64,000 nucleotides of DNA from Candidatus Cloacimonadales bacterium (lineage in GTDB: Bacteria > Cloacimonadota > Cloacimonadia > Cloacimonadales > JAIOQZ01): positions 480,001 to 544,000 of the forward strand of contig CAXXTU010000002.1 in NCBI GenBank assembly GCA_963662655.2, read 5' to 3'. Position numbers and translations under genes: made by a program. Of the stretch, positions 1 to 64,000 are shown piece after piece. Under the pieces are notes generated by a model. It was not told the DNA's origin, did no database searches, and saw only the letters and a program-made list of their open reading frames with translations. Position 1 is the stretch's first letter. Each line of letters begins with the position of its first letter.

Positions 1-2475
1 GAGGGTGGAAATCACGCTACTCGAAGGTACGCTACCGCCACCGGCGAACGCGAACGACGACGTCGTGGGAACCGGAATGTCGGGTACGAGAACGTTGCCG
101 AGGGTCTTGCGAACGGTCTCCAGCGGGGCGTAGTTGAGAAAATGAAAGAACTTCGCGCCCAGCTCTCGCACACGCTGCTTGCGGGTAATGTATTCGTCGC
201 CCTCGGCCTCGATGAGGATACCGCCGCCGGAGTGGCTCGGTCCCGTCAGAAGCCCGCCCTGCGCCGCTTCCTGATACTTCTGCTTCGAAATGGTGTGGAC
301 GTTAGCGAGACCTGCCGCAATCGCCGCTGCGGCCGCTGCGGCGCCCAGCGCGGGACCGATGACAGGCAGCCCCGCCATAGCTTTAAAGGCAGCGACGGCA
401 GAGGAATATGTGTCGACCATCGCCTGCGCCATCGCCATCGCCTTCCACGCCGCGAAGCCCTTCTTACCAAAAGCCTGCGCCGCTTTCGCAATGTTGCCGA
501 ACATGCCGGAAAAGCCCTGCGCCGCTTTGAGTTGGTAGTTCTCGCGGATGCGCTGCTTGGCTGCTTCGGATTGCTCGGTGATCTGCTCCTCTGAGATGCC
601 TGCCTGCAGGAGTTTTGTGCGCTTGCGGTTGTAGTAGGCGTCGACAGCCGCCAGTTCCGATTCGTAGCTCTTTAATGCCAGGTCGTCGCTGCGCGAAAGG
701 AACTCCTCACGGATGGCTTCAATCTCCTGTTCGTGTTGACGCTTCCGGGCACGTTCCTGCTCGTCCTCGGTCTCCTGCTGGCGAGTCTGCTCCTCGCGCA
801 AACGCTTCTCCTCGTTGGCGTAGTAGGTGCGGATATTCTGGAGAGTCTCCTCGCCAGCCTGCAGGGATTCGGCGCGCTTCAACTCGGTGTCACGTTCTGC
901 AGCGAGTTGGGCCAGCTTACGCTCCAGTACGTCCTCGATGGCCAGCAACGAGTACTGCCGCTGCACCTCCAGCCGCTGGTTCGTCTCCTCCTCGATGGCG
1001 TCCGAGAGCTGCTTTTCGAGCCGCTGCCAGCGCTGGTAGGCGGCGAGCTTGTCGTTGACGTTGGAAGCATCGACATCGCGGATTTCCTCGTAGGCGGCGC
1101 GTGCCTGCTCGATGCGGTAACGTAGCAGCCGCACACCCTCGTATGTCTGCTCGCGCTCGAACCTGAGCTTGCCCGCGTGGTACTCTTCGATGGCGCGCAT
1201 GTCGTCGTCGAACAGCCGCTTGCGAAGGGCGGTGCGACGCGCCATGAGTTCCCGCTCTTCCTCGAAAGCCTGCCACGCTTCGTCCTGTGTGGTGCTGCTC
1301 TTGATCGCCTCGTCGTAGCGTGCTCTGGCGGCGAGAATCGCGTCGGTGATCGTCTCGAACTCGCTCTTGGCTTGATCATAGCTGAGCTCGTCAACTTCCT
1401 TGCGGCTCTCGGACACCAGCTCGCTGAAACTGGTCATGCCAGCGATCAACTCGTCCAGCTTCTGACGCGCCTCCTCCGCCTGTCGCTTGTAGCGTTCCAG
1501 CGACTCCTCGGCGTTCCTCGTGGCTGAACTGGATGACGCGAACGCGAAGCCAGCCGCCGTCGCTCCGGCAGCCAGCAGGCTGATGACGCCCACAACTGGA
1601 TTGATCGCGGCCTTGAGGGCAATCACGACGGTGGTCAGCACGGTGATGGCGGTGGTGACCGCCCCGATGACGGGGATGGCGACAACCAAGCCGGTGACGA
1701 AGCCCTTCACCGCCGGAGTGAGCTGATTGTACCACTCGAAAAGGTCGCGGATGCCCCTCAGAAGCGGCTCGATGAGCACGTTCAGCATGTCGCCGACCTG
1801 CTCTTTGATGTCGCCCCACGCGTTGGCGTTCTGCAGACGCAGGTCAACGAGGGCCTCCGAGACGCCGCCGTAGTCGCCTGCGAGCTTCTCGACGAGGTAA
1901 CTCACGCCCTCCTGCTGGATGCGGCTCTTGTCGAGTTCCACGCCGTACTCGCGCAGGGAGTCCGTGTAGCCGTTGATTGCGCGTCCCATGAGCGAAAACG
2001 CCGCCGAGACGGTCATGCCGGTGGATGCGTTGGCGTCCGCGAAGTCGAGGATGTAGGGCGTGATGGCCTGCACTTCCTCGGTCGTCATCTTGAACGTCTG
2101 GCGCATCTTGGCCATGAGCGGGAGCAGCTCCTCGTCGCCGTGGTTAGTAACGGACTGCATGCGCGACGCAAACTCCTGCATCGACTCGGATTGCTCGCCG
2201 AACGCGATGTTGGTGAGGGTGATCGCCTGCCGCTGTTTGAGCGATGCGTTGAGCAGGTCGTTCGCCTTACCCACCACCCCATCGATGACCGACTTCAGCG
2301 AGGACAGGTTCAGCATCACGTCGCGGATGACGCCCAGCGCGGCTTGCGCGTCGAGCTTCAGCGACTTCGGCTCCTCCGCCTTCTGCTTCAGGTCGTCGAC
2401 TTGCGCTTCGACTTCGGTGACAGCCGCCTTCGCGTCGCCCTTCTCAATGATGATGCGGAACTTAATTGAATTCAT
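1..2475 (-). CDS. Phage tail tape measure protein (3' end outside the window)
   Basis: Missing from the ORF track because it runs off the edge; manual translation from ATG 2475 (MNSIKFRIIIEKGDAKAAVTEVEAQ...) is open for 825 codons, with coiled-coil and Ala/Gly-rich hydrophobic segments; lies downstream of the tail chaperone genes. Confidence 0.85.
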   Translation of the reverse strand, partial: MNSIKFRIIIEKGDAKAAVTEVEAQVDDLKQKAEEPKSLKLDAQAALGVIRDVMLNLSSLKSVIDGVVGKANDLLNASLKQRQAITLTNIAFGEQSESMQEFASRMQSVTNHGDEELLPLMAKMRQTFKMTTEEVQAITPYILDFADANASTGMTVSAAFSLMGRAINGYTDSLREYGVELDKSRIQQEGVSYLVEKLAGDYGGVSEALVDLRLQNANAWGDIKEQVGDMLNVLIEPLLRGIRDLFEWYNQLTPAVKGFVTGLVVAIPVIGAVTTAITVLTTVVIALKAAINPVVGVISLLAAGATAAGFAFASSSSATRNAEESLERYKRQAEEARQKLDELIAGMTSFSELVSESRKEVDELSYDQAKSEFETITDAILAARARYDEAIKSSTTQDEAWQAFEEERELMARRTALRKRLFDDDMRAIEEYHAGKLRFEREQTYEGVRLLRYRIEQARAAYEEIRDVDASNVNDKLAAYQRWQRLEKQLSDAIEEETNQRLEVQRQYSLLAIEDVLERKLAQLAAERDTELKRAESLQAGEETLQNIRTYYANEEKRLREEQTRQQETEDEQERARKRQHEQEIEAIREEFLSRSDDLALKSYESELAAVDAYYNRKRTKLLQAGISEEQITEQSEAAKQRIRENYQLKAAQGFSGMFGNIAKAAQAFGKKGFAAWKAMAMAQAMVDTYSSAVAAFKAMAGLPVIGPALGAAAAAAAIAAGLANVHTISKQKYQEAAQGGLLTGPSHSGGGILIEAEGDEYITRKQRVRELGAKFFHFLNYAPLETVRKTLGNVLVPDIPVPTTSSFAFAGGGSVPSSSVISTL

Positions 2476-2479
2476 TATC

Positions 2480-2509
2480 TTGACAGCCAATAGCGGTGTA
2501 TATCATTAT
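2480..2509 (+). promoter_or_regulatory. Sigma70-like promoter of the moron gene
   Basis: TTGACA at 2480-2485 with -10 candidates TATCAT (2501) or CATTAT (2504); AAGGAGG RBS before ATG 2534. Confidence 0.5.
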
Positions 2510-2533
2510 GGATCAACCTAATAAGGAGGAATT

Positions 2534-2824
2534 ATGCTACTCAATGTAATCGGTATTTCAAGTAGTCTGGTAGGCTCAATTGTCCTTGCATTTAGCATCT
2601 CATCCCTCGTTAAAGCAATCATGAGTGCCTTTTGGATTATCGACAAATCACTAGGTCAGATTGCAGATGTTATCAATAACCCGAATACAAAAGGCGTGAT
2701 TGGTCAAAATTTACCTGAGCACATCAGAAATGCTGACAAATCTAAATACTGGACAGTTTTAGGGGTCATATTTCTTGTATTGGGTTTTGTGTTACAGGTA
2801 GTTGCATCATTTTCCATGATGTAA
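2534..2824 (+). CDS. AT-rich moron, small two-TM membrane protein
   Basis: 96 aa with hydrophobic N- and C-terminal helices; opposite strand to the flanking phage genes; strong RBS; much lower GC. Confidence 0.75.
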   Translation: MLLNVIGISSSLVGSIVLAFSISSLVKAIMSAFWIIDKSLGQIADVINNPNTKGVIGQNLPEHIRNADKSKYWTVLGVIFLVLGFVLQVVASFSMM

Positions 2825-2842
2825 GTACTTCTTGAGTTCGCA

Positions 2843-3718
2843 TTAGAAGTTCCTGATCAGTATCTCTGAACTCGCTCTGTTCGTTCCAGACACCGAGTAT
2901 CTCGTGTTCACCACATCGATGGTGAAGTTCTTGTACAGCTCGCGGATAACGGGGTGGTCATTGTAGCTGAGCAGCCATTTGCCCTGCACCTCGCGTAGCA
3001 GCTTGGCCAGCTCCTCGTGCTGGTCAAAGGCAGCCACCTTGTCGCGCTCGTAGAGCATCTCACGCTCGTAGTAGGGCGGGTCGATGTAGAAGAACGTCGC
3101 TGGTCGGTCGTACTTGCGGATGACGGCCTCGTAGTCGAGTCGCTCGATGATCACGTCTCGTAGCCTCTCACTGGCAGCTTCCAGCTTGCCCACGCGACGG
3201 ATCGGCAGCATGGTCAGGTGACCGCGCACGGCGAACGTGCTGCTGAGACTGCCGTAGGAACACGCCAGCACGTAGTAGAAGCGCACCGCGCGTTCGAGGT
3301 CGGTGCGCGACTCGCTATCGAGGAACTCGTGGAACAGCTCCCGCGAGGCGAGAAGCCGGTCGAGTTCCGCTTTCAGCGCGGCCGGATGGTGCTTCACATG
3401 CCGCCAGAAATTCACCAACTCGCCGTTGATGTCGTTGAGGATTTCGCGGTACTTCTGGCCCTTCGTCGCCTGCCATTCCTTGTGGTCGCGCGACTTAGCG
3501 AACAGGATCCATGCTGCACCAGCAAAGGGTTCGCAGTTATGGCGAACGCCGATAGGCGTGAGTCCTGACCAGCTATCCAGCAGGTTCAAGCTGCGAGTTT
3601 TCCCGACGTAGTGGATTCGTGCTTCGCACTCACCATGTGTGTCGTGCTTCGGGATGAGCGGAACAATCGCCTTGCGCAAGAGTCGCTTGCCGCCCACCCA
3701 GCCGATGACGCTATTCAT
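2843..3718 (-). CDS. Dam-family (D12 class) N6-adenine DNA methyltransferase with an in-frame ~33 aa insert
   Basis: WVGGK...EPFAGAA motif I, LNDIN, DPPY catalytic motif, W-LSYND; extra segment before CEPF that the adjacent paralog lacks. Confidence 0.9.
   Translation of the reverse strand: MNSVIGWVGGKRLLRKAIVPLIPKHDTHGECEARIHYVGKTRSLNLLDSWSGLTPIGVRHNCEPFAGAAWILFAKSRDHKEWQATKGQKYREILNDINGELVNFWRHVKHHPAALKAELDRLLASRELFHEFLDSESRTDLERAVRFYYVLACSYGSLSSTFAVRGHLTMLPIRRVGKLEAASERLRDVIIERLDYEAVIRKYDRPATFFYIDPPYYEREMLYERDKVAAFDQHEELAKLLREVQGKWLLSYNDHPVIRELYKNFTIDVVNTRYSVSGTNRASSEILIRNF
3539..3636. repeat. 98-nt four-way-junction insert (inverted doublet of GGYGA-hairpin-GARTCC)
   Basis: Minus strand: ATGGTGA GTGC-GAA-GCAC GAATCC N47 GGACTC ACGCC-TATC-GGCGT TCGCCAT. 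Confidence 0.85.
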
Positions 3719-4472
3719 CTGACACCTCGTAGTTTGCGATGATAACCTCCTTGAACATGCTCTCGCCCTTCATCCGGTTGATCCCCTTCACGCGAGAGAC
3801 CGGGATGATGGTGTGACCAGCGTACAGCTCGCGCACCTCAGGGCAGTCGTCGTAGGAGAGTAGCCAGCGGCCTTTCACGCCCTTCAATACGTCGCGGAGC
3901 TTCTCGTGGTCGAAGTGTCTGGCGTTGGCGTATGTCGTGCCATGCACGTATGGCGGGTCGCAGTAGAAGAACACGCCGGGCCGGTCGTAGAAGGCGATCA
4001 GCTCCTCGTAGGGCAGGTGTTCGATGGTCACCTTGTCGAGCCGCGTGCTGAGGTCGTGGACGCGAGCTAACTTGCGCTGCATACTGCTCGGACCTGATGT
4101 CGAGGCGCGTCCGAAGTGTTCGCCCTTGCCGCCGAACGAGCGGGTGATGATGTAGAGGAATCGCGCGGCGCGTTGCAGCTCCGTGAGTCCGGGCTGCTCG
4201 ACCAGCTCGTCGAACAGGGCGCGTGAGGCTGGCATCAGCTCGAGCTCCTTCACGAGCGCGTCGGGGTGGAACTTCACCTGCAGGAAGAGGTTCGTCAGCC
4301 GCGCATCGAGGTCGTTGTACACCTCGAGACGAGCCCAGCGGTCACGGTGAAAGAGCACCCAACCCGCGCCGCCGAACGGCTCTACGTAACCGGTGATGTC
4401 GTCCGGCACCAATGCGGCGATTTTCTTTCGCAGCAGCTTCTTGCCGCCGATCCATGTAATCAGACTATCCAT
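3711..4472 (-). CDS. Dam-family N6-adenine DNA methyltransferase
   Basis: WIGGK, YVEPFGGAGW, YNDLD, CDPPY, WLLSYDD. Confidence 0.92.
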   Translation of the reverse strand: MDSLITWIGGKKLLRKKIAALVPDDITGYVEPFGGAGWVLFHRDRWARLEVYNDLDARLTNLFLQVKFHPDALVKELELMPASRALFDELVEQPGLTELQRAARFLYIITRSFGGKGEHFGRASTSGPSSMQRKLARVHDLSTRLDKVTIEHLPYEELIAFYDRPGVFFYCDPPYVHGTTYANARHFDHEKLRDVLKGVKGRWLLSYDDCPEVRELYAGHTIIPVSRVKGINRMKGESMFKEVIIANYEVSDE

Positions 4473-4743
4473 TTGATTTCCTTGTGGTTTCGATGGCGAG
4501 GCAGTAGCGGAGGTAGAGTTCGGGCAAGCTCAGCTCGATGAAGTCAGCCTGCGTGAACCCCACCCCGCGCAGGGCCATCTCGAGCCGTTCGGTGGCGAAA
4601 CACGAAGTGTTGAGTCCATGCTCTAAGGACTCGTGCTTGCGCACTCGCCTGTAGCTGTCCCCGCTTCGACCCGCGCCGTGTAGCCCAAAGCGTCGAGCAA
4701 GGGCGTCAACGCGTGCCAACTGCCTCTGACAGCCGAGAAAAAA
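4465..4743 (-). CDS. Tail assembly chaperone -1 frameshift extension (gpGT-like)
   Basis: The -1 frame from slippery T TTT TTC (4743-4737) reads without a stop into ORF 4465..4719 (...LEMALRGVGFTQADFIELSLPELYLRYCLA). Confidence 0.7.
   Translation of the reverse strand, partial: FFLGCQRQLARVDALARRFGLHGAGRSGDSYRRVRKHESLEHGLNTSCFATERLEMALRGVGFTQADFIELSLPELYLRYCLAIETTRKSNG
4594..4649. repeat. 56-nt four-way-junction insert, same family as 3539-3636
   Basis: Minus strand: GGCGA GTGC-GCAA-GCAC GAGTCC TTAGAGCAT GGACTC AACAC-TTC-GTGTT TCGCC. Confidence 0.85.
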
Positions 4744-4976
4744 GCCGTAAACGCCTCCGCCGCCAGCTCGGGGCCGATGTCCTCGGGCTCGCGTCCGGTG
4801 AGGATACGCAGGATGTCGATGTCGACGTGGGATTCTTCGAGCAAGTCCAGGAAGTCGACTTCGCTTAGCTCGACCTCGTTACCGGCGAGCAGGTCGGTCA
4901 GCCCATCGCGGAGTTGATCGTTGCGAAGCAGCGTCGAGAGTACCTTGCGGAAGGTCGCGTATGAGATGTCCATCAC
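4623..4976 (-). CDS. Putative tail assembly chaperone (gpG-like)
   Basis: 117 aa acidic helical protein between the putative tail tube and tape measure genes; contains an X XXY YYZ slippery site. Confidence 0.65.
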   Translation of the reverse strand: MMDISYATFRKVLSTLLRNDQLRDGLTDLLAGNEVELSEVDFLDLLEESHVDIDILRILTGREPEDIGPELAAEAFTAFFSAVRGSWHALTPLLDALGYTARVEAGTATGECASTSP

Positions 4977-5173
4977 GCCCCCAGAAAGGTCTTCACGGCG
5001 ACGCCAATCAGCAGAAAGAACTGGCTGACGGTCAGGCTCGTGAGCAGCTTGATATTCGTCTCCAGACGCGCAATTCGGGTGACCATCGACCGGCTTGAAT
5101 CGCCGTTGCCGTACACCTCCTTGTGCACGTCCGAAATCTTCTTACGAATTTCAGGATCGCATCTGCATTCCAT
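4973..5173 (-). CDS. Small phage protein, coiled coil plus C-terminal TM (holin-like?)
   Basis: 66 aa; 4-nt overlap with the next gene; hydrophobic C-terminus. Confidence 0.6.
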   Translation of the reverse strand: MECRCDPEIRKKISDVHKEVYGNGDSSRSMVTRIARLETNIKLLTSLTVSQFFLLIGVAVKTFLGA

Positions 5174-5181
5174 GATTTCTC

Positions 5182-5727
5182 CTATTCGACCGTGGCCGGA
5201 ATCTTGTTGAAGAAACTGACCTTACCGCTCGTCTTGCCGGTGAACTCGGTCGTCACCTCTTGGGTATAGAGGCCGTCCGCTTCGCCGCTCCAGTCCACCG
5301 TCCAGCGGCAGCCGTTGATCAGCACGGCCTGCGTCTTGTCCTTGGACACGGCCACGAGCGTGATCTGCGCCATCCCCGCGCTCTGCTCCTCGAGCCAGTT
5401 CTTCTTGTCCTCGTTGATGCCGACGATCGTGACGGTGACGACATTCGTTCGCTTGCCTTCGATCTGGTAGTGCCGAGTCTTGAGCTTCTCCGTCTTCGAT
5501 TCGACCTTGAACGGCTTCTCGGCCAGTTCGCCGAGTTCCTCGAAGTTGGATGAAATCTCGGTTTCCATCGACGCCTGACTCGCGAACATCGCGGTGATTT
5601 CGCTCCCTGTCAGCTCGCCGACCCCGACGTGGACGTTGTAGACGTCCACGCCGCCGATCTGGTTGAGCAGGTTCGCAAGGTCGCCAGAGCTCATGCCGGT
5701 GGGTAGGGTGGGTTTTTCGACGGGCAT
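5182..5727 (-). CDS. Putative major tail (tube) protein
   Basis: 181 aa, beta-rich and acidic; position between head genes and chaperone/tape measure; RBS GGGAG. Function inferred from position. Confidence 0.55.
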   Translation of the reverse strand: MPVEKPTLPTGMSSGDLANLLNQIGGVDVYNVHVGVGELTGSEITAMFASQASMETEISSNFEELGELAEKPFKVESKTEKLKTRHYQIEGKRTNVVTVTIVGINEDKKNWLEEQSAGMAQITLVAVSKDKTQAVLINGCRWTVDWSGEADGLYTQEVTTEFTGKTSGKVSFFNKIPATVE

Positions 5728-5736
5728 CGCGGCTCC

Positions 5737-5937
5737 CTACGCGCTTTTAACGATGTTGTCGCAGTGCGCGAGGATGAAGCCGACGATGGCCTCCTTGAAC
5801 TCGCGGAACTTGGCCACGAAGGCGTCGTCGATGGTGTTCTCGCTACGCTTCGCGAGGGCTTCGAGCGCGCTGATGACGGCGTCCACAATCGGCTCTGCGA
5901 GAGCCTTGATCGCCTGTTTGAGTATCCACTTCCACAT
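5737..5937 (-). CDS. Small amphipathic phage protein
   Basis: 66 aa with AAAGGAG RBS upstream. Confidence 0.65.
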   Translation of the reverse strand: MWKWILKQAIKALAEPIVDAVISALEALAKRSENTIDDAFVAKFREFKEAIVGFILAHCDNIVKSA

Positions 5938-5958
5938 ACGTAACTCCTTTCAGTCGTT

Positions 5959-6051
5959 AATTATGAATTAGGAATTATGAATGATGACAACTGGCGGTTT
6001 GGTCGCGTCTGTGCCTTCATTTCTAATTGCTCATTCCTCATTCATCATTGA
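5959..6051. repeat. Inverted arrays of 7-nt tandem repeats
   Basis: AATTATG AATTAGG AATTATG AATGATG ... TCATTTC TAATTGC TCATTCC TCATTCA TCATTGA. Confidence 0.8.
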
Positions 6052-6057
6052 TTTTGG

Positions 6058-7829
6058 TTAGTCGGTGAGTTGGTAGAATTTCACGAAGCCGGGAACGTAG
6101 GTGATGCCGGGCCGGATGCGGATGTACCAGTGATACTTCCAGTCCGAGCCGTGGTGCTCGACCTTGAGTTCGGCGTCCGTGCGGTAGCCGATGATGATGA
6201 ACTTCGTCAGGCCGCAGACGATGTAGTTGTCAGGCAGGAGCCGCGCCTTGACCGGGATGCCGCTGAAGCTGACCTTGCCGCCCTCCAGGAGCAGCTTGTC
6301 GCCCTTGTTGGTCTCGCGTTGGCCAAGCTCCGTGCGAATGCGAATGAGGTCTTTGTGGCTCACATAGATGCGGAAGCTCTCCTGCTCCTCCAGCATCTCG
6401 TCGGTGAATGCAAGCAGCACTTGCTCGAACCGTTCGGTCCACTCGTCGTAGGTGGTGGGACTGATGGCGGTGATGTCCGTGCCATCGGTCGCGAGCTTCA
6501 CGAGACCGTTGAGAGCCTTCAGCTTGGCGGTCGCCGACGCGCGGTCGCCTCGGAACAACAGCAGACGCATCGCCTTCTCGGTCTTGCGCGCGATGTGCTG
6601 CTCGACGTAGGCCCCGAACGCATCCTCGCCGTACTTGTCCTTGTAGAACTCCACGACGTCGCGCCCCAACGTGAACTCGGCCATCAGGATGCCGGTCGGG
6701 CAGGACAGATCGGCGGTGGCGACGTCTTGCGCACTCAGAGTGCCGTCCAGCGAGTTGTGGAAGATCAGGTCTTCGATCAGGCCGACGTCGATCTTCTCGT
6801 CCTTGAGCAGCGGGATGACCGAGATGTCGGTGAGCGTGTCGCCGGGCTTGGAGCCGATCACTTCGTCGATGAACAGACTCGTGTTGTTGGGCGTGAGGAT
6901 GCTCATCGCCTTGCCGGAATCGACGTCCGCGATGCCCTTGTAGATCTCGCGGTGCGCGGCCTTCACGAGCACCTTCTCGCCGTTGACGATCACTTCGCGG
7001 TCACCGCCGTCGGCGTCGGGTTCGCCCTGAATGCTCTTCGAAATCGCGCGACTCATCGTGGCCGAGAGGCTGTCGAGACTCTTCTCGATGGACTTCACAG
7101 CCTCTCGCAGACCGCCGTCGCCGATGCCGTTCTCCAGCCTCGAAACCTTGCTCTCCAGCTCGTCGATGGCGGACTCGAGCTCCGCTTCGCGGTCGGCGTC
7201 CTTGAGCGACTTCTTCAGGTCGCGCAGCCCCGCAATCTCGTCGCGGATGGCCTTCAAGGTCTCGCCGGTGTCGTTGTAGTCGTCAGCGCGACCGTAGATC
7301 GACACGCCATTGAAGTCGCCCTTCTCGACTTTTTTCCACAGCGCGGAATCGAGGTCGTCGCACTTCAAGACCTGCACCCAAGCTCCAACTTTCGTGTCGG
7401 GGAAATGGGTCCTGTCCTCGGTCTTGAGGATGTAGTTTTCGGCCACCGAGAAGTCGTCGATCGGGTGGTTGTTGTGGTTGATGTCGTTGCGCCCGACCAT
7501 GTAGTGGCGGCTTGCGAAGCAAACGCCAGCCCTCAAGCGTGTCTGCTGAAGTGGTCGCACGCCTTCTGGATCTCCTCGGCCGTGTAGAAATCGCCCTGCG
7601 CGTCCTTCACGTCCGGCTCCATCAGGGTCACGAACAGCCGCCCTTGACGGCCTTTCGTCTCGCTTTTGAACTTCACGGACGAGCCGCGCACCTTGTACGC
7701 TTTTCCGCTCGCGGCCTTCACCACGAAGCCCTTCTGATTGGCGGGATTCATGTCGTCGAACAGGAGCGACACGAGCTCCACCTCGACGTTGCGCAACTCA
7801 CCCTTGCGCACGGTTTTACGTTCTGTCAT
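6058..7829 (-). CDS. Prohead protease (XkdF-like)-major capsid fusion, interrupted by a 35-nt insert
   Basis: ORF 7533..7829 (VELVSLL...PAN.KGF, EPD.KDAQGD) and ORF 6058..7560 (DINHN, VAENYI, W..V.KG.FNG.SI.G, coiled-coil scaffold, capsid-like C-terminus) join into 579 codons when 7504-7538 is removed. Confidence 0.8.
7504..7538. repeat. 35-nt hairpin insert with a GCGAAGC core
   Basis: Plus strand: TGGCG-GC-TTGC-GAA-GCAA-A-CGCCA; flanked by a duplicated CAC on the coding strand; carries the in-frame TGA. Confidence 0.75.
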
Positions 7830-9020
7830 TCAGCCTCCTAATCTATTGGAATTGAAAAGTTTCTCGTCCTCGCTCTCGAAGATCGATGTCAGGTCGCCGA
7901 AGTCGAAATCGGCGGGTGTCAGTTTCCAGCCGAACTCGGCGTTGAAGGCGCTCGAAAGCACCTGCCCGAGCCGGTGCTGGAGCGGCTTGATCACGAAGTG
8001 GTGGAACATCAGCATGTCGGAGCGGTTGTCGCCGCCGAGTTGCCCCGGGATGAGCTGCGAAACGATCCTCGCGGGGACTCGATGGTAGGCGAAAATCCCC
8101 TCGCGCAGGTCTTTCTTGAGGGTGATGAACCCGCCGTCGCGATCATGCTGGCGAAGCGGTTCGAGTCGGATACGAGCGTCCTTGTTCTCGGTCTCGATGA
8201 GGACGGTCGTGTGCGACTTGTTGTTTCCCTTGGCGGCTTGCAACGTCTCCTCGATGACGGTGAAAGCGTCCTTCAATACCTCGTTGCCATCGGCGTCCTC
8301 GACCACGTCGTCGCGCAGGCTGCCGCCCTCGACGATCATGAAGTAATCAACGAGCAGGCCGTTCTTGAAGTTGTTGTAGTCGAAGACTTTGACCTCGGAG
8401 AGGATTTCGATATTCACGGCGACCGGCAGGCAAGCCACGCCCCATGCGTTGGACTTGTGGGTCGTCTGCTTGAAGTGGATCACGTCGTTTCCGGGGAAAA
8501 AGGTCTTTTTGCCGTTGCGGACTTGGATGAAGTCGGGACGGAAGAACCCGAACTCGTCGTAGTTCTCGACGATCTGCGTTTCGGTGGGCAGGAGTCGCTC
8601 CAGACCGACCCACTGGCCTCTCGTGTTGCGCATCTTCAAGAGGAAGCCGTTGCCGCACGACAGGTAGTACTTGAGGAACTCCGCCAGCACGGACGACACG
8701 TCCTCGCTGCCCGGATACTGCGCCTCGAGGAGCCATTTCTTCAGGCTTGAGTTCGAGACTTCCACCTGCATTACTGTCGCATTCATCTTGGCCGCGACGC
8801 ACCCGGCGTGATACTCGTCTTTCTCCAACAACCGCAGCAGGTTACTCATCGAGAACGGCGACGAAACGATTTTCTTCTGCTCCTGCGCCTTCGTGAGTCG
8901 ACGAGAGCCAGTCCACTTACAATTGTTTAAGTCGGCTGAAACACCGCCGTATCGCTTCTGGAGCAGCTCGTCGGTGTCGCTGTAGCCGACGTTGAACCCG
9001 CCGATCTTGCGCACTCTCAT
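7830..9020 (-). CDS. Phage portal protein
   Basis: 396 aa; GNGFL, DVIHFK, 'I..YHRVP', 'IKPLQ' portal-like motifs; upstream of protease-capsid. Confidence 0.85.
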   Translation of the reverse strand: MRVRKIGGFNVGYSDTDELLQKRYGGVSADLNNCKWTGSRRLTKAQEQKKIVSSPFSMSNLLRLLEKDEYHAGCVAAKMNATVMQVEVSNSSLKKWLLEAQYPGSEDVSSVLAEFLKYYLSCGNGFLLKMRNTRGQWVGLERLLPTETQIVENYDEFGFFRPDFIQVRNGKKTFFPGNDVIHFKQTTHKSNAWGVACLPVAVNIEILSEVKVFDYNNFKNGLLVDYFMIVEGGSLRDDVVEDADGNEVLKDAFTVIEETLQAAKGNNKSHTTVLIETENKDARIRLEPLRQHDRDGGFITLKKDLREGIFAYHRVPARIVSQLIPGQLGGDNRSDMLMFHHFVIKPLQHRLGQVLSSAFNAEFGWKLTPADFDFGDLTSIFESEDEKLFNSNRLGG

Positions 9021-9394
9021 GGCGTCACCGTAAGTACTTTCGCGATGCGGACGCGACGGCCCGAATCAGCTCTGGCGGCGTAGTACTCGACCTGCGGGAT
9101 GTCGCGCCCGATGTGCTTGCGATACTGCTCGCGGAACCGCTCCGAGAGCGCGAGAACCGTGCTGTCCGGGTCGTCGGAGTCATTCACGTCGACGATGAGA
9201 AACACGCCGATGTCGTGCTCGATGCTCGTGTACCGCTTGCTGGTGCCGTTGACGCCTTTCTCTCCTTGCAAGACCACCATCGCGGCGGGGAATGCGGACG
9301 GGATGTCGTCTTTGTGGAAGCGGATGTTCTCCACCTCGATGCCGCTGTCTTCCAACGCCTTACAGATCAGCTCGCGGGTCTCGGTGTAGCTCAT
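9017..9394 (-). CDS. Phage neck/tail-completion-like hypothetical protein
   Basis: Start reassigned to MSYTET (ATGA overlap, GGAGG RBS); FPAAMV motif. Confidence 0.6.
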   Translation of the reverse strand: MSYTETRELICKALEDSGIEVENIRFHKDDIPSAFPAAMVVLQGEKGVNGTSKRYTSIEHDIGVFLIVDVNDSDDPDSTVLALSERFREQYRKHIGRDIPQVEYYAARADSGRRVRIAKVLTVTP

Positions 9395-9861
9395 GGAGCC
9401 ACCTCGATGCTGTCGAGTTGCTGGAAGATCCACGACTCGCGGTTCTTGATCACTTCCGCGAATACGTTGCGCGCCGGGATGCCCTCACGCTTGATCTTGG
9501 CGCGGATCATGTACGCCATTTGCTCGACGCTGAGCTGCTTGCCGCTCTTCTTGTCGACCCACGACAGGTTCTTACGCTCCACCCACGCCTTGAGCGGCTC
9601 GAGCGGTGTCCACGAGGGAACCTTGCCGCCCAGCACGAACGGCTCGTGCGGCACGTTGGAACCGACGATCAGGTCGATGGACGCGCTTCCCACTTCGACT
9701 TCATAGCCGGTGTTGGCAAGAAAGTCGCCCTCGGCCTTGATGTCACGCTCCAATATCAGACGTCGCGCCTCCCCATCGATCACGCTCCCAATGAGATGCA
9801 GACGGCTCTCGATGGCCGCGAAGATGGCCCGGTAGATGGCGGGGTTGTCGGAAGGGGTCAT
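9391..9861 (-). CDS. Phage virion morphogenesis (HK97 gp10-like) protein
   Basis: P.EPLKAWV...AYMIRAKIKREGIPARNVF pattern; coupled to its neighbours. Confidence 0.6.
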   Translation of the reverse strand: MTPSDNPAIYRAIFAAIESRLHLIGSVIDGEARRLILERDIKAEGDFLANTGYEVEVGSASIDLIVGSNVPHEPFVLGGKVPSWTPLEPLKAWVERKNLSWVDKKSGKQLSVEQMAYMIRAKIKREGIPARNVFAEVIKNRESWIFQQLDSIEVAP

Positions 9862-10322
9862 ATCACGCTTGCCTTGGTGCGGGAAACTCGATGTCGGGAG
9901 GCGCCGAGAGCCAGCTCGCGGAGCCGTGAGTAGCCGTCTGCGTTGAGAAATTCTTCTATGGTTTCCAGTGCCTTGATGGTCAGGTGTTTGCGGAACGCCT
10001 GCACCTCGGAGCCGGTCAGCAGTTCGGTCTGCTGCGTATCGATGCCGGTTGTCTTGATGATGCCTTCGCCGAGTGTCTTCAGGTTGAGCAGTTCGACCGT
10101 CTCGGCCAGCAGCAGGTAGCAGTACGCGAAGGTGTAGCTATCAGCGGTGTCGTCGTCGACCTCGCCAGCGAGAAGGTCGGCCCACACATCCACGTCCGAA
10201 ACGCGCTTCAACAGCAGCATCACGGCGGGTGCGTGCTCCTCGAACGTCGCGGTAATGCGTCGGTCGCTGGTCAGGTTCAGAATCGCGACAGCCTTGTCGG
10301 TCGCAACGGGCAGCACAGCCAT
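9858..10322 (-). CDS. Phage hypothetical (head-tail adaptor-like) protein
   Basis: Start reassigned to MAVLPV, overlapping the endolysin stop. Confidence 0.6.
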   Translation of the reverse strand: MAVLPVATDKAVAILNLTSDRRITATFEEHAPAVMLLLKRVSDVDVWADLLAGEVDDDTADSYTFAYCYLLLAETVELLNLKTLGEGIIKTTGIDTQQTELLTGSEVQAFRKHLTIKALETIEEFLNADGYSRLRELALGASRHRVSRTKASVI

Positions 10323-10708
10323 CACCGATCCCCGTAAAGCCAGACGTTGTTGGGCTTGGTCGTGTCCACGTCGCAGTGGATGAAGTTCTTGCCGATGCCG
10401 ATGCGACGGAAACCCGCCACAATCAGGCCGCGCAGGATATTGAGCCTCGTCACGCTGTCGGGACACGCGATGTCTGCGGCCAGTCCAGCCATGTGTGTGG
10501 ACTGCTTCACCCCGCCTACCTCTGCGTTATGCGCAGGGCAGCGATAGCCGCTCGTAATCACAAACGGCACGTCAGCGATTTCGCGCGCCAGATCCAGCTT
10601 CAGCACGAAGGTGGCGTCGAGCTGCACCTCGCCGCAGCATGGGCAGACGAACTCGCTCTTGCGGAAGTACCGGATGCGGTCCCAGTCGATCAAATCAATC
10701 TGTTTCAT
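10322..10708 (-). CDS. Peptidase M15 family endolysin (L-Ala-D-Glu/D-Ala-D-Ala peptidase fold)
   Basis: EF.CPCCG, ITSGYRCPAHN..VGG...STH..G.AADI, FIHCD. Confidence 0.9.
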   Translation of the reverse strand: MKQIDLIDWDRIRYFRKSEFVCPCCGEVQLDATFVLKLDLAREIADVPFVITSGYRCPAHNAEVGGVKQSTHMAGLAADIACPDSVTRLNILRGLIVAGFRRIGIGKNFIHCDVDTTKPNNVWLYGDR

Positions 10709-11225
10709 GGGGCGAGAGTAGAATGAGTACGCAAGGATGGCAAAGCGGGTTGCCCACGTATGACACAGGAATAATATTATTCAGAATTATTTATTTTTTG
10801 AATTAGTTATACTAATGGAGAACAGATCACAAATATACGAAGGAGTACGATGTGTGCGGCAAATAATGATATTCCGTTACCTTTTTCCATCAGAGAAACA
10901 AAGTAAAAACATGCTAATATGCTGCGGATTCTCGATTTAACCTTTTGTTGATTAAATGTGTATAAAAAAATATTTGACAAGATGGGATTCCAAGCCTATT
11001 GATTAGTTAATCAATGCTAACATCAGAATTCTCTTGGATATGTGTGTGTGGGGGGGGTGTAATTATAAGATATGCATTAATAATACAAATTATGCTTTTC
11101 TTGGAGGGATTATGTAGTACGATGGAAGAATTGGCAGTGCAAATGAATGAGATGTGATTGATCTTGCAGGAACTGTTGACACCTAACAATTAACTGAACG
11201 TTAGTACAAAATCTCAGGAGGAATT

Positions 11226-14006
11226 ATGAAACGAGTAATTTTATGCGTCTCTCTGGTGTTGACGATGGTCAATATTTGTTTTGCAACAACCTATATCGTG
11301 GCAAACAACGGAACTGGAGACTTCCTGAACATTGCCTCTGCGGTTGCTGCGGCAAGCGATGGTGATCAGATCGTTATTTATGGCACTGGGCAAGATTATA
11401 CTGGGACACAGAATCGAAACATTGTTCTGGATGGATCTCAAAAACATCTCAGGATTATTGGCATGAATAATCCCGTCATAGACCTTGAAAACACAAGCAG
11501 AGCTTTTATAGCCCAGAACACGAATGCAAGCGATTGCATTACCGATATCAGGTTTGAAAACGGGCTTGTAACATCCAACTATGTTCAAGGTGGGGCAATC
11601 ATGCTTAGCAGTGGTGAGCTTTACGTTGAGGATTGCGAATTCTGGTACATGATGATAGCCGGCGAGTATTTCAAAGGTGGTTCAATTTCAGTAGGCGAAG
11701 ATGCCTCGGCTACGATCGTGAACTGTAACTTCTACAGCGGTGGCTATACAGGTACGCTTACATTACCTGGGAATAGGACGATAGCCGGAGGAGTAATCTA
11801 CTCTCAGGACGCTGAAGAGATCATTATTAGTAACTGTCAATTTATCGGAAACTCCGCAAAATTTGCTTCGTGTATTGGAGTATCCGGGGATACGGATATC
11901 GAGATCACAAATTGCAGATTCTCAAGCAATATGTGCTTTATGAGCGGCACAATATGTGTATGGGGAACGAGCCAAATAAGTGATGCATTGATACAAGATT
12001 GTGAATTCTCGAACAATATAGCTCAGAGCGGTGATCCTGGGATATATGCACAGCAAACATGCGTAAGTATAAGTGGTATGAATAGTTGTTTGATTCAGAA
12101 CAATGAATTTGATGGCAACAGGGCAGAAGACGGATCTGCTTGTATCTATTTCTTTCATATCACAGATATGGTCATTGACAACAATGAGTTCACCGACAAT
12201 CGAATCATCGAAGGCGGAGGAGCTACCGCCGCTAATAGCATCTCTGCATCATCATGTTCCGCCCATATCCTCAATAACAAGTTTATCGAGAATTATGGAA
12301 TGTCCCCCTGCATATCACTAGCCAATGTCACATATAATGATCCAGCATATGTCGAATTGAATATATGGAACAACACCTTCGATAATACTGTGTCAATAGG
12401 TAGTTACTACCATCCGCTCATATTCAATCATATACTTGACAGTAGTGGGATTAATGTAGATATCGATGTGAGAAACTGCATCATGATCAACAATGACGCA
12501 CTGGTTTTGTTTTACTCGCCTGACTTTGATTATGGGGATATTTACTGTGACTATGCCTGGATGAACAATAATACTTGCCATCCAATTCCGCCATTGTTTG
12601 ATGAATTTGTTACGTATGGCCAGAACATGTTCAGTGGAAATCCTTACCTTGATACGAGCCACACTCCTATGTGGAACTCAAGTGTTCGCTCACCGGTTAT
12701 CGATGCGGGATATCCATCAATCGCGGACGATGACGGAACCCCGAGCGATATCGGTGCCGTTCGAGCTCAGGATCATGATTTCGAGAGATACTCCTATCGG
12801 GCTCCAGGATTTGGATCTGCCAGCGATTATGAATGGGTATGCTACCCGGTTGTCGATAACGTCTATACGGCCGAAAACAATGCCTCGGACTTCTTTGAAG
12901 ATATTGATGAAGATTTAACGGCTCTAGGGCACAATAATGTATGGGGCACTGACTATGGTACCTATTGGGAGTATCCCTGGGAAGATGATCCGGACGATAC
13001 CGATCCTACTGATGGATTCAAATTACAGGTAAGTTCCGGTACCGTTATGAATAAGGTTGGGTTTCTTGCCGATCCCGATACCGAAATTACACTAACGGCC
13101 TCTAGCTATTCATATTGGATCGGTTATTTCATCGAGGAAAGCCAGTATCCTCTTGATGCCCTTGCAGACGTTCTCGACGATCTGACAGAGATCAAACATC
13201 ATGACTGGACACTTGTAAAGACAGGCTTGGGCTGGCTTGGGGGAAGTTCTTATACGATCAACTATGGCGATATGGTTGAATTGACCTGTGAATCCAATTG
13301 TTCATTCGCATGGAACGATAACCTCAGCCGAACGGCTCCTGCTTATAAAGAGCAAACAAGCCATTACAGCGTTGAAGAAGATGCGGGTTATACACCGGTG
13401 TACTTGGATGTAAGCGGATATTCGGATAACATGCCCGAAGAGATTGGCATGTATGCCGATGGTGAATTGATCGGCGCTACCGTGGTTGATGGTGAGATAA
13501 CGCAGATCAACGCATATGTGGAAGACATTGAAAACCTCGAAGAAGCCGAAGTAAGCTTCGAGCTTTTCTATGGTGATCGTGCACCGCTTGTCGGATGTGA
13601 CATGTATAAGGTAAATTCAGATATAACCGAGGACTATATCAAGACCACACATATGTTCGAGACTCAGTCGCGTTACTATCAGGTTACGCTTGGGAAGGGT
13701 GGTGTCGAGACTCTTGTTCCCGATCTTCCGGAAACTGTCAGTATCAATAACTATCCCAACCCGTTTAACCCGGAAACGACCGTATCCTTTACCTTGCCTC
13801 AGGATGGCAAAGTGAGTATCAAAGTGTTCAACGTTCGCGGTCAGTTGGTGAAGACATTGGTTGACAACAATCTGAATGCCGGCAAGCATGAAATCGTGTG
13901 GAATGGCCGTGATGAAGAAAATCGTCAGGTTGGTTCAGGCATCTACTTCTGTCGTCTTCAGACAGCAGGAAAGATACTGAACCGTAAGCTGTTGATGATG
14001 AAATAA
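11226..14006 (+). CDS. Secreted right-handed beta-helix protein with FlgD-Ig/T9SS-like C-terminal domain
   Basis: Signal peptide, pectin-lyase-like repeats (I.NC.F..N.A), SP.IDAG...DIGA, C-terminal NYPNPFNPET...GIYFCRL. Confidence 0.85.
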   Translation: MKRVILCVSLVLTMVNICFATTYIVANNGTGDFLNIASAVAAASDGDQIVIYGTGQDYTGTQNRNIVLDGSQKHLRIIGMNNPVIDLENTSRAFIAQNTNASDCITDIRFENGLVTSNYVQGGAIMLSSGELYVEDCEFWYMMIAGEYFKGGSISVGEDASATIVNCNFYSGGYTGTLTLPGNRTIAGGVIYSQDAEEIIISNCQFIGNSAKFASCIGVSGDTDIEITNCRFSSNMCFMSGTICVWGTSQISDALIQDCEFSNNIAQSGDPGIYAQQTCVSISGMNSCLIQNNEFDGNRAEDGSACIYFFHITDMVIDNNEFTDNRIIEGGGATAANSISASSCSAHILNNKFIENYGMSPCISLANVTYNDPAYVELNIWNNTFDNTVSIGSYYHPLIFNHILDSSGINVDIDVRNCIMINNDALVLFYSPDFDYGDIYCDYAWMNNNTCHPIPPLFDEFVTYGQNMFSGNPYLDTSHTPMWNSSVRSPVIDAGYPSIADDDGTPSDIGAVRAQDHDFERYSYRAPGFGSASDYEWVCYPVVDNVYTAENNASDFFEDIDEDLTALGHNNVWGTDYGTYWEYPWEDDPDDTDPTDGFKLQVSSGTVMNKVGFLADPDTEITLTASSYSYWIGYFIEESQYPLDALADVLDDLTEIKHHDWTLVKTGLGWLGGSSYTINYGDMVELTCESNCSFAWNDNLSRTAPAYKEQTSHYSVEEDAGYTPVYLDVSGYSDNMPEEIGMYADGELIGATVVDGEITQINAYVEDIENLEEAEVSFELFYGDRAPLVGCDMYKVNSDITEDYIKTTHMFETQSRYYQVTLGKGGVETLVPDLPETVSINNYPNPFNPETTVSFTLPQDGKVSIKVFNVRGQLVKTLVDNNLNAGKHEIVWNGRDEENRQVGSGIYFCRLQTAGKILNRKLLMMK

Positions 14007-14143
14007 TTTCGGCTTCAGCGAAGCTGAAACGAAAACATGAGTGATGTAATCCCGAATATTCGGGACTACACTAGCGGATAATCATAATCCAGCCCCGCCT
14101 CCAACTCCCTCTCCCGCTTGCGGGAGAGGGTTGGGGTGAGGGT
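14007..14143. repeat. Cluster of intergenic palindromes including a REP-like element
   Basis: TTCAGC-GAA-GCTGAA, then a TGTAATCCCGA/TCGGGACTACA stem, then CCCTCTCCCGC-TT-GCGGGAGAGGG-TTGGGGTGAGGG. Confidence 0.7.
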
Positions 14144-14159
14144 GTATTAAGGAGACCTC

Positions 14160-16529
14160 ATGCGAACCCGAATAACCTTGCTTCTGTTGTTGCTGACTCC
14201 GATGCTCTTTTCGACCACGCTCACCGTCTCTCTGGACGGGTCGCAGGACTATACTACAATACAAAGTGCCGTGGATGCCGCGATTAACGGCGATACCGTG
14301 CTGGTTTACCCGGGCACCTACTATGAGAATATCGAGATTGATGACAAATTCATTACCCTCGCCAGTCTGAACCTCACAACCGGTGACGAATCCTACATCC
14401 ACAATACGATTCTGGACGGTAATTTCAGCGGTTCTGTTATTCGTATGGATCTTGAGACATTGCCTCAACCTGCCGATGCCGTCATCCAAGGATTCACAAT
14501 CATTCATGGAAGTGGTAATATTAGAACTTGGACTTGGCCCGAGTATGGCGGCGGTGGAATATGGGTCGAATGCGCAAATAATGATATATGGATGAATGTC
14601 TATATCACGAATTGTCAGATAAAATACAATATAGCCGATTGCGGAGCAGGCATGGGATTAGCTTATCGAGGCTATTTCCACATGAAGAACGTCAGTGTTC
14701 ACCACAATACAGCTCGTACGGGAGCTGGAGGTGTTTTGTGTAATAGAGTCGGATTGATTCACGATCCTGATTTTCCTTGCAGCTATTACGCTAATGAAGG
14801 AACTCCGGGTCATGATCTCAATATCGGTAACGCAGTATTGAACACAACGATCTATGCCGACACATTGACGTGTTCCGAGTACGATCAGGGTTTTATTCGA
14901 TACATACCTCAGAATGATGATAATGATCTGGTGCTTACGGTTTACCATGAGCATTCCATTCTGGATGTAATCGATCATGATCTGTACGTCTCACCGGATG
15001 GTGATGACGATAACAGCGGATTGTCCGCAGATGATCCCCTCTATACGATTCGCCAGGCTGCCTACCTGATCCGGTCCAATCCGGATAACCCGAGGACGAT
15101 CTACCTTGCTCCCGGCGAATACACCGAGGAGGAAGGTCCACTGCAATTCACGGTTGGTCTAAAGGACCATGTTTCTCTCATCGGGAGCGGTATGGATGAG
15201 ACATTTCTCGAATGCAGTCAATCAAGGTGTATCATTTATATGAACAACAACGAGGATATCCAGATATCCGGTATGACTTTGAAATCCAGTTATCCTATCA
15301 ATAATGGAGAATGGTCGCCTTGTTTGATTCTTGGTGTATATATTGACGACCTCACCATTAAGGATATCCGAGCACATGATTCGGAATTTGGGAAATCTGC
15401 TGCGATTTCGGTCTGGCATGTTGACCGTCTGGATATGGACAATATTATCATCGAGGATAACGTTGGTGAAGCCTATTGCGGTTTATATGTCATCGCTGAG
15501 GATGTTACGCTGACCGACTGCATTATCCGGAACAATCTTGTTGTCGGCTATGACAACGTGTACTCGGCTTCCTCTGCCTTCAATATTGATACGAAAGGAA
15601 ACTGTCTGATCGACGGTCTTGTCGTGATGAATAATGTGAATGAATGCGGATCTGAAGGTCAGATGACGGGGTTGCTTCACCATGGAGCTAACTATCCGGG
15701 CTCGAGCCTGAAGATAACCAACAGCCTTTTCAGCGGTAATAATTCGGAGGGTCAGGAGTGTTTCCAATTCCAATTGTTTCGAGGGAATCTGGATTTAATA
15801 AACTGTACGTTCATCGGCAATGAAGCCGAGGAGATGGTACTGAAGTTCCTGAGAACCAACACTGAAGCTGAGGTAGATCCCTTTCAGGTGATCAACACGG
15901 TATTCTGGGATCATGTGCCTTATGAACTATCGAACTGGAGTTACCGGCGCTGCGCCATCGAGGTCGATCACAGCCTTATACGCGACGGTATTGACGGCAT
16001 CGATTCACCCTACGACGAGATCATCTGGGGTGAAGGCAATCTCGATCTCAATCCGCTACTGACCAATGCCGAGCAACTGTATTACCCGCAGGAAGGCTCT
16101 CCGGTCATCAACGCCGGTACACCGGATACCACCGGCTTGGGACTGCCGCCGCTCGATATCTGCAACCGCGCTCGCGTATGGGCAGGATGCGTCGATATCG
16201 GCTGCCACGAGTACGGCTCTGTAGGTGTTTCACCGGGAGATCAAGCACCGGTCTATGAAGCATCACTCGGCAACTATCCCAACCCATTCAATCCATGGAC
16301 GATCATCAGCTATAGCTTGCCGGAAGCCGTGTATGTGGAGTTGAACGTGTACAATATTCGCGGTCAGCGTGTCAGAACGCTGGTGCATGAGCACCGGGAA
16401 GCCGGTAATCATGAAGTCGTCTGGGATGGACGGAATGAGCAGAATGATATCGTCGCTGGTGGTGTGTATCTGCTGCGCCTGCAAGCGGGTGGACGTACCG
16501 AGGTGCGGAAGACGTTGATGGTTAAATGA
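14160..16529 (+). CDS. Secreted beta-helix (DUF1565-like) protein with FlgD-Ig/T9SS-like C-terminal domain
   Basis: Signal peptide; TIQSAVD...GDTVLVYPGTYYEN; LYVSPDGDD.NSG; C-terminal NYPNPFNP. Confidence 0.85.
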   Translation: MRTRITLLLLLLTPMLFSTTLTVSLDGSQDYTTIQSAVDAAINGDTVLVYPGTYYENIEIDDKFITLASLNLTTGDESYIHNTILDGNFSGSVIRMDLETLPQPADAVIQGFTIIHGSGNIRTWTWPEYGGGGIWVECANNDIWMNVYITNCQIKYNIADCGAGMGLAYRGYFHMKNVSVHHNTARTGAGGVLCNRVGLIHDPDFPCSYYANEGTPGHDLNIGNAVLNTTIYADTLTCSEYDQGFIRYIPQNDDNDLVLTVYHEHSILDVIDHDLYVSPDGDDDNSGLSADDPLYTIRQAAYLIRSNPDNPRTIYLAPGEYTEEEGPLQFTVGLKDHVSLIGSGMDETFLECSQSRCIIYMNNNEDIQISGMTLKSSYPINNGEWSPCLILGVYIDDLTIKDIRAHDSEFGKSAAISVWHVDRLDMDNIIIEDNVGEAYCGLYVIAEDVTLTDCIIRNNLVVGYDNVYSASSAFNIDTKGNCLIDGLVVMNNVNECGSEGQMTGLLHHGANYPGSSLKITNSLFSGNNSEGQECFQFQLFRGNLDLINCTFIGNEAEEMVLKFLRTNTEAEVDPFQVINTVFWDHVPYELSNWSYRRCAIEVDHSLIRDGIDGIDSPYDEIIWGEGNLDLNPLLTNAEQLYYPQEGSPVINAGTPDTTGLGLPPLDICNRARVWAGCVDIGCHEYGSVGVSPGDQAPVYEASLGNYPNPFNPWTIISYSLPEAVYVELNVYNIRGQRVRTLVHEHREAGNHEVVWDGRNEQNDIVAGGVYLLRLQAGGRTEVRKTLMVK

Positions 16530-16556
16530 TCCTGTTTGGATCACTCGGGATGTAGC

Positions 16557-17048
16557 ATGGATTATGTTTCAAAAGAAATCAGAAGCCGCATGATGAGCTC
16601 GGTCCGTTCCAAGAGCACAACGAATGAAGTACTGATTCGAAAGTCTCTGTTTCATCTCGGACTAAGATACGGGCTTCACAACAAAAACCTTCCCGGTCGT
16701 CCTGATATCGTGCTTCGCAGACATAGAACTGCAGTGTTTGTAAACGGATGTTTCTGGCACATGCATGGTTGTCACTTAAGCTCTATCCCCAAAACGAGAG
16801 TGGATTGGTGGCGAGACAAGCTTATGAGCAACAAAGCAAGGGATATCTTGAATTACAAAAAGCTATTGAGTATGCATTGGCGTGTCGCTATTATTTGGGA
16901 TTGTGCTTTAAAAGGCAAGAACGGATTGACAGCAGAATTCATTGCTTTAAAATTGCAATCATTCTTAATTGATGATGTCTCTGTCATTTGTTGTGGTGGC
17001 AGGGGAATTACTTACCCAACAAACATTGAAGGTGTGTACTATGGCTGA
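16557..17048 (+). CDS. vsr: Very short patch repair endonuclease
   Basis: RS.MMS.VRSK.T..E, LPGRPDIV, FVNGCFWH.H, W..K...N..RD. Confidence 0.92.
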   Translation: MDYVSKEIRSRMMSSVRSKSTTNEVLIRKSLFHLGLRYGLHNKNLPGRPDIVLRRHRTAVFVNGCFWHMHGCHLSSIPKTRVDWWRDKLMSNKARDILNYKKLLSMHWRVAIIWDCALKGKNGLTAEFIALKLQSFLIDDVSVICCGGRGITYPTNIEGVYYG

Positions 17049-19203
17049 AATTGATCTTCCTTTCAAAGTCCACCCAAGAGTGTTTTCTGCTCTCGGTGCA
17101 GAGCTTGTAACGGATGACATTGTTGCTGTTATTGAGTTGGTTAAAAATTCGTATGACGCTTTTGCACAAAGAGTACTGATAAGCCTTGAGTTTGGGTACA
17201 AGAGCATTTCGATCATCGATAACGGTTCCGGAATGGACAGGAAGACAATTGAGGACGTTTGGTGTACATTGGCTACGCCAAATAAGGTAAACCTCCCGTT
17301 TAGCGAAAAAGACAACAAGAAAAGGCGTGTTACAGGAGCCAAAGGGTTAGGGAGATTATCTGCTGCAAGGCTTGGTGGAAAGCTTGAAATGATTACAAAA
17401 GCAATGGGGCAACCGGCATGGAAAGTATCCGTTGATTGGGAGTTGATTAAAAAGGCTCAAGGATTTGAACTTTGTAATGCTCATCTTAAAGAATATACGG
17501 GAAAACTCCCATGGGGTGATGATAATCAAACCGGTACATCGGTTGTGATATCGAATCTCACTTCTACATGGGATGTGGACATGATAAAAGCTCTCAGGGA
17601 TAACTTGGGACGGCTAATATCCCCCTTTGCCCAAACAACAGATTTTGAGGTGCTTTTTTCTGATATCACGGACGATATTACATTTGATGCTCCAGCAATC
17701 GAGGTCAAGCCATACAGAATCGAACCATCACCCTTTCTACTTGAACCAAAATATCGGATTAAGGGCTCGGTTGATCCGACTGGTGGGTATTCAGGAAAGT
17801 ATGAGTTTCGCCAAATAGGGTCAGATAAGATCGATAGAGAAGTCGCCATCACTAAGAAATGGGTTGATATCTTTCGTGAATGGAGTGAATCGGAAAAAGA
17901 AGGGCACAATGAGAAATCAGCCGTTTGTGGGCCCTTCGATTTTGAGATCCGGGTTTGGGATCTCGATTCTTATGATACAAGTGAAATAGCCGAGTACTAT
18001 CAAATAAAGAAGAAATCAGATATCAGAAAAGCCATTGCAGCTCACAAGGGTGTTTCCGTGTACAGAGATGACATTCTTGTTCTTCCCAAAACAGATACTG
18101 CACGTGATTGGTTGAGGCTTGACTTGCGACGTGTTAGCCGAGTAGGTGATCGACTGAGTACAAGCCAGATTATCGGTTTCATCTCTATCTCTGCTGACAA
18201 GAATCCTGACATCAATGATTCAAGTGATAGAGAGAAACTTCAAAAGAGTACTGCAACTGTAGAATTTGAGCGCATTATTCATTCAATCATTCATGATCTT
18301 GAGCAAGAGAGAAATGCTGATAGATTTGTAAAAAATGTACATAAGGAGAAACGACTTGTTGAGCTTTTCGAGTCATTCGCACAACGCGATTTTCTTGATC
18401 GATACAAACGACTTGCAGAAGAGGGAACTCCGGCAATAGACCTGCTGCCATTGCTTGAATCGGAACACAGCGATTGGGAAAAAGCAAGTGAGGAGATTAA
18501 ACGACGCTTCGTTTATTACAGTCGACTGGCGACTGTTGGCTCTATTGCGGAAATGCTGATTCATGAGATCAGGAACAATACAACTTGCATCGGTCGATTC
18601 CTGCGTCTCTTCACGGATGAGATAAATGAATGCTCGGCTCAATTGGAGAAGTACCACGGTGTTTCGGAGAATTCAGTTGAAAGACTTGAGCATTTGTCCG
18701 ACACGTTCTCCCCCTTAGCAACCAGGAAATTCAAGAGAACAAAACGAAACTCGGACTTACAATCTCGTCTTGATTTTTGTCTCGAGTTGCATGAGAAAGA
18801 GATTGATGCAAAGAAAGTAACGATTACCCAATCCATTCCTCAAGCTATCATCTTGCGAATTGATCCCGGTGAATTAGATGCTATACTGATAAACCTAATC
18901 ACAAATACACTGTATTGGATTGCCGATAGCAATGAGTCCATGCGTAAGTTGAATATTTCAGCCAGCACAAACGGGAGTAGGCTCGAGATAGTGTTCGATG
19001 ATACAGGCCCCGGAATCAGGGACGGCTATGTCGATAGAATATTCGAACCTGGAGTTACAGCAAAAACCAATGGTATCGGAATGGGGTTGACCGTTGCATC
19101 TGAACTTGTTTCGGCATGTGGTGGAAGGATGTCAGTCATACACCCCGGTACATTGGGCGGAGCTACATTTGTTTTCGATATGCCAATTTTGGAGGTAAAA
19201 TGA
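17041..19203 (+). CDS. MORC/GHKL ATPase fused to a histidine kinase
   Basis: N-terminal ELVKNSYDA, DNGSGM, GAKGLGRLS; C-terminal HEIRN (H-box), NLITN, DDTGPG, GIGMGL; no TM segment. Confidence 0.88.
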   Translation: MAEIDLPFKVHPRVFSALGAELVTDDIVAVIELVKNSYDAFAQRVLISLEFGYKSISIIDNGSGMDRKTIEDVWCTLATPNKVNLPFSEKDNKKRRVTGAKGLGRLSAARLGGKLEMITKAMGQPAWKVSVDWELIKKAQGFELCNAHLKEYTGKLPWGDDNQTGTSVVISNLTSTWDVDMIKALRDNLGRLISPFAQTTDFEVLFSDITDDITFDAPAIEVKPYRIEPSPFLLEPKYRIKGSVDPTGGYSGKYEFRQIGSDKIDREVAITKKWVDIFREWSESEKEGHNEKSAVCGPFDFEIRVWDLDSYDTSEIAEYYQIKKKSDIRKAIAAHKGVSVYRDDILVLPKTDTARDWLRLDLRRVSRVGDRLSTSQIIGFISISADKNPDINDSSDREKLQKSTATVEFERIIHSIIHDLEQERNADRFVKNVHKEKRLVELFESFAQRDFLDRYKRLAEEGTPAIDLLPLLESEHSDWEKASEEIKRRFVYYSRLATVGSIAEMLIHEIRNNTTCIGRFLRLFTDEINECSAQLEKYHGVSENSVERLEHLSDTFSPLATRKFKRTKRNSDLQSRLDFCLELHEKEIDAKKVTITQSIPQAIILRIDPGELDAILINLITNTLYWIADSNESMRKLNISASTNGSRLEIVFDDTGPGIRDGYVDRIFEPGVTAKTNGIGMGLTVASELVSACGGRMSVIHPGTLGGATFVFDMPILEVK

Positions 19204-20264
19204 GAGTACTTGTTATTGATGACGATAAAAATAGCATAGAGCCTTTGCTGGATGACCTGAATGAACAAGAGCACGAAGCTTGTTTCAATAACTTTGTCGA
19301 TGAATCGGAAATACTGAAGCTGGTATCAGACACGTTGCCAGACCTACTTGTTCTCGACTTGAAAAATGCCGCTCAGCAATCGGGTGACAATGATATAGCA
19401 GGTTCAAAGATTTTCGAACAAATATGGCAAGAACGATTCTTTCCGGTTCTGATTTACTCTGCATATCCTGATTTAGTCTTAAATAGACTTCCGAAAAACC
19501 CGTTTATAGGAAGAGTAACGAAGGGTGCGAACTCTGAAAAGGAAGTAATAAATTGGATTAACGGGAAACAGAATGTTGTTGAATTGCTTCATGAGATTGA
19601 TAATGAAGTGGCAAAATCAAAACACGATACCCTCAAGTCCATAACCCATTATCTTGGTGAAGGTTTACCGGAAGCGAAAATTGTTAGCTATCTTATTAAA
19701 AGACGTGTCGCAGCACTAATGGATATTGCCGACGGTGACATTTCGGTTCCGGCGTGTTTCAGATACATTTATCCACCAATATGTAAGTATTCAAGGATGG
19801 GAGATGTAATTGCAAAGAGGGATAGCAAAGAATTCTGGATAATTCTAACTCCATCCTGTGATATGGGCGATGATGGGCAAGAACCGAAAGTAAAAAAAGT
19901 TATAGCTGCTCGGTGCTATGAAATTAGTCCAGATCGAGTTGACGAGTTCAAGTTTGGAAAGAAGAAGAACAAAATACGACAAGTTCTAACTCAAGGACAT
20001 CAAAAAGAATTCATACCGATACCTTCATTGCCTGAAAAGTTTCCTCATTTAGTTGTGAATTTTAAGGAAATCGAATTAATACCAATCGAAGAAATAGGGG
20101 ATTCTGATAATGTGAAGTATAGGAGAATCGTCTCAATTGATAGCCCCTATCGCGAGCAAATCTCTTGGGCATTCATTCAGGTAGCCGGTCGTCCGGGAGT
20201 ACCGAGTGTTGATATTGATAAATGGGCAGAGGAACTTGAAGTACTATTCGGTGGGAACTCATGA
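19200..20264 (+). CDS. Receiver-domain protein with an uncharacterised C-terminal domain
   Basis: MRVLVIDDD, DLLVLDL (phospho-Asp), IYSA; C-terminal ILTPSCD; start overlaps the kinase stop (ATGA-like coupling). Confidence 0.8.
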   Translation: MRVLVIDDDKNSIEPLLDDLNEQEHEACFNNFVDESEILKLVSDTLPDLLVLDLKNAAQQSGDNDIAGSKIFEQIWQERFFPVLIYSAYPDLVLNRLPKNPFIGRVTKGANSEKEVINWINGKQNVVELLHEIDNEVAKSKHDTLKSITHYLGEGLPEAKIVSYLIKRRVAALMDIADGDISVPACFRYIYPPICKYSRMGDVIAKRDSKEFWIILTPSCDMGDDGQEPKVKKVIAARCYEISPDRVDEFKFGKKKNKIRQVLTQGHQKEFIPIPSLPEKFPHLVVNFKEIELIPIEEIGDSDNVKYRRIVSIDSPYREQISWAFIQVAGRPGVPSVDIDKWAEELEVLFGGNS

Positions 20265-21316
20265 TCGGTCTTGATTTTTTTTGCGGAGCCGGTGGACTTA
20301 CCAGAGGATTAATAGATGCCGGAATACAGGTTCTTGGCGGTATTGATTTGGATAATCGGTGCAAAAATACATATGAGAACAACAACAATGCCGTATTTTG
20401 GGATGCCGATATTCGTGAAATCAATGGACATATGATCAAAGAGCGTTTCCCGAAGCTCTTTAAACAAACTGACGATGTCCTTTTTGCTGGATGTGCACCT
20501 TGTCAGCCGTTTAGTCAACAGAGAAATTCAAAAACAGAAAGACCGGACAAAAACATCTTACTTGAATTCGGTCGTCTTATTGAAGAGTGTAAACCTGGGT
20601 GGGTTCTTATTGAGAATGTACCGGGTATTGCATTAAGTCGAGATCCTAAAACAACGCCATATAGTTGTTTTCTTAAAATCCTTAATCGTTGTGGATATCG
20701 ATATGCTCCGGATTTCATTAACGCTAAAGATTACGGTGTTCCACAAAATCGCAGACGCTTCGTTCTGCTTGCGACAAGAATACCCGATATAGAAATAACT
20801 CTTCCAAAAAAGACACATGGCTCTGGTCTTGCGGAATACAAAACTGTCCGACAAACTATTTCGCAATATCCTCCAATATCGCAAGGAATGACGGATTCAT
20901 CCATTCCGAATCATACAAGCGCTAAATTGTCTCCTATCAATTTGCATCGCTTACAAGTGACTCCACATGATGGCGGCGATAGGCGTTCATGGCCAGAGCA
21001 TCTTGTGCTCAAGTGCCATAAAAATCATTCTGGACATACTGATGTATATGGGCGTATGTATTGGGGACAACCTGCTCCGACTCTGACAAGTAAGTGCACT
21101 AGTATCTCTAACGGTAGGTACGGACATCCGGAACAAGATAGAGCAATTTCACAAAGAGAAGCAGCAGCGTTACAGACATTTCCCGATGATTACGTCTTTT
21201 TCGGTTCGACTCCATCGATTGCCATGCAAATAGGGAATGCAGTACCTGTATTGCTCGGAATGCGTCTTGGCGAGCATATATTAGATTTACTCAACAGGAC
21301 AAATCGGGGTAATTAG
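20261..21316 (+). CDS. dcm: C5-cytosine DNA methyltransferase
   Basis: DFFCGAGG, APCQPFS, ENV, YGVPQ.R.R, REAAALQTFP, QIGNAVP. Confidence 0.95.
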   Translation: MIGLDFFCGAGGLTRGLIDAGIQVLGGIDLDNRCKNTYENNNNAVFWDADIREINGHMIKERFPKLFKQTDDVLFAGCAPCQPFSQQRNSKTERPDKNILLEFGRLIEECKPGWVLIENVPGIALSRDPKTTPYSCFLKILNRCGYRYAPDFINAKDYGVPQNRRRFVLLATRIPDIEITLPKKTHGSGLAEYKTVRQTISQYPPISQGMTDSSIPNHTSAKLSPINLHRLQVTPHDGGDRRSWPEHLVLKCHKNHSGHTDVYGRMYWGQPAPTLTSKCTSISNGRYGHPEQDRAISQREAAALQTFPDDYVFFGSTPSIAMQIGNAVPVLLGMRLGEHILDLLNRTNRGN

Positions 21317-22074
21317 TGCTTAAATACGCATTCAGAACTAATGATGTCTATTCTCGAAAAGATGTGTATCGTGTAATCGGTATTTCCGAGGACACTCATG
21401 GTGGAGTATGGGACACCGGCTATGCAATACACAATGAAGACTATTTCATCTTCACAAACGTTGGAGTGCCTGGAAGGACCGGTCATAATTACAAAAACAG
21501 ATTTGAAGGTGACCGTCTCATCTGGTTCGCCAAAACAGTACCAAAAATAGGGCAACCGCAGATCAAGGAACTATTATCTCCACCAGGATATGTGTATGTG
21601 TTTTTCCGTACTGAGAACAAAGCTCCCTTTACCTATGCAGGCACTGCAATACCAATAGCTTTCGAGGATGTTTCGCCTGTCCAAATAACCTGGCAAATAA
21701 TTAATGAATATACTCATACAACCATAATGACTGAAGAAGACACCGAATTACATGAGGGGAAAGCTCTTTATCGTACGGGATTAATCTTCGAACGAAATCC
21801 TTTAGCACGTAAAAGATGCATTGATCATTACGGATGTCGTTGCTATGTATGTGGTTTTAACTTTGAATATGTGTACGGAGAAAAAGGGAGAGGATTCATC
21901 CATGTACACCATTTGGTTCCTCTTTCCAACATAGGTTCCGACTACATTATCAATCCTATTGAAGATTTGAGACCCATTTGCCCTAATTGTCATGCAATGA
22001 TTCATAGGCAGTCACCAGCTCTTTCGATTGATGAACTGAAGCATGAGATGAGAAATCAGTACGATTCCGAGTAG
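21316..22074 (+). CDS. HNH endonuclease with N-terminal PUA/SRA-like (DUF3427-like) domain
   Basis: C-terminal C..CGF.F...YG..G.GFIHVHH..P...DL.P.CPNCHAMIH (McrA-like HNH); N-terminal domain assignment is inference. Confidence 0.85.
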   Translation: MLKYAFRTNDVYSRKDVYRVIGISEDTHGGVWDTGYAIHNEDYFIFTNVGVPGRTGHNYKNRFEGDRLIWFAKTVPKIGQPQIKELLSPPGYVYVFFRTENKAPFTYAGTAIPIAFEDVSPVQITWQIINEYTHTTIMTEEDTELHEGKALYRTGLIFERNPLARKRCIDHYGCRCYVCGFNFEYVYGEKGRGFIHVHHLVPLSNIGSDYIINPIEDLRPICPNCHAMIHRQSPALSIDELKHEMRNQYDSE

Positions 22075-22118
22075 TTCTCAATCCCCTGAAAATACTGCAG
22101 ATATCCCCGCTAATATAC

Positions 22119-22146
22119 TTGACTTCCTTTGCGCGATCTTTATCGT
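22119..22146 (+). promoter_or_regulatory. Putative sigma70 promoter
   Basis: TTGACT-16 nt-TATCGT upstream of the AAGGAG RBS. Confidence 0.45.
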
Positions 22147-22226
22147 AGAGACATACTTAGGAGCACAAAGGAGACTTATGCGTTCCCAAGGGGAACGGCC
22201 CTTGCGGATCGCGAAGCGACCGCCCG

Positions 22227-22526
22227 ATGGAGACGAAAAAGACCACACAGACCACCCCGAAGACGATGATCATCAACGCGAAGATTTCAGGTAGTATGAG
22301 AGCTACTTTCAAGGGCGAAAACGGCGAGGTGATGAAGAACTACGACGGCCCAGTACCGGAGTTCATGCCGGAGCGACACTGGGGAGATTACATCAACCTC
22401 GAAATCGACATCGAGACAGGCCGCATCCTCAACTGGAACACCACCCGGCATGACGTAGCCGATTTCATGAACGCACCTGAAAACACCGCAGACTTCACCG
22501 ACCCCGACGAAGAATTAGCTCCATAA
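22227..22526 (+). CDS. Small phage-type hypothetical protein
   Basis: 99 aa (VPEFMP...GDYI.LEIDI.TG.ILNW); own promoter and terminator. Confidence 0.7.
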   Translation: METKKTTQTTPKTMIINAKISGSMRATFKGENGEVMKNYDGPVPEFMPERHWGDYINLEIDIETGRILNWNTTRHDVADFMNAPENTADFTDPDEELAP

Positions 22527-22535
22527 ACACCGACA

Positions 22536-22556
22536 ACTGGCATTACCGCCAGTTTT
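22536..22556 (+). terminator. Intrinsic terminator
   Basis: ACTGGC-attacc-GCCAGT followed by TTT, between convergent genes. Confidence 0.55.
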
Positions 22557-22588
22557 CCTCGTTGGTCCCTTTTACTCCTACAAATCCC

Positions 22589-23467
22589 CTAAATCACCAC
22601 CTCCGTCCCTGTCCTGCACTTCCAGTGGAACGGCGGGAAAGGCGTGTGGCTTCCTGAGACGCCGGTGGGCTTGCCGGATGCGTTTCGCTCTATCATGTCG
22701 TCGCTGACCCACGGCGCAAGCTCCTTCGTGCGTTCTCGCGCGGATTCGAGGCTGTGCTGCTTCGGATCGATGGCGAGCAGGTCTTCCATCACATCGAGCG
22801 CGTCGGAGAGCGGATAGACCTTGTTCTGCGCGGCAAGGGCGCGGCAGATATCCGACGTACGATCATCGAGGACGACCACCAGCCGGTAGTACCTTGCGCC
22901 GGCCTTGCGATACCCCTCCAGCCTTCCAAACTCCCGAATCCTCAGCGCGGTATGCTCCGCAAGCCCCTGCCAGTAGTGCTGCGACTTCGCGCCCAAGTCC
23001 TTGAACTGCTCCGCGAGCTTCTCTTGCAACATCTTTTTCGTGTAGCCTGACGCGACAGCCTCGGTCAGTGTGGAGCGAAACTTCTGCGAAATGTCCGTGC
23101 CGTAGCGTTCGCCGATCCAGAAAAGGTTCTGGCGGGTGATGACGGTCTCGAGACGCTTTTCACGCGCACCGTACAAGCCGATGCGAGTGTTGTGCGGAAC
23201 CTGCTTTTGCGCGTCGTTTAAGCCCGGCAGCATGCACCGCTGGATGTACGCCTTCGTCTCGGCTCGCACAGCGGACGAAAAATCCTCGCCGAGGTTGGAG
23301 TCAATGACGGCGAGAACGTCGTCGATATGGGTGCGATTGAGCCGCTCGTGACGTGGAATGTCCGACAACGCCCTGATGGCCTGCATCGCCGACTCGCGCA
23401 CCTCGCGCTGCCAGGCGTTGTTGAGGACGCGGTAGTACTCGAGCATGATGCGGTCGAAGTAGGTCAA
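22589..23467 (-). CDS. Phage head morphogenesis protein (Mu gpF/SPP1 gp7-like)
   Basis: DDRTSDICR and PPFHWKCRT motifs; probable TTG start overlapping the terminase stop. Confidence 0.85.
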   Translation of the reverse strand: MTYFDRIMLEYYRVLNNAWQREVRESAMQAIRALSDIPRHERLNRTHIDDVLAVIDSNLGEDFSSAVRAETKAYIQRCMLPGLNDAQKQVPHNTRIGLYGAREKRLETVITRQNLFWIGERYGTDISQKFRSTLTEAVASGYTKKMLQEKLAEQFKDLGAKSQHYWQGLAEHTALRIREFGRLEGYRKAGARYYRLVVVLDDRTSDICRALAAQNKVYPLSDALDVMEDLLAIDPKQHSLESARERTKELAPWVSDDMIERNASGKPTGVSGSHTPFPPFHWKCRTGTEVVI

Positions 23468-25067
23468 AACCGGAAGCTCCGAACTCTGGTTCTGTTGCGG
23501 CCGGTGTCGTATTCGGGGAAGCGTTCGAGGCAGCCTGCGAGGGCGTCCGGGCCATCGACGTAGCCCTGCGGATAGGTGAGGAACTGGCTGACGAGGGTCG
23601 GCGTGTCCTGCCCGTCGGGAAAGACGACCTTGCCGGTCTCGATGACGGTGTCCACGCGCTCGATGCGCAGAGCCTTGTTGCGGTCGTTGTTGACGCGCCG
23701 GATACGGTGCGAGATGGGATTGCGCCCGTTCTCGCGGCACCAGCGGTCGAAGTCGGCGAGGATGCGGTGCTGCCCGTAATTGGTCTCCATCGCGGCGCGG
23801 AAGCGGACCCCGAAGCGGTGCGACAGCTCGTCGCAGGCGTCGTAGTAGAACTGGAAGAAACGCGAGTTTTCGGTCTGGCGCACCCAGCAGTGGATCATGT
23901 AGAACTTCAAGCCGTCGTAGCCCAGGGAGATTATGGCTTTGTAGCAGCCTGTTTGAACGAAGTGAAAACCGCCAGCGCCAGGTTTTTGCGAAGCAAAATA
24001 CCGAGAGCGACTACCTTTAATGCTGGGTCGGCGTACATCCAGACGCGCTTCATGCGCTTGGGCAGGTGTGAATACCGCTTGAACCAGTGGTGCTTGAACA
24101 TGTTGCCCTCGATCACCGGCACGCCGAGAAACTCGCGCTGATAGCCCGTGTGACCGAACTTGCGGCGCAGCAAAGGCAGCTCGCTGGTCGGGTACTGCTT
24201 TTCCCAGACCGACTTGCCGTCATCGGTTTCCAGAGAGAAGCGCAGCAGCCGCCTTCCCTCTGCGAACAGATGCTGGATGTCGTCCGGATTGAAGGAGTCG
24301 TTGTCGGACTTGATCTCCTCGACGATCGACTCCATGAACTGGCATATCGCGTAGTTGGGGTGGACGAGGTTGCCGAGCCAGATCACCTTGCCCGTACCAG
24401 ATGGATCGAGCGCGCCGCCGATCTCCTGCACGATCTTGTCCATGCGCCGCCTGCCGATGGTCTGGTTCCCGACGTTCTCTTCCTTGTCGATGTCGTCACA
24501 GACGATCAGGCCGGGGCGCGTGGAGGTGCGGGGATTGATCGAGCCGCGAAAGGATTGCTTCACACCTCGTGCGCGAATACGGCAGCGGTTGCGGAGGTAG
24601 AAATCATCCTCGGTCGTGTCGATGGGACGCAGGTCGTCGAAGTCGCCGAGAAGCCGCTTGTTGTTGGTCAGCTCGTTGAAGGTGAACGCCGTCCTCTCCT
24701 CCGCCAGATCGACGTCGGCGGCCGTGTGGATCACGTACCTCTCGCCCTTGATCACCCGCCAGATCGGATAGACGACGCCCATGAGCACGGTCTTGCCCAA
24801 GCCGCGAAATCCCGTGATGGCGGTAACGCCGCTCTCGGCTTCCACCACCTCGAACATCTCGCGGTGACAGTCACAGAAGGGGTGCTCGAAGATATGCGGG
24901 AAGTAGCTGCAGCAGAAGAAGGAAAAGGACGACCAACCCTCGCCTGTGGCGCGTTCGATGCGCGCCTTGCGAGCTTGCGGGGAGTCGTCGGGGAAGGGTT
25001 TGACCGACGGTGTCTTCGCCGCGACGGAAGTGAAGAAGCGCAGGTCTTTCTGGGTCGGTTTAGGCAT
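23464..25067 (-). CDS. Terminase large subunit, interrupted by a 71-nt insert
   Basis: Walker A GFRGLGKT, Walker B IVCDD, nuclease YADPA; ORFs 23931..25067 and 23464..23910 (DGPDALAG) join into 511 codons when 23950-24020 is removed. Confidence 0.85.
23950..24020. repeat. 71-nt double-hairpin insert with GAA triloops
   Basis: Plus strand: GTTTGAAC-GAA-GTGAAAAC and GGT-TTTTGC-GAA-GCAAAA-T-ACC extended by CGCC/AGCG. Confidence 0.75.
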
Positions 25068-25521
25068 GGCTGGCGCGACTCATGAAGTAGGCCACGAGCC
25101 CGTCGTCGCCGAGTATCTCGCGCTGAATGGCTTTGGCAGTCGCTTCGTCGCCGCGAGCGTGGTAGAAATCGATCTGCCAGTCCAGGAACCGCTTCATGTG
25201 GTCGATCAAGTCCTTACTCGGCTCCAGCTCCTTCTGATACTGCTTCAGGAGCGATACCAACGACTGCAGCGCCGTGTCCTGCGGGTTGTCGGCGTACTGC
25301 TTGAGGGCCATCAGGAGGGCGCGGCGGATGTTGAGCCGAATCTTCGCGTCGAGAGTTTCGAGCTCGTCCAGCTCGTCACGCCAGCCGCCCTCCCTGATCC
25401 ACTTGCGCACCGTCTTGGGCGTGACGCTGAGCACGTCGGCCAGCTCGCGCACGACAGTCCGCCCCGCGAGGAACATCTCGCGGCAGCTTTCGCGTTTGGC
25501 TTCGTAGTTTTCGGCCATCAC
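25060..25521 (-). CDS. Terminase small subunit-like HTH protein
   Basis: ELADVLSVTPKTVRKWIREGGW HTH directly upstream of terL. Confidence 0.7.
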   Translation of the reverse strand: MMAENYEAKRESCREMFLAGRTVVRELADVLSVTPKTVRKWIREGGWRDELDELETLDAKIRLNIRRALLMALKQYADNPQDTALQSLVSLLKQYQKELEPSKDLIDHMKRFLDWQIDFYHARGDEATAKAIQREILGDDGLVAYFMSRASHA

Positions 25522-25709
25522 TCGTTCAGCGGGTCGACCTGATGCGTCGCCAGATAACTGTTCAGGGACTGCCCGTGAACGCGAAGCTGACCGTTCGACT
25601 TCAGTCTGAACGCGGGAAGCGGTTCATCTATGCTGCGGATCATCCGGTACACCGTCGAGATGTTGACGTTCAAGCAGCCCGCGATTTCATCCGGTTGGTA
25701 GCTATTCAT
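25518..25709 (-). CDS. Excisionase-like HTH DNA-binding protein (possible late regulator)
   Basis: YQPDEIA..LNVNISTVYRMI...LPAFRL; start reassigned to MNSYQP. Confidence 0.75.
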   Translation of the reverse strand: MNSYQPDEIAGCLNVNISTVYRMIRSIDEPLPAFRLKSNGQLRVHGQSLNSYLATHQVDPLNE

Positions 25710-25798
25710 AAAATTGCGTACATACCCTAAATGATTTGACAACATTATTATTGTTCGATGAATATCCATCTTGAAACATAGAAGAGGAGAAAGGGATT

Positions 25799-26569
25799 AT
25801 GGAAATCAATGATATCAAACAGCGAATTCTGAATGAGCTGAGACTGTCAACGGATGGTATTATAGGAAATATTACACTGCAGAGAAACCTTAAAATATCA
25901 CCTGATTCATTCTTTGAAGCAAGAAATGAATTGATTGACGAAGGTAAAGTAACAATGGGACGGGGCAAGGGAGGCGCTACCAAACTCGTTGACACTGAAC
26001 CTTTAAATTCTGATGTAGAAATCATAGAAAGTGACCAACACGAAGCAAAGCTTGAGAAAGACCTGTATCCGGATATTAAGAAAGTGATTGCACAGGACTG
26101 GGTGAAAGACAAACGCTTAGATAAGAATTTTGTAATTGAGATTACTGCTAACCAAGGTAGGAAACGAACCGGTGGGAAATGGTCGCGACCAGATATTACT
26201 ATTGTAGCCCTCAAATCCTATCAATATCAAATTGGTCGCTCAATAGAAGTAATAACTTTTGAAGTTAAACCCAAAGGCTATCATAAAGATAAAACCGGAG
26301 TTTTTGAAACGGCATCTCATTCTCTCTTCTCTCATTATAGTTACCTTGTTGTGCAATTAGAGGATAATACACAGCAGGTTGATGAATTGATTGACCTTTG
26401 CAATGAATTTGGGGTTGGGCTGATTACCTTTCTTGATCCTGCTAATTGGGAGACCTGGTATGAGCAAGTAGAACCTGATCGTAAAAATCCTGACCCTGAT
26501 AAAATTGACCAATTTATTAATGTACAAATGGATCAAACATCGAAGAATTCAATAATACGATGGAAATAG
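25799..26569 (+). CDS. AT-rich moron: wHTH plus PD-(D/E)xK nuclease-like protein
   Basis: N-terminal winged helix (GRGKGG wing); WSRPDI...FEVK nuclease-like motif; opposite strand to phage genes, low GC. Confidence 0.7.
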   Translation: MEINDIKQRILNELRLSTDGIIGNITLQRNLKISPDSFFEARNELIDEGKVTMGRGKGGATKLVDTEPLNSDVEIIESDQHEAKLEKDLYPDIKKVIAQDWVKDKRLDKNFVIEITANQGRKRTGGKWSRPDITIVALKSYQYQIGRSIEVITFEVKPKGYHKDKTGVFETASHSLFSHYSYLVVQLEDNTQQVDELIDLCNEFGVGLITFLDPANWETWYEQVEPDRKNPDPDKIDQFINVQMDQTSKNSIIRWK

Positions 26570-26761
26570 TCCAAGCAGTTTTTCCTTCACTCTGTACAAT
26601 GAAGCCTTATTGCGCTCTTCTTCGACGAACTGCGGCATGAGATTGCGCACAGTCTTAGGATGAAGTCCCGTGTCGTTCGCTACATCAGCCACCCTAAATG
26701 GTCTCCTATGGTATTCGATAAATCGGTCGATGATACGCTTCGCAGGAATGTTAGGACGCAT
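26549..26761 (-). pseudogene. Probably truncated early-region wHTH gene
   Basis: HTH-like start (VADVANDTGLHPKTVRN) then runs into AT-rich moron DNA at about 26610. Confidence 0.5.
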
Positions 26762-27485
26762 TCTTCAACTCCTGCGTTTCGAGCAGATCGCTGAGCGCGA
26801 CTTCAGACAGGTTCATGGCGGCGGCGACCTTCTCGACCGCTTCGATAATCTTGATCATCTGTCGGAAGTTGCCATGCGTGGTCTTGTGGATGTAGCTCAG
26901 GAGATCGGAGCACATTTTGACGTCCGAGACGGCGTTGCAAACAAGCTGGACGTCTGCGCGGGACAGCCGCTGAAACTCGTAGAAGTAGTTACACCTGTCG
27001 AAATAGTGCGCGTTTGCCTTGAGCAGCTTCTCACAGGCGTCCTTCATACCGACCAACACCACGATGGCCAGCGTCTCGTCGACGATGTCTCGGATCGAAC
27101 CGAGCAGCATCGGCTGGTTGAAGGCGTAATCGATCTCATCGATGACGATAACGGCGTCCGGATGTGCCTGCAGCTCGTTGATACAGCGGCGAAACAGCGT
27201 ACTCGTTGAACCGTGGTAGCCTTCACCGGAGACATCGTACCGGTAGTGAAGAAGGCTAAGCAGCTCGCGCGCGAACACCTTCGCCGTCATCGAGGCTTCG
27301 AGTCGCAGGTAAATGTAGTCGTTGGTGTAGGCGAGCCGCTTGGCGAAGCGGGTCTTACCCAGTCCCGGCGCGCCGTAGAGAAGTCCCAAGCCGACCATCT
27401 CGGTCTTGGGTCGGTTCTGCAGGTAGGCGATGCATTTCTTCGCGCCTTTCACGTTCGCGGTTTCCGCTAATACCCTTTCTTTCAT
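26751..27485 (-). CDS. MuB-like AAA+ ATPase
   Basis: GAPGLGKT Walker A, IVIDEID Walker B, VVLVGM, GNFR; follows the transposase. Confidence 0.9.
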   Translation of the reverse strand: MKERVLAETANVKGAKKCIAYLQNRPKTEMVGLGLLYGAPGLGKTRFAKRLAYTNDYIYLRLEASMTAKVFARELLSLLHYRYDVSGEGYHGSTSTLFRRCINELQAHPDAVIVIDEIDYAFNQPMLLGSIRDIVDETLAIVVLVGMKDACEKLLKANAHYFDRCNYFYEFQRLSRADVQLVCNAVSDVKMCSDLLSYIHKTTHGNFRQMIKIIEAVEKVAAAMNLSEVALSDLLETQELKNAS

Positions 27486-27501
27486 GCTAATAAACCTCCG
27501 T

Positions 27502-29508
27502 CTATCCTATTCCAATTGCTTTCATCAGTTCAGCGAAGCTGGGTTCGTCATCCTCGCCAGACTTTCGCTCTTCTTGAATGGTCTCGGTCTCCGCCGACGC
27601 CTTGACGATGTCGTCGATGGTCAGCGTCGGCTCCGGCTGCTCGATCAGCGGTTGATCTGCGAAAATCTCGCCGATCTGGTCGGTCATCGGCTGCTGTATC
27701 TGGCCGACGGCTTCGTTGACCTTCAGAAGTATCTTCTCGGACGATTCCTGCACGTTTTTCTCGAGCTTGCGGATGCTTTGCAACTCCTTCTGGAGAGCCT
27801 TCTGCGCTTGCGGCTTGTCCTTGGCGAGATGGATGAACGGATGCTGGTGACGTCGCGCCTCAGCTTGGCAAATGAAGCGGTTTTTCGCGTCGTAGATGAG
27901 CACCGAGCGCATGTCCATCAGGTCGTAGCGTATCGTGACCTTGTCGCCGATGTGCTGAATAAGCTCGTCGTGCCAGAAATGGATGTTGCTGAAGCGAACT
28001 CCGGACGCCTGCACCACGCGGTCTGTGGCGGAGAGCATCAGGAAGTTGAGTTGAGTCAGGTCGATTTGTTGCTCCGCTGGTATCCCCGCTTCGTGGAATA
28101 CTTCGAAGGGCTTGCGTCCGCCGATTCCGGTATGGGGCGTCAAGCCGTACATCTTCTCTATGTAAAGTCCGATCATCGCCTTCGCTTGCGGGATGGTCAG
28201 CGGCTTGCCTTCGAAGATGTTGAGCACCCACTTCTCGTTGCGCTTGAGCGTGGCAGGTTTGTCGTCGATGGAACCGCCCCGGAAGGTGCTCATGTACCGC
28301 TCGAAGTCGTCTTGAAACGTCCTGAAGAACCTTTCCACCACCTTGGCACGCGCGTTGTATGCCTTGGCGAACGTCACGCCAATACCGAGTCGCGGGAAGA
28401 TACCCACCAGCTCCTTGCTCAGGTCGTGCTTCTCCCACTGCTTGTTGAATAGTTTTGAGCGAAACGCCTTACCGTTATCGAGATAGACGTATTTCGGCCT
28501 GCCTCCCCAATGCATAATCGAGTTGCGAAGTGCGAGAAGAACATGCTGCGAGTCCTCCGAAACCGCCAGCGACGCTCCCACCGGGTAACGGGAAGCCCAG
28601 TCGAAGAACATGATCATCGTCATGCGCCTGGGCTTTCCGGTAGCCGGATCGATGATGTCGAAAGCGAGCTTGTGACCGTCCGCCACCCACACATCGCCGA
28701 CCTCGAGTTCGTCGCTCCTCAGAACACTCAAAATGCCGGTCTCCTTGAGGCTTTTCTTGCCGTTGCGGAGCAGGTTCCATTCAGGTTTGTGGCTGTCGCG
28801 CCACTCCTCGCACCAGCGGCGAAGCGTTCGTTCGCTCGATGGCGACTCCAGCTTTTGCAAGGTCTTCATCTGCTTCAGCTTGCGAATAGCCGACCCGATG
28901 GATATGCGATTCGGGTTGAGTAACAGGTGAAGCAAGAAGTTCTGCTCGGTCTCTGTCGCTTTGCGCGTGGCTTCCGCCACCGTGTACTTGCGGATGAGCG
29001 ACCGGGCGTCTCGTCCCGCTTTGACGTAGTTCCGCACCCAACGGCGCAATGTCCGTTCGCCGCGATGTCCCTCGACGACGTACAGCTCCGGCATGAAGCG
29101 TCTGTCGTTGTAAGCATCGACGATTGTCTTCCACGCATCCGTCTTGGAGACAGCCCGACTCAGGACTTCAAGAATGGCGTCGCAGAGCTGCGCACGCAGA
29201 TGCGCCTGCTCCTGATAATGCATCGGTTCGTTGTGCTTGGGTCGCAGGTCTGGTATCGTCTCATCCCGCAAGGCAGGAACTTCAGCGGAGACCGACTCCG
29301 GCTCCTCATGCTCCTCCGGTTCTTGAACTTGTTCCAACTTTGTCTGCGGTTCAATCACTCCATCCGGCACGTCATACAATTTGTGACGTCCACCCTTCGG
29401 TAGGGATTCATACTTCGATTGCCAGCCTTCCTTCTCCGCTCTGCGTATCAGCGCAGAACGTGTCACGTGCAGAGAATCACACAGCTCTTTAGTGCTCTTC
29501 CAACTCAT
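27502..29508 (-). CDS. MuA-like DDE transposase
   Basis: N-terminal Mu DNA-binding HTH (RRAEKEGW...GG), WVADGH, YLDNGKAF, AKVVERFF, Mu C-terminal IRYDLMD; GGAGG RBS before ATG 29508. Confidence 0.93.
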   Translation of the reverse strand: MSWKSTKELCDSLHVTRSALIRRAEKEGWQSKYESLPKGGRHKLYDVPDGVIEPQTKLEQVQEPEEHEEPESVSAEVPALRDETIPDLRPKHNEPMHYQEQAHLRAQLCDAILEVLSRAVSKTDAWKTIVDAYNDRRFMPELYVVEGHRGERTLRRWVRNYVKAGRDARSLIRKYTVAEATRKATETEQNFLLHLLLNPNRISIGSAIRKLKQMKTLQKLESPSSERTLRRWCEEWRDSHKPEWNLLRNGKKSLKETGILSVLRSDELEVGDVWVADGHKLAFDIIDPATGKPRRMTMIMFFDWASRYPVGASLAVSEDSQHVLLALRNSIMHWGGRPKYVYLDNGKAFRSKLFNKQWEKHDLSKELVGIFPRLGIGVTFAKAYNARAKVVERFFRTFQDDFERYMSTFRGGSIDDKPATLKRNEKWVLNIFEGKPLTIPQAKAMIGLYIEKMYGLTPHTGIGGRKPFEVFHEAGIPAEQQIDLTQLNFLMLSATDRVVQASGVRFSNIHFWHDELIQHIGDKVTIRYDLMDMRSVLIYDAKNRFICQAEARRHQHPFIHLAKDKPQAQKALQKELQSIRKLEKNVQESSEKILLKVNEAVGQIQQPMTDQIGEIFADQPLIEQPEPTLTIDDIVKASAETETIQEERKSGEDDEPSFAELMKAIGIG

Positions 29509-29698
29509 CGAGTCCTCCCTGTAATGCGTCGATATCCTCGCCAAGAAGCTCCCTGACTACCTCCAACACCTTGTTGGTTTGCCGATTTCCCTGTATCGTC
29601 TTGTACACCGCGCTGGTGCTTACACCCGCCTTTTCCGCGATCTGCGAAGCCGGAATTCCTCTAAGCGCCATCGCTGCACGAATTACGTTAGAATTCAT
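29489..29698 (-). CDS. Ner/Cro-like HTH regulator
   Basis: IRAAMALRGI..SQIAEKAGVSTSAVYKTIQG; AAGGAGG RBS. Confidence 0.85.
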   Translation of the reverse strand: MNSNVIRAAMALRGIPASQIAEKAGVSTSAVYKTIQGNRQTNKVLEVVRELLGEDIDALQGGLDELEEH

Positions 29699-29714
29699 GT
29701 CGCCTCCTTTTTGC

Positions 29715-29777
29715 TTGACAGCCCGTTCCGAGCGTCCATCTTGGGGACAGCATATAAGATGCACTTATGTGTGTCAA
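29715..29777. promoter_or_regulatory. Face-to-face lytic/lysogenic promoters with an operator-like palindrome
   Basis: Minus strand TTGACA(29777)-17-TATGCT; plus strand TTGACA(29715)-16-CATCTT; imperfect palindrome CATATAAG-atgca-CTTATGTG. Confidence 0.65.
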
Positions 29778-29806
29778 GCCCTATGTGTAAGGGGAACTAA
29801 AATATT

Positions 29807-30490
29807 ATGATGGGAATTGGAGCGCGACTGAAGGAAGCCCGTGTCGAATTGGGGCTTACGCAAACCGACATTGCCAAGACCGTGGGGATCAATCCTTCCG
29901 CTATCAACCAGATCGAGCGCGGCAGCACGAATCCGTCGCTATCGACGATCGAATCTATTAGTAGTGCTTATAAAATCAATGCAGATTGGTTACTTACGGG
30001 TCGCGGAGAGATGTTTGTCGGCAGTGGAAACATCATCAGTCCGACTCATCTGCTCGTCGACCATAATGGATTGACGCTGGAACCGCGAGGTGAACTCGCC
30101 GAAGTTGAAATCGCGGGTGTCATTGCCGCAGGTGCTCCGATCGAACAGACCGGCGACCATGAATTGATCGCTCCGCTACGTCTCGCGCTTCCGAACAAGA
30201 ATCAGTATGTGGCGTTGGTCGTTCACGGTGACAGCATGGAACCCGAGGTACGAGATGGCGACTTCGTTCTCATCCGACGCGACGCCGAGTGGTTTCATGC
30301 CGACAATAAAATCTGCGCCGTTTCCATCGATCACGAGTACACGCTCAAGCGACTCCAGATCGATGCCTCGAACAAGATGGTCATCCTGCATTCTCTCAAC
30401 AAGGAATATCGTCCCATCATTGTCGATCCGCTCGACACGGAGTTGCGACTGGCCGGCGTGATGGCATATCTGCTTCGCCGATTCCAGTAA
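29807..30490 (+). CDS. CI-like repressor (XRE HTH plus S24 peptidase)
   Basis: RLKEAR...LTQ..IA..VGI....INQIERG; AG cleavage site; V.GDSMEP; TLKR. Confidence 0.93.
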   Translation: MMGIGARLKEARVELGLTQTDIAKTVGINPSAINQIERGSTNPSLSTIESISSAYKINADWLLTGRGEMFVGSGNIISPTHLLVDHNGLTLEPRGELAEVEIAGVIAAGAPIEQTGDHELIAPLRLALPNKNQYVALVVHGDSMEPEVRDGDFVLIRRDAEWFHADNKICAVSIDHEYTLKRLQIDASNKMVILHSLNKEYRPIIVDPLDTELRLAGVMAYLLRRFQ

Positions 30491-30579
30491 TCGTCAATCG
30501 GTTTCTCTCTTTCATCCTTCCTCTGATTTATCATCACAATCTCGATTTGGGTTCCTTTGGGTTCGAGAAGGGCGTCTGC

Positions 30580-30908
30580 AAAAACGGTCGTCCGAGCGGA
30601 CGTTCGCGAACGTTCGCTTTCATGGGGTCGTTTGTCCGAAAAACCGGACGTTCGCTCGGTTTTCAAGTGCGGACAATCGATTTTTCAATGAGATAGACGT
30701 ATCTGCCGACAAATACAGGAACTTAAAAGGCTGCGAAAGTGGAATCTTTGTGCCAAACCGGTGGCACCGAAGGGGACGAAACGCACCGTTTCTGCCAAAA
30801 GCGGTCGCTCGCGGACAAACGCCTATCGCTTTCAAGTGACGAGAGATAACCCTAAAACGGGAGCGAACGTCCGTTCTGCCAAAGGGGTGTCATTTTATAC
30901 CCGTCTCA
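30580..30908. repeat. Predicted Mu-like end with repeated transposase-binding motifs
   Basis: TGCCAAA x3 (about 30751, 30793, 30877); inverted pair CGGACGTTCGCTC..TTTT (about 30645) / AAAA...GAGCGAACGTCCG (about 30854); terminal CA at 30907-30908. Confidence 0.6.
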
Positions 30909-31030
30909 GCGGCGGGGCGGCGTGTGTGCATTCGCACACGGCTCGTTCCCCCAGCGCGCTTCTGCGCAGAAGCGCGCTGGGGGAACGAGCCCGGAAGCCA
31001 TAAGGCTTCCGACGCCGCCCCGCCGCGGGA
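30909..31030. repeat. Cruciform REP/REPIN-like element with a 52-bp perfect central palindrome
   Basis: 15-bp outer arms GCGGCGGGGCGGCGT/ACGCCGCCCCGCCGC, two side hairpins, central palindrome 30940-30991. Confidence 0.9.
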
Positions 31031-31114
31031 ATGGCGCTTCTCCCGAGATTCCCAGCAGAATACTTGACAAATGTCGCGAAAAGGAGAGATTTATGTTGCA
31101 CGAAGGAGGTTCAG

Positions 31115-31939
31115 ATGAGTTCGGTAAGAAAACCAGCGGTAGCAGGGATGTTTTACACTTCAAGCAGGGAGCAGCTCATCCGGGAGGTGTCCGGGTATAT
31201 TGAACAGGCCGAGGTTGAGTCGGTAGATGATGAGCTTTTGGGAGTAATATCTCCCCATGCCGGGTTCATGTACTCGGGGCTTTGTGCGGGATATGCTTTC
31301 AAAGCTTTGAAGCAAAAGGAATTCGATACATCCGTCGTCATCGCTCCGAGCCACCGCGTTGGCGGTTTCGATTATTCGGTGGGCGACTACTCGGCGTACC
31401 GTACCCCGATCGGAGATGTGAAGACCGATTATTCGTCCATCGAACAACTTCTACAGCACAAGGGCGTCGATTTCTTTCCCGTGGCGCATGAGATGGAGCA
31501 CTCTCTCGAGGTACAACTGCCATTTCTTCAGGTGATCAATCCACACGCCCGGCTTGTTCCCATCGTAATCGGCAACCAGAGCTACGCCAACGCCAGGCAA
31601 CTTGCAGATATCCTGCTGAATGTGTTCGGGGATCGCATCAGCAAAACGGCCTTCATCGTGAGCAGCGATCTCTCGCACTATCACAGCGACAGCGATGCGG
31701 AGACTCTCGACAGGGTGCTGATCAACGACATCCTGAACCTCGATTCCGATTCGCTGAGGGAGAACATCGAACGGCGACGCTGCGAGGCTTGTGGTTTCGG
31801 AGGGATTCTCACGTTGCTTCACATGGCGGATCAACTGGGCTATCACAGCGTGAAAGAGCTCCATTACACGCACTCCGGCCACGCCAGCGGAGACTTCATG
31901 CAGGTGGTCGGATATCTTTCAGCCGCTATCTATCGATAA
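31115..31939 (+). CDS. amrB: AmmeMemoRadiSam system protein B (MEMO1 family)
   Basis: RKPAVAGMFY, SPHAG..YSG, EHSLEVQLPFLQ, SSDLSHY, ACG, VVGY. Confidence 0.93.
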   Translation: MSSVRKPAVAGMFYTSSREQLIREVSGYIEQAEVESVDDELLGVISPHAGFMYSGLCAGYAFKALKQKEFDTSVVIAPSHRVGGFDYSVGDYSAYRTPIGDVKTDYSSIEQLLQHKGVDFFPVAHEMEHSLEVQLPFLQVINPHARLVPIVIGNQSYANARQLADILLNVFGDRISKTAFIVSSDLSHYHSDSDAETLDRVLINDILNLDSDSLRENIERRRCEACGFGGILTLLHMADQLGYHSVKELHYTHSGHASGDFMQVVGYLSAAIYR

Positions 31940-31995
31940 AATAATGAAGTAGTGTAAAGAGCGCGTTAATCTGCGAAAAAAAACGCAGAAAAGTA

Positions 31996-32023
31996 TTGAC
32001 AAGGAAACACCCCCTAATAGCTT
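31996..32023 (+). promoter_or_regulatory. tRNA operon promoter
   Basis: TTGACA-16-TAGCTT with an A-rich upstream tract. Confidence 0.55.
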
Positions 32024-32039
32024 TTGCATTGCTTGTTGA

Positions 32040-32114
32040 GCGGGAATAGCTCAGTGGTAGAGCTCTACCTTGCCAAGGTAGATGTCGCGGGTTCGAATCC
32101 CGTTTCCCGCTCCA
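32040..32114 (+). tRNA. tRNA-Gly (GCC)
   Basis: GCGGGAA acceptor, CTACC-TTGCCAA-GGTAG anticodon arm, GGTTCGAATC, CCA. Confidence 0.97.
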
Positions 32115-32127
32115 TTTTTTTTTGCCA

Positions 32128-32201
32128 GGCGACATCGCCAAGTGGTAAGGCAAGGGTCTGCAAAATCCTCATCCCCGGTTCGAATCCGGGTGTCGCCTCC
32201 A
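32128..32201 (+). tRNA. tRNA-Cys (GCA)
   Basis: GGCGACA acceptor, CTGCAAA loop, GGTTCGAATCC, CCA. Confidence 0.97.
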
Positions 32202-32209
32202 TTTCAAAT

Positions 32210-32297
32210 GCCGGAGTGGTGGAATTGGTAGACACAAGGGACTTAAAATCCCTCGCAGTTTTACTGCGTGCCGGTTCAAGTCCGGCCTCTGGTACCA
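32210..32297 (+). tRNA. tRNA-Leu (TAA)
   Basis: AGGGA-CTTAAAA-TCCCT anticodon arm, long variable arm, GGTTCAAGTCC, CCA. Confidence 0.97.
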
Positions 32298-32302
32298 TTT
32301 CT

Positions 32303-32974
32303 TTACTTGTCTAAGAGAATAATCTTATCGCCAATCGTAATGATTTGATCAAAAATCCCTTTATAATGCTGTTTCCGATGAGATACGATCAACGCTCCAT
32401 ACCCTTCTTGCTTACGTTCCTCGAGAAGCGAAATGAATTGCTGCAACCTGCTCGCGTCGAGTCCGGCCTCCGGTTCGTCCAGAATCCAGAATCTATTTCG
32501 CAGTAACGCGATGGAAGAGAGACTGATCCTCTTCTTCTGGCCGCCGCTGAGTTCCCAGAAAGGCGTATCTTGGAAATCATGAACTTCCAGCCTTGATAAG
32601 GCATGCAAGCGCTCGACTCGCCTTAGCTCCGAGTCATTTTGCTGAAACCGGTTTTGCCAGATTGCCATATCCTCGCTTGCTGTGGAGGCGAGGAGGTTGC
32701 AATCAATCTCCTGCTTGAGGTAAAGAACCTGTTTCGACAGCTCGGAAGGCGTTACCTTTCGGTAGTTCCTGTCATCGAGATAAAGATTTCCCCGATACCT
32801 GGTTTCGAGTCCGGCGAGAAGCCTGCAAAGCGTAGTCTTGCCGCACCCGTTAGCGCCATGAAGCAATATAATTTCACTCAGCGGAAGTTCGACGTTCGCG
32901 CGATCGAAAATGAGATGGTCGGGCGAGTAGCCAAACGTCAAACCCTCGATTTTTATCTTCGACACTAAGATCAT
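32303..32974 (-). CDS. ABC/ECF transporter ATPase
   Basis: GANGCGKT, LSGGQKKR, ILDEP, SH. Confidence 0.9.
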   Translation of the reverse strand: MILVSKIKIEGLTFGYSPDHLIFDRANVELPLSEIILLHGANGCGKTTLCRLLAGLETRYRGNLYLDDRNYRKVTPSELSKQVLYLKQEIDCNLLASTASEDMAIWQNRFQQNDSELRRVERLHALSRLEVHDFQDTPFWELSGGQKKRISLSSIALLRNRFWILDEPEAGLDASRLQQFISLLEERKQEGYGALIVSHRKQHYKGIFDQIITIGDKIILLDK

Positions 32975-33633
32975 ACCTCGCTTGTATCCAAGTGGATAAC
33001 TTGATCGGATATGGACAGCAATTCCTCGTCGTGGGACGTTAGCACAACGGTTCCGTGAAGCCCTCGGTATAGATGAATGAAATTGATTACCAGCTTGGCG
33101 GATTCGCCCGAAAGGCCGTTCAGCGGCTCGTCCAGTACGAGAATCGAGGGTCTCAGCGCGAATAGCGCTGACAGCGCCACGAGCTTTTTCTGTCCATACG
33201 ACAAGGAATAGGTATCCTTGTGTTGCAGATGGGCAATATTGAACATTGCAAGCGATTCCTGCAACCTTGATCCGATTTCCTCACGGGGCAGGCATAAGTT
33301 CTCCGGCCCGAACACGATCTCCTGCTCGACCGATGGAAAATGGAGCTGCCACTCGATTTCCTGCATCAGGATACTTGCAACGGGTGCGAGCTGTGGAAGC
33401 GATTGCGTTGAGTAATCCTCTCCGTGAAGCAAAATGGCGCCCTCCAGGAGCCCGTGAATCGATTTGGGTATAATTCCGCAGATCAGGTACAGAAGCGTCG
33501 TCTTGCCGCTTCCATTCTCGCCTGTGACGGTCGTAATGGAGCGTGACGGGATTTCCAGCGAGAAATTGCGAAAGATGCGCTTGTCCTTTTCGGAGTACCG
33601 GAAGGAGACATTGCTGAATTCAATTGCGTTCAT
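32971..33633 (-). CDS. ECF transporter ATPase (EcfA/CbiO-like)
   Basis: GENGSGKT, EIVFGPEN, LSYGQKK, VLDEP. Confidence 0.9.
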   Translation of the reverse strand: MNAIEFSNVSFRYSEKDKRIFRNFSLEIPSRSITTVTGENGSGKTTLLYLICGIIPKSIHGLLEGAILLHGEDYSTQSLPQLAPVASILMQEIEWQLHFPSVEQEIVFGPENLCLPREEIGSRLQESLAMFNIAHLQHKDTYSLSYGQKKLVALSALFALRPSILVLDEPLNGLSGESAKLVINFIHLYRGLHGTVVLTSHDEELLSISDQVIHLDTSEV

Positions 33634-33636
33634 CGG

Positions 33637-34041
33637 TTACTGCAAGACGATCTTATTGATATTCTTCAGCCAGCGCTGATGAAACTCGTCCGTCGGTATC
33701 ACCAGACGAAAGGTGTCGTCCTCGTTTATCGCAAGAAAGAGGTCAGGCAGTTCCTCGATTGGAATCTGAATGTTCATTCCGTCGCCGGACACGAAGTCAA
33801 GCAGCGTGATCTGGCTCATGTCAATCTCGAACAGGTCGCATACATCCTGCACTCGAACCGCTTCGTACGATTTATCGTTCCCGACGCTCAACGGAACGAT
33901 CTCGAGTTTTTCTGTTATCGCCCGGCTCAAATGGATCGTCTGGGAGTCTTCGACGACTTCGGGCTCCTGTCCCGCTCTGTAAGCGAGCAGGATCGCGATT
34001 GCGATGAGGGCGACAACCAGTATGGTTAGGGTAAGTTTCAT
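33637..34041 (-). CDS. Membrane-anchored hypothetical protein
   Basis: N-terminal TM; FRLVIPTD...RWLKNI; coupled to its neighbours. Confidence 0.7.
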   Translation of the reverse strand: MKLTLTILVVALIAIAILLAYRAGQEPEVVEDSQTIHLSRAITEKLEIVPLSVGNDKSYEAVRVQDVCDLFEIDMSQITLLDFVSGDGMNIQIPIEELPDLFLAINEDDTFRLVIPTDEFHQRWLKNINKIVLQ

Positions 34042-34469
34042 TGAATTCTCCTGTATTTCCATGCGGGATATCCGTTCTTCTCGGACGATCCGATGCGCTG
34101 ATATTGTGTAATCCTGTTGCGGAACGAGAGGGAATCGCCCTCATCGGCTTCGATGCGGAAAAGGCATACTTCCTGGAGCGAATCGACATTGCAGAATGCC
34201 GGCAGCGTTTCGGAGGTCGTGCGCCATACGTTTGCGTTCCGCTCTATCTCTATCTCGGAGAAAGCGGTTTCCGTAATCAGCGCTGCAAGGCCATCCGAGG
34301 CGATAAGCAGTGCGTAATCCGGTTTGTATGACTGAAGGATATCGCTCAGATTGCCGGTCTTGACATATTGTGTTTCCTCGTCGATGTCACCTGTCAGAGC
34401 GGGAGGTTTCTCACAGCAGGCCGCCAGCAAGATGACGAAGGAAAGAAGAAGGATTATTCTTTGTACCAT
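34038..34469 (-). CDS. Hypothetical lipoprotein
   Basis: Signal peptide with LAAC lipobox. Confidence 0.65.
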   Translation of the reverse strand: MVQRIILLLSFVILLAACCEKPPALTGDIDEETQYVKTGNLSDILQSYKPDYALLIASDGLAALITETAFSEIEIERNANVWRTTSETLPAFCNVDSLQEVCLFRIEADEGDSLSFRNRITQYQRIGSSEKNGYPAWKYRRIQ

Positions 34470-35425
34470 AGGAATACCTTCCGGCTTTGCGACCACTGTG
34501 GATCGGCAAAGTTTTTATTATAATCGAGAACGGTTTTGTTCTCGTTATCCGCCTTGATTGATACCGTTTCGGGATCGATGCTCAGCAGGTTCAAGACTTC
34601 CGTCATATCCTTGCAAATTCCCGAATTCACGATGCACAAATCGTCCTTCTGAATGTAGACAAGGTTCTTGATCCACATTCCTGCCGGCATGTCCGGGCTT
34701 TTCAGGTTAAGCGAGTCCCCATTCTCCGCCACGATTGCATTTTCGAGATACGTTTGGTAGTCGAGTACGTGGGTGATGCCATCCTGTGCGATGAGTCGGA
34801 AATTGCCCCGCACATCCGGGAACGCTGTCAGGGCGATATCCTTGAATCGGTAGCCGCTGTCCTTCTCGAACGGCGTGAGTTTCTCCTGGTAGGTCAAGGA
34901 CGCTTCCAGCGAATTGAGCAAGATCAATGCAGTCGGTTTGATCGCGGACTTCTCGGTCTCGAAGATGATCCGGGATGGATTGAAAATCCAGTACATGGCC
35001 CTCATGTTGGGGACGATCAGTCGTGTTGCGCCATCGTTCAGGGTTTTCCCGTCTTTCGCCCAGGCAATGACTGCGCTACTTTGCTCGAGCTCTTCGCGGC
35101 TCAGCCTGACCTGATAATTGTCGTCGGAGCGGAGTATGACGGAAAGGAAGTCTGGTCTGCCCAGCAGTTGCGTGAGTTGGGCCACTTGAATCCCCGTCCA
35201 GTTCTCGGTGATGGTGAGACCCTTCTTCTCGCGGGATGTTTCGATTTGAATAGCGTCCATTTGCTGTAACTGCTCGCGAGTCAACTCGATCGTCTGGTCG
35301 TTGCACTTGATGCTCAGGCGCGGTTCAGCGGACAGAAGGACTGAGCCGCAGAAGGTTAGGATGCAGAAGATGACGAGCGTTCTGTAATGACGCGATACTG
35401 AAGAAGTCGTTGATAAATAATCCAT
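34454..35425 (-). CDS. Exported protein with molybdopterin-oxidoreductase-like domains (start approximate)
   Basis: WTG, SDDNYQV, RLIVP....MYWI; second repeat AQDG...MPAGMWIKN. Confidence 0.6.
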   Translation of the reverse strand: MDYLSTTSSVSRHYRTLVIFCILTFCGSVLLSAEPRLSIKCNDQTIELTREQLQQMDAIQIETSREKKGLTITENWTGIQVAQLTQLLGRPDFLSVILRSDDNYQVRLSREELEQSSAVIAWAKDGKTLNDGATRLIVPNMRAMYWIFNPSRIIFETEKSAIKPTALILLNSLEASLTYQEKLTPFEKDSGYRFKDIALTAFPDVRGNFRLIAQDGITHVLDYQTYLENAIVAENGDSLNLKSPDMPAGMWIKNLVYIQKDDLCIVNSGICKDMTEVLNLLSIDPETVSIKADNENKTVLDYNKNFADPQWSQSRKVFLWYKE

Positions 35426-35922
35426 GCGAGGATTCCTCCGATTATTCCTGATATGATTGCCGAGAGCGTGGAAATTGCGATCATCAAGCCGGGTAATCGC
35501 ATGATGAGAAGCGTCACGATCAGCGATCCGGCGATATTGGGCAAGCTGCATAACAGAGTCATGTGAAACACCGTCTGCTTTCGGGGTAGCGGAAGCATTG
35601 CCAGATCGCCGAAAATCCCCGGCAATGTGTAGCTGAGAAGCGATACGATTCCGTGACTTCCGAAGAGTCCCATGGCAAGTACTGTGACACCCTGCACGAG
35701 CCCGAATAACGTGCCTGTTCCCGGCTTCCATACGATGGCGATGGTCAGGGCGAGCCACATCATGTACAAGCCTCCAGCAAGCGATCCGCCCGGGATCATC
35801 AGCGGCGCGGAAACAAGATGCACCAATGGCGTCACGATCGGCTTGATCGCGATGCCCAGCGCCGCAAATATCGCGATGGTTAGTAAGTCCTTAGATGAGA
35901 ATCTCGAGAGAAACCGGTTCAT
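35356..35922 (-). CDS. ECF transporter S component (MptD-like)
   Basis: About six TM helices; DLLTIAIFAALG, KPGTGTL..LVQG. Confidence 0.8.
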   Translation of the reverse strand: MNRFLSRFSSKDLLTIAIFAALGIAIKPIVTPLVHLVSAPLMIPGGSLAGGLYMMWLALTIAIVWKPGTGTLFGLVQGVTVLAMGLFGSHGIVSLLSYTLPGIFGDLAMLPLPRKQTVFHMTLLCSLPNIAGSLIVTLLIMRLPGLMIAISTLSAIISGIIGGILAWIIYQRLLQYRVITERSSSSAS

Positions 35923-36055
35923 TCTTCTGTGGTTGCCTTGTCGTTTTTTTTGATTTGCATGCTGCCGATGGTTTCGTTTCCTGTCAAGCGTTCTATTCTT
36001 GTCACGCCTTTTCTCCGCCGAAAGAGTTGACACCCCGAAGTCGGTACGCCCGACC

Positions 36056-36166
36056 CCCGCGGCGGCGGCGTTGAAGCCTATCGGCTTCTGCACGACGGCA
36101 AGAAGTTTTCCCGGAAAACTTCTTGCCGCGTGCTAGTGCGCGGAGCGCACACGCCGCCGCCGCGGG
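36056..36166. repeat. Cruciform REP/REPIN-like element, same family as 30909-31030 (inverted)
   Basis: CCCGCGGCGGCGGCGT / ACGCCGCCGCCGCGGG arms; GAAGCC-TATC-GGCTTC and GTGCGC-GGA-GCGCAC side hairpins; 16-bp central stem. Confidence 0.9.
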
Positions 36167-36335
36167 AGCGTGCTCACGACTTCGTTGCGCGGGTCTATTG
36201 GGCCGGTCGATGGAGAGCTTGGAATCATGAGCCTGCGCTCCCATTTCCTTCAGGAGTATAGCGTGCAAAAAGGAAAAGGATTTCCGGGCGATTTGCATCG
36301 AACCGGAAATCCTTCCGTTCAAGATATCTTGCAAT

Positions 36336-39300
36336 TTATTTCAGAAGCAGCACCTTGCGTGTTTTCGAGGTTTTGCCGTTAATCTCCAGCTTACAGAAAT
36401 AGATGCCGCTGGATACCTTCTTCCCTCTATCGTCCTGACCTCTCCAGACGATGTCGTGAACGCCGGCGTCCTGAACATCGGAAACAAACTTCTTCACGCG
36501 CTGCCCCTTGATGTTGTAGATCGTAAGCTCAACTTCCGATTGCTTGGGAAGCGAGTATTTGAACGTTGTCTCCGGATTGAACGGATTCGGATAGTTGGTG
36601 AATATCTGCTTGTATTGCAGCGCATCGTCGTCGTTGTTCATGAACTGGTTGTAGATGCGCACGGTTCCGTTCAACGTGAGCTGATTCGGGAAGAAGGAAA
36701 CGGAATCGACCTCCGTCATGTTGAAGAAGTAACTGCCTAAGTTCACAAGGACGGAATGCTCGTCCATGAACTGGCTTCGATCCAGCTTGAGCGTAACTTC
36801 GGATAGCGCCTTCAGTTCAAGCTGGATATCCCACGTCTGGACATCTAAATCCAGGTACGTGAACGGGCGTTTGAACTCCTGATAGAACTTCTGTTCCGGA
36901 TATGGACTGAAGTCCTCTTCCTGCAAGATTTGCAGGTTGACCGCGTTGTAAGCGGGTCTGTCCGGAGGCTTCGGTGTGTCGAGGAATTCATCGAAATCGA
37001 CCGTGGATTCCTCGTTCGCGCCCATGATAATGATGTCCTTGTCTTCATCGCCCTGGGAGGCGATCAATTGAAGTTCCCAGGCATCCCTGAAGTATTCGAA
37101 TTTCGGGTTGTGAGCGAACGGCTTGAGCTTGATTCCGAGATCGGGGATGTGGCAGAACATGAAGAATGATTCCTGTGGCATAATCTCGTTCACGAGGCGA
37201 TACCCATCACGGTACACATAGACCGGCTTGGCGATGTAACCATTTCTTACAGCTTCCGTGTATGTGTAAGTATATCCGTTCACAAGGATGGAGATATCTG
37301 TAACGGGAAGTGGTCCGTAATGCGGGTTCGGAACAAAGTTCCAGCCTTCCCGCAGCGATGACTCCCAATCCGTTTCATAGAAGCTGATTCCCCCCATGTA
37401 AAGCCCCCAATATTCGAAACCATACGTCCAGTAGGGGGTACCGAAGCTGTACGTGTCGTCTGAGGTGAAGCCGTTTTGAGGATTCCACTGATACAACTCC
37501 GTGTTGTCACCGGGGGACATTGCGGCGTTTGTGATAGGATTCGACGAGACTTTCCAGCCCGTACCGATTCCCAGTTCGAAGCTGCTTGGCACAATACCGA
37601 AACGGTACTCCGACTCGTAGTCTGTAAATGATCCGTCTTCGAAGTAGGCACGTACGAGGAGCTTGCAATCGGTCATCCACGTAAGATCCGGGACTGTCCA
37701 GTTGTAGCTGGTAGCGCCACCATTGAGGCTATTCGCCACGACAAGCGTATCCGTTCCGGAAACGGCACAGAGTTTGATCGATTCCACAACGACCGGATAG
37801 CTCGTACTCCAGTTGAACGCCACTTCGTCGTTAGCCTGATAGTATCTGTTCTGCATGCTGCCGACGGTTATATTCGGCTGCAAATCTCCCCAATACAGGG
37901 TGAAAGATATCCAGTCCGTGTTGGAGGCGGTGAATTGCAGAGAGCTCTCGGCAAGATTCGTATAGCTGCCGGTCGATAGATTGCGAAGATACATCTTCTC
38001 GCCATTTCGCTCCGGCATCTCGGGAAGCTCGATGTACATCTGCTGACCGGTTTGATTCGTCCGTACGCGTAAGGTCCATGTGTTCAGCCAGGTTTCTTCA
38101 TCGTAATCGTTGTGAATCTCCTGGAAGAGTCTCCGGTAGTTCGCGTCCCAGTACTGCTCATAGAACTCGGCCTGAACGTAGTTTCCGACCGGAACATCGG
38201 TGTTGAGCATATCGAAATGGGAATCCCAGCTATCGGAAGCGTATGCGTTCTTTCCGAAGCGCACCGAGTCGGATACGGTTTGTGACGCGTTGTAAACGTT
38301 CAATTGGTGAATGTATTGAGGTTGCGCTTCCCGGTAGTCGTTGTTCCATGCGATCGTTCCGTCCGTATGTTCCGCATGAACCCGGTAATAATAGATTAGA
38401 CGCTGATCGATATCGTAATCGACATACGAGTAAGATACGTCTTCCTCTGTACTTCCCGCGAGGTTCATGTTCGTTTCCCAAGATGAGATGGTCTCATAGG
38501 GGCCTTCCGGATCCGTCGCGCGATCGATGATAAATCCAGCGTTGTTGCTCTGAGCCTCGGCTATCCATTGAATATCGACGGATTCGCTGCGTCCGTACGC
38601 TGCATAGTCGTCGATGAGCGCTGGCCCGGTGAAAGTCGTGATCTCTTCCGATAACGCGCTGGTGTGGTTATTGAAATCGACTGCCCTGATCGCCATGTAG
38701 TATGTTGTATTCGCTTCGAGGTTGCCGATGGTCACGGAATTGATTGCCTGCCCGGCCATTGTGCTTCTGTTCGATCTCGAGAAGGTTGAATAGGTTCCGT
38801 TTTCGAGCGGCTCCGTCGAGTACAGGATTTGGTAGGAATAAAAATCGTATGCGCTGGAGCGATCCCACTTGAGCGTGATGGAGTCAAATCCCGAGGTTGT
38901 GGTCGTCAAATTCTCCGGCGCTGTCGGGAATTCTCCGTCATCCATTTCGAAGTAATCGTCCAGCGTGCTGCCGATGGCATCGAAAATGGGCTGATAATAC
39001 TGAATCGCGCGATCGTGAACTTTGCTCAAGTTGTATTTGAGTGTAAGCGGATCGAACGCGTTGAACCAGCGCCAGTAATTGGTGGTGTGCGGGTAACATG
39101 ATGGAAGTTCATCAAACTCGATGTGAACAAACGGCTCATGCTGCTCGTAAACGTTCTGTCCGGAAATCGTGTACTGCATTTGGCGGTTGTATTGGTATCC
39201 GGGGAGATCGATTTCGTTGGGGACCTGAATCGTGTCCCCATCGACAACGTAATCGAAACCGTCGCTGGTGTAATAAACTGTGTAGAATTCCTCGATCGTC

Positions 39301-40250
39301 ACCGGGTCGTGAATGCCGATTGTGTTCTCTGGATGAACGATGTAAGGCGTCGCATTGATGAAGTCCTTGTGATCGTAGGAGAGATCGCGGATGGGAAGAC
39401 ACGGGTAATCTCTGTTCCAGTTCCCGGCCGCAATCTGACAGTTATTATACCCGAGGTGGGCGTTCCAGTCGTAACTGTGAAGCTGAACGCAGAGTTCTCT
39501 TTCGCCGGTATCCTCGCGGATATTGTCGCAAAAACGACGGTAGGCGGTATTGAATGTATGGTCGTAATGCCTGGTCGGGTCGCTGATCGATTTCGAATTG
39601 GTGTAGCCATATCCGTCATCGTTCCACATGACCTCGCGTCCAACGCCGCTGATCAAAAGGTATTCCGCGTTCCACTGGAGGAACGTTCTGATACCGAACG
39701 CTGGGGTGATGTAGTCGTCGTTTGGATGCGGAACGGTTACCAGAATCGGCTTTGCATCCTCTTCGGTATTCTTGATATAAAGCCCCCAACCACGGTTAAA
39801 GCTACCGTGTTCGTCATCATAGGTATCGGCAGTAGCATTGTCGTCGTAATAATCGGGATTCACCAATTCGCGGAGCATGTGGTATGTGTTACCGGTATCC
39901 GAATCATGGAATACAACTACCTCATAGGGAAACTCGTATTGTTCGATCAATTCGTCGGCCCCGGTAAGATCGCCTGCGATAAACGCAAGAATGATCTCCT
40001 CCCACTGGGTGAGTTGATCGGCCGAAGGGGCCACGTACGAGCCGAAACCATTGAGCTGTCTATCGTAGGGGGCATAGATGTTATAGCCCGGAGAGGCGAT
40101 TCCCTCCACGATGTGACTTTGCCAGTTGTCGTATGCACAGCCATCGGCAGATGAATAGACGAACTTCGCAAGGGACTCGTATTCTTCAATATAGGGAAAA
40201 CAAGCTGCCGTAACAAGTAGAAGTGTAAAAAGAATCCAGATGTGTTTCAT
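36336..40250 (-). CDS. Large secreted protein with FN3 and FlgD-Ig/T9SS-like C-terminal domain
   Basis: Signal peptide; VTVPHP.DD hydrolase-like N-terminus; PTAPENL...ITLKW...YYMAIRAVD FN3; NYPNPFNPET C-terminus. Confidence 0.85.
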   Translation of the reverse strand: MKHIWILFTLLLVTAACFPYIEEYESLAKFVYSSADGCAYDNWQSHIVEGIASPGYNIYAPYDRQLNGFGSYVAPSADQLTQWEEIILAFIAGDLTGADELIEQYEFPYEVVVFHDSDTGNTYHMLRELVNPDYYDDNATADTYDDEHGSFNRGWGLYIKNTEEDAKPILVTVPHPNDDYITPAFGIRTFLQWNAEYLLISGVGREVMWNDDGYGYTNSKSISDPTRHYDHTFNTAYRRFCDNIREDTGERELCVQLHSYDWNAHLGYNNCQIAAGNWNRDYPCLPIRDLSYDHKDFINATPYIVHPENTIGIHDPVTIEEFYTVYYTSDGFDYVVDGDTIQVPNEIDLPGYQYNRQMQYTISGQNVYEQHEPFVHIEFDELPSCYPHTTNYWRWFNAFDPLTLKYNLSKVHDRAIQYYQPIFDAIGSTLDDYFEMDDGEFPTAPENLTTTTSGFDSITLKWDRSSAYDFYSYQILYSTEPLENGTYSTFSRSNRSTMAGQAINSVTIGNLEANTTYYMAIRAVDFNNHTSALSEEITTFTGPALIDDYAAYGRSESVDIQWIAEAQSNNAGFIIDRATDPEGPYETISSWETNMNLAGSTEEDVSYSYVDYDIDQRLIYYYRVHAEHTDGTIAWNNDYREAQPQYIHQLNVYNASQTVSDSVRFGKNAYASDSWDSHFDMLNTDVPVGNYVQAEFYEQYWDANYRRLFQEIHNDYDEETWLNTWTLRVRTNQTGQQMYIELPEMPERNGEKMYLRNLSTGSYTNLAESSLQFTASNTDWISFTLYWGDLQPNITVGSMQNRYYQANDEVAFNWSTSYPVVVESIKLCAVSGTDTLVVANSLNGGATSYNWTVPDLTWMTDCKLLVRAYFEDGSFTDYESEYRFGIVPSSFELGIGTGWKVSSNPITNAAMSPGDNTELYQWNPQNGFTSDDTYSFGTPYWTYGFEYWGLYMGGISFYETDWESSLREGWNFVPNPHYGPLPVTDISILVNGYTYTYTEAVRNGYIAKPVYVYRDGYRLVNEIMPQESFFMFCHIPDLGIKLKPFAHNPKFEYFRDAWELQLIASQGDEDKDIIIMGANEESTVDFDEFLDTPKPPDRPAYNAVNLQILQEEDFSPYPEQKFYQEFKRPFTYLDLDVQTWDIQLELKALSEVTLKLDRSQFMDEHSVLVNLGSYFFNMTEVDSVSFFPNQLTLNGTVRIYNQFMNNDDDALQYKQIFTNYPNPFNPETTFKYSLPKQSEVELTIYNIKGQRVKKFVSDVQDAGVHDIVWRGQDDRGKKVSSGIYFCKLEINGKTSKTRKVLLLK

Positions 40251-40303
40251 GCTTACCGCCTTTGTTATTCTCAGAGAATTTCTTTTCCGAATACAAAAAT
40301 CGT

Positions 40304-41209
40304 TCAGACCTTGCCGTTTTTGGCAATCTTTTTTTTATGGATTATTATAAGCACGGCTCCCGCAAGTGCAGGCAGGACGGCAGTAAAGAAGAATATTGAA
40401 AGAGATGCTGCCACGGCTACTGCGGACTCGATGCCATATTTGGGCAAAAAATACAAGGCCACTGTCTCGCGAATCCCCAAACCTCCGTAGGTTATCGAAA
40501 TCTGCGTAGCAGTAAGAATGAACGACACGACAACCGAAGTTGAAAGGAGTGAGATACTGGATGTGTCGATGGGGGAAATTTGGTTGCTCAGCAGAATGAA
40601 GTATTGATAGAAGGTGATGAGAATGTATACGGTCTGCGAGGCGATGATTCTGGGCGTGATGCGCTTCAATTGCTTCGGGAAACGGCTCTCCTTCTTGAAC
40701 AGCCGTAACGTCGGCGGCAGCAGGAACGGCATTGCGAGTACCCCGACCAGCGCCAGAATCTTCCACAGAAGCCTGACTTCCGTGAAATAGATGAAGCAAC
40801 TGAAGGAGGCGAAGAGAAACACGATCCAGGACTGGTAAAATTTCTCGACTCCCACCGAAACGGCTGTCGCTTTCTTCTTGTTCTCCACGAAGAACATCTT
40901 TCCGAAGCTGGCATACCCGCCTGGTATCACGAATCCCAAAGCGAGCCCGATGAAATAGGAGCGCAGGACTTCGTTTTTCTTCGGGACGTAGTTGGGATTG
41001 ATGCGCAAGCACCAGTGCCAGTTGTAATACTGGGTTATGAGCTTGATCGCGGTTGTGAGAAGCAGTACCGTGATAACGCTTGCCTTGTACGATGCCAGGT
41101 GCGTCGCGAGAGACAGGAAATCCACCTTGCGGAAAACGAAGTAGAGGATGGCAACGCTGATCGCGATCTTCAGGAGAAAAACGGTTTGCTTGACGATAAT
41201 CTTCCGCAT
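40304..41209 (-). CDS. Lysylphosphatidylglycerol synthase TM (flippase-like) protein
   Basis: Multi-TM; YFIG..LG.VIPG, GGLGIRE. Confidence 0.8.
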   Translation of the reverse strand: MRKIIVKQTVFLLKIAISVAILYFVFRKVDFLSLATHLASYKASVITVLLLTTAIKLITQYYNWHWCLRINPNYVPKKNEVLRSYFIGLALGFVIPGGYASFGKMFFVENKKKATAVSVGVEKFYQSWIVFLFASFSCFIYFTEVRLLWKILALVGVLAMPFLLPPTLRLFKKESRFPKQLKRITPRIIASQTVYILITFYQYFILLSNQISPIDTSSISLLSTSVVVSFILTATQISITYGGLGIRETVALYFLPKYGIESAVAVAASLSIFFFTAVLPALAGAVLIIIHKKKIAKNGKV

Positions 41210-41211
41210 CT

Positions 41212-42228
41212 CTATTTCCATTTCCACTTGCGGAAGAAGCCTGCAATCGTCCAGAAAGAGATATAATAGGGATAGTACAGCAGATAAACGAAGTGACGGA
41301 GATCGAATCTTTGCCTGTGCAGCTTGAGGTTTGCGCCCCACACAACGGAAAAACCGAACCAGTGGAGAAGCAGCGCATCCCAGTTGCCATTGAACAGGTT
41401 CACCGGCAGATAAACGAAGTAGGCGAACACAGCCAGCGTTAGCAGTTGATAGGGGAGACGGGACATTCCGAATTTTGAGTAGCGGCGTAGCTGCTGATCC
41501 GCGTATCCATTTTGAGTGGGAATCGTCCGAACTGGAGCTTCCGGGTTGTAGGCAATCGGGTATCCCGCCTTGTAGACGCGGTTCAGGATGCCTTTATCGT
41601 CTCCGGCTGCAAGATGCCCGTCCGGCTCGTAACCCCTGACGGCAAAAAACACATCCCGCCGGATTGCCAGATTCCGCCCGGTGCAGCTGAAAGGGAATCC
41701 GAGGCCGATGGTGCATGCAAAGGTCGCTGCGGTGCCAAGCTGCGTGAAATTGCGAAACTCGGAAGTCGTGTTTTCGGGCGAGAAGCCCACAACCATGCCA
41801 GTGTTGTCGCCGAAATATCGATTGTACGAATCAAGCCAGTTCGGGGGGGCGATGCAATCCGCGTCCGTGAAGAGGAGGACTGCTTTCCTCGCTTTCCGTG
41901 CGGCGATTGTCAGCGCTGCCTTTTTCCCTCTGAGCTTATCGTCTTTGTGCTCGATCCGAACGCAGGCGGCATTGGCTTTGTCTTTGCAAAAATTGTTTAA
42001 CAGCTCGTAAGTTCTGTCTTCCGAGGCATCATCGACGAGGATGATCTCGAAATCGGGATATTCGATTCCGCCCAGTGAATCAAGCAGCGAAGGCAGGTTT
42101 TTCTCCTCGTTCCGGCAGGCGACGATAATCGAATAGCTTTGCAGTACCGGATCATGAACGGATTTGTTCCGCAATATCCCCCAGGCGAGGATGAGCATGA
42201 ACGCGGTAAACAGCGCAACGATCAGCAT
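41212..42228 (-). CDS. Glycosyltransferase family 2
   Basis: SIIVACRNEE, VDDASED, GKK.AL, FTDADC, GDD. Confidence 0.9.
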   Translation of the reverse strand: MLIVALFTAFMLILAWGILRNKSVHDPVLQSYSIIVACRNEEKNLPSLLDSLGGIEYPDFEIILVDDASEDRTYELLNNFCKDKANAACVRIEHKDDKLRGKKAALTIAARKARKAVLLFTDADCIAPPNWLDSYNRYFGDNTGMVVGFSPENTTSEFRNFTQLGTAATFACTIGLGFPFSCTGRNLAIRRDVFFAVRGYEPDGHLAAGDDKGILNRVYKAGYPIAYNPEAPVRTIPTQNGYADQQLRRYSKFGMSRLPYQLLTLAVFAYFVYLPVNLFNGNWDALLLHWFGFSVVWGANLKLHRQRFDLRHFVYLLYYPYYISFWTIAGFFRKWKWK

Positions 42229-42244
42229 CGATATCTTTCTCTGA

Positions 42245-43249
42245 CTACCGTAAGCCTACTGCTTTTCGAAGCTTTTCCAGCTTCCTGGCTGCTCTCGGAC
42301 GAACCCGTTCCGATCCTTCATCGAGGATGCGGTCGATTTCCCCAGGATTCTTCATGAGCTCATCGTAATTCTCACGATAGGGCCTGATCACTTCGTTCAT
42401 TTTCTCGAACAGCGCTTGCTTGGCATCGCCCCAGCCCATTCCACCGGCCAGATAGCGATTGCGCATGTCGGAAATTTCCTGCTCGTTCGCGAAGAGCCTG
42501 TACAGCGCGAAGACGTTGCACTGGTCGGGGTCTTTGGATTCCTCGACCGTCTGCGAATTGGTAACGATACGCATGACGACTTTGCGAAGCTGTTTCTCCG
42601 GAAGGAACATGGGGATGGTGTTGTTGTAGCTCTTGCTCATCTTTCTGCCGTCAAGCCCCTGGACGATGCGCGTCTCCTCGCGGATGAGCGGCTCGGGTAT
42701 GTTGAACAATTGCTTCTCGTAGATGTAGTTGATCGTCTGGGCGATATCGACGGCCATCTCGACGTGCTGCTTCTGGTCTTGTCCGACGGGTACGAAATCG
42801 GAATCGAACAGGAGGATGTCGGCGGCCATCAGAACCGGATAGGTAAAGAGGCCCATATTGACACCGTCGTCGGGATCCTTACCGGCTTCCGCGTTTTTCT
42901 GGAGCATCGCCTTGTAGGCGTGCGCGCGGTTCATCAAACCCTTTGGCGTAAAGGACGATAGGAACACCATCAGTTCATAGGTTTCCGGCACGGAAGATTG
43001 ACGATACAGGTTAACCTTTTCGGGATCGAGTCCGCATGCCAGCCACGCTGCCGCGATCTCGCGACTCCACTGCTTGAGCAGCTTGGGGTCGCGGATGGAG
43101 TTCAGGCTGTGGTAATCGGCGATGAAGTAGTACGAGAAGTACTCTTCCGCAAGCTCGAGTCCTGGCTTGATCGCGCCAAAATAGTTCCCGAGATGCGGCG
43201 AACCGGTCGGTTTGATTCCCGTAAGAGAAATCTTCTTTCTATCACTCAT
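42245..43249 (-). CDS. trpS: Tryptophanyl-tRNA synthetase
   Basis: TGIKPTG.PHLGNY, YPVLMAADIL, VPVGQDQ.QH, KMSKS. Confidence 0.97.
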   Translation of the reverse strand: MSDRKKISLTGIKPTGSPHLGNYFGAIKPGLELAEEYFSYYFIADYHSLNSIRDPKLLKQWSREIAAAWLACGLDPEKVNLYRQSSVPETYELMVFLSSFTPKGLMNRAHAYKAMLQKNAEAGKDPDDGVNMGLFTYPVLMAADILLFDSDFVPVGQDQKQHVEMAVDIAQTINYIYEKQLFNIPEPLIREETRIVQGLDGRKMSKSYNNTIPMFLPEKQLRKVVMRIVTNSQTVEESKDPDQCNVFALYRLFANEQEISDMRNRYLAGGMGWGDAKQALFEKMNEVIRPYRENYDELMKNPGEIDRILDEGSERVRPRAARKLEKLRKAVGLR

Positions 43250-43288
43250 TGAGATGCTCCTTTCAAAATCGATTGCTGCCACGTGGCA

Positions 43289-43594
43289 TCAATAGTCGTT
43301 ATCATGCTCTTCCAGCCACGACTCCGAATACGCCGATCGGAATTTCCGCTTGAAGAGCTCCACCAAATCCTGGGCGGCCACTTCCTCGTCGGGACCCTCC
43401 ACCGTCATTGTAAGTTCGGTACCGTACTCGGCGGCGAGCATCATAAGGCCCATGATGCTCTTGCCATTGACTTCCACATCATCATTGCGGATCATGATTT
43501 CGGACTGGTATTGGTTCGCGGTTTGCGCCAGACACGAAGAGGGGCGCGCGTGCAGCCCATATTTATTTAAAACAGTTACTGTGCGAGTAATCAT
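43289..43594 (-). CDS. ptsH: HPr phosphocarrier protein
   Basis: GLHARP (His15) and KSIMG (Ser46). Confidence 0.93.
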   Translation of the reverse strand: MITRTVTVLNKYGLHARPSSCLAQTANQYQSEIMIRNDDVEVNGKSIMGLMMLAAEYGTELTMTVEGPDEEVAAQDLVELFKRKFRSAYSESWLEEHDNDY

Positions 43595-43716
43595 GATTTT
43601 ATTCCACGCTTTTTTGTGTTCATCTTCATAGCGACAAGGTGTTTCCTGTCAACTGATACATTGCTGATTTTGCGGCAATCGATTTCCGGCAAAGCTCCAT
43701 TCGTCTTTTCGTCCGA

Positions 43717-45729
43717 TTACAACAGGCCCCAGCGCTTACGCAGGAGCAGCTCGAGTCCATAGCAAATCAAGAAGATAGCCAGCAACCAATATTTTCTGTA
43801 GAGGGCCACTTCCCGGAAGGATTCCCTCGGCACCGGTTCGGATTCTCTGATCGAGCCGTCGTTAACCTGCCGCTGCGTGTAAACCTGGCCGCCGGATTCG
43901 TTCGCGATGAAGCGCAAGAGCGGCTCGTTGAATCCACGATCGGCCAATTCGGCGCTGTAATGCGTAACCACGAAGCTGCCTTCCGCCTGTTGAGCGGTCT
44001 CTTCATCACGTAGCGAGAACGTGTATTTCCCGGGTGTTTCCGGCCTGAACGAAATATTGTACCCGTCGTCGTCGGTTTTCAGGTAGTCCTCGAACGCGCT
44101 TTGGGAATCGGGGCCGGTGATGGAAATCTTCGGATTAAGGCCTTTTAACTGTCTCATGGTCTCGTCGAGGGCGTACAGGCGAATGCGAACATCCTCTCCG
44201 CGCTTGATCACGGATGGCTCCGCGATGGCCTGGAATCGATCTTTCGCCTGCGATGTCAGCCAGGAAACGATGTCGCGACAGAAACCGTTGTAGTTGCCGT
44301 CGTCATTCCACATCTGCCACTTCCACAGATTCAGGAACGCGAAGTACAGCGCTTTCCCCTGCCCGTGGTTTCGGAAGAGGATCGCCGGGCTTCGCTGCTC
44401 GTTTGAGATGATCCCCAATAGCTTCGCATCGAGCTTCGGATTCGTGTATAGGTAATCGACCGGAGGGATCGACGCAGCGTTTTGATGAGCAAACGTTTCG
44501 TATTGAGCTGCTTCCTCGGTGAAGAGAAGGCTGCCTTCGAAGCTGCGTTGGATGTTGGATCGATTCGCCGGCAGAATTTCTTCAAGAACCGGGTATCCGA
44601 TCGTCCATAATCCGCTTCCCTGCTGAACGGCTTCGTTGATTCGAGTGGAAAACGGTGCGGGAATACGCAGGTTTCCGTGATTGATAACGATCAACAGATG
44701 ATAGTTCAGCTTTGCCAGTTCGGGGTTCTGGATGCGGTACTTGTCGCGATAGAACATGCCTTTCTGGTAGCGGAGAATATCCAGATTCCAGTGGCGGTCG
44801 AGCTGCAGGGCGTTCTTGATGAATCGCAGATCCCATCCCATGTTGTCCGTGAGGACAAGGATATCCTTGCGTTTGGTCGTTACGCTCACGCCGGTCGGTT
44901 TGAGGTTGTTTCCCAGGTTGGTCTCGGGCGTTTGCGCTTTGATTGCGTCAATGCGAACCTCGACCAGGTGAAGCCCTTCATTCTGAAATCTGTGTTCGAA
45001 GAGGATTTCCTGATATTGATTGCCGCGGAACGAGATGGTCTTCCGGGCAGCTTCCTTTTTATCGATCAGCAACGTAATATTCGCTTCTCCCTCGAAATCT
45101 CTCGCTCCCGCCTCGACTGCGATGGGTGCGATTTCGTCGATGAAAGCTTCGCGGTTAGCTGTGACGGAAGTGATCTCCAGATCGAAATCGGTCTCCCGGT
45201 ACTCCGGGATGAACACGTCGATCGGCACATTGAGCTTGCGAAGAAAGTCGAGATTCTCATCCTGTAGCCAGCCGTCCGACGCGAGCAGGATCCGGTTGAC
45301 GTGTTCGAAGCGCTGACTCTTGATCAACTGCTCCAGCGCAGGCTCGAGTCTGGTGGATTGCCTTCTCAGGCTGTCGCCCTTCTCGATAAGACCGTCCGCG
45401 AAAGCATAGCGGTTTCGAGCGAAATCCTTCCTTTTATATAAATCGTCAATGGGCTCCAGCAGTCCGGAAACCAGTTGAGATTTACTCGCTTCACCCGCTT
45501 TCTGATCCATGCTCATGGAGCGATCTTCCAGGATCACCACCTGTGGATCGATCATTGTACGCTGTATGTATCGCAGCACCGGGTTGAGGAGGTAGATCAA
45601 TACAACAACCGCCGCTGCCGCTCTGAGGGTGAGAAGCAGATATCTCTTCGACGACCCGATTTCGGGAACCGTCTTTCGGTAGTAGAAATAGATGATCGCT
45701 ATGAATATTGCCGAGAAAAAGTAGATCAT
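43717..45729 (-). CDS. Membrane-anchored vWA-like / glutamine-amidotransferase-like domain protein
   Basis: N-terminal TMs, EDRSMSM MIDAS-like motif, ASDG, WKWQM, C-terminal TM with LRKRWGLL. Confidence 0.75.
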   Translation of the reverse strand: MIYFFSAIFIAIIYFYYRKTVPEIGSSKRYLLLTLRAAAAVVVLIYLLNPVLRYIQRTMIDPQVVILEDRSMSMDQKAGEASKSQLVSGLLEPIDDLYKRKDFARNRYAFADGLIEKGDSLRRQSTRLEPALEQLIKSQRFEHVNRILLASDGWLQDENLDFLRKLNVPIDVFIPEYRETDFDLEITSVTANREAFIDEIAPIAVEAGARDFEGEANITLLIDKKEAARKTISFRGNQYQEILFEHRFQNEGLHLVEVRIDAIKAQTPETNLGNNLKPTGVSVTTKRKDILVLTDNMGWDLRFIKNALQLDRHWNLDILRYQKGMFYRDKYRIQNPELAKLNYHLLIVINHGNLRIPAPFSTRINEAVQQGSGLWTIGYPVLEEILPANRSNIQRSFEGSLLFTEEAAQYETFAHQNAASIPPVDYLYTNPKLDAKLLGIISNEQRSPAILFRNHGQGKALYFAFLNLWKWQMWNDDGNYNGFCRDIVSWLTSQAKDRFQAIAEPSVIKRGEDVRIRLYALDETMRQLKGLNPKISITGPDSQSAFEDYLKTDDDGYNISFRPETPGKYTFSLRDEETAQQAEGSFVVTHYSAELADRGFNEPLLRFIANESGGQVYTQRQVNDGSIRESEPVPRESFREVALYRKYWLLAIFLICYGLELLLRKRWGLL

Positions 45730-45745
45730 GTAACGCTCTTGAGTA

Positions 45746-47020
45746 TTAGTATATGAATTTCAGTTGCAAGGAATAACCTGTTCCTTTGGCACTCTCTGTC
45801 GGGAAAATCTGTTCGTAGCTCTGCAGAGCATAATCGATTTCAAGTTTACGGTTTTTGTAGCCAATGCTGTATGTAACTGAGTAGGTGTCGTACTCGGTAT
45901 CGAACGCTGTTCCGATGCGGAACGGAAACATCTCGGCGATGATGTATTCACCCGCGAGGGAAATGAACGGTTTGTCGGAAGCGACGACGGAATTTTCCAC
46001 CGCCTGGCTCCAGTCGAACGAGACAGATGAATTCTCGTCGAAGGTGTAATTCGCGCCTAAGTTGAAGAGGATCGGAAAATTCGTGGTGAAAGCGTCGCCG
46101 TTCTTCGTCGATTCCTCGTTCTCGATCGTATCAGAGTTCATGTCGCTGACATCGACATTGTCCGCGTGAATGTGGTAATATTTCTCTTTTACCTCCGAAT
46201 TCCAACTGATGAATCCGGGCAGGTTGTCGATGGTAAAACCTAGGGAGAGGTTTTCCACCAGCTCTTCCACGGTAATACCAACCAGTCCCTTCAAGCCGAC
46301 TCCGCCTACGCCGTAGCGAACGCGAATGAGTTGGTCCAGGCTCAATGAGGTGCTATCGGCCATAAAGCTTCCCTTGAATTCCTTCATTTCTGCGAAGCCT
46401 CCGCCGAACAACGCGCTGATGGTAAATCCGCCGTATATCTTTGGCAAATCAACATCCCATATACGGGCGATGTAATCATGTAAAGGGTAGCCGCCGTGCG
46501 CGATGGAGAGGTCGCCGTACGCGATCATGTCCATATCGTTCAGGCCACGATCGAAGTAATAGCTTTTGTCCAGTTCGTTGCCCGTGAACAAGAGATCGAA
46601 ATACTGCCTGGATATCCTGGCATTGGCAAACGCATGCGTACTTACAGCATAAGCATCTTTCCCTTGCGACCACGCCAGAATGATACCGTGGAAACTCCCT
46701 TTTGTCGAGAATCTGTTTCCATCGATCGAGCGGATGAACTCCCTGCGGGTTTCGATGGACAGCGTGTCATCGACCATCTTGTTGTACTGGTCGATATCCA
46801 TGGTGTTGTTCCAGAAGTTCCCATTGGTGCTCAGGAGAATCATGTCGCCGTGGCTCTCTTTGTTGAGGAACAAACGCGATGGGTTCCAATACATGGCGTT
46901 GACGCCCTCGCTTCTTTGAAGATAGCTTTCCGAGTACAGCGCCGAGGCAGGAGAGGACGTGCTGGCGAACATCGAAGCGGTAAGCAGGCAGATTATAAAG
47001 ATTATCGTATAGCGCTTCAT
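45746..47020 (-). CDS. Outer-membrane beta-barrel protein (DUF5723-like)
   Basis: Signal peptide, YWNPS, alternating beta strands, terminal aromatic residue. Confidence 0.65.
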   Translation of the reverse strand: MKRYTIIFIICLLTASMFASTSSPASALYSESYLQRSEGVNAMYWNPSRLFLNKESHGDMILLSTNGNFWNNTMDIDQYNKMVDDTLSIETRREFIRSIDGNRFSTKGSFHGIILAWSQGKDAYAVSTHAFANARISRQYFDLLFTGNELDKSYYFDRGLNDMDMIAYGDLSIAHGGYPLHDYIARIWDVDLPKIYGGFTISALFGGGFAEMKEFKGSFMADSTSLSLDQLIRVRYGVGGVGLKGLVGITVEELVENLSLGFTIDNLPGFISWNSEVKEKYYHIHADNVDVSDMNSDTIENEESTKNGDAFTTNFPILFNLGANYTFDENSSVSFDWSQAVENSVVASDKPFISLAGEYIIAEMFPFRIGTAFDTEYDTYSVTYSIGYKNRKLEIDYALQSYEQIFPTESAKGTGYSLQLKFIY

Positions 47021-47021
47021 A

Positions 47022-48590
47022 TCAATCTCCAAAGTGCAACACGATGTCCAGATCGCCATCGATGCCGAGGAAATCCTCGGGTGCAATGTATATTGTTTCA
47101 CCGTCCGTGCTTTCCATGAGCAGTTCGATGCCGAGATAGTATTTCTTCTGCGTGAAGAAGTGGATATCTTCTTCGCTCAGATCGAAAACGAATTCCTCAG
47201 TCGTGTTGGGCGGTGTGTATGTATTTTCCTCTTCTCTCGGTATCAGAAGATTCCATTTGCTGTAGACCGAATCCGGGTAATGGTAGAGGGTGTCGGGATT
47301 ATTGATCGTGCTGAAATGCAGATAGGCGTGCGCTGCCGCCGGCATGGTGTTCACGACTTTGAGCTTGATTTTTGCGGAGTGGGCGTAGTCGCGAATTTGC
47401 CCGCGAACCTCATCGGAAAGCTCTGTGACGAACGTCGAGTCGTTCCGAATCAATCCTTCATTGATTGCGAAGAGGAACGGAACTTTACCCTTGTAGTTTC
47501 CCGACGCCTTCTGGCCCGTACTGATAAAACCTGTCTCGTATTCCGTCTGTCCTACAACAAAATATGCGCCCGTGAGCTCGATTCGGGAGGGGAAGATGTT
47601 CAGCAGATAATCGAGGGAATCCGAAAGCACCTGAGTGCTTGTTACCGGTTCTTCCGGGCTTATTGCCTCATCGAATATGAGGTTGTCTTCCTGGTCAATG
47701 CAAATAGCCCGGGATTCTCCCTGATCATTGAAGCCGGTGAGTTTTCCACAGAATCCCACCTTGAAACCAAGTTCGTTGGTTATAGTGAAGAACATCCGCG
47801 CCTCCGAGATTACGAACGTCGAATCGGCGTTTTCAGGATAATTGAGCTCGAAATCCTCGATGTCGCTCTCGATTGGCAGGTTTCGGTTGAACACATTTCC
47901 TTTGAGTTCTGTGAAGCAAATGCTGTTCTCGTAGGAGACGCGCATCTCACATACTTTCTCGGTGTTCTGTATGTCGATCTGAGGCGTCACACTGAACTGA
48001 AGGCTGTCCAGCAGGACGTCGCTATCTTCGGCGCCGATGGTGTAATACTTATCGGCAGCCTCGTTGGCGTCCAGAGATACGAAAGTGGTGTCGCTGAAAT
48101 CGGTGATCTCAACCTGGAGCGGATTGCCGTCAGGATCGAATACCGAGTGGAACACGATAAAGATCGAAGTTAGCTGGGGATCAGGGTCTCTAACTTCGAA
48201 ATGAAGAGCCCACGATTTCACTTTGCCATAGCTTACGGTGATTCGCTCATCTGAGAAATCCGATTCGTCGAGCCCCAAGGAACCGTTGTTCTGTGTGTTG
48301 CTATAAAGCGGAATCCAGTTGTAGAGCTCCTGGTGCGATTTGATGAACATCAGTGAATCGACACCGCTACTGTTGATATTTCCATCCTGAATATAGAATA
48401 TGCTGTCGCCGTTTTCGTAGTGCTCGATGATGAATTCGGTGGAATCTTCCAGCTCGTAGATGTAGTAGTTCTTGTCGATCAGCGGAAGCTTGAATGTCGT
48501 ATCGAAAACCGGTACGTTGGGTGGTTTCATGCAACCAACAATGATAGCGGTCACGACGGAAATATAGAAAATGAACCGAAATGTCTTCAT
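47022..48590 (-). CDS. Hypothetical lipoprotein
   Basis: IVGC lipobox; acidic and beta-rich. Confidence 0.7.
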   Translation of the reverse strand: MKTFRFIFYISVVTAIIVGCMKPPNVPVFDTTFKLPLIDKNYYIYELEDSTEFIIEHYENGDSIFYIQDGNINSSGVDSLMFIKSHQELYNWIPLYSNTQNNGSLGLDESDFSDERITVSYGKVKSWALHFEVRDPDPQLTSIFIVFHSVFDPDGNPLQVEITDFSDTTFVSLDANEAADKYYTIGAEDSDVLLDSLQFSVTPQIDIQNTEKVCEMRVSYENSICFTELKGNVFNRNLPIESDIEDFELNYPENADSTFVISEARMFFTITNELGFKVGFCGKLTGFNDQGESRAICIDQEDNLIFDEAISPEEPVTSTQVLSDSLDYLLNIFPSRIELTGAYFVVGQTEYETGFISTGQKASGNYKGKVPFLFAINEGLIRNDSTFVTELSDEVRGQIRDYAHSAKIKLKVVNTMPAAAHAYLHFSTINNPDTLYHYPDSVYSKWNLLIPREEENTYTPPNTTEEFVFDLSEEDIHFFTQKKYYLGIELLMESTDGETIYIAPEDFLGIDGDLDIVLHFGD

Positions 48591-48610
48591 GGTTGATCCC
48601 CTCTTCGTGA

Positions 48611-49603
48611 TTACCAGAAAGATTTAGATAAAATTTTCCTTACGTCGATTATCCCTTTCGGAAGTGATTTGTCAATAAGAATCGGTATTCGCTCGACATT
48701 CCATTTCGCTTTGAGGAGGTGCAGATTCATTCGGTTGTATCCGAGTAGCATCGAGACATCCTGAGGCGCGACGCACAGCGTTCCGGTGAGTTCTGCAGGA
48801 AACTGCCTCAGATAGACTTCCGCGCGTACGAGTTCCCCGAACGAAGGGTGCCAGGGACCTGCTACAACCGAATTGGGATCGACATCTCCGTGCAGGCCAA
48901 TTTTTATAACAGAGATGCTGCTTTCGGTGAACCTCTGGAAGGCGTCGGCGCTCCACTGTATAGCGCTTTCGATGGATAATGGAGTGTATTCGCCGTCTCG
49001 ATAGCTTTTCTCCAGTTGAGTGCCCTTGAGGACAATGCACGGGTAGATGCGCGAGTACCTGGGTTGCAGTGCGATAGCTTGTTCGATGGTCCGATTCCAT
49101 GTGTCGGGCGTATCATCGGGCAATCCGGGAAGCAACTGAATGCAGAGATTGATACCGTGCGCTTTTACCAGCTTGCAGGTCTCGATCGCTTCGATGGAGC
49201 AATAGCCTCTTCTCGCCGAGAGGAGCACGCCATCATCGAAGCTCTGAACCCCTAGCTCGATGGTTGTCACGCCGCGGGATTTCACATACGAGATGAATTC
49301 GCGATCGAGCATGTCAGGTCGGGTTGAGAAGCGAATGCCGGACAGGCCGGGAAGGTAGGGCTCGATGATAGTTAAGAGGCGTTCGATCTCGTCGTGGGGG
49401 AGAGCGCTGAAAGTTCCGCCGTAGAAAGCGATCTCCTTCGGGATGACGGGATTGAACCGGATGAAACGCTCGATATCGGCCTTGAAAGAGGCCGGATCCA
49501 TCTCCGAATGGGTAGGGGAAACGGACGAAAAGGCGTTTTGGTCACAGTAGATGCACTGATTGGGGCAACCTCTGTGCGGAATGAAGACGGGGAGAAGCTT
49601 CAT
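48611..49603 (-). CDS. Elp3/YhcC-like radical SAM protein
   Basis: GCPNQCIYC, EIAFYGGTF, STRPD, IELGVQS, GP.HPSFGELV. Confidence 0.9.
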   Translation of the reverse strand: MKLLPVFIPHRGCPNQCIYCDQNAFSSVSPTHSEMDPASFKADIERFIRFNPVIPKEIAFYGGTFSALPHDEIERLLTIIEPYLPGLSGIRFSTRPDMLDREFISYVKSRGVTTIELGVQSFDDGVLLSARRGYCSIEAIETCKLVKAHGINLCIQLLPGLPDDTPDTWNRTIEQAIALQPRYSRIYPCIVLKGTQLEKSYRDGEYTPLSIESAIQWSADAFQRFTESSISVIKIGLHGDVDPNSVVAGPWHPSFGELVRAEVYLRQFPAELTGTLCVAPQDVSMLLGYNRMNLHLLKAKWNVERIPILIDKSLPKGIIDVRKILSKSFW

Positions 49604-50373
49604 AGACCGAGTCTATTGCATGCGATCCTTGCGGCATCCTGCTCGGCCTGTTTCTTCGATCGACCCGATCCCGTTCCCAGTATCTCGTTTTGAATGGAGA
49701 CGGATACTGTAAAAGTCTTCTTGTGGTCGGGCCCCTTCTCGTCCACCACCATATAGTCCGGCGGTTTCTGGTACTTGGCCTGAGAGTATTCCTGAAGGAT
49801 GCTCTTGAAATTCATCAGGGCGTCGCTTTCCAGAGCCTCTTCGAAGTCCTTGAGAACCAGCCGGTGAATGAAGCTGCGAGCCTTTGCCATGCCTGAATCG
49901 AGGTAGATGGCGCAAATCAGCGCTTCCATCGCGTCGGAGAGAATCGATTTGCGTTTGCGTCCGCCGGAGCGATCTTCTTCCGCGCTGACAAGCAGGTATC
50001 TGCCGAGATCGATTTGCTCTGCGATCAGCGCGAGGTATTTCTCCGAAACCAGCTTGGACTTCATCTTGGACATGATGCCTTCGGGCTGATCGGGGTACCG
50101 GACAAACAGCTCCTCCGCCACGACGAGCCCCAGAATGGAGTCGCCCAGGAATTCCATGCGCTCGAAAGCGGATACATCCTGATGCTCGCCCGTGATTCGA
50201 TTGATATACGAGGCGTGCATGAACGCGGCCTGAAGGAGGTTGATGTTCTTGAACTTGAATCCGATCGTCTTTTCGAATTCCGGTATGATCTCTTTCCAGG
50301 CGGGATCGTCGATGATCTTGCCTTCGATTCGGTAAGAGAAGAAATCGAGGATTGAGCTTAGTAGTTTTTTCAC
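49600..50373 (-). CDS. rnc: Ribonuclease III
   Basis: ERMEFLGDSILG signature; C-terminal dsRBD. Confidence 0.96.
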   Translation of the reverse strand: MKKLLSSILDFFSYRIEGKIIDDPAWKEIIPEFEKTIGFKFKNINLLQAAFMHASYINRITGEHQDVSAFERMEFLGDSILGLVVAEELFVRYPDQPEGIMSKMKSKLVSEKYLALIAEQIDLGRYLLVSAEEDRSGGRKRKSILSDAMEALICAIYLDSGMAKARSFIHRLVLKDFEEALESDALMNFKSILQEYSQAKYQKPPDYMVVDEKGPDHKKTFTVSVSIQNEILGTGSGRSKKQAEQDAARIACNRLGL

Positions 50374-50430
50374 AATCTTATATTGATAAAGGGATCAATC
50401 ATAAAACTGATCCCTTTCAAATTTATAGGG

Positions 50431-51672
50431 TTAACCGTTATATTTCTTGAATACGAGAACACCGTTGTGACCACCGAATCCGAGGGAGTTGCTAACCGCG
50501 ATGTTCACATCGAGGTCGATCGCTCCGCCGGTGATGTAATCGAGATCGCAATCGGGATCCGGATTTACGAGGTTGATGGTCGGATGAACTCTTCCATTCT
50601 GGATCGATTTACAGCATACGATACCTTCGATCGCAGCAGCAGCGCCGAGCGTGTGTCCAACCATTGACTTGGTCGAGCTCACTTTCAGCTTGTAGGCATG
50701 TTCACCGAACACCGTACGGTAGCTCGCGCTTTCGTTCTTGTCGTTGAGCGGTGTCGATGTACCGTGCGCGTTCATGTAATCCACTTCGTGCGGCTGGATG
50801 CCGGCGTCTTTCAGTGCTGCGACAATCGCTCTCGCTCCGCCCTCTCCGTTCTCGGCAGGCGCTGTGATGTGGAACGCGTCGCATGTTGCGCCGTAACCGA
50901 CGATTTCCGCGTAGATTTTCGCGCCGCGAGCCAGTGCGTGATCCCGTTCCTCAAGAACCAGAAGACCTGCGCCTTCCGCCATGATGAATCCGTCACGTTC
51001 CTTGTCGAAGGGACGGCAGGCGGTTTCGGGGCTGTCGTTGCGTGTGCTGAGCGCTTTCATGGAGCAGAAGCCGGCCACAGCGAGGCGTGTGACGGCTGCT
51101 TCGGTTCCGCCGGCGACGATGATGTCTGCGTCACCGTATTGGATCGCTCTGAACGCTGTGCCGAGCGCGTGGTTCGCAGAGGCGCATGCCGACGTCGGAG
51201 TGAAGTTGATACCCCGGAGATTGTGCTCGATGGCTACGTGAGCGCCGGCGATGTTGGATATCATCTTGGGGATGAAAAATGGGCTGATGCGCTTGGGCCC
51301 TTTCTCGAAAAGCTTGAAGGCTTCTTCTTCGAAAGTGGCCATGCCGCCGATTCCCGCGCCGACAATCGCGCCGATCCGGTCGCGGTCCATCTCGTGGTCC
51401 GTGAGCCCGGCGTCCTTGATTGCTTCGCGTGCGCAAACCATAGCGAATTGGGTATATAAGTCGAGTTTCTTGACTTCCTTTTTGTCGAAGTGATCTTCGG
51501 GGTTATAGGCTGCCACCTCTCCGGCGATCTGGCTCGTCAGTTCCGATGCATCAAAGCGCGTGATGGTTCGTACACCGCTTTTTCCGGCAAGAAGATTCTT
51601 CCAGGTGTCATCAACATTCATTCCCAAGGCGTTAATGGTCCCCAGACCGGTTACAACCACTCTCCTTCTCAT
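50431..51672 (-). CDS. fabF: 3-oxoacyl-ACP synthase II
   Basis: RVVVTGLG, SACAS, NAHGTST, KSMVGHTLGAA, NSLGFGG. Confidence 0.97.
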   Translation of the reverse strand: MRRRVVVTGLGTINALGMNVDDTWKNLLAGKSGVRTITRFDASELTSQIAGEVAAYNPEDHFDKKEVKKLDLYTQFAMVCAREAIKDAGLTDHEMDRDRIGAIVGAGIGGMATFEEEAFKLFEKGPKRISPFFIPKMISNIAGAHVAIEHNLRGINFTPTSACASANHALGTAFRAIQYGDADIIVAGGTEAAVTRLAVAGFCSMKALSTRNDSPETACRPFDKERDGFIMAEGAGLLVLEERDHALARGAKIYAEIVGYGATCDAFHITAPAENGEGGARAIVAALKDAGIQPHEVDYMNAHGTSTPLNDKNESASYRTVFGEHAYKLKVSSTKSMVGHTLGAAAAIEGIVCCKSIQNGRVHPTINLVNPDPDCDLDYITGGAIDLDVNIAVSNSLGFGGHNGVLVFKKYNG

Positions 51673-51744
51673 AAATAAACCTCTCTGTTATAAACTATTT
51701 AGATGAGTTGCAGGCAAATAATGGATGCTGCTTTCAATGTGGTA

Positions 51745-51780
51745 AAAAAGAGTGAATTGCCCGGTTTACACCAGGCAATT
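51745..51780 (-). terminator. Intrinsic terminator after acpP
   Basis: AATTGCCTGGT-gtaa-ACCGGGCAATT followed by CACTCTTTTTT. Confidence 0.65.
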
Positions 51781-51789
51781 CCAAGTAAC

Positions 51790-52023
51790 TTACTTTACTT
51801 TCTCTTTGAGGTAGTCGATTGCTTTACCAACTGTATCGAGCTTCTCGGCGTCTTCGTCCGGAATGTCAAGATCGAACTCTTCTTCGAATTTCATGATAAG
51901 TTCGACAGTGTCCAGTGAATCTGCACCGAGATCTTCGATGAAATGCGCGTTTTCCGTTACTTCACTGGCGTTTACATCCAGTTCTTCAACGATGATTTCT
52001 TTTACGCGTGCTGCAATATCCAT
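51790..52023 (-). CDS. acpP: Acyl carrier protein
   Basis: [12 protein letters not shown]; start MDIAARV with AGGAGG RBS. Confidence 0.97.
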
Positions 52024-52046
52024 TTTATTACCTCCTGTTGGATTTT

Positions 52047-52787
52047 CTACATGATAAGCCCACCGTCGACCTGTATGGTCTGCCCGGTGATATATGAAGC
52101 TTCTTCCGAAGCAAGGAACACACAAAGATTCGCCACGTCGAGGGGTTTCCCCATGCGGCTCATCGGTATCGCTTCCGCGTACGCCTTCACGACGTCTTCT
52201 GGGAGCTGGGTCATATCGGTTTCGATGAATCCCGGGGCGATCGAGTTCGCTCGTATGCCGCGTTTCGCCACTTCCTTCGCCGTCGATTTGGTGAAGGCGA
52301 TGATCCCGCCCTTGGAAGCGGCATAGTTCGCCTGGCCAATGTTGCCCATGAGGCCGATGACCGACGCAATGTTGATGATGGAGCCGGATTTCTGTTTCAG
52401 CATGGGGCGGATAACCCGCTTCGTGCAGATGAACGTTCCCTTGAGGTTCACGTTCATCACCAGATCCCAATCCGATTCTTTCATCTTCATCAGAATTCCG
52501 TCGCGAGTGATACCCGCGTTGTTGACCAGGATGTCGATATGACCGAACTGGTCGACCACTTCCTTCATGGCGTTTTCGACGGCTTCGTCGTCCGTAACGT
52601 CGAGAACGTGACCTTCCGCTTCAAAGCCTGCGTCCGCAAGCTGCTGAATCGCCGTCTCCATCTGGTCGGCCAGAAGATCGAACAAGACCGGAATTGCGCC
52701 TTCTTCCGCGTAGCGTTTCGCGATTGCGAATCCGATACCGCGCGCGCCGCCGGTCACGATTGCTATTTTACCTTCTAATCTTTTCAT
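52047..52787 (-). CDS. fabG: 3-oxoacyl-ACP reductase
   Basis: [21 protein letters not shown]. Confidence 0.96.
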
Positions 52788-53731
52788 AACTCTTCCAGTT
52801 TCGCTTTTACAGCCTCGACATCCTCGAGCTTATCAACGCTGAAGATCGTGGCGTCGCGATTGATTTTCTTCATCATTCCAGCCAATACTCGCTGCGGTCC
52901 AAATTCTATGAAGATTGGGTTAAACTTGTCAATTATTAATTCCATCGACTGCACCCACTGCACGGTCGAAGTCACCTGCAACGCGAGGTTCTTCTTGATC
53001 GCATCCAGCTCTGTAACGGGCTGCGCGTCGACATTCGACACGAGCGGGATATTCGTATTGTGGAATGAGGTTTGTTCAATTTCTTCCTTGAGCCACTCGC
53101 CTGCACGTGCGATGAGCGGTGAGTGGAACGGGCCGCCAACGGTCAATGGAATGACCCGCTTGGCTCCCTTCTCTCTGGCAATTTCTCCGGCCTTGTCAAC
53201 GCCGGCCTTAGAGCCGGAGATAACGGTCTGAACCGGAGTATTGAAGTTGGCAGCGATCACGATGCCTTCCGATTCGGCTTCCTTGCATATCTCGCGAACT
53301 TCGTCCGGCGAGAGGCCGACGATCGCGGTCATGCCGAAAGGTTTGCCATCGTTTGCGCGGATCATGAAGTCACCGCGCTTGTGGACGAGGTTCATCGCGT
53401 CGGAAAGTTCCAGGACGCCGTTGGCGACCAGTGCGGTAAATTCACCCAGCGAGTGCCCCGCCACGACATCCGGCCGGATGTCGATCAGGTTCTGCAGGCT
53501 GCGCATGGCAGCGATGCTGTGGAAGAGGATCGCGGGTTGCGTATAGGTCGTTTCGGTAAGCCTCTCTTCCGGGCCGTCTTTCATGACCTGGTAGAGCGTC
53601 GTGCCGTTCTTTTCGTCGAACCTGTTGAGGATGGCTTCGTTTTCGTCGTTGATGTAGTCCATCGCCATTCCGACGTACTGCGCCCCCTGGCCGGGAAAAA
53701 CAAATGCTATGTTGTGATTCTTGTAAGCCAT
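52784..53731 (-). CDS. fabD: Malonyl-CoA:ACP transacylase
   Basis: FPGQGAQ, GHSLGE, PFHS. Confidence 0.96.
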   Translation of the reverse strand: MAYKNHNIAFVFPGQGAQYVGMAMDYINDENEAILNRFDEKNGTTLYQVMKDGPEERLTETTYTQPAILFHSIAAMRSLQNLIDIRPDVVAGHSLGEFTALVANGVLELSDAMNLVHKRGDFMIRANDGKPFGMTAIVGLSPDEVREICKEAESEGIVIAANFNTPVQTVISGSKAGVDKAGEIAREKGAKRVIPLTVGGPFHSPLIARAGEWLKEEIEQTSFHNTNIPLVSNVDAQPVTELDAIKKNLALQVTSTVQWVQSMELIIDKFNPIFIEFGPQRVLAGMMKKINRDATIFSVDKLEDVEAVKAKLEEL

Positions 53732-53744
53732 TTTCGTACCTCCA

Positions 53745-54743
53745 TCAATACCGGAAAATCATACTTCCGGAGGTGAGCCCCGCTCCGAATGCCACGGTCA
53801 TGACCATGTCGCCGCGCCGTATATGGTTCAGCTCGATCGCCTCGCTGAGGGCGCATGGAATCGTCGAAGCGGACGTGTTGCCGTATTTCTCGATGTTGAT
53901 AATCACCTTGTCTTCGTCAACCTTGAGCTTTCTGCCGACGCCCTCGATGATACGGAGGTTCGCCTGATGGGGGATGAGCCAATCGATATCTTTGATGTCG
54001 AGGTTGTTGCGCTTCATCACCACTTCGCAGGCTCCTGCCATCGATTTGATCGCCAGCTTGAATATCTTGTTGCCTTCCATGTAAATGGTATGCTGATTCT
54101 TCCTGATCGTGCTCTTGGACGCCGGATACTTCGATCCGCCGGCCTGCTGGATCAGGAGGTCGCCATACGCGCCGTCAGAGAACATGACGGAATCGAAAAA
54201 GTGCGAAATATCGCTTCGCTCCGCTCTCGAAACAATTGCCGCTCCCGCTGCGTCGCCGAAAAGAACGCAAGTGTTGCGATCTTTCCAGTTCACAATGCGG
54301 GTCAGAATCTCCACGGCCACGACGAGTATGTTCTTGTACACGCCGTTTTCGATGTATTGCCTCGCAATATCGGCCGCGTAGATGAAACCGGTGCAGCCGG
54401 CTGACAGATCGAAAGCCGGGCAGTCGTTCTTGATTCCCAGCTTGTGCTGGAGGATGCAACCCGTCGAGGGGAATGCATGATCGGGGGTAACGGTACCCAC
54501 AATGATCAGGTCGATGTCTTTCGGGCGGATACCCGCCGCCTGGATGGCTCTCTCCGAAGCTTTCAAGGCCAGATCGGAGGACGCTTCGTCGTCAGCGGCA
54601 ATGTGACGTTCGAACATTCCGGTTCGTGTACGTATCCACTCATCGGATGTATCGACGATCTTCTCTAGATCGTAGTTGTTCAGTATTTTCGCAGGATGAT
54701 AGTGTCCCATCCCGGCGATTTTTGCATTGTATTTTTTTTGCAT
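53745..54743 (-). CDS. fabH: 3-oxoacyl-ACP synthase III
   Basis: AGCTGF, LFGDAAG, PHQAN, GNTS. Confidence 0.96.
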   Translation of the reverse strand: MQKKYNAKIAGMGHYHPAKILNNYDLEKIVDTSDEWIRTRTGMFERHIAADDEASSDLALKASERAIQAAGIRPKDIDLIIVGTVTPDHAFPSTGCILQHKLGIKNDCPAFDLSAGCTGFIYAADIARQYIENGVYKNILVVAVEILTRIVNWKDRNTCVLFGDAAGAAIVSRAERSDISHFFDSVMFSDGAYGDLLIQQAGGSKYPASKSTIRKNQHTIYMEGNKIFKLAIKSMAGACEVVMKRNNLDIKDIDWLIPHQANLRIIEGVGRKLKVDEDKVIINIEKYGNTSASTIPCALSEAIELNHIRRGDMVMTVAFGAGLTSGSMIFRY

Positions 54744-54757
54744 GATAACCTCGCAGG

Positions 54758-55759
54758 TTACGATGATTTATGTTCGAAAAATTCTTTGGCATGCTCAAGG
54801 AAACCCGATTGAGCAATCCTGGCTCCGAACCGGACAGCGTTCTTGATCGCAATCGCGTTCGAGCTTCCGTGGGCTACCAGGACAGTGCCATTCAAACCAG
54901 TCAGTAAGGCTCCGCCGTGCTCCGAATGATCGAGTTTCTTCTTGAGATACTGGTAGACGGGGAAAGAGAGCATCGCGCCAATCTTGGCGATCCAGTCTTT
55001 CTTGATCTGTTCCTTCATCATCCGGAAAATCGATACGGCTGCGCCTTCGAGGGTCTTGAGCATCACGTTGCCTACAAAACCATCACAAATCACGACGTTA
55101 ACTTCACCCTTCATCACCTGCTTGCCTTCGATGTTGCCGACAAAGTTGATGCCGGGCTCCACCAGAAGCAGTTGATAGGTTTTCTTGGCGAGTTCGTTGC
55201 CTTTCATGCTCTCTTCGCCAATATTCAAAAGGGCTACTTTGGGATTATCAATTTTATGGAAAAATTGAGAATATAATGACCCGAGCCTGGCAAACTGAAC
55301 CAGATAATCGGGCGTGCAATCCACGTTAGCGCCAACATCCAGCATAATCGTGTTTCCACTCATCGTGGGGAGGTGGATGGAGATCGCGGGACGCATTACA
55401 TTCTTGATTCTTCCGATATTCAAAAGCGAGGCAGCCATCACAGCGCCGGTGTTTCCCGCGCTGACAACGGTGTCGGCTTTTCCTTCCTTGTGCAGGAGGA
55501 TCGCTTTAACGAGCGAAGAATCTTTTTTCGATTTCACCGAGCTGGAAGCCTTATCGTCCATTGTCACGACTTGAGAGGCGTGGACAACTTCGATTCGAGT
55601 ACTATCGTAATAGTACTTTTCCAGCTCTTTCTTTAAGATATCTTCCTTGCCTGTGAGCAAAATCTTGTCGCAGGCATTCTCCTTAATTGCAAGAACCGCT
55701 CCCTCTACTTCTGGAAAGGGAGCGTTGTCTGAACCAAATGCGTCAAGAGCTACGATCAT
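54758..55759 (-). CDS. plsX: Phosphate acyltransferase
   Basis: ALDAFGSD, SAGNTGA, LDVGAN, CDGFVGN, HGSS. Confidence 0.96.
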   Translation of the reverse strand: MIVALDAFGSDNAPFPEVEGAVLAIKENACDKILLTGKEDILKKELEKYYYDSTRIEVVHASQVVTMDDKASSSVKSKKDSSLVKAILLHKEGKADTVVSAGNTGAVMAASLLNIGRIKNVMRPAISIHLPTMSGNTIMLDVGANVDCTPDYLVQFARLGSLYSQFFHKIDNPKVALLNIGEESMKGNELAKKTYQLLLVEPGINFVGNIEGKQVMKGEVNVVICDGFVGNVMLKTLEGAAVSIFRMMKEQIKKDWIAKIGAMLSFPVYQYLKKKLDHSEHGGALLTGLNGTVLVAHGSSNAIAIKNAVRFGARIAQSGFLEHAKEFFEHKSS

Positions 55760-55944
55760 CAGGCTTTTTCTTTAATCTCGATGACCTTTTTCCCTTTGTA
55801 GTATCCACACTTATCGCATACGTTATGCGGACGTGCCGGTTCGCCGCAGTTCGGACAGGTAGTCCAGGTAGGCATCTCAGCTTTGAAATGCGTTCTGCGT
55901 TTGTCACGGCGTGACTTTGAAGTTTTCCGTTTTGGTACTGCCAT
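55759..55944 (-). CDS. rpmF: 50S ribosomal protein L32
   Basis: [17 protein letters not shown], CxxC...CxxCGYY. Confidence 0.97.
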
Positions 55945-56184
55945 TTTCAGCTCCTTGTATTCTTACTTCTACTATATAACAATATGGCATCTCCGCATTG
56001 AAACCATGAGTTTTCTCACCGTTACAATCCAAGATGCAAACAAGATTGTCACAATATTTTCCAATGTTTCCATGTCAAGAAAAATGAGACAAATAGAACC
56101 GAAACGGCTAAATCGCTTTTTCCGGGCGGGATTTGGGTAACTGGAATGAATTCCGCATGTTAGTCGGACTACTGTGACATGGAC

Positions 56185-56218
56185 AAAAAGAAAGCCCGAA
56201 TCAATTGAAACGGGCTTG
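56185..56218 (-). terminator. Intrinsic terminator
   Basis: AAGCCCG...CGGGCTT followed by TCTTTTT. Confidence 0.6.
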
Positions 56219-56230
56219 GAAGAAGTTGAT

Positions 56231-56986
56231 TTATTCCCAGTCTTGCATTCCGTACTTGCTCATGATCTTCGTAAGCGTGCCATTCTTTCTGATTTTCTCC
56301 ATTCCTTCGTCCAACATCTTCGCATATTCTTTCGACTTGGGATTCTTCGGGGAGAATGCCACATAGACTGCGTCGAGCGACTCGTCCGTGCCGGCTATCC
56401 TGATATTGTCGTTCAGCTTGATCTCATTGACCGTGTACTCTCCTACGGCTTTTGTGGCCAGAACCACGTCGATATCACCCTTGCTCAGGGCCGTGAAATT
56501 CTTGATGAGTGGAAGATCGCCAAACGCCCATTTGGCATCCGGGTTGTCTTTAAGAAACTCATCGATATCTGAACCGTAAGAATAGTCGAGAATAACGCCT
56601 AGCTTTTTTCCTTTCAACGATGATATACCTGAATATTTCCAGCCATCGTCCTGCCGGACGAAGAAAGCCAGTTCAGATACGCCCTGAGCCTTTTGAGGAA
56701 AGATAAAACCTTCGGCGTCTTCGTGTGCAGCTCCCACAACTGCCGTGAATTTTCCGTTCTCGGTTTCTTTCAATGCCTTTGTCCAGGGTAAGACACTGTA
56801 CTCCACTTTGTAACCAAGAGGTTCGAATACTGCTCTTGCGATGTCGATCATGAATCCCTCATTGCTTGATATCGCGGGATCCATGTTGAATGGGGGCCAG
56901 GGATCTGCCGCCAATGTAATTGTTTCCTGAGCGGTCAAACCGAATGTGAGCGCAAAGAGAATTACCAATAAAATTGTGTGTTTCAT
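56231..56986 (-). CDS. Substrate-binding periplasmic protein (family 3)
   Basis: Signal peptide; DPWPPF, G..IDI, LPW..A, GTL.KI..KY. Confidence 0.85.
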   Translation of the reverse strand: MKHTILLVILFALTFGLTAQETITLAADPWPPFNMDPAISSNEGFMIDIARAVFEPLGYKVEYSVLPWTKALKETENGKFTAVVGAAHEDAEGFIFPQKAQGVSELAFFVRQDDGWKYSGISSLKGKKLGVILDYSYGSDIDEFLKDNPDAKWAFGDLPLIKNFTALSKGDIDVVLATKAVGEYTVNEIKLNDNIRIAGTDESLDAVYVAFSPKNPKSKEYAKMLDEGMEKIRKNGTLTKIMSKYGMQDWE

Positions 56987-57101
56987 GATGATCTCCTGAT
57001 TCATAATTATTATAGTACAGTAACATAATAATCGAGAAGAGAATGTCTGTAAAATGGATTAATGTATTTTTCTCGTGAGGAATTGGTTTATGAAAACTTC
57101 C

Positions 57102-58478
57102 TCATGGAGTTTGATTCACATACTCCCAGAGGTCGCCGACAAACCGGTTGCGGAAATAGACGCGATCGTAGGGAGCTTTATCGGGGTAGTTGTTCACGAC
57201 GAAGGTGAAAAGGTAGGTTTTACCATTCTTTGCGACCATCATGCCCGTCATGGCAGCGACGTCGCTCAGTAGGCCGGTCTTGGCCCGTATAATTCCGGAA
57301 ACGTCTTCGAATCCCGGTGTGTCGACGAGCGTTCCTTCCTCGCCATAGACTGGAAGTGAGGAGAGGAAATCGATGCGGAGATGCGGATCGCGGTAGGCGT
57401 ATTTCATCAGATCGATGAACACGGACGCGCTGAGCATGTTCTCGCCGTTGCCGAGTCCGGAGCCGTTGACGATGTCGATTTCGTGGCCCAGCTCTTCGTT
57501 CGCGAAACGCTTGATCAAGGCCAGGCCCTGATCGGGATCTTTCGCCAGCGAATCGCCAATGGTATATTTGAGGGTCTCGGCAATCAGGTTGGATGACCAG
57601 ATATTCATGGTTTCCACGATGTCCCGCAGCGGCTTGGATTCATGCTCGAAGTGAACGATTTCTTCTTGCAGGAACAGCGAATCGGGCAAGTGCCTGCGTT
57701 CGATTGGGGCCGGTTTGTTTCCGAAAACGTGCAGTAACGTTTTTACATAGTGTTCAGTCGGGTGGTGGATCATGCGGGAGAACGTCGATGGCTTTTCTCG
57801 TCCTTCGCCGACCGTTCCGCGAAGCTGGATCGTATCTCCCTGCCCGTTGTCCGCACAACTCACGCTCAGCCTGCGCCGGCTTCCCGCGACTGTTCTCGCC
57901 TGGTTGTCCAGCGAGAAGTAGTTTCCCGGGGTTCGCAGGAAGGCATTCGCTCCCCTTCCCGCCTTGGACGGCGTGACGGAGAATACAACGCTGTTATAGT
58001 TGAGGCAGAGTCCCGATGCGTACGCAAGATAGGCCCTGTCGCTCTTCTCTTGAATTCCTTCGACAGGCCGGAAGCCTGCATCGCCGAACCGGAAGTCGTC
58101 GACGATTACCTTGTTTATATCTCCGATTCCGTGAACCTGGAACCAGTAAGTAAAATTCTCGAAATCTTCGATGACCGTGGTGGGGTCGCCGCCACCCTTG
58201 ATGTACAGGGTATGCGTACCCGGATCGTATCCGAAATCGGTGGAATAGCGGTAGCCTGTGCCCAGGTAGTGCAGCGCAGCCAGGGACGTTAGGAGCTTCA
58301 GGTTGGATGCGAAGCGGAAAGGCTCGTCTTCATTGTGTGATAGGACGGTTTGGTCGTCGTCGACGCAATACACGATATAGGCGACGTCACTTTTCCGCGA
58401 GGGCTTGTAATCGAATTTCGCCGCGTTCAGGCATCCGATCGTAAATACCAAAAGTAGCGGGAGGAGTCTTCTAATCAT
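57102..58478 (-). CDS. dacB: D-alanyl-D-alanine carboxypeptidase/endopeptidase (PBP4, S13)
   Basis: ASNLK (SxxK), GGGDP, SSN, GSGL, AKTG. Confidence 0.9.
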   Translation of the reverse strand: MIRRLLPLLLVFTIGCLNAAKFDYKPSRKSDVAYIVYCVDDDQTVLSHNEDEPFRFASNLKLLTSLAALHYLGTGYRYSTDFGYDPGTHTLYIKGGGDPTTVIEDFENFTYWFQVHGIGDINKVIVDDFRFGDAGFRPVEGIQEKSDRAYLAYASGLCLNYNSVVFSVTPSKAGRGANAFLRTPGNYFSLDNQARTVAGSRRRLSVSCADNGQGDTIQLRGTVGEGREKPSTFSRMIHHPTEHYVKTLLHVFGNKPAPIERRHLPDSLFLQEEIVHFEHESKPLRDIVETMNIWSSNLIAETLKYTIGDSLAKDPDQGLALIKRFANEELGHEIDIVNGSGLGNGENMLSASVFIDLMKYAYRDPHLRIDFLSSLPVYGEEGTLVDTPGFEDVSGIIRAKTGLLSDVAAMTGMMVAKNGKTYLFTFVVNNYPDKAPYDRVYFRNRFVGDLWEYVNQTP

Positions 58479-59232
58479 ATTTCTTCGCGAGGATAATCAT
58501 GTTGTGGGAAACCGATGTGAACGGTCCGCCGTCGAACGAACCGAAGACGTCTTCAATGTGGAAACCGCAGTTCATCAGTAGGAGATTCATGTAGTCGAGA
58601 TCGAGGTCGCGCATGGCGATGGTCATTTCCTGGGACTCGAAGGAACCGTCGTGATGGAAGATGTCGTAGCGATCGTGCCAGGTTCGGGACTTGAACACCC
58701 TGTCGTCCTCCCACGAAGTATAGCAGGCAACGATGGCGTTTCTGGATTCCCACGGAGCCGTGTAGCTGTGTTCCATGTCCGGGGCTTGCCGGTCGTCGAT
58801 CACGGCGGGATCGAGGTCCAGCGCGAGGATGCTGCCGGATTTCAGGTGTCTGCGTGCATTTCGCAGGCAGAGCATCTGTTCTTCCAGGGATTGAAGGAGC
58901 TGGAAAGACGAATACGGAATGAACGCAAAAGCAAAGGTCTCGTCCAGAGCGAATTCCGCCATGCTGGCGCAGATCGTCGTTAGCTTCGGGTGATTTCCCG
59001 CCTTGCGCTTCAGAAGCTCGATCATTCCGGGGGCGTAGTCCAGCGCGGTGACGGTGTGGCCGCCTTCAAGCAGCGGGATGGTTATGCGCCCGCCTCCGCA
59101 GCCGAGTTCGAGGATCGGACCGCCGTATTCTCCGGCGAGCTTCTTCCACATCCCGACGTCGTGCTTCTGGCGAGTACAAACGAGATCGAACTCCCACTCG
59201 TACAGTTCGGCGAAATGACTCCAGTGATGCAT
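58471..59232 (-). CDS. Class I SAM-dependent methyltransferase
   Basis: ILELGCGGGR motif I. Confidence 0.88.
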   Translation of the reverse strand: MHHWSHFAELYEWEFDLVCTRQKHDVGMWKKLAGEYGGPILELGCGGGRITIPLLEGGHTVTALDYAPGMIELLKRKAGNHPKLTTICASMAEFALDETFAFAFIPYSSFQLLQSLEEQMLCLRNARRHLKSGSILALDLDPAVIDDRQAPDMEHSYTAPWESRNAIVACYTSWEDDRVFKSRTWHDRYDIFHHDGSFESQEMTIAMRDLDLDYMNLLLMNCGFHIEDVFGSFDGGPFTSVSHNMIILAKKYD

Positions 59233-59241
59233 GCGGACTCC

Positions 59242-60375
59242 TTACACGACCGTCAATTGCATGTAGCCCATCGAGAATCTTCCGCTCTCCGGGACGAAGC
59301 AGAGAATCTTCTGTCCCTTCTTCAGCTTCCCGGAGTGGAATATCTCGTCGAGGATGATGAAGATGGATGCTGCGCCGGTATTACCCTTATAAGTGAGATT
59401 GGTGAACCATTTTTCGTAGGGGATGGGGAAGCCGATGTCGTGCATACGCTCGAACAGTATCTTGCGGAAATACTCCGATGAATAATGCGGCAGGAACCAG
59501 TCGAAATCATCCGCATTGAGTTGGTGGCGCTCGACGGATGTCTTCAGGGCGCGATTCACGCCGATCTCCGGAATCCAGTGGTTGAGCAGCTTCACGTCCT
59601 GCTTGATGGGGAAATAGTCTTCCTTCACCGCGTCAAGAAGCGATGGCGCGGTTCTCCAGCCGTGGATGGAACCGTCTTCTTTCTTGATCGCGCCGGCGTA
59701 CATGCAGGTTTCGATTTCACCGGCGTAGGAGTGAAGATCGCTCCAGTCGATGCGCAGGGAGAGGGCGTCTTCGTTGGGCCGGTTCTTGATGGTGACGGCT
59801 CCGGCTCCATCGGAAAGCATCCAGCGTAGGAAATCGATGCCGAATGCCATCTCCGGTTGCTTTTCCAGATCGACATCCTCGTCGAGATGGAAACGCTTCA
59901 GGAAATCCGCGCGTAAAAATGTGGAGCACATCTCCGAGCCGGTGGCCGTAGCCTGGGATGCGTTGCCCGTCGCCACGCTCATCCAGGCGTAGTTGAACGC
60001 AGTAACGCCGGCGAGGCATTGTCCCGCCGTGCTCATCACGTGGATGGGGCCCAGGCCGAGTTCGCCGTGAACGAGCGGACCGATTCCCGGCATCACGGTG
60101 TCCGGAGTGGAGGTTCCGCAAGTGATGAGATCGGTTTTCTCGTAATCTTTCAGCTTCCTGATCGCCTCGGCTGCGAGTTGCGCATTGGAATGAGTGAACG
60201 CCCCGGTTTCGGGATCGATCGCGTAATGGCGCAGCTTGATTCCGTTGTTTCGCAGGATGATTCTTCGTGTTCGGGAGGAAAGACCTTCGATGCGTCCCAG
60301 GACGTCCTCGATCCGGTCGTTTCCGATGGGCTCGTTGGGCAGGTAAGATGCTAAATCAACAATGTATGCATCCAT
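59242..60375 (-). CDS. DarB/StlD-type beta-ketoacyl-ACP synthase III
   Basis: NGI..RHYA.D, FLRWMLSDGAGA, FLPHYSS, WFTNL...GNTGAAS, VPESGRFS. Confidence 0.85.
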   Translation of the reverse strand: MDAYIVDLASYLPNEPIGNDRIEDVLGRIEGLSSRTRRIILRNNGIKLRHYAIDPETGAFTHSNAQLAAEAIRKLKDYEKTDLITCGTSTPDTVMPGIGPLVHGELGLGPIHVMSTAGQCLAGVTAFNYAWMSVATGNASQATATGSEMCSTFLRADFLKRFHLDEDVDLEKQPEMAFGIDFLRWMLSDGAGAVTIKNRPNEDALSLRIDWSDLHSYAGEIETCMYAGAIKKEDGSIHGWRTAPSLLDAVKEDYFPIKQDVKLLNHWIPEIGVNRALKTSVERHQLNADDFDWFLPHYSSEYFRKILFERMHDIGFPIPYEKWFTNLTYKGNTGAASIFIILDEIFHSGKLKKGQKILCFVPESGRFSMGYMQLTVV

Positions 60376-61668
60376 TTATCTCGTTTTCCTTTCATGAAAT
60401 CTACGGTATAACTCCGCGAATCGCGAGTAAAAATCTTTCTCAGGCAATCGTGTGGGTACCACCGCGTTCATGTATGTGTAGTAGTCCAGGTCGTGGACCG
60501 TGATCTGGTTCTTCATTTTCCGGAAGAGCGGTGTTCCGGGCATGGGCGTGAGGATGGTGAACACGGGCAACTGGATGTTCATGCTTTCAACGTACGTCTC
60601 GAGCTGCACGAAATTCTTCTCCGAGTAGTCCGGCGACACGATGAAATCGCCGATGATGGTGACGCCCAGTTTGTGGAGGATTTCAACGGCCTGTGGTATG
60701 ATATCCGCCTTGTAATCTTTGTTGAAGCCCGTTAGCTTGTCGTCGCAAATCTCCTCGAAGCCGACAATCGCGAATCCAAGTCCCGCCATCTTCCACTCGG
60801 CAAGGACTTCCTGCTTCTCGATAATCGCGTCGGCCCGGACGTCGATGGCGAACTTCTTTCGGATGTTCCTCGCCTGGATCGACCGGGCGATTTCCAGAGC
60901 CTGATCCGCATCGCCGAATGTATTGGCGTCGACCAGACGAATGACTGGAATCTCCGGTAGCAATTCGATATCGCGGATTACGGACTGCGGGGTTTTGGCA
61001 AAATATTTCCCGCCCGTCATGCGCGGGATCGCGCAAAAGGAGCAAGCGTACGGGCATCCCACGGAGGTTCCCACAAATCCGACAGGCAGGTTCACCCGCT
61101 CCACAATGTATCGATCGCGGTACTGCGAGACAAGATCGTACCGGGGCGGCTTCTCTTCGACGAGGTCGTCGATGGTGTAATTTCTTGGAGTATAAAGCAG
61201 TTCATCTTGCGTAGATGTCTTGGCGATACCAGCAACCGGGTCGGGATCGCCGCTTGCCAGGCGATCGAGCTGCTCGCGCAGGCTTTTCTTGCCCAGCCCG
61301 ATCACGATGTAATCGATCTCCTTGCGGTTGAAAAAATCCGGTTGGTACGTTGGGTGGGTACCGCCTACGAAAACGAGAGCATCGCTATCTCGTTTCACTT
61401 CTGAGGCGAGGCGAAGAACGGTGTTTGCTTCGCATGTAACGGCGGTGAAACCCACGAGCTCCGGCTCGAACGCGGCAAGAGCTTCCGAAAAATCTTCCTG
61501 ACAAATCTTCATGTCCACAATACGGACATCGTGATCTTCCAGATTCCCCGCAAGCTCCTCGAGACCGAGTGGTTCGCCGCGGAAAATCTGCTTGATCGCC
61601 TTGATATCGTACTGTTCTTCAGGAATGCTTTTACCCGCATTCGGCGGATTTACAAGAAGGATCCTCAT
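60376..61668 (-). CDS. Cobalamin-binding radical SAM enzyme
   Basis: EPLGLE.LA, VGGTHPT B12-binding domain; GCPYACSFC; LTPMPGT. Confidence 0.9.
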   Translation of the reverse strand: MRILLVNPPNAGKSIPEEQYDIKAIKQIFRGEPLGLEELAGNLEDHDVRIVDMKICQEDFSEALAAFEPELVGFTAVTCEANTVLRLASEVKRDSDALVFVGGTHPTYQPDFFNRKEIDYIVIGLGKKSLREQLDRLASGDPDPVAGIAKTSTQDELLYTPRNYTIDDLVEEKPPRYDLVSQYRDRYIVERVNLPVGFVGTSVGCPYACSFCAIPRMTGGKYFAKTPQSVIRDIELLPEIPVIRLVDANTFGDADQALEIARSIQARNIRKKFAIDVRADAIIEKQEVLAEWKMAGLGFAIVGFEEICDDKLTGFNKDYKADIIPQAVEILHKLGVTIIGDFIVSPDYSEKNFVQLETYVESMNIQLPVFTILTPMPGTPLFRKMKNQITVHDLDYYTYMNAVVPTRLPEKDFYSRFAELYRRFHERKTR

Positions 61669-61858
61669 ATTATCTCCAATTTTCCATAAACAACAATGCA
61701 ACTTTCAGCGTCAAGCCAAAAGTGAACTGATGCTCAACTTGTACATGTTTTTCGGCGAGGCTCTACCAGAAATTTCATGCTTGTTCTTGACAAACATTCC
61801 AGAATCCCAACAAGTAAATAAAATCAGTAAAATCAAGAAACTTCAGGTATGATAATCC

Positions 61859-64000
61859 ATGAGCGATGATTTCAAAAGGACATTGATGCGCACCAAGATG
61901 CGTAAGCCGGCGGACGCGACGCGCTCCAGAGGGTATTCGTTCGGCGCTGAGGAGAAGGTGTTTCCTCAGCTCGAACCGGGCGATATCATCGAGAATCGTT
62001 ACCGCGTGATCCGCAAGGTGGGCGAAGGCTCATACGGCGCGGTATACCACGTGTTCGATCAGAAGATGGACATCCCTAAAGCGCTCAAGATTTTCGGACG
62101 TCGCGAAGAGAGCTTCCACATTATACCCGAGCTCCGCGACGAAGCACGCATCATGGCCAGAATCAACCACCCCAATATCGTGCGGATATTCGAGTTCAAC
62201 GAAACCGGCGAATATGTATTTCTCGATATGGAATACGCCGAGGGAGGTAACCTCGAGGAGCATCCCCAAGCGATAAGCAGGGACGACAAATCCGTAATCG
62301 AGGCCGCTCTGCAGATCGCAAGGGGACTGAACGAGGCCCACGAGCAGGGCATCGTGCACCTGGACGTGAAGCCCTCCAACCTCCTGCTGGATTCCGCGCG
62401 CAACATCAAGATCACCGATTTCGGTATCGCAGGGCAGCTCGCTCTGAAAATGACCTCGACGGCCGGTACACCCGCCTATATGGCCCCGGAACATCTGGAC
62501 GAAAAGGAAACGGATCATCGCGCGGACATCTTCTCTTTCGGGATCGTGCTGTACGAGCTTGTTCACGGCCGCTATCCATTCAAGCTGGACGAGCAGGGAA
62601 ACTACCGCTACGATGTCCCGCACCACCTGTTCGAAGAAAAGAGCGACCTCAATCAGATTATCCTCAAGTGCATCGCAGCCAATCCGGAGCACCGCTATCG
62701 TGATTTCACGCGTATCATAGCCGATCTCGAAAGCGCGCAGCAACAGGACAAAGCTCCTGCGATGGGGCAGGCTCCGGGCATTCGCAGTTTCTTCCGCGAG
62801 AAGATGAGCGAAATGGGCGAGGACCTCCGCAAGGAAACCCGAACGCTCATGATCCTTCTGATTCTGCTGCTGCTGATAACGCCATTCTATCTTCAAATCG
62901 TTCATAAACTCTCCGATCGGGAGAAGCCGCTTACGATAGAAGGACCGCCGTTGATTCCATCCGTAAATTTCCAAAGCACGCCGCAGCTCACGCTCGACAA
63001 TCTCCAGGAAGGCGATCTCGTGCAGTTTCGCGACCTACGCAAGGGTGGTGAGACGGCATTCGAGTTCTTTTACGGGGGTGAGGAGCCGCTCAATCTACGC
63101 TTCGAGGGTAACAGGATTTTCCTGAACGACAGCCTCGTTGGCGTGCATGTCAGGAGCCGTGATGATTTACCGTTGCCGCGCAATCTCGCGTTCATCCACT
63201 CCGATATCGAACTGGAGCGCGACGATCTGCTCAACCAGGAGCATCCCAACCTCTCCATTCGTTTGGGGGAAGCGGTATCCGCCCGTACGCTGGAGAATCT
63301 CCCGCAATCGACGCGCTTCTTCGATCTGGGCAGGAACGAGAGGATTACCGACCTACGCAGCCTGGACCGACTGCCAAACCTGCGCGGACTCGATTTGCAG
63401 AACGCCGAAACCTTCTATCCGACTGGCTTGAACGAGCTCGATCAGATCAAGTGGCTGAACCTTTCCGGGAACGGCCTGCGTTCCGTTAATGGTTTGCGAA
63501 CGATGCAAACGCTCGAGCATCTGGATGTGAGCCGAAACCGCTTGCAGAGCCTTGCGCAACTGCGCCGCTTACAGCAGCTTCAGAACATCCAGTACGAGGG
63601 GAATCCGCGTTTGCCGGAATCGGATAAAAAGTGGATGGATGAGGTCAATCAGCGATATCTTGGCGAACGAAGCGGCGAGGTTACGAACCGGCGGCAATTG
63701 CTCTGGCAGCGGTCGTCCGGGTTGGAGAAGCTTGTCTTTGGTGTCGCGCTGATTGTTCTGGGCCTGATCGCGTACCAGTTGATCAAGATTCTCGGGAAAA
63801 ACCTTCCCGCGCTCGTGCCTGCGAAAAAAGATAAAACTGAGAAAAGAAAAACAGATTCCAACCAACCGCTTCCGGAGGAATTTCACAATCGCCTGAAGCA
63901 GGCTGAGGATCTGGAGAAAGAGAATAAACAGTGGTCACCGCCGGAGCAGAACGCCCTGCGGACTCTCCATGAACTGGCGGTGGAATACCCGGGCGAACGT
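61859..64000 (+). CDS. Hanks-type Ser/Thr kinase with TM-LRR-TM architecture (3' end outside the window)
   Basis: Missing from the ORF track; manual translation gives GEGSYGAV, ALK, HLDVKPSN, DFG, GTPAYMAPE, DIFSFG, a TM, LRRs (LRGLDL, WLNLSGN, LEHLDVSRN) and a second TM. Confidence 0.9.
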   Translation, partial: MSDDFKRTLMRTKMRKPADATRSRGYSFGAEEKVFPQLEPGDIIENRYRVIRKVGEGSYGAVYHVFDQKMDIPKALKIFGRREESFHIIPELRDEARIMARINHPNIVRIFEFNETGEYVFLDMEYAEGGNLEEHPQAISRDDKSVIEAALQIARGLNEAHEQGIVHLDVKPSNLLLDSARNIKITDFGIAGQLALKMTSTAGTPAYMAPEHLDEKETDHRADIFSFGIVLYELVHGRYPFKLDEQGNYRYDVPHHLFEEKSDLNQIILKCIAANPEHRYRDFTRIIADLESAQQQDKAPAMGQAPGIRSFFREKMSEMGEDLRKETRTLMILLILLLLITPFYLQIVHKLSDREKPLTIEGPPLIPSVNFQSTPQLTLDNLQEGDLVQFRDLRKGGETAFEFFYGGEEPLNLRFEGNRIFLNDSLVGVHVRSRDDLPLPRNLAFIHSDIELERDDLLNQEHPNLSIRLGEAVSARTLENLPQSTRFFDLGRNERITDLRSLDRLPNLRGLDLQNAETFYPTGLNELDQIKWLNLSGNGLRSVNGLRTMQTLEHLDVSRNRLQSLAQLRRLQQLQNIQYEGNPRLPESDKKWMDEVNQRYLGERSGEVTNRRQLLWQRSSGLEKLVFGVALIVLGLIAYQLIKILGKNLPALVPAKKDKTEKRKTDSNQPLPEEFHNRLKQAEDLEKENKQWSPPEQNALRTLHELAVEYPGER

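Follow-up and report, generated by a model that had tools for sequence, protein, structure and literature searches.

Short, gene-less hairpin elements appear to have overwritten bases of prophage genes and to have likely spread between copies of mobile DNA by homing-like short-patch copying with an enzyme supplied from outside, an account in which we place about even confidence. It concerns five structured segments in the prophage of the window (the whole 64,000-nucleotide stretch of DNA analyzed here) and their relatives elsewhere in the genus. The preliminary description of this DNA had pointed to these five segments within prophage genes, and they are true inserts: empty alleles for all five sites were found in sister prophage copies, four of which lie in the same Cloacimonadota genome, and empty alleles were also seen in IMG/VR relatives. 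As filled and empty alleles with 85 to 95% identity coexist within one genome, the junctions, the loss of target bases, and the spread from allele to allele are directly readable, and these comparisons point to one-ended insertion of an overwriting type followed by homing-like transfer. In the four available genomes of the genus (G000, to which the window belongs, through G003), we recovered 17 distinct sites, 16 of them in prophages and 1 in an IS4 transposase. Small hairpin repeats are usually intergenic, and a literature search, mostly outside subscription journals, recovered no description of inserts such as these.

Inserts of the window and their effects on genes

The inserts, together with resident repeats and the early region of the host prophage, are listed in Table 1. 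An exact GCGAAGC core is present on one strand in four of the five, as had been reported from the sequence. Their folding z-scores relative to shuffled sequences range from -1.4 to -5.2, and for the MTase (-1.4) and terminase (-1.7) inserts the energy alone is not significant. Contigs assembled separately from two runs (X1 and X2) of one sample, possibly the source sample, run across the inserts of the MTase, chaperone, and terminase genes with zero differences; among the X1 and X2 matches listed, none bridges the capsid or small-ORF insert. Such contigs, together with the occurrence of the inserts in several copies and several species, rule out an assembly artefact. An Rfam search of positions 1 to 33000 recovered three tRNAs only. 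An 11-kb block contains an HNH gene and a Vsr gene.

Table 1. Positions of hairpin inserts, resident repeats, and the prophage early region in the window
Feature	Positions	Strand	Description
M-family multibranch hairpin insert	3538-3638	-	101 nt replacing 2 (net 99), in frame; D12-class adenine methyltransferase (MTase)
M-family four-way-junction insert	4591-4653	-	63 nt replacing 3 (net 60); tail-chaperone-like pair
AT-rich insert of a separate family, with 7-nt periodic arms	5948-6051		104 nt, intergenic, after the capsid gene
K-family bulged hairpin	7502-7537	-	36 nt replacing 1 (net 35), frameshift; XkdF-protease/capsid gene
Resident intergenic repeat, family B copy	14007-14034	-	Bulged-hairpin grammar same as that of the capsid insert
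S-family double hairpin	22177-22224	+	48 nt replacing 1 (net 47); upstream of small phage ORF 22227-22526
T-family double hairpin	23950-24021	-	72 nt replacing 13 (net 59), frameshift; terminase large subunit
Mu-like early region of the host prophage	26751-30490		MuB, 26751-27485; MuA, 27502-29544; repressor, 29807-30490
Resident intergenic four-way-junction repeat, family A copy	30909-31026		Architectural relative of the M inserts

The gene breakage originally proposed holds for only some of these sites. The capsid gene is split by its insert into halves at 7533-7829 and 6058-7560, with loss of a Gly that is kept in 76 of 76 homologs, and the terminase is split into halves at 23931-25067 and 23464-23910, with deletion of the WGEK codons adjoining the invariant D347 (probably catalytic, given its invariance) and of the invariant G351 and K353. 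In contrast, the MTase insert preserves the frame; it immediately precedes the SAM-binding motif in the second of the D12-class adenine methyltransferase genes (2843-3718), from which it removes a conserved Tyr/Phe. Likewise, the insert at the small ORF separates the ribosome-binding site from the start codon, and the chaperone insert, located at the stop codon of ORF 4623-4976, extends that ORF and is in frame within the downstream frame 4465-4719. These two frames probably represent a tail-chaperone-like G/GT pair, judging from their position and a T7 run, with no family match. Intact copies of the terminase and capsid genes are still present in G000.

The second interpretation offered in the preliminary description, namely, that the inserts are switches by which RNA splicing, ribosome hopping, or DNA excision turns virion genes on, is very improbable. 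Certain features are in its favor: the capsid insert has a CAC codon on either side and a stop close by, the divergence of insert-bearing alleles is of the purifying type, and the folded ends are conserved (see below). However, a hop from CAC to CAC over the capsid insert would place Tyr in the stead of the invariant Gly, and the corresponding terminase hop lacks WGEK. No contiguous removal restores the capsid Gly, terminase G351 and K353, the MTase Tyr/Phe (conserved in 100 of 100 homologs), or the lysine lost from the IS4 transposase; moreover, the T and M families occur in both orientations relative to the gene, both strands of the inserts fold equally well, and insert-free joints in DNA contigs always carry the letters of the empty allele rather than those of a clean excision. 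The inserts are most probably permanent lesions or tolerated additions and not switches.

Junctions and confinement to mobile DNA

Comparison with empty alleles showed a loss of 1 to 19 target bases and no duplication at all 13 measured sites, so the 2- to 3-nt direct repeats once noted at the edges are not target-site duplications; this also separates the inserts from MITEs and other IS derivatives, which duplicate the target. At 12 of 16 sites, one junction consists of a target C followed by T or A (rough P = 2e-5, with junctions set by hand), whereas the empty allele itself has T or A next to the C in only about half of the cases. Some element ends are truncated, and paired ends are seen in full-length M elements only. 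In K (capsid) and T (terminase), the hairpin foot bears a GTAG-type tetranucleotide, whose presence in M, S, and N is inconsistent. The T insert in MuA is reversed relative to that in the terminase, and M is reversed at two MuF sites. Searches of 5.2 Mb for terminal inverted repeats held in common with an autonomous IS recovered no match at other loci. Under the account that we favor, a hairpin-recognizing single-strand nuclease, either HUH/RAYT-like or Ssn-like, would nick the folded element, one end of which would be joined to a target strand ending in C, and loose resolution of the other end would remove target bases.

The variable loss of 1 to 19 target nucleotides and the truncated ends could also be explained by break repair with no cognate enzyme, in which breaks made by transposases or restriction take up GAA-loop hairpin fragments that resist nucleases, a few bases being lost in the process. 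GAA hairpins are highly stable, and the hosts of the inserts are DDE elements that nick DNA. We nevertheless regard this explanation as quite unlikely, as the same element end is used at independent sites after a target C, the genome contains no donor copies, and the ends are conserved in old inserts.

The inserts are strongly confined to mobile DNA. No structured insert was found in 628 host genes (689 to 695 kb aligned) and no split host gene in 664 kb, extending to about 690 kb of genes the earlier remark that host genes in the window are free of frame-breaking inserts. Among 232 genomes of the phylum, motifs of T and K gave nine matches, all inside prophage genes and only in G000 and G003. 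In scans with covariance models, in which the best 150 candidates per genome were scored, all 12 matches for M are in prophage genes, and those for S comprise 12 strong matches in prophage remnants or IS4 and 1 weak match beside a prophage remnant. As for the sequence motif, the bare GCGAAGC heptamer proved common everywhere (24.9 per 100 kb in host genes versus 45.1 in prophages), and enrichment emerged only once a stem of at least 4 bp was included (1.26 versus 12.1 per 100 kb). A loose four-way-junction scan gave 77 real versus 50 shuffled matches and is useful for long stems only.

Among more distant phages, 160 IMG/VR loci with 2.16 Mb of alignment contained no such insert, and exact-pattern scans of IMG/VR recovered no home genome of the inserts. 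The corresponding scan of GTDB contigs returned 40 matches, of which 6 are the IS4 insert and 34 are without the first hairpin, and that of metagenomes gave 6 matches, all by chance. With a loose M pattern run on 5 of the 64 parts of IMG/VR, the first hairpin was present in 3 of 120 matches.

These results support the first interpretation in the preliminary description, i.e., nonautonomous hairpin elements inserted in prophage genes, without the specificity for morphogenesis genes then suggested: the Mu transposase, methyltransferase, lysis peptidase, and IS4 transposase are also hit. Across 120 kb of alignment between 12 close prophage copies, genes are broken by hairpin inserts at four sites, against one single-base frameshift and two deletions. 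The inserts are the commonest gene-breaking lesion in these prophages and constitute a route of decay beyond point mutation and deletion. Their abundance relative to point lesions and the sparing of host genes could suggest a host system that marks mobile genes with hairpin tags at their conserved motifs and converts all copies, thereby domesticating prophages and IS elements. Consistent with this, the conservation percentiles at the 8 scorable sites of 13 are 0.99, 0.95, 0.86, 0.85, 0.74, 0.74, 0.71, and 0.30, and both MuA and the IS4 transposase are interrupted just after the helix bearing the catalytic Glu. However, some of the 13 sites are in variable regions, of the 15 coding inserts, 8 preserve the frame (P = 0.09 for an expectation of one third) and 7 shift it, and a further insert is intergenic. 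Every hit phage gene still has intact copies, the 15 CRISPR spacers of G000 show no match longer than 19 nt to the prophages, and no candidate system was found. Such directed disarming is therefore unlikely.

Probable spread between divergent alleles

The same insert occupies the same site in divergent alleles at the terminase, chaperone, small-ORF, MTase, and IS4 sites. Between the G000 and G003 terminase alleles (pS = 0.35, pN = 0.03), the insert shows 0 differences in 72 positions, and these two alleles have 8 exclusive common sites, compared with 4 to 19 for other pairs; alleles with identical inserts thus differ at 35% of silent sites and are not a clade. The IS4 insert, which deletes the YREK lysine present in 119 of 120 homologs, has 0 differences in 54 positions across six copies with a pS of 0.09 to 0.23 and is found in all five G002 copies that cover the site. 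The MTase insert is an older one, in which the folded ends are kept while the middle drifts: relative to one G003 allele, the G000 insert has 0 of 64 differences at its ends and 9 of 37 in its middle, with a pS of 0.43 and a pN of 0.011 in the flanks. In the first M hairpin, 24 of 24 pairs are kept, with 3 of 4 pairs changed on both sides. Homing in trans by free-standing endonucleases reportedly gives a comparable recurrence at one site in divergent phage alleles, along with target deletion.

Under the favored account, an inserted copy would then be copied into empty homologous alleles in the same cell. This would restrict the host range to multicopy mobile elements because only they provide coresident empty homologous alleles. 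The broken alleles may survive by trans complementation from intact sister copies, which might also carry them between species. A stronger form of this account, which we put forward tentatively and with less than even confidence, regards the inserts as endonuclease-free homing elements found solely within other mobile elements, where a trans-acting hairpin nuclease would let them convert empty alleles in different species with almost no co-conversion of the flanks. Equally tentatively, their preferred sites would be conserved motifs in the genes for transposase, terminase, capsid, and methyltransferase. If true, they would be among the smallest self-spreading elements and the main breakers of prophage genes in the genus; they would represent a minimal class of parasites of mobile elements and offer defined substrates for finding the enzyme.

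Ordinary recombination may move the inserts, because unrelated phage copies share identical background tracts of 60 to 119 nt, as long as the insert tracts (84 to 86 nt). At the peptidase site, derived bases in the flanks are common to some of the alleles with the insert, which is what a single origin would predict. The mosaic tracts favor passive accumulation, in which REP-like repeats resident in unsampled hosts would have been acquired there at random, tolerated through complementation by sister copies, and shuffled by ordinary recombination with no drive. Resident repeats lend it further support: K follows the grammar of family B exactly, T and N align to family B at 72 to 77%, and resident families do enter phage genes (family D at three sites in G002 and family B in G006), pointing to general accumulation under relaxed selection. 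As family B is genus specific, variants may sit in unsampled species. Against this, no home genome turned up in IMG/VR, for T or K among the 232 genomes, or for S in genome or metagenome collections, and passive accumulation leaves unexplained both the unchanged ends of the MTase insert beside its diverged middle and the fixation in all covering IS4 copies. We therefore consider it doubtful. In the genomes searched, K, T, M, and S are absent from intergenic DNA, where just their relatives, families A, B, and C, occur. A 400-kb sample had suggested that family B and the inserts are correlated, but this was ruled out: in G001, 29 B copies coexist with at least two inserts.

Comparison with known systems and candidate enzymes

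Among known gene-less repeats, the small dispersed repeats of cyanobacteria (Elhai et al. 2008) are reportedly very small hairpins with no known enzyme and no target duplication, which are said to insert precisely and often into other repeats. The present inserts differ in that they replace target bases and are carried within genes of phages and IS elements. REP/REPIN elements mobilized by RAYTs (PMC8266576, PMC3116915) are likewise short, gene-less bulged hairpins with a C|T or C|A junction, asymmetric ends, and no target duplication; TnpA-REP enzymes cut at CT and CA (PMC8266576). However, the inserts have a GTAG foot consistently in two families only, lose target bases, and occupy mobile-element coding DNA in place of many extragenic copies, with RAYT genes absent from G000 and never bordered by these hairpins in relatives.

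Other systems resemble the inserts in single aspects. Rickettsia palindromic elements are also palindromic DNA inside protein-coding genes; they lie in host genes, preserve the frame, and measure about 150 bp (PMC10969869), whereas the inserts are 36 to 101 nt, cause frameshifts in 7 of 15 coding cases, and spare host genes. The MobA/gene 60 bypass element of T4-like phages (bioRxiv 10.1101/2022.08.31.505936) shows same-site recurrence in divergent alleles and target deletion; however, it encodes an HNH endonuclease of its own and reconstitutes what was deleted, so that the protein is recovered. The inserts lack an endonuclease, leave the lost codons unreplaced, and provide no functional take-off/landing pair. 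Ssn nucleases with their SRM/NTS hairpin repeats (PMC11893778) offer a parallel in hairpins that a single-strand-specific nuclease could recognize, the difference being that small GIY-YIG genes in G001 to G003 are flanked by other repeats, none matching the inserts.

The preliminary description had proposed looking for RAYT/HUH, GIY-YIG, or DUF559 genes flanked by the same hairpins; the searches turned up no mobilizing enzyme. No Y1 transposase (PF01797) was detected in G000, and 17 Y1 loci in five relatives gave no match to 16 inserts or their grammar. None of the 47 RAYT, GIY-YIG, DUF559, and four-helix-bundle loci of relatives bears these hairpins; the 14 GIY-YIG loci in five genomes have other repeats. 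A Pfam scan of 73 small genes in and around the G000 prophages recovered no endonuclease of the homing type. Reverse transcriptases gave four matches in three of five genomes, of unlike types and one of them broken. CRISPR-guided breaks were considered and rejected: the sole match of at least 18 nt for the 15 G000 spacers is one of 19 nt to another prophage type, in G002. Among the candidates for an autonomous partner, a cognate gene-repeat pair was seen for the AT-rich 7-nt repeat only: in a sister prophage, the sequence flanking a four-helix-bundle gene matches the arms of the 5948-6051 insert.

Hairpin inserts in the Mu-like prophage

The first 30.9 kb of the window hold a Mu-like prophage encoding MuA, MuB, a repressor, terminase, MuF, portal, protease-capsid, and two D12-class methyltransferases (MTases), which in this phage family are placed between the tail chaperone and tape-measure genes; an 11-kb block of other genes interrupts it. 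By its named homologs, the host falls within Candidatus Cloacimonadota. Several other copies of the same phage family, complete or partial, occur in the genome (G000), with 85 to 99% identity. Five hairpin-forming segments had been noted in the preliminary description, and all five are present and fold. Alignment of their 150-nt flanks to the genome and 160 IMG/VR loci recovered empty alleles (gene copies without the insert) for all five, and the closest of these set the limits of each insert (see the table). Because each insert replaces target bases, the short repeats at the edges are not target duplications. The proposed disruption of reading frames was borne out for capsid and terminase, but the MTase and chaperone inserts keep the frame and the small-ORF insert lies ahead of the start codon. 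As for the GCGAAGC core, nothing sets the bare heptamer apart, but when it caps a stem of at least 4 bp its density in prophage is ten times that in host genes. Among the matches listed, separately assembled contigs from two sequencing runs of one sample, maybe the source sample, cross three inserts with zero differences.

Coordinates of the inserts and other features (positions without a prefix are those of the window; prefixes give genome and contig, or locus)
Feature	Position	Target bases replaced	Net length (nt)	Remarks
MTase insert	3538-3638	2	99	
Chaperone insert	4591-4653	3	60	
Capsid insert	7502-7537	1	35	
Small-ORF insert	22177-22224	1	47	
Terminase insert	23950-24021	13	59	
Two tandem D12-class adenine MTases	3711-4472 and 2843-3718			36% identical to each other
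AT-rich inserts (104 and 110 nt) with 7-nt periodic arms	5948-6051; G000:C2:478288-478397; G000:C2:2729907-2730218			several phage sites
Lower-GC 11-kb block	~10800-22100			between lysis peptidase and small ORF; two FlgD-domain proteins, Vsr, histidine kinase/ATPase, C5 methylase, HNH
Family B repeat copy	14007-14034			31 more places in G000
AT-rich cargo segment, 824 nt	25697-26520			follows a truncated early gene
Three tRNA genes	32040-32294			~1.2 kb past prophage left end
IS4 element with insert	L490:547-1788 (G002)			five further copies
Family D repeat	G000:C2:1337770			intergenic example
Family D repeat	L209:4867, L209:5319, L210:7360 (G002)			phage sites, two within a repressor gene
CRISPR array	G000:C2:2317648-2318600			16 repeats, adjoins cas1

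The earlier suggestion that the inserts are removable or recoded switches is contradicted by the loss of invariant codons and by the use of both orientations, and we regard it as the least probable reading of all. Terminase residues D347, A349, G351, and K353 are invariant among 37 terminases, and the filled (insert-bearing) allele no longer encodes G351 and K353. Likewise, contiguous removal cannot restore the capsid glycine conserved in 76 of 76 homologs or either residue at the MTase Tyr/Phe position conserved in 100 of 100, and an insert in an IS4 transposase deletes the YREK-motif lysine, present in 119 of 120 matches. Since the inserts use both orientations, splicing or ribosomal bypass cannot, on sequence grounds, be the general rule. 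Among the matches listed, every insert-free joint in the contigs of the two runs has the sequence of one of the empty sister alleles, with no clean excision.

A genus-wide catalogue and its confinement to mobile DNA

Further such inserts were recovered from prophages of three other species of the genus (G001, G002, and G003; host DNA, ~75% nucleotide identity), giving 16 sites and then one more, of which 16 lie in prophages and 1 in the IS4 transposase. The prophage sites comprise MuA, terminase (two), capsid (two), MuF (two), lysis peptidase, MTase, chaperone, tail and small genes, and one intergenic position. By sequence, the inserts group as families M/C, K, T, S, and N. Between 1 and 19 target bases are replaced at 13 script-measured sites; inspection by eye gave ~18 for MuA and 3 for the second site in terminase, and no close empty allele exists for the IS4 site. 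Capture during the repair of breaks is a quite improbable source of the inserts. Their two strands fold equally well; the T insert has opposite orientations in terminase and MuA, and the M insert runs against gene direction at two MuF sites. In the first M hairpin, compared across six related sequences with a shuffle test as a guide only, 24 of 24 pairs are kept and 3 of 4 pairs changed on both sides. An N-family insert (L584 in G001 and L583 in G003) gives a gene at the phage right end a new start codon and lengthens it in frame by ~25 codons; a compensatory change distinguishes the two species.

That host genes are free of inserts was upheld: alignment of G000 proteins to 1.2 Mb of host DNA from the three species showed no hairpin insert in 628 genes (~690 kb) and only two indels, both unstructured and in-frame, and the reverse test found no split genes across 664 kb. 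Since selection could account for this absence, intergenic DNA is the better control, and ~443 kb of it in G000 (versus 124 kb of prophage) contains no K, T, M, or S copy. The T and K patterns gave nine matches among 232 genomes of the phylum, all within these prophage genes. With covariance models applied to the best 150 candidates per genome, the 12 M matches were all within prophage genes, and the 12 strong matches to S were all within prophage remnants or IS4. More distant IMG/VR phages showed no inserts over 2.16 Mb aligned. Among 12 close copies (120 kb aligned), gene-breaking lesions comprise hairpin inserts at four sites versus one single-base frameshift and two deletions; the sole stop codons fall in one reference ORF crossing several genes and are thus uninformative. 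Disarming of the prophages directed by the host is an improbable account of these insertions.

Spread between alleles and a possible mechanism

The 72-nt terminase insert is identical in three G000 and two G003 copies, although the filled alleles of the two species show 35% silent and 2.9% replacement differences, the same as between intact alleles, are not mutual nearest kin, and first differ 2 and 12 nt from the insert. Chaperone and small-ORF inserts have backgrounds matching different empty alleles. Six IS4 copies with 9 to 23% silent differences show none at 54 insert positions, and G002 yielded no empty copy; this element has multiplied with an 18-codon insert replacing two catalytic-helix codons, and the reading frame is open throughout in three of its copies. 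In an older MTase insert, 9 of 37 positions in the middle differ, by our reading mostly in loops or pairing-neutral, against 0 of 64 at the ends (flank silent and replacement differences, 0.43 and 0.011); in G003, one MTase copy is truncated downstream.

Two observations run counter to such spread. The peptidase-site alleles have flank changes in common and have simply decayed, and unrelated copies have identical tracts of 60 to 119 nt elsewhere, so fine-scale recombination goes on in these phages regardless. The main rival, which this fine recombination favors, is passive import combined with ordinary recombination, though we think it unlikely.

One junction consists of a target C followed by an insert T or A at 12 of 16 sites, and another two miss this by one base (rough P = 2 × 10−5; the limits were drawn manually, and members of a family are not fully independent). 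TnpA-REP enzymes make single-strand cuts at CT and CA and link the freed 5' end to a 3'-OH (PMC8266576). By analogy, this chemistry would suit a transfer in which one end is joined precisely and the other is resolved loosely, a lead only. No Y1 gene was found in G000, and in relatives, genes for RAYT, GIY-YIG, and DUF559 proteins have other repeats beside them. Of 13 sites, 8 could be scored for conservation, and 7 exceed the 70th percentile, as expected if homing prefers sites common to many alleles. We favor, as roughly an even bet when taken jointly, a scheme in which a trans-acting, so far hypothetical hairpin nuclease would insert the element by nick-and-copy, the element would spread by homing-like conversion among coresident copies, and intact sister copies would complement broken ones.

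Kinship with resident repeats and known elements

The inserts are a real, new variety of small nonautonomous hairpin elements, and a literature search did not find them described. They behave like REP/SDR-type minielements and RPEs yet fail the membership tests of each; the MobA bypass element, in contrast, has an endonuclease and rebuilt codons, both of which they lack. Confinement to mobile DNA, overwriting of the target, and occurrence in several species are unusual.

Intergenic hairpin families are resident in G000: A, a four-way junction (66 copies by our pattern); B, bulged hairpins in tandem (for the four genomes of the genus, copy numbers of 32, 29, 8, and 44, with none in 37 others); and D, two long hairpins of 116 to 123 nt (13 of 13 checked copies intergenic). 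Family B forms tandem arrays with a period of 44 to 92 nt, and no partner gene was found for it. The capsid insert matches the family B grammar exactly (22 intergenic copies versus 0 to 1 in shuffles), T and N inserts align to B at 72 to 77%, M inserts by our reading share the layout of A, and B and D themselves lie inside phage genes in another genome (G006) and in G002. From these likenesses, the inserts belong with the resident REP-like repeats in kind, but as subfamilies without an intergenic home in the genomes searched.

A candidate autonomous partner for the AT-rich inserts is a four-helix-bundle (PF05635) gene of a sister prophage, which is bordered by the same 7-nt periodic arms. The AT-rich cargo has no match in Pfam or PHROG; an identical segment lies in a G001 prophage, the rest of the phages being only 84% alike. 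One G000 CRISPR spacer matches a different type of prophage in G002 over 19 nt.
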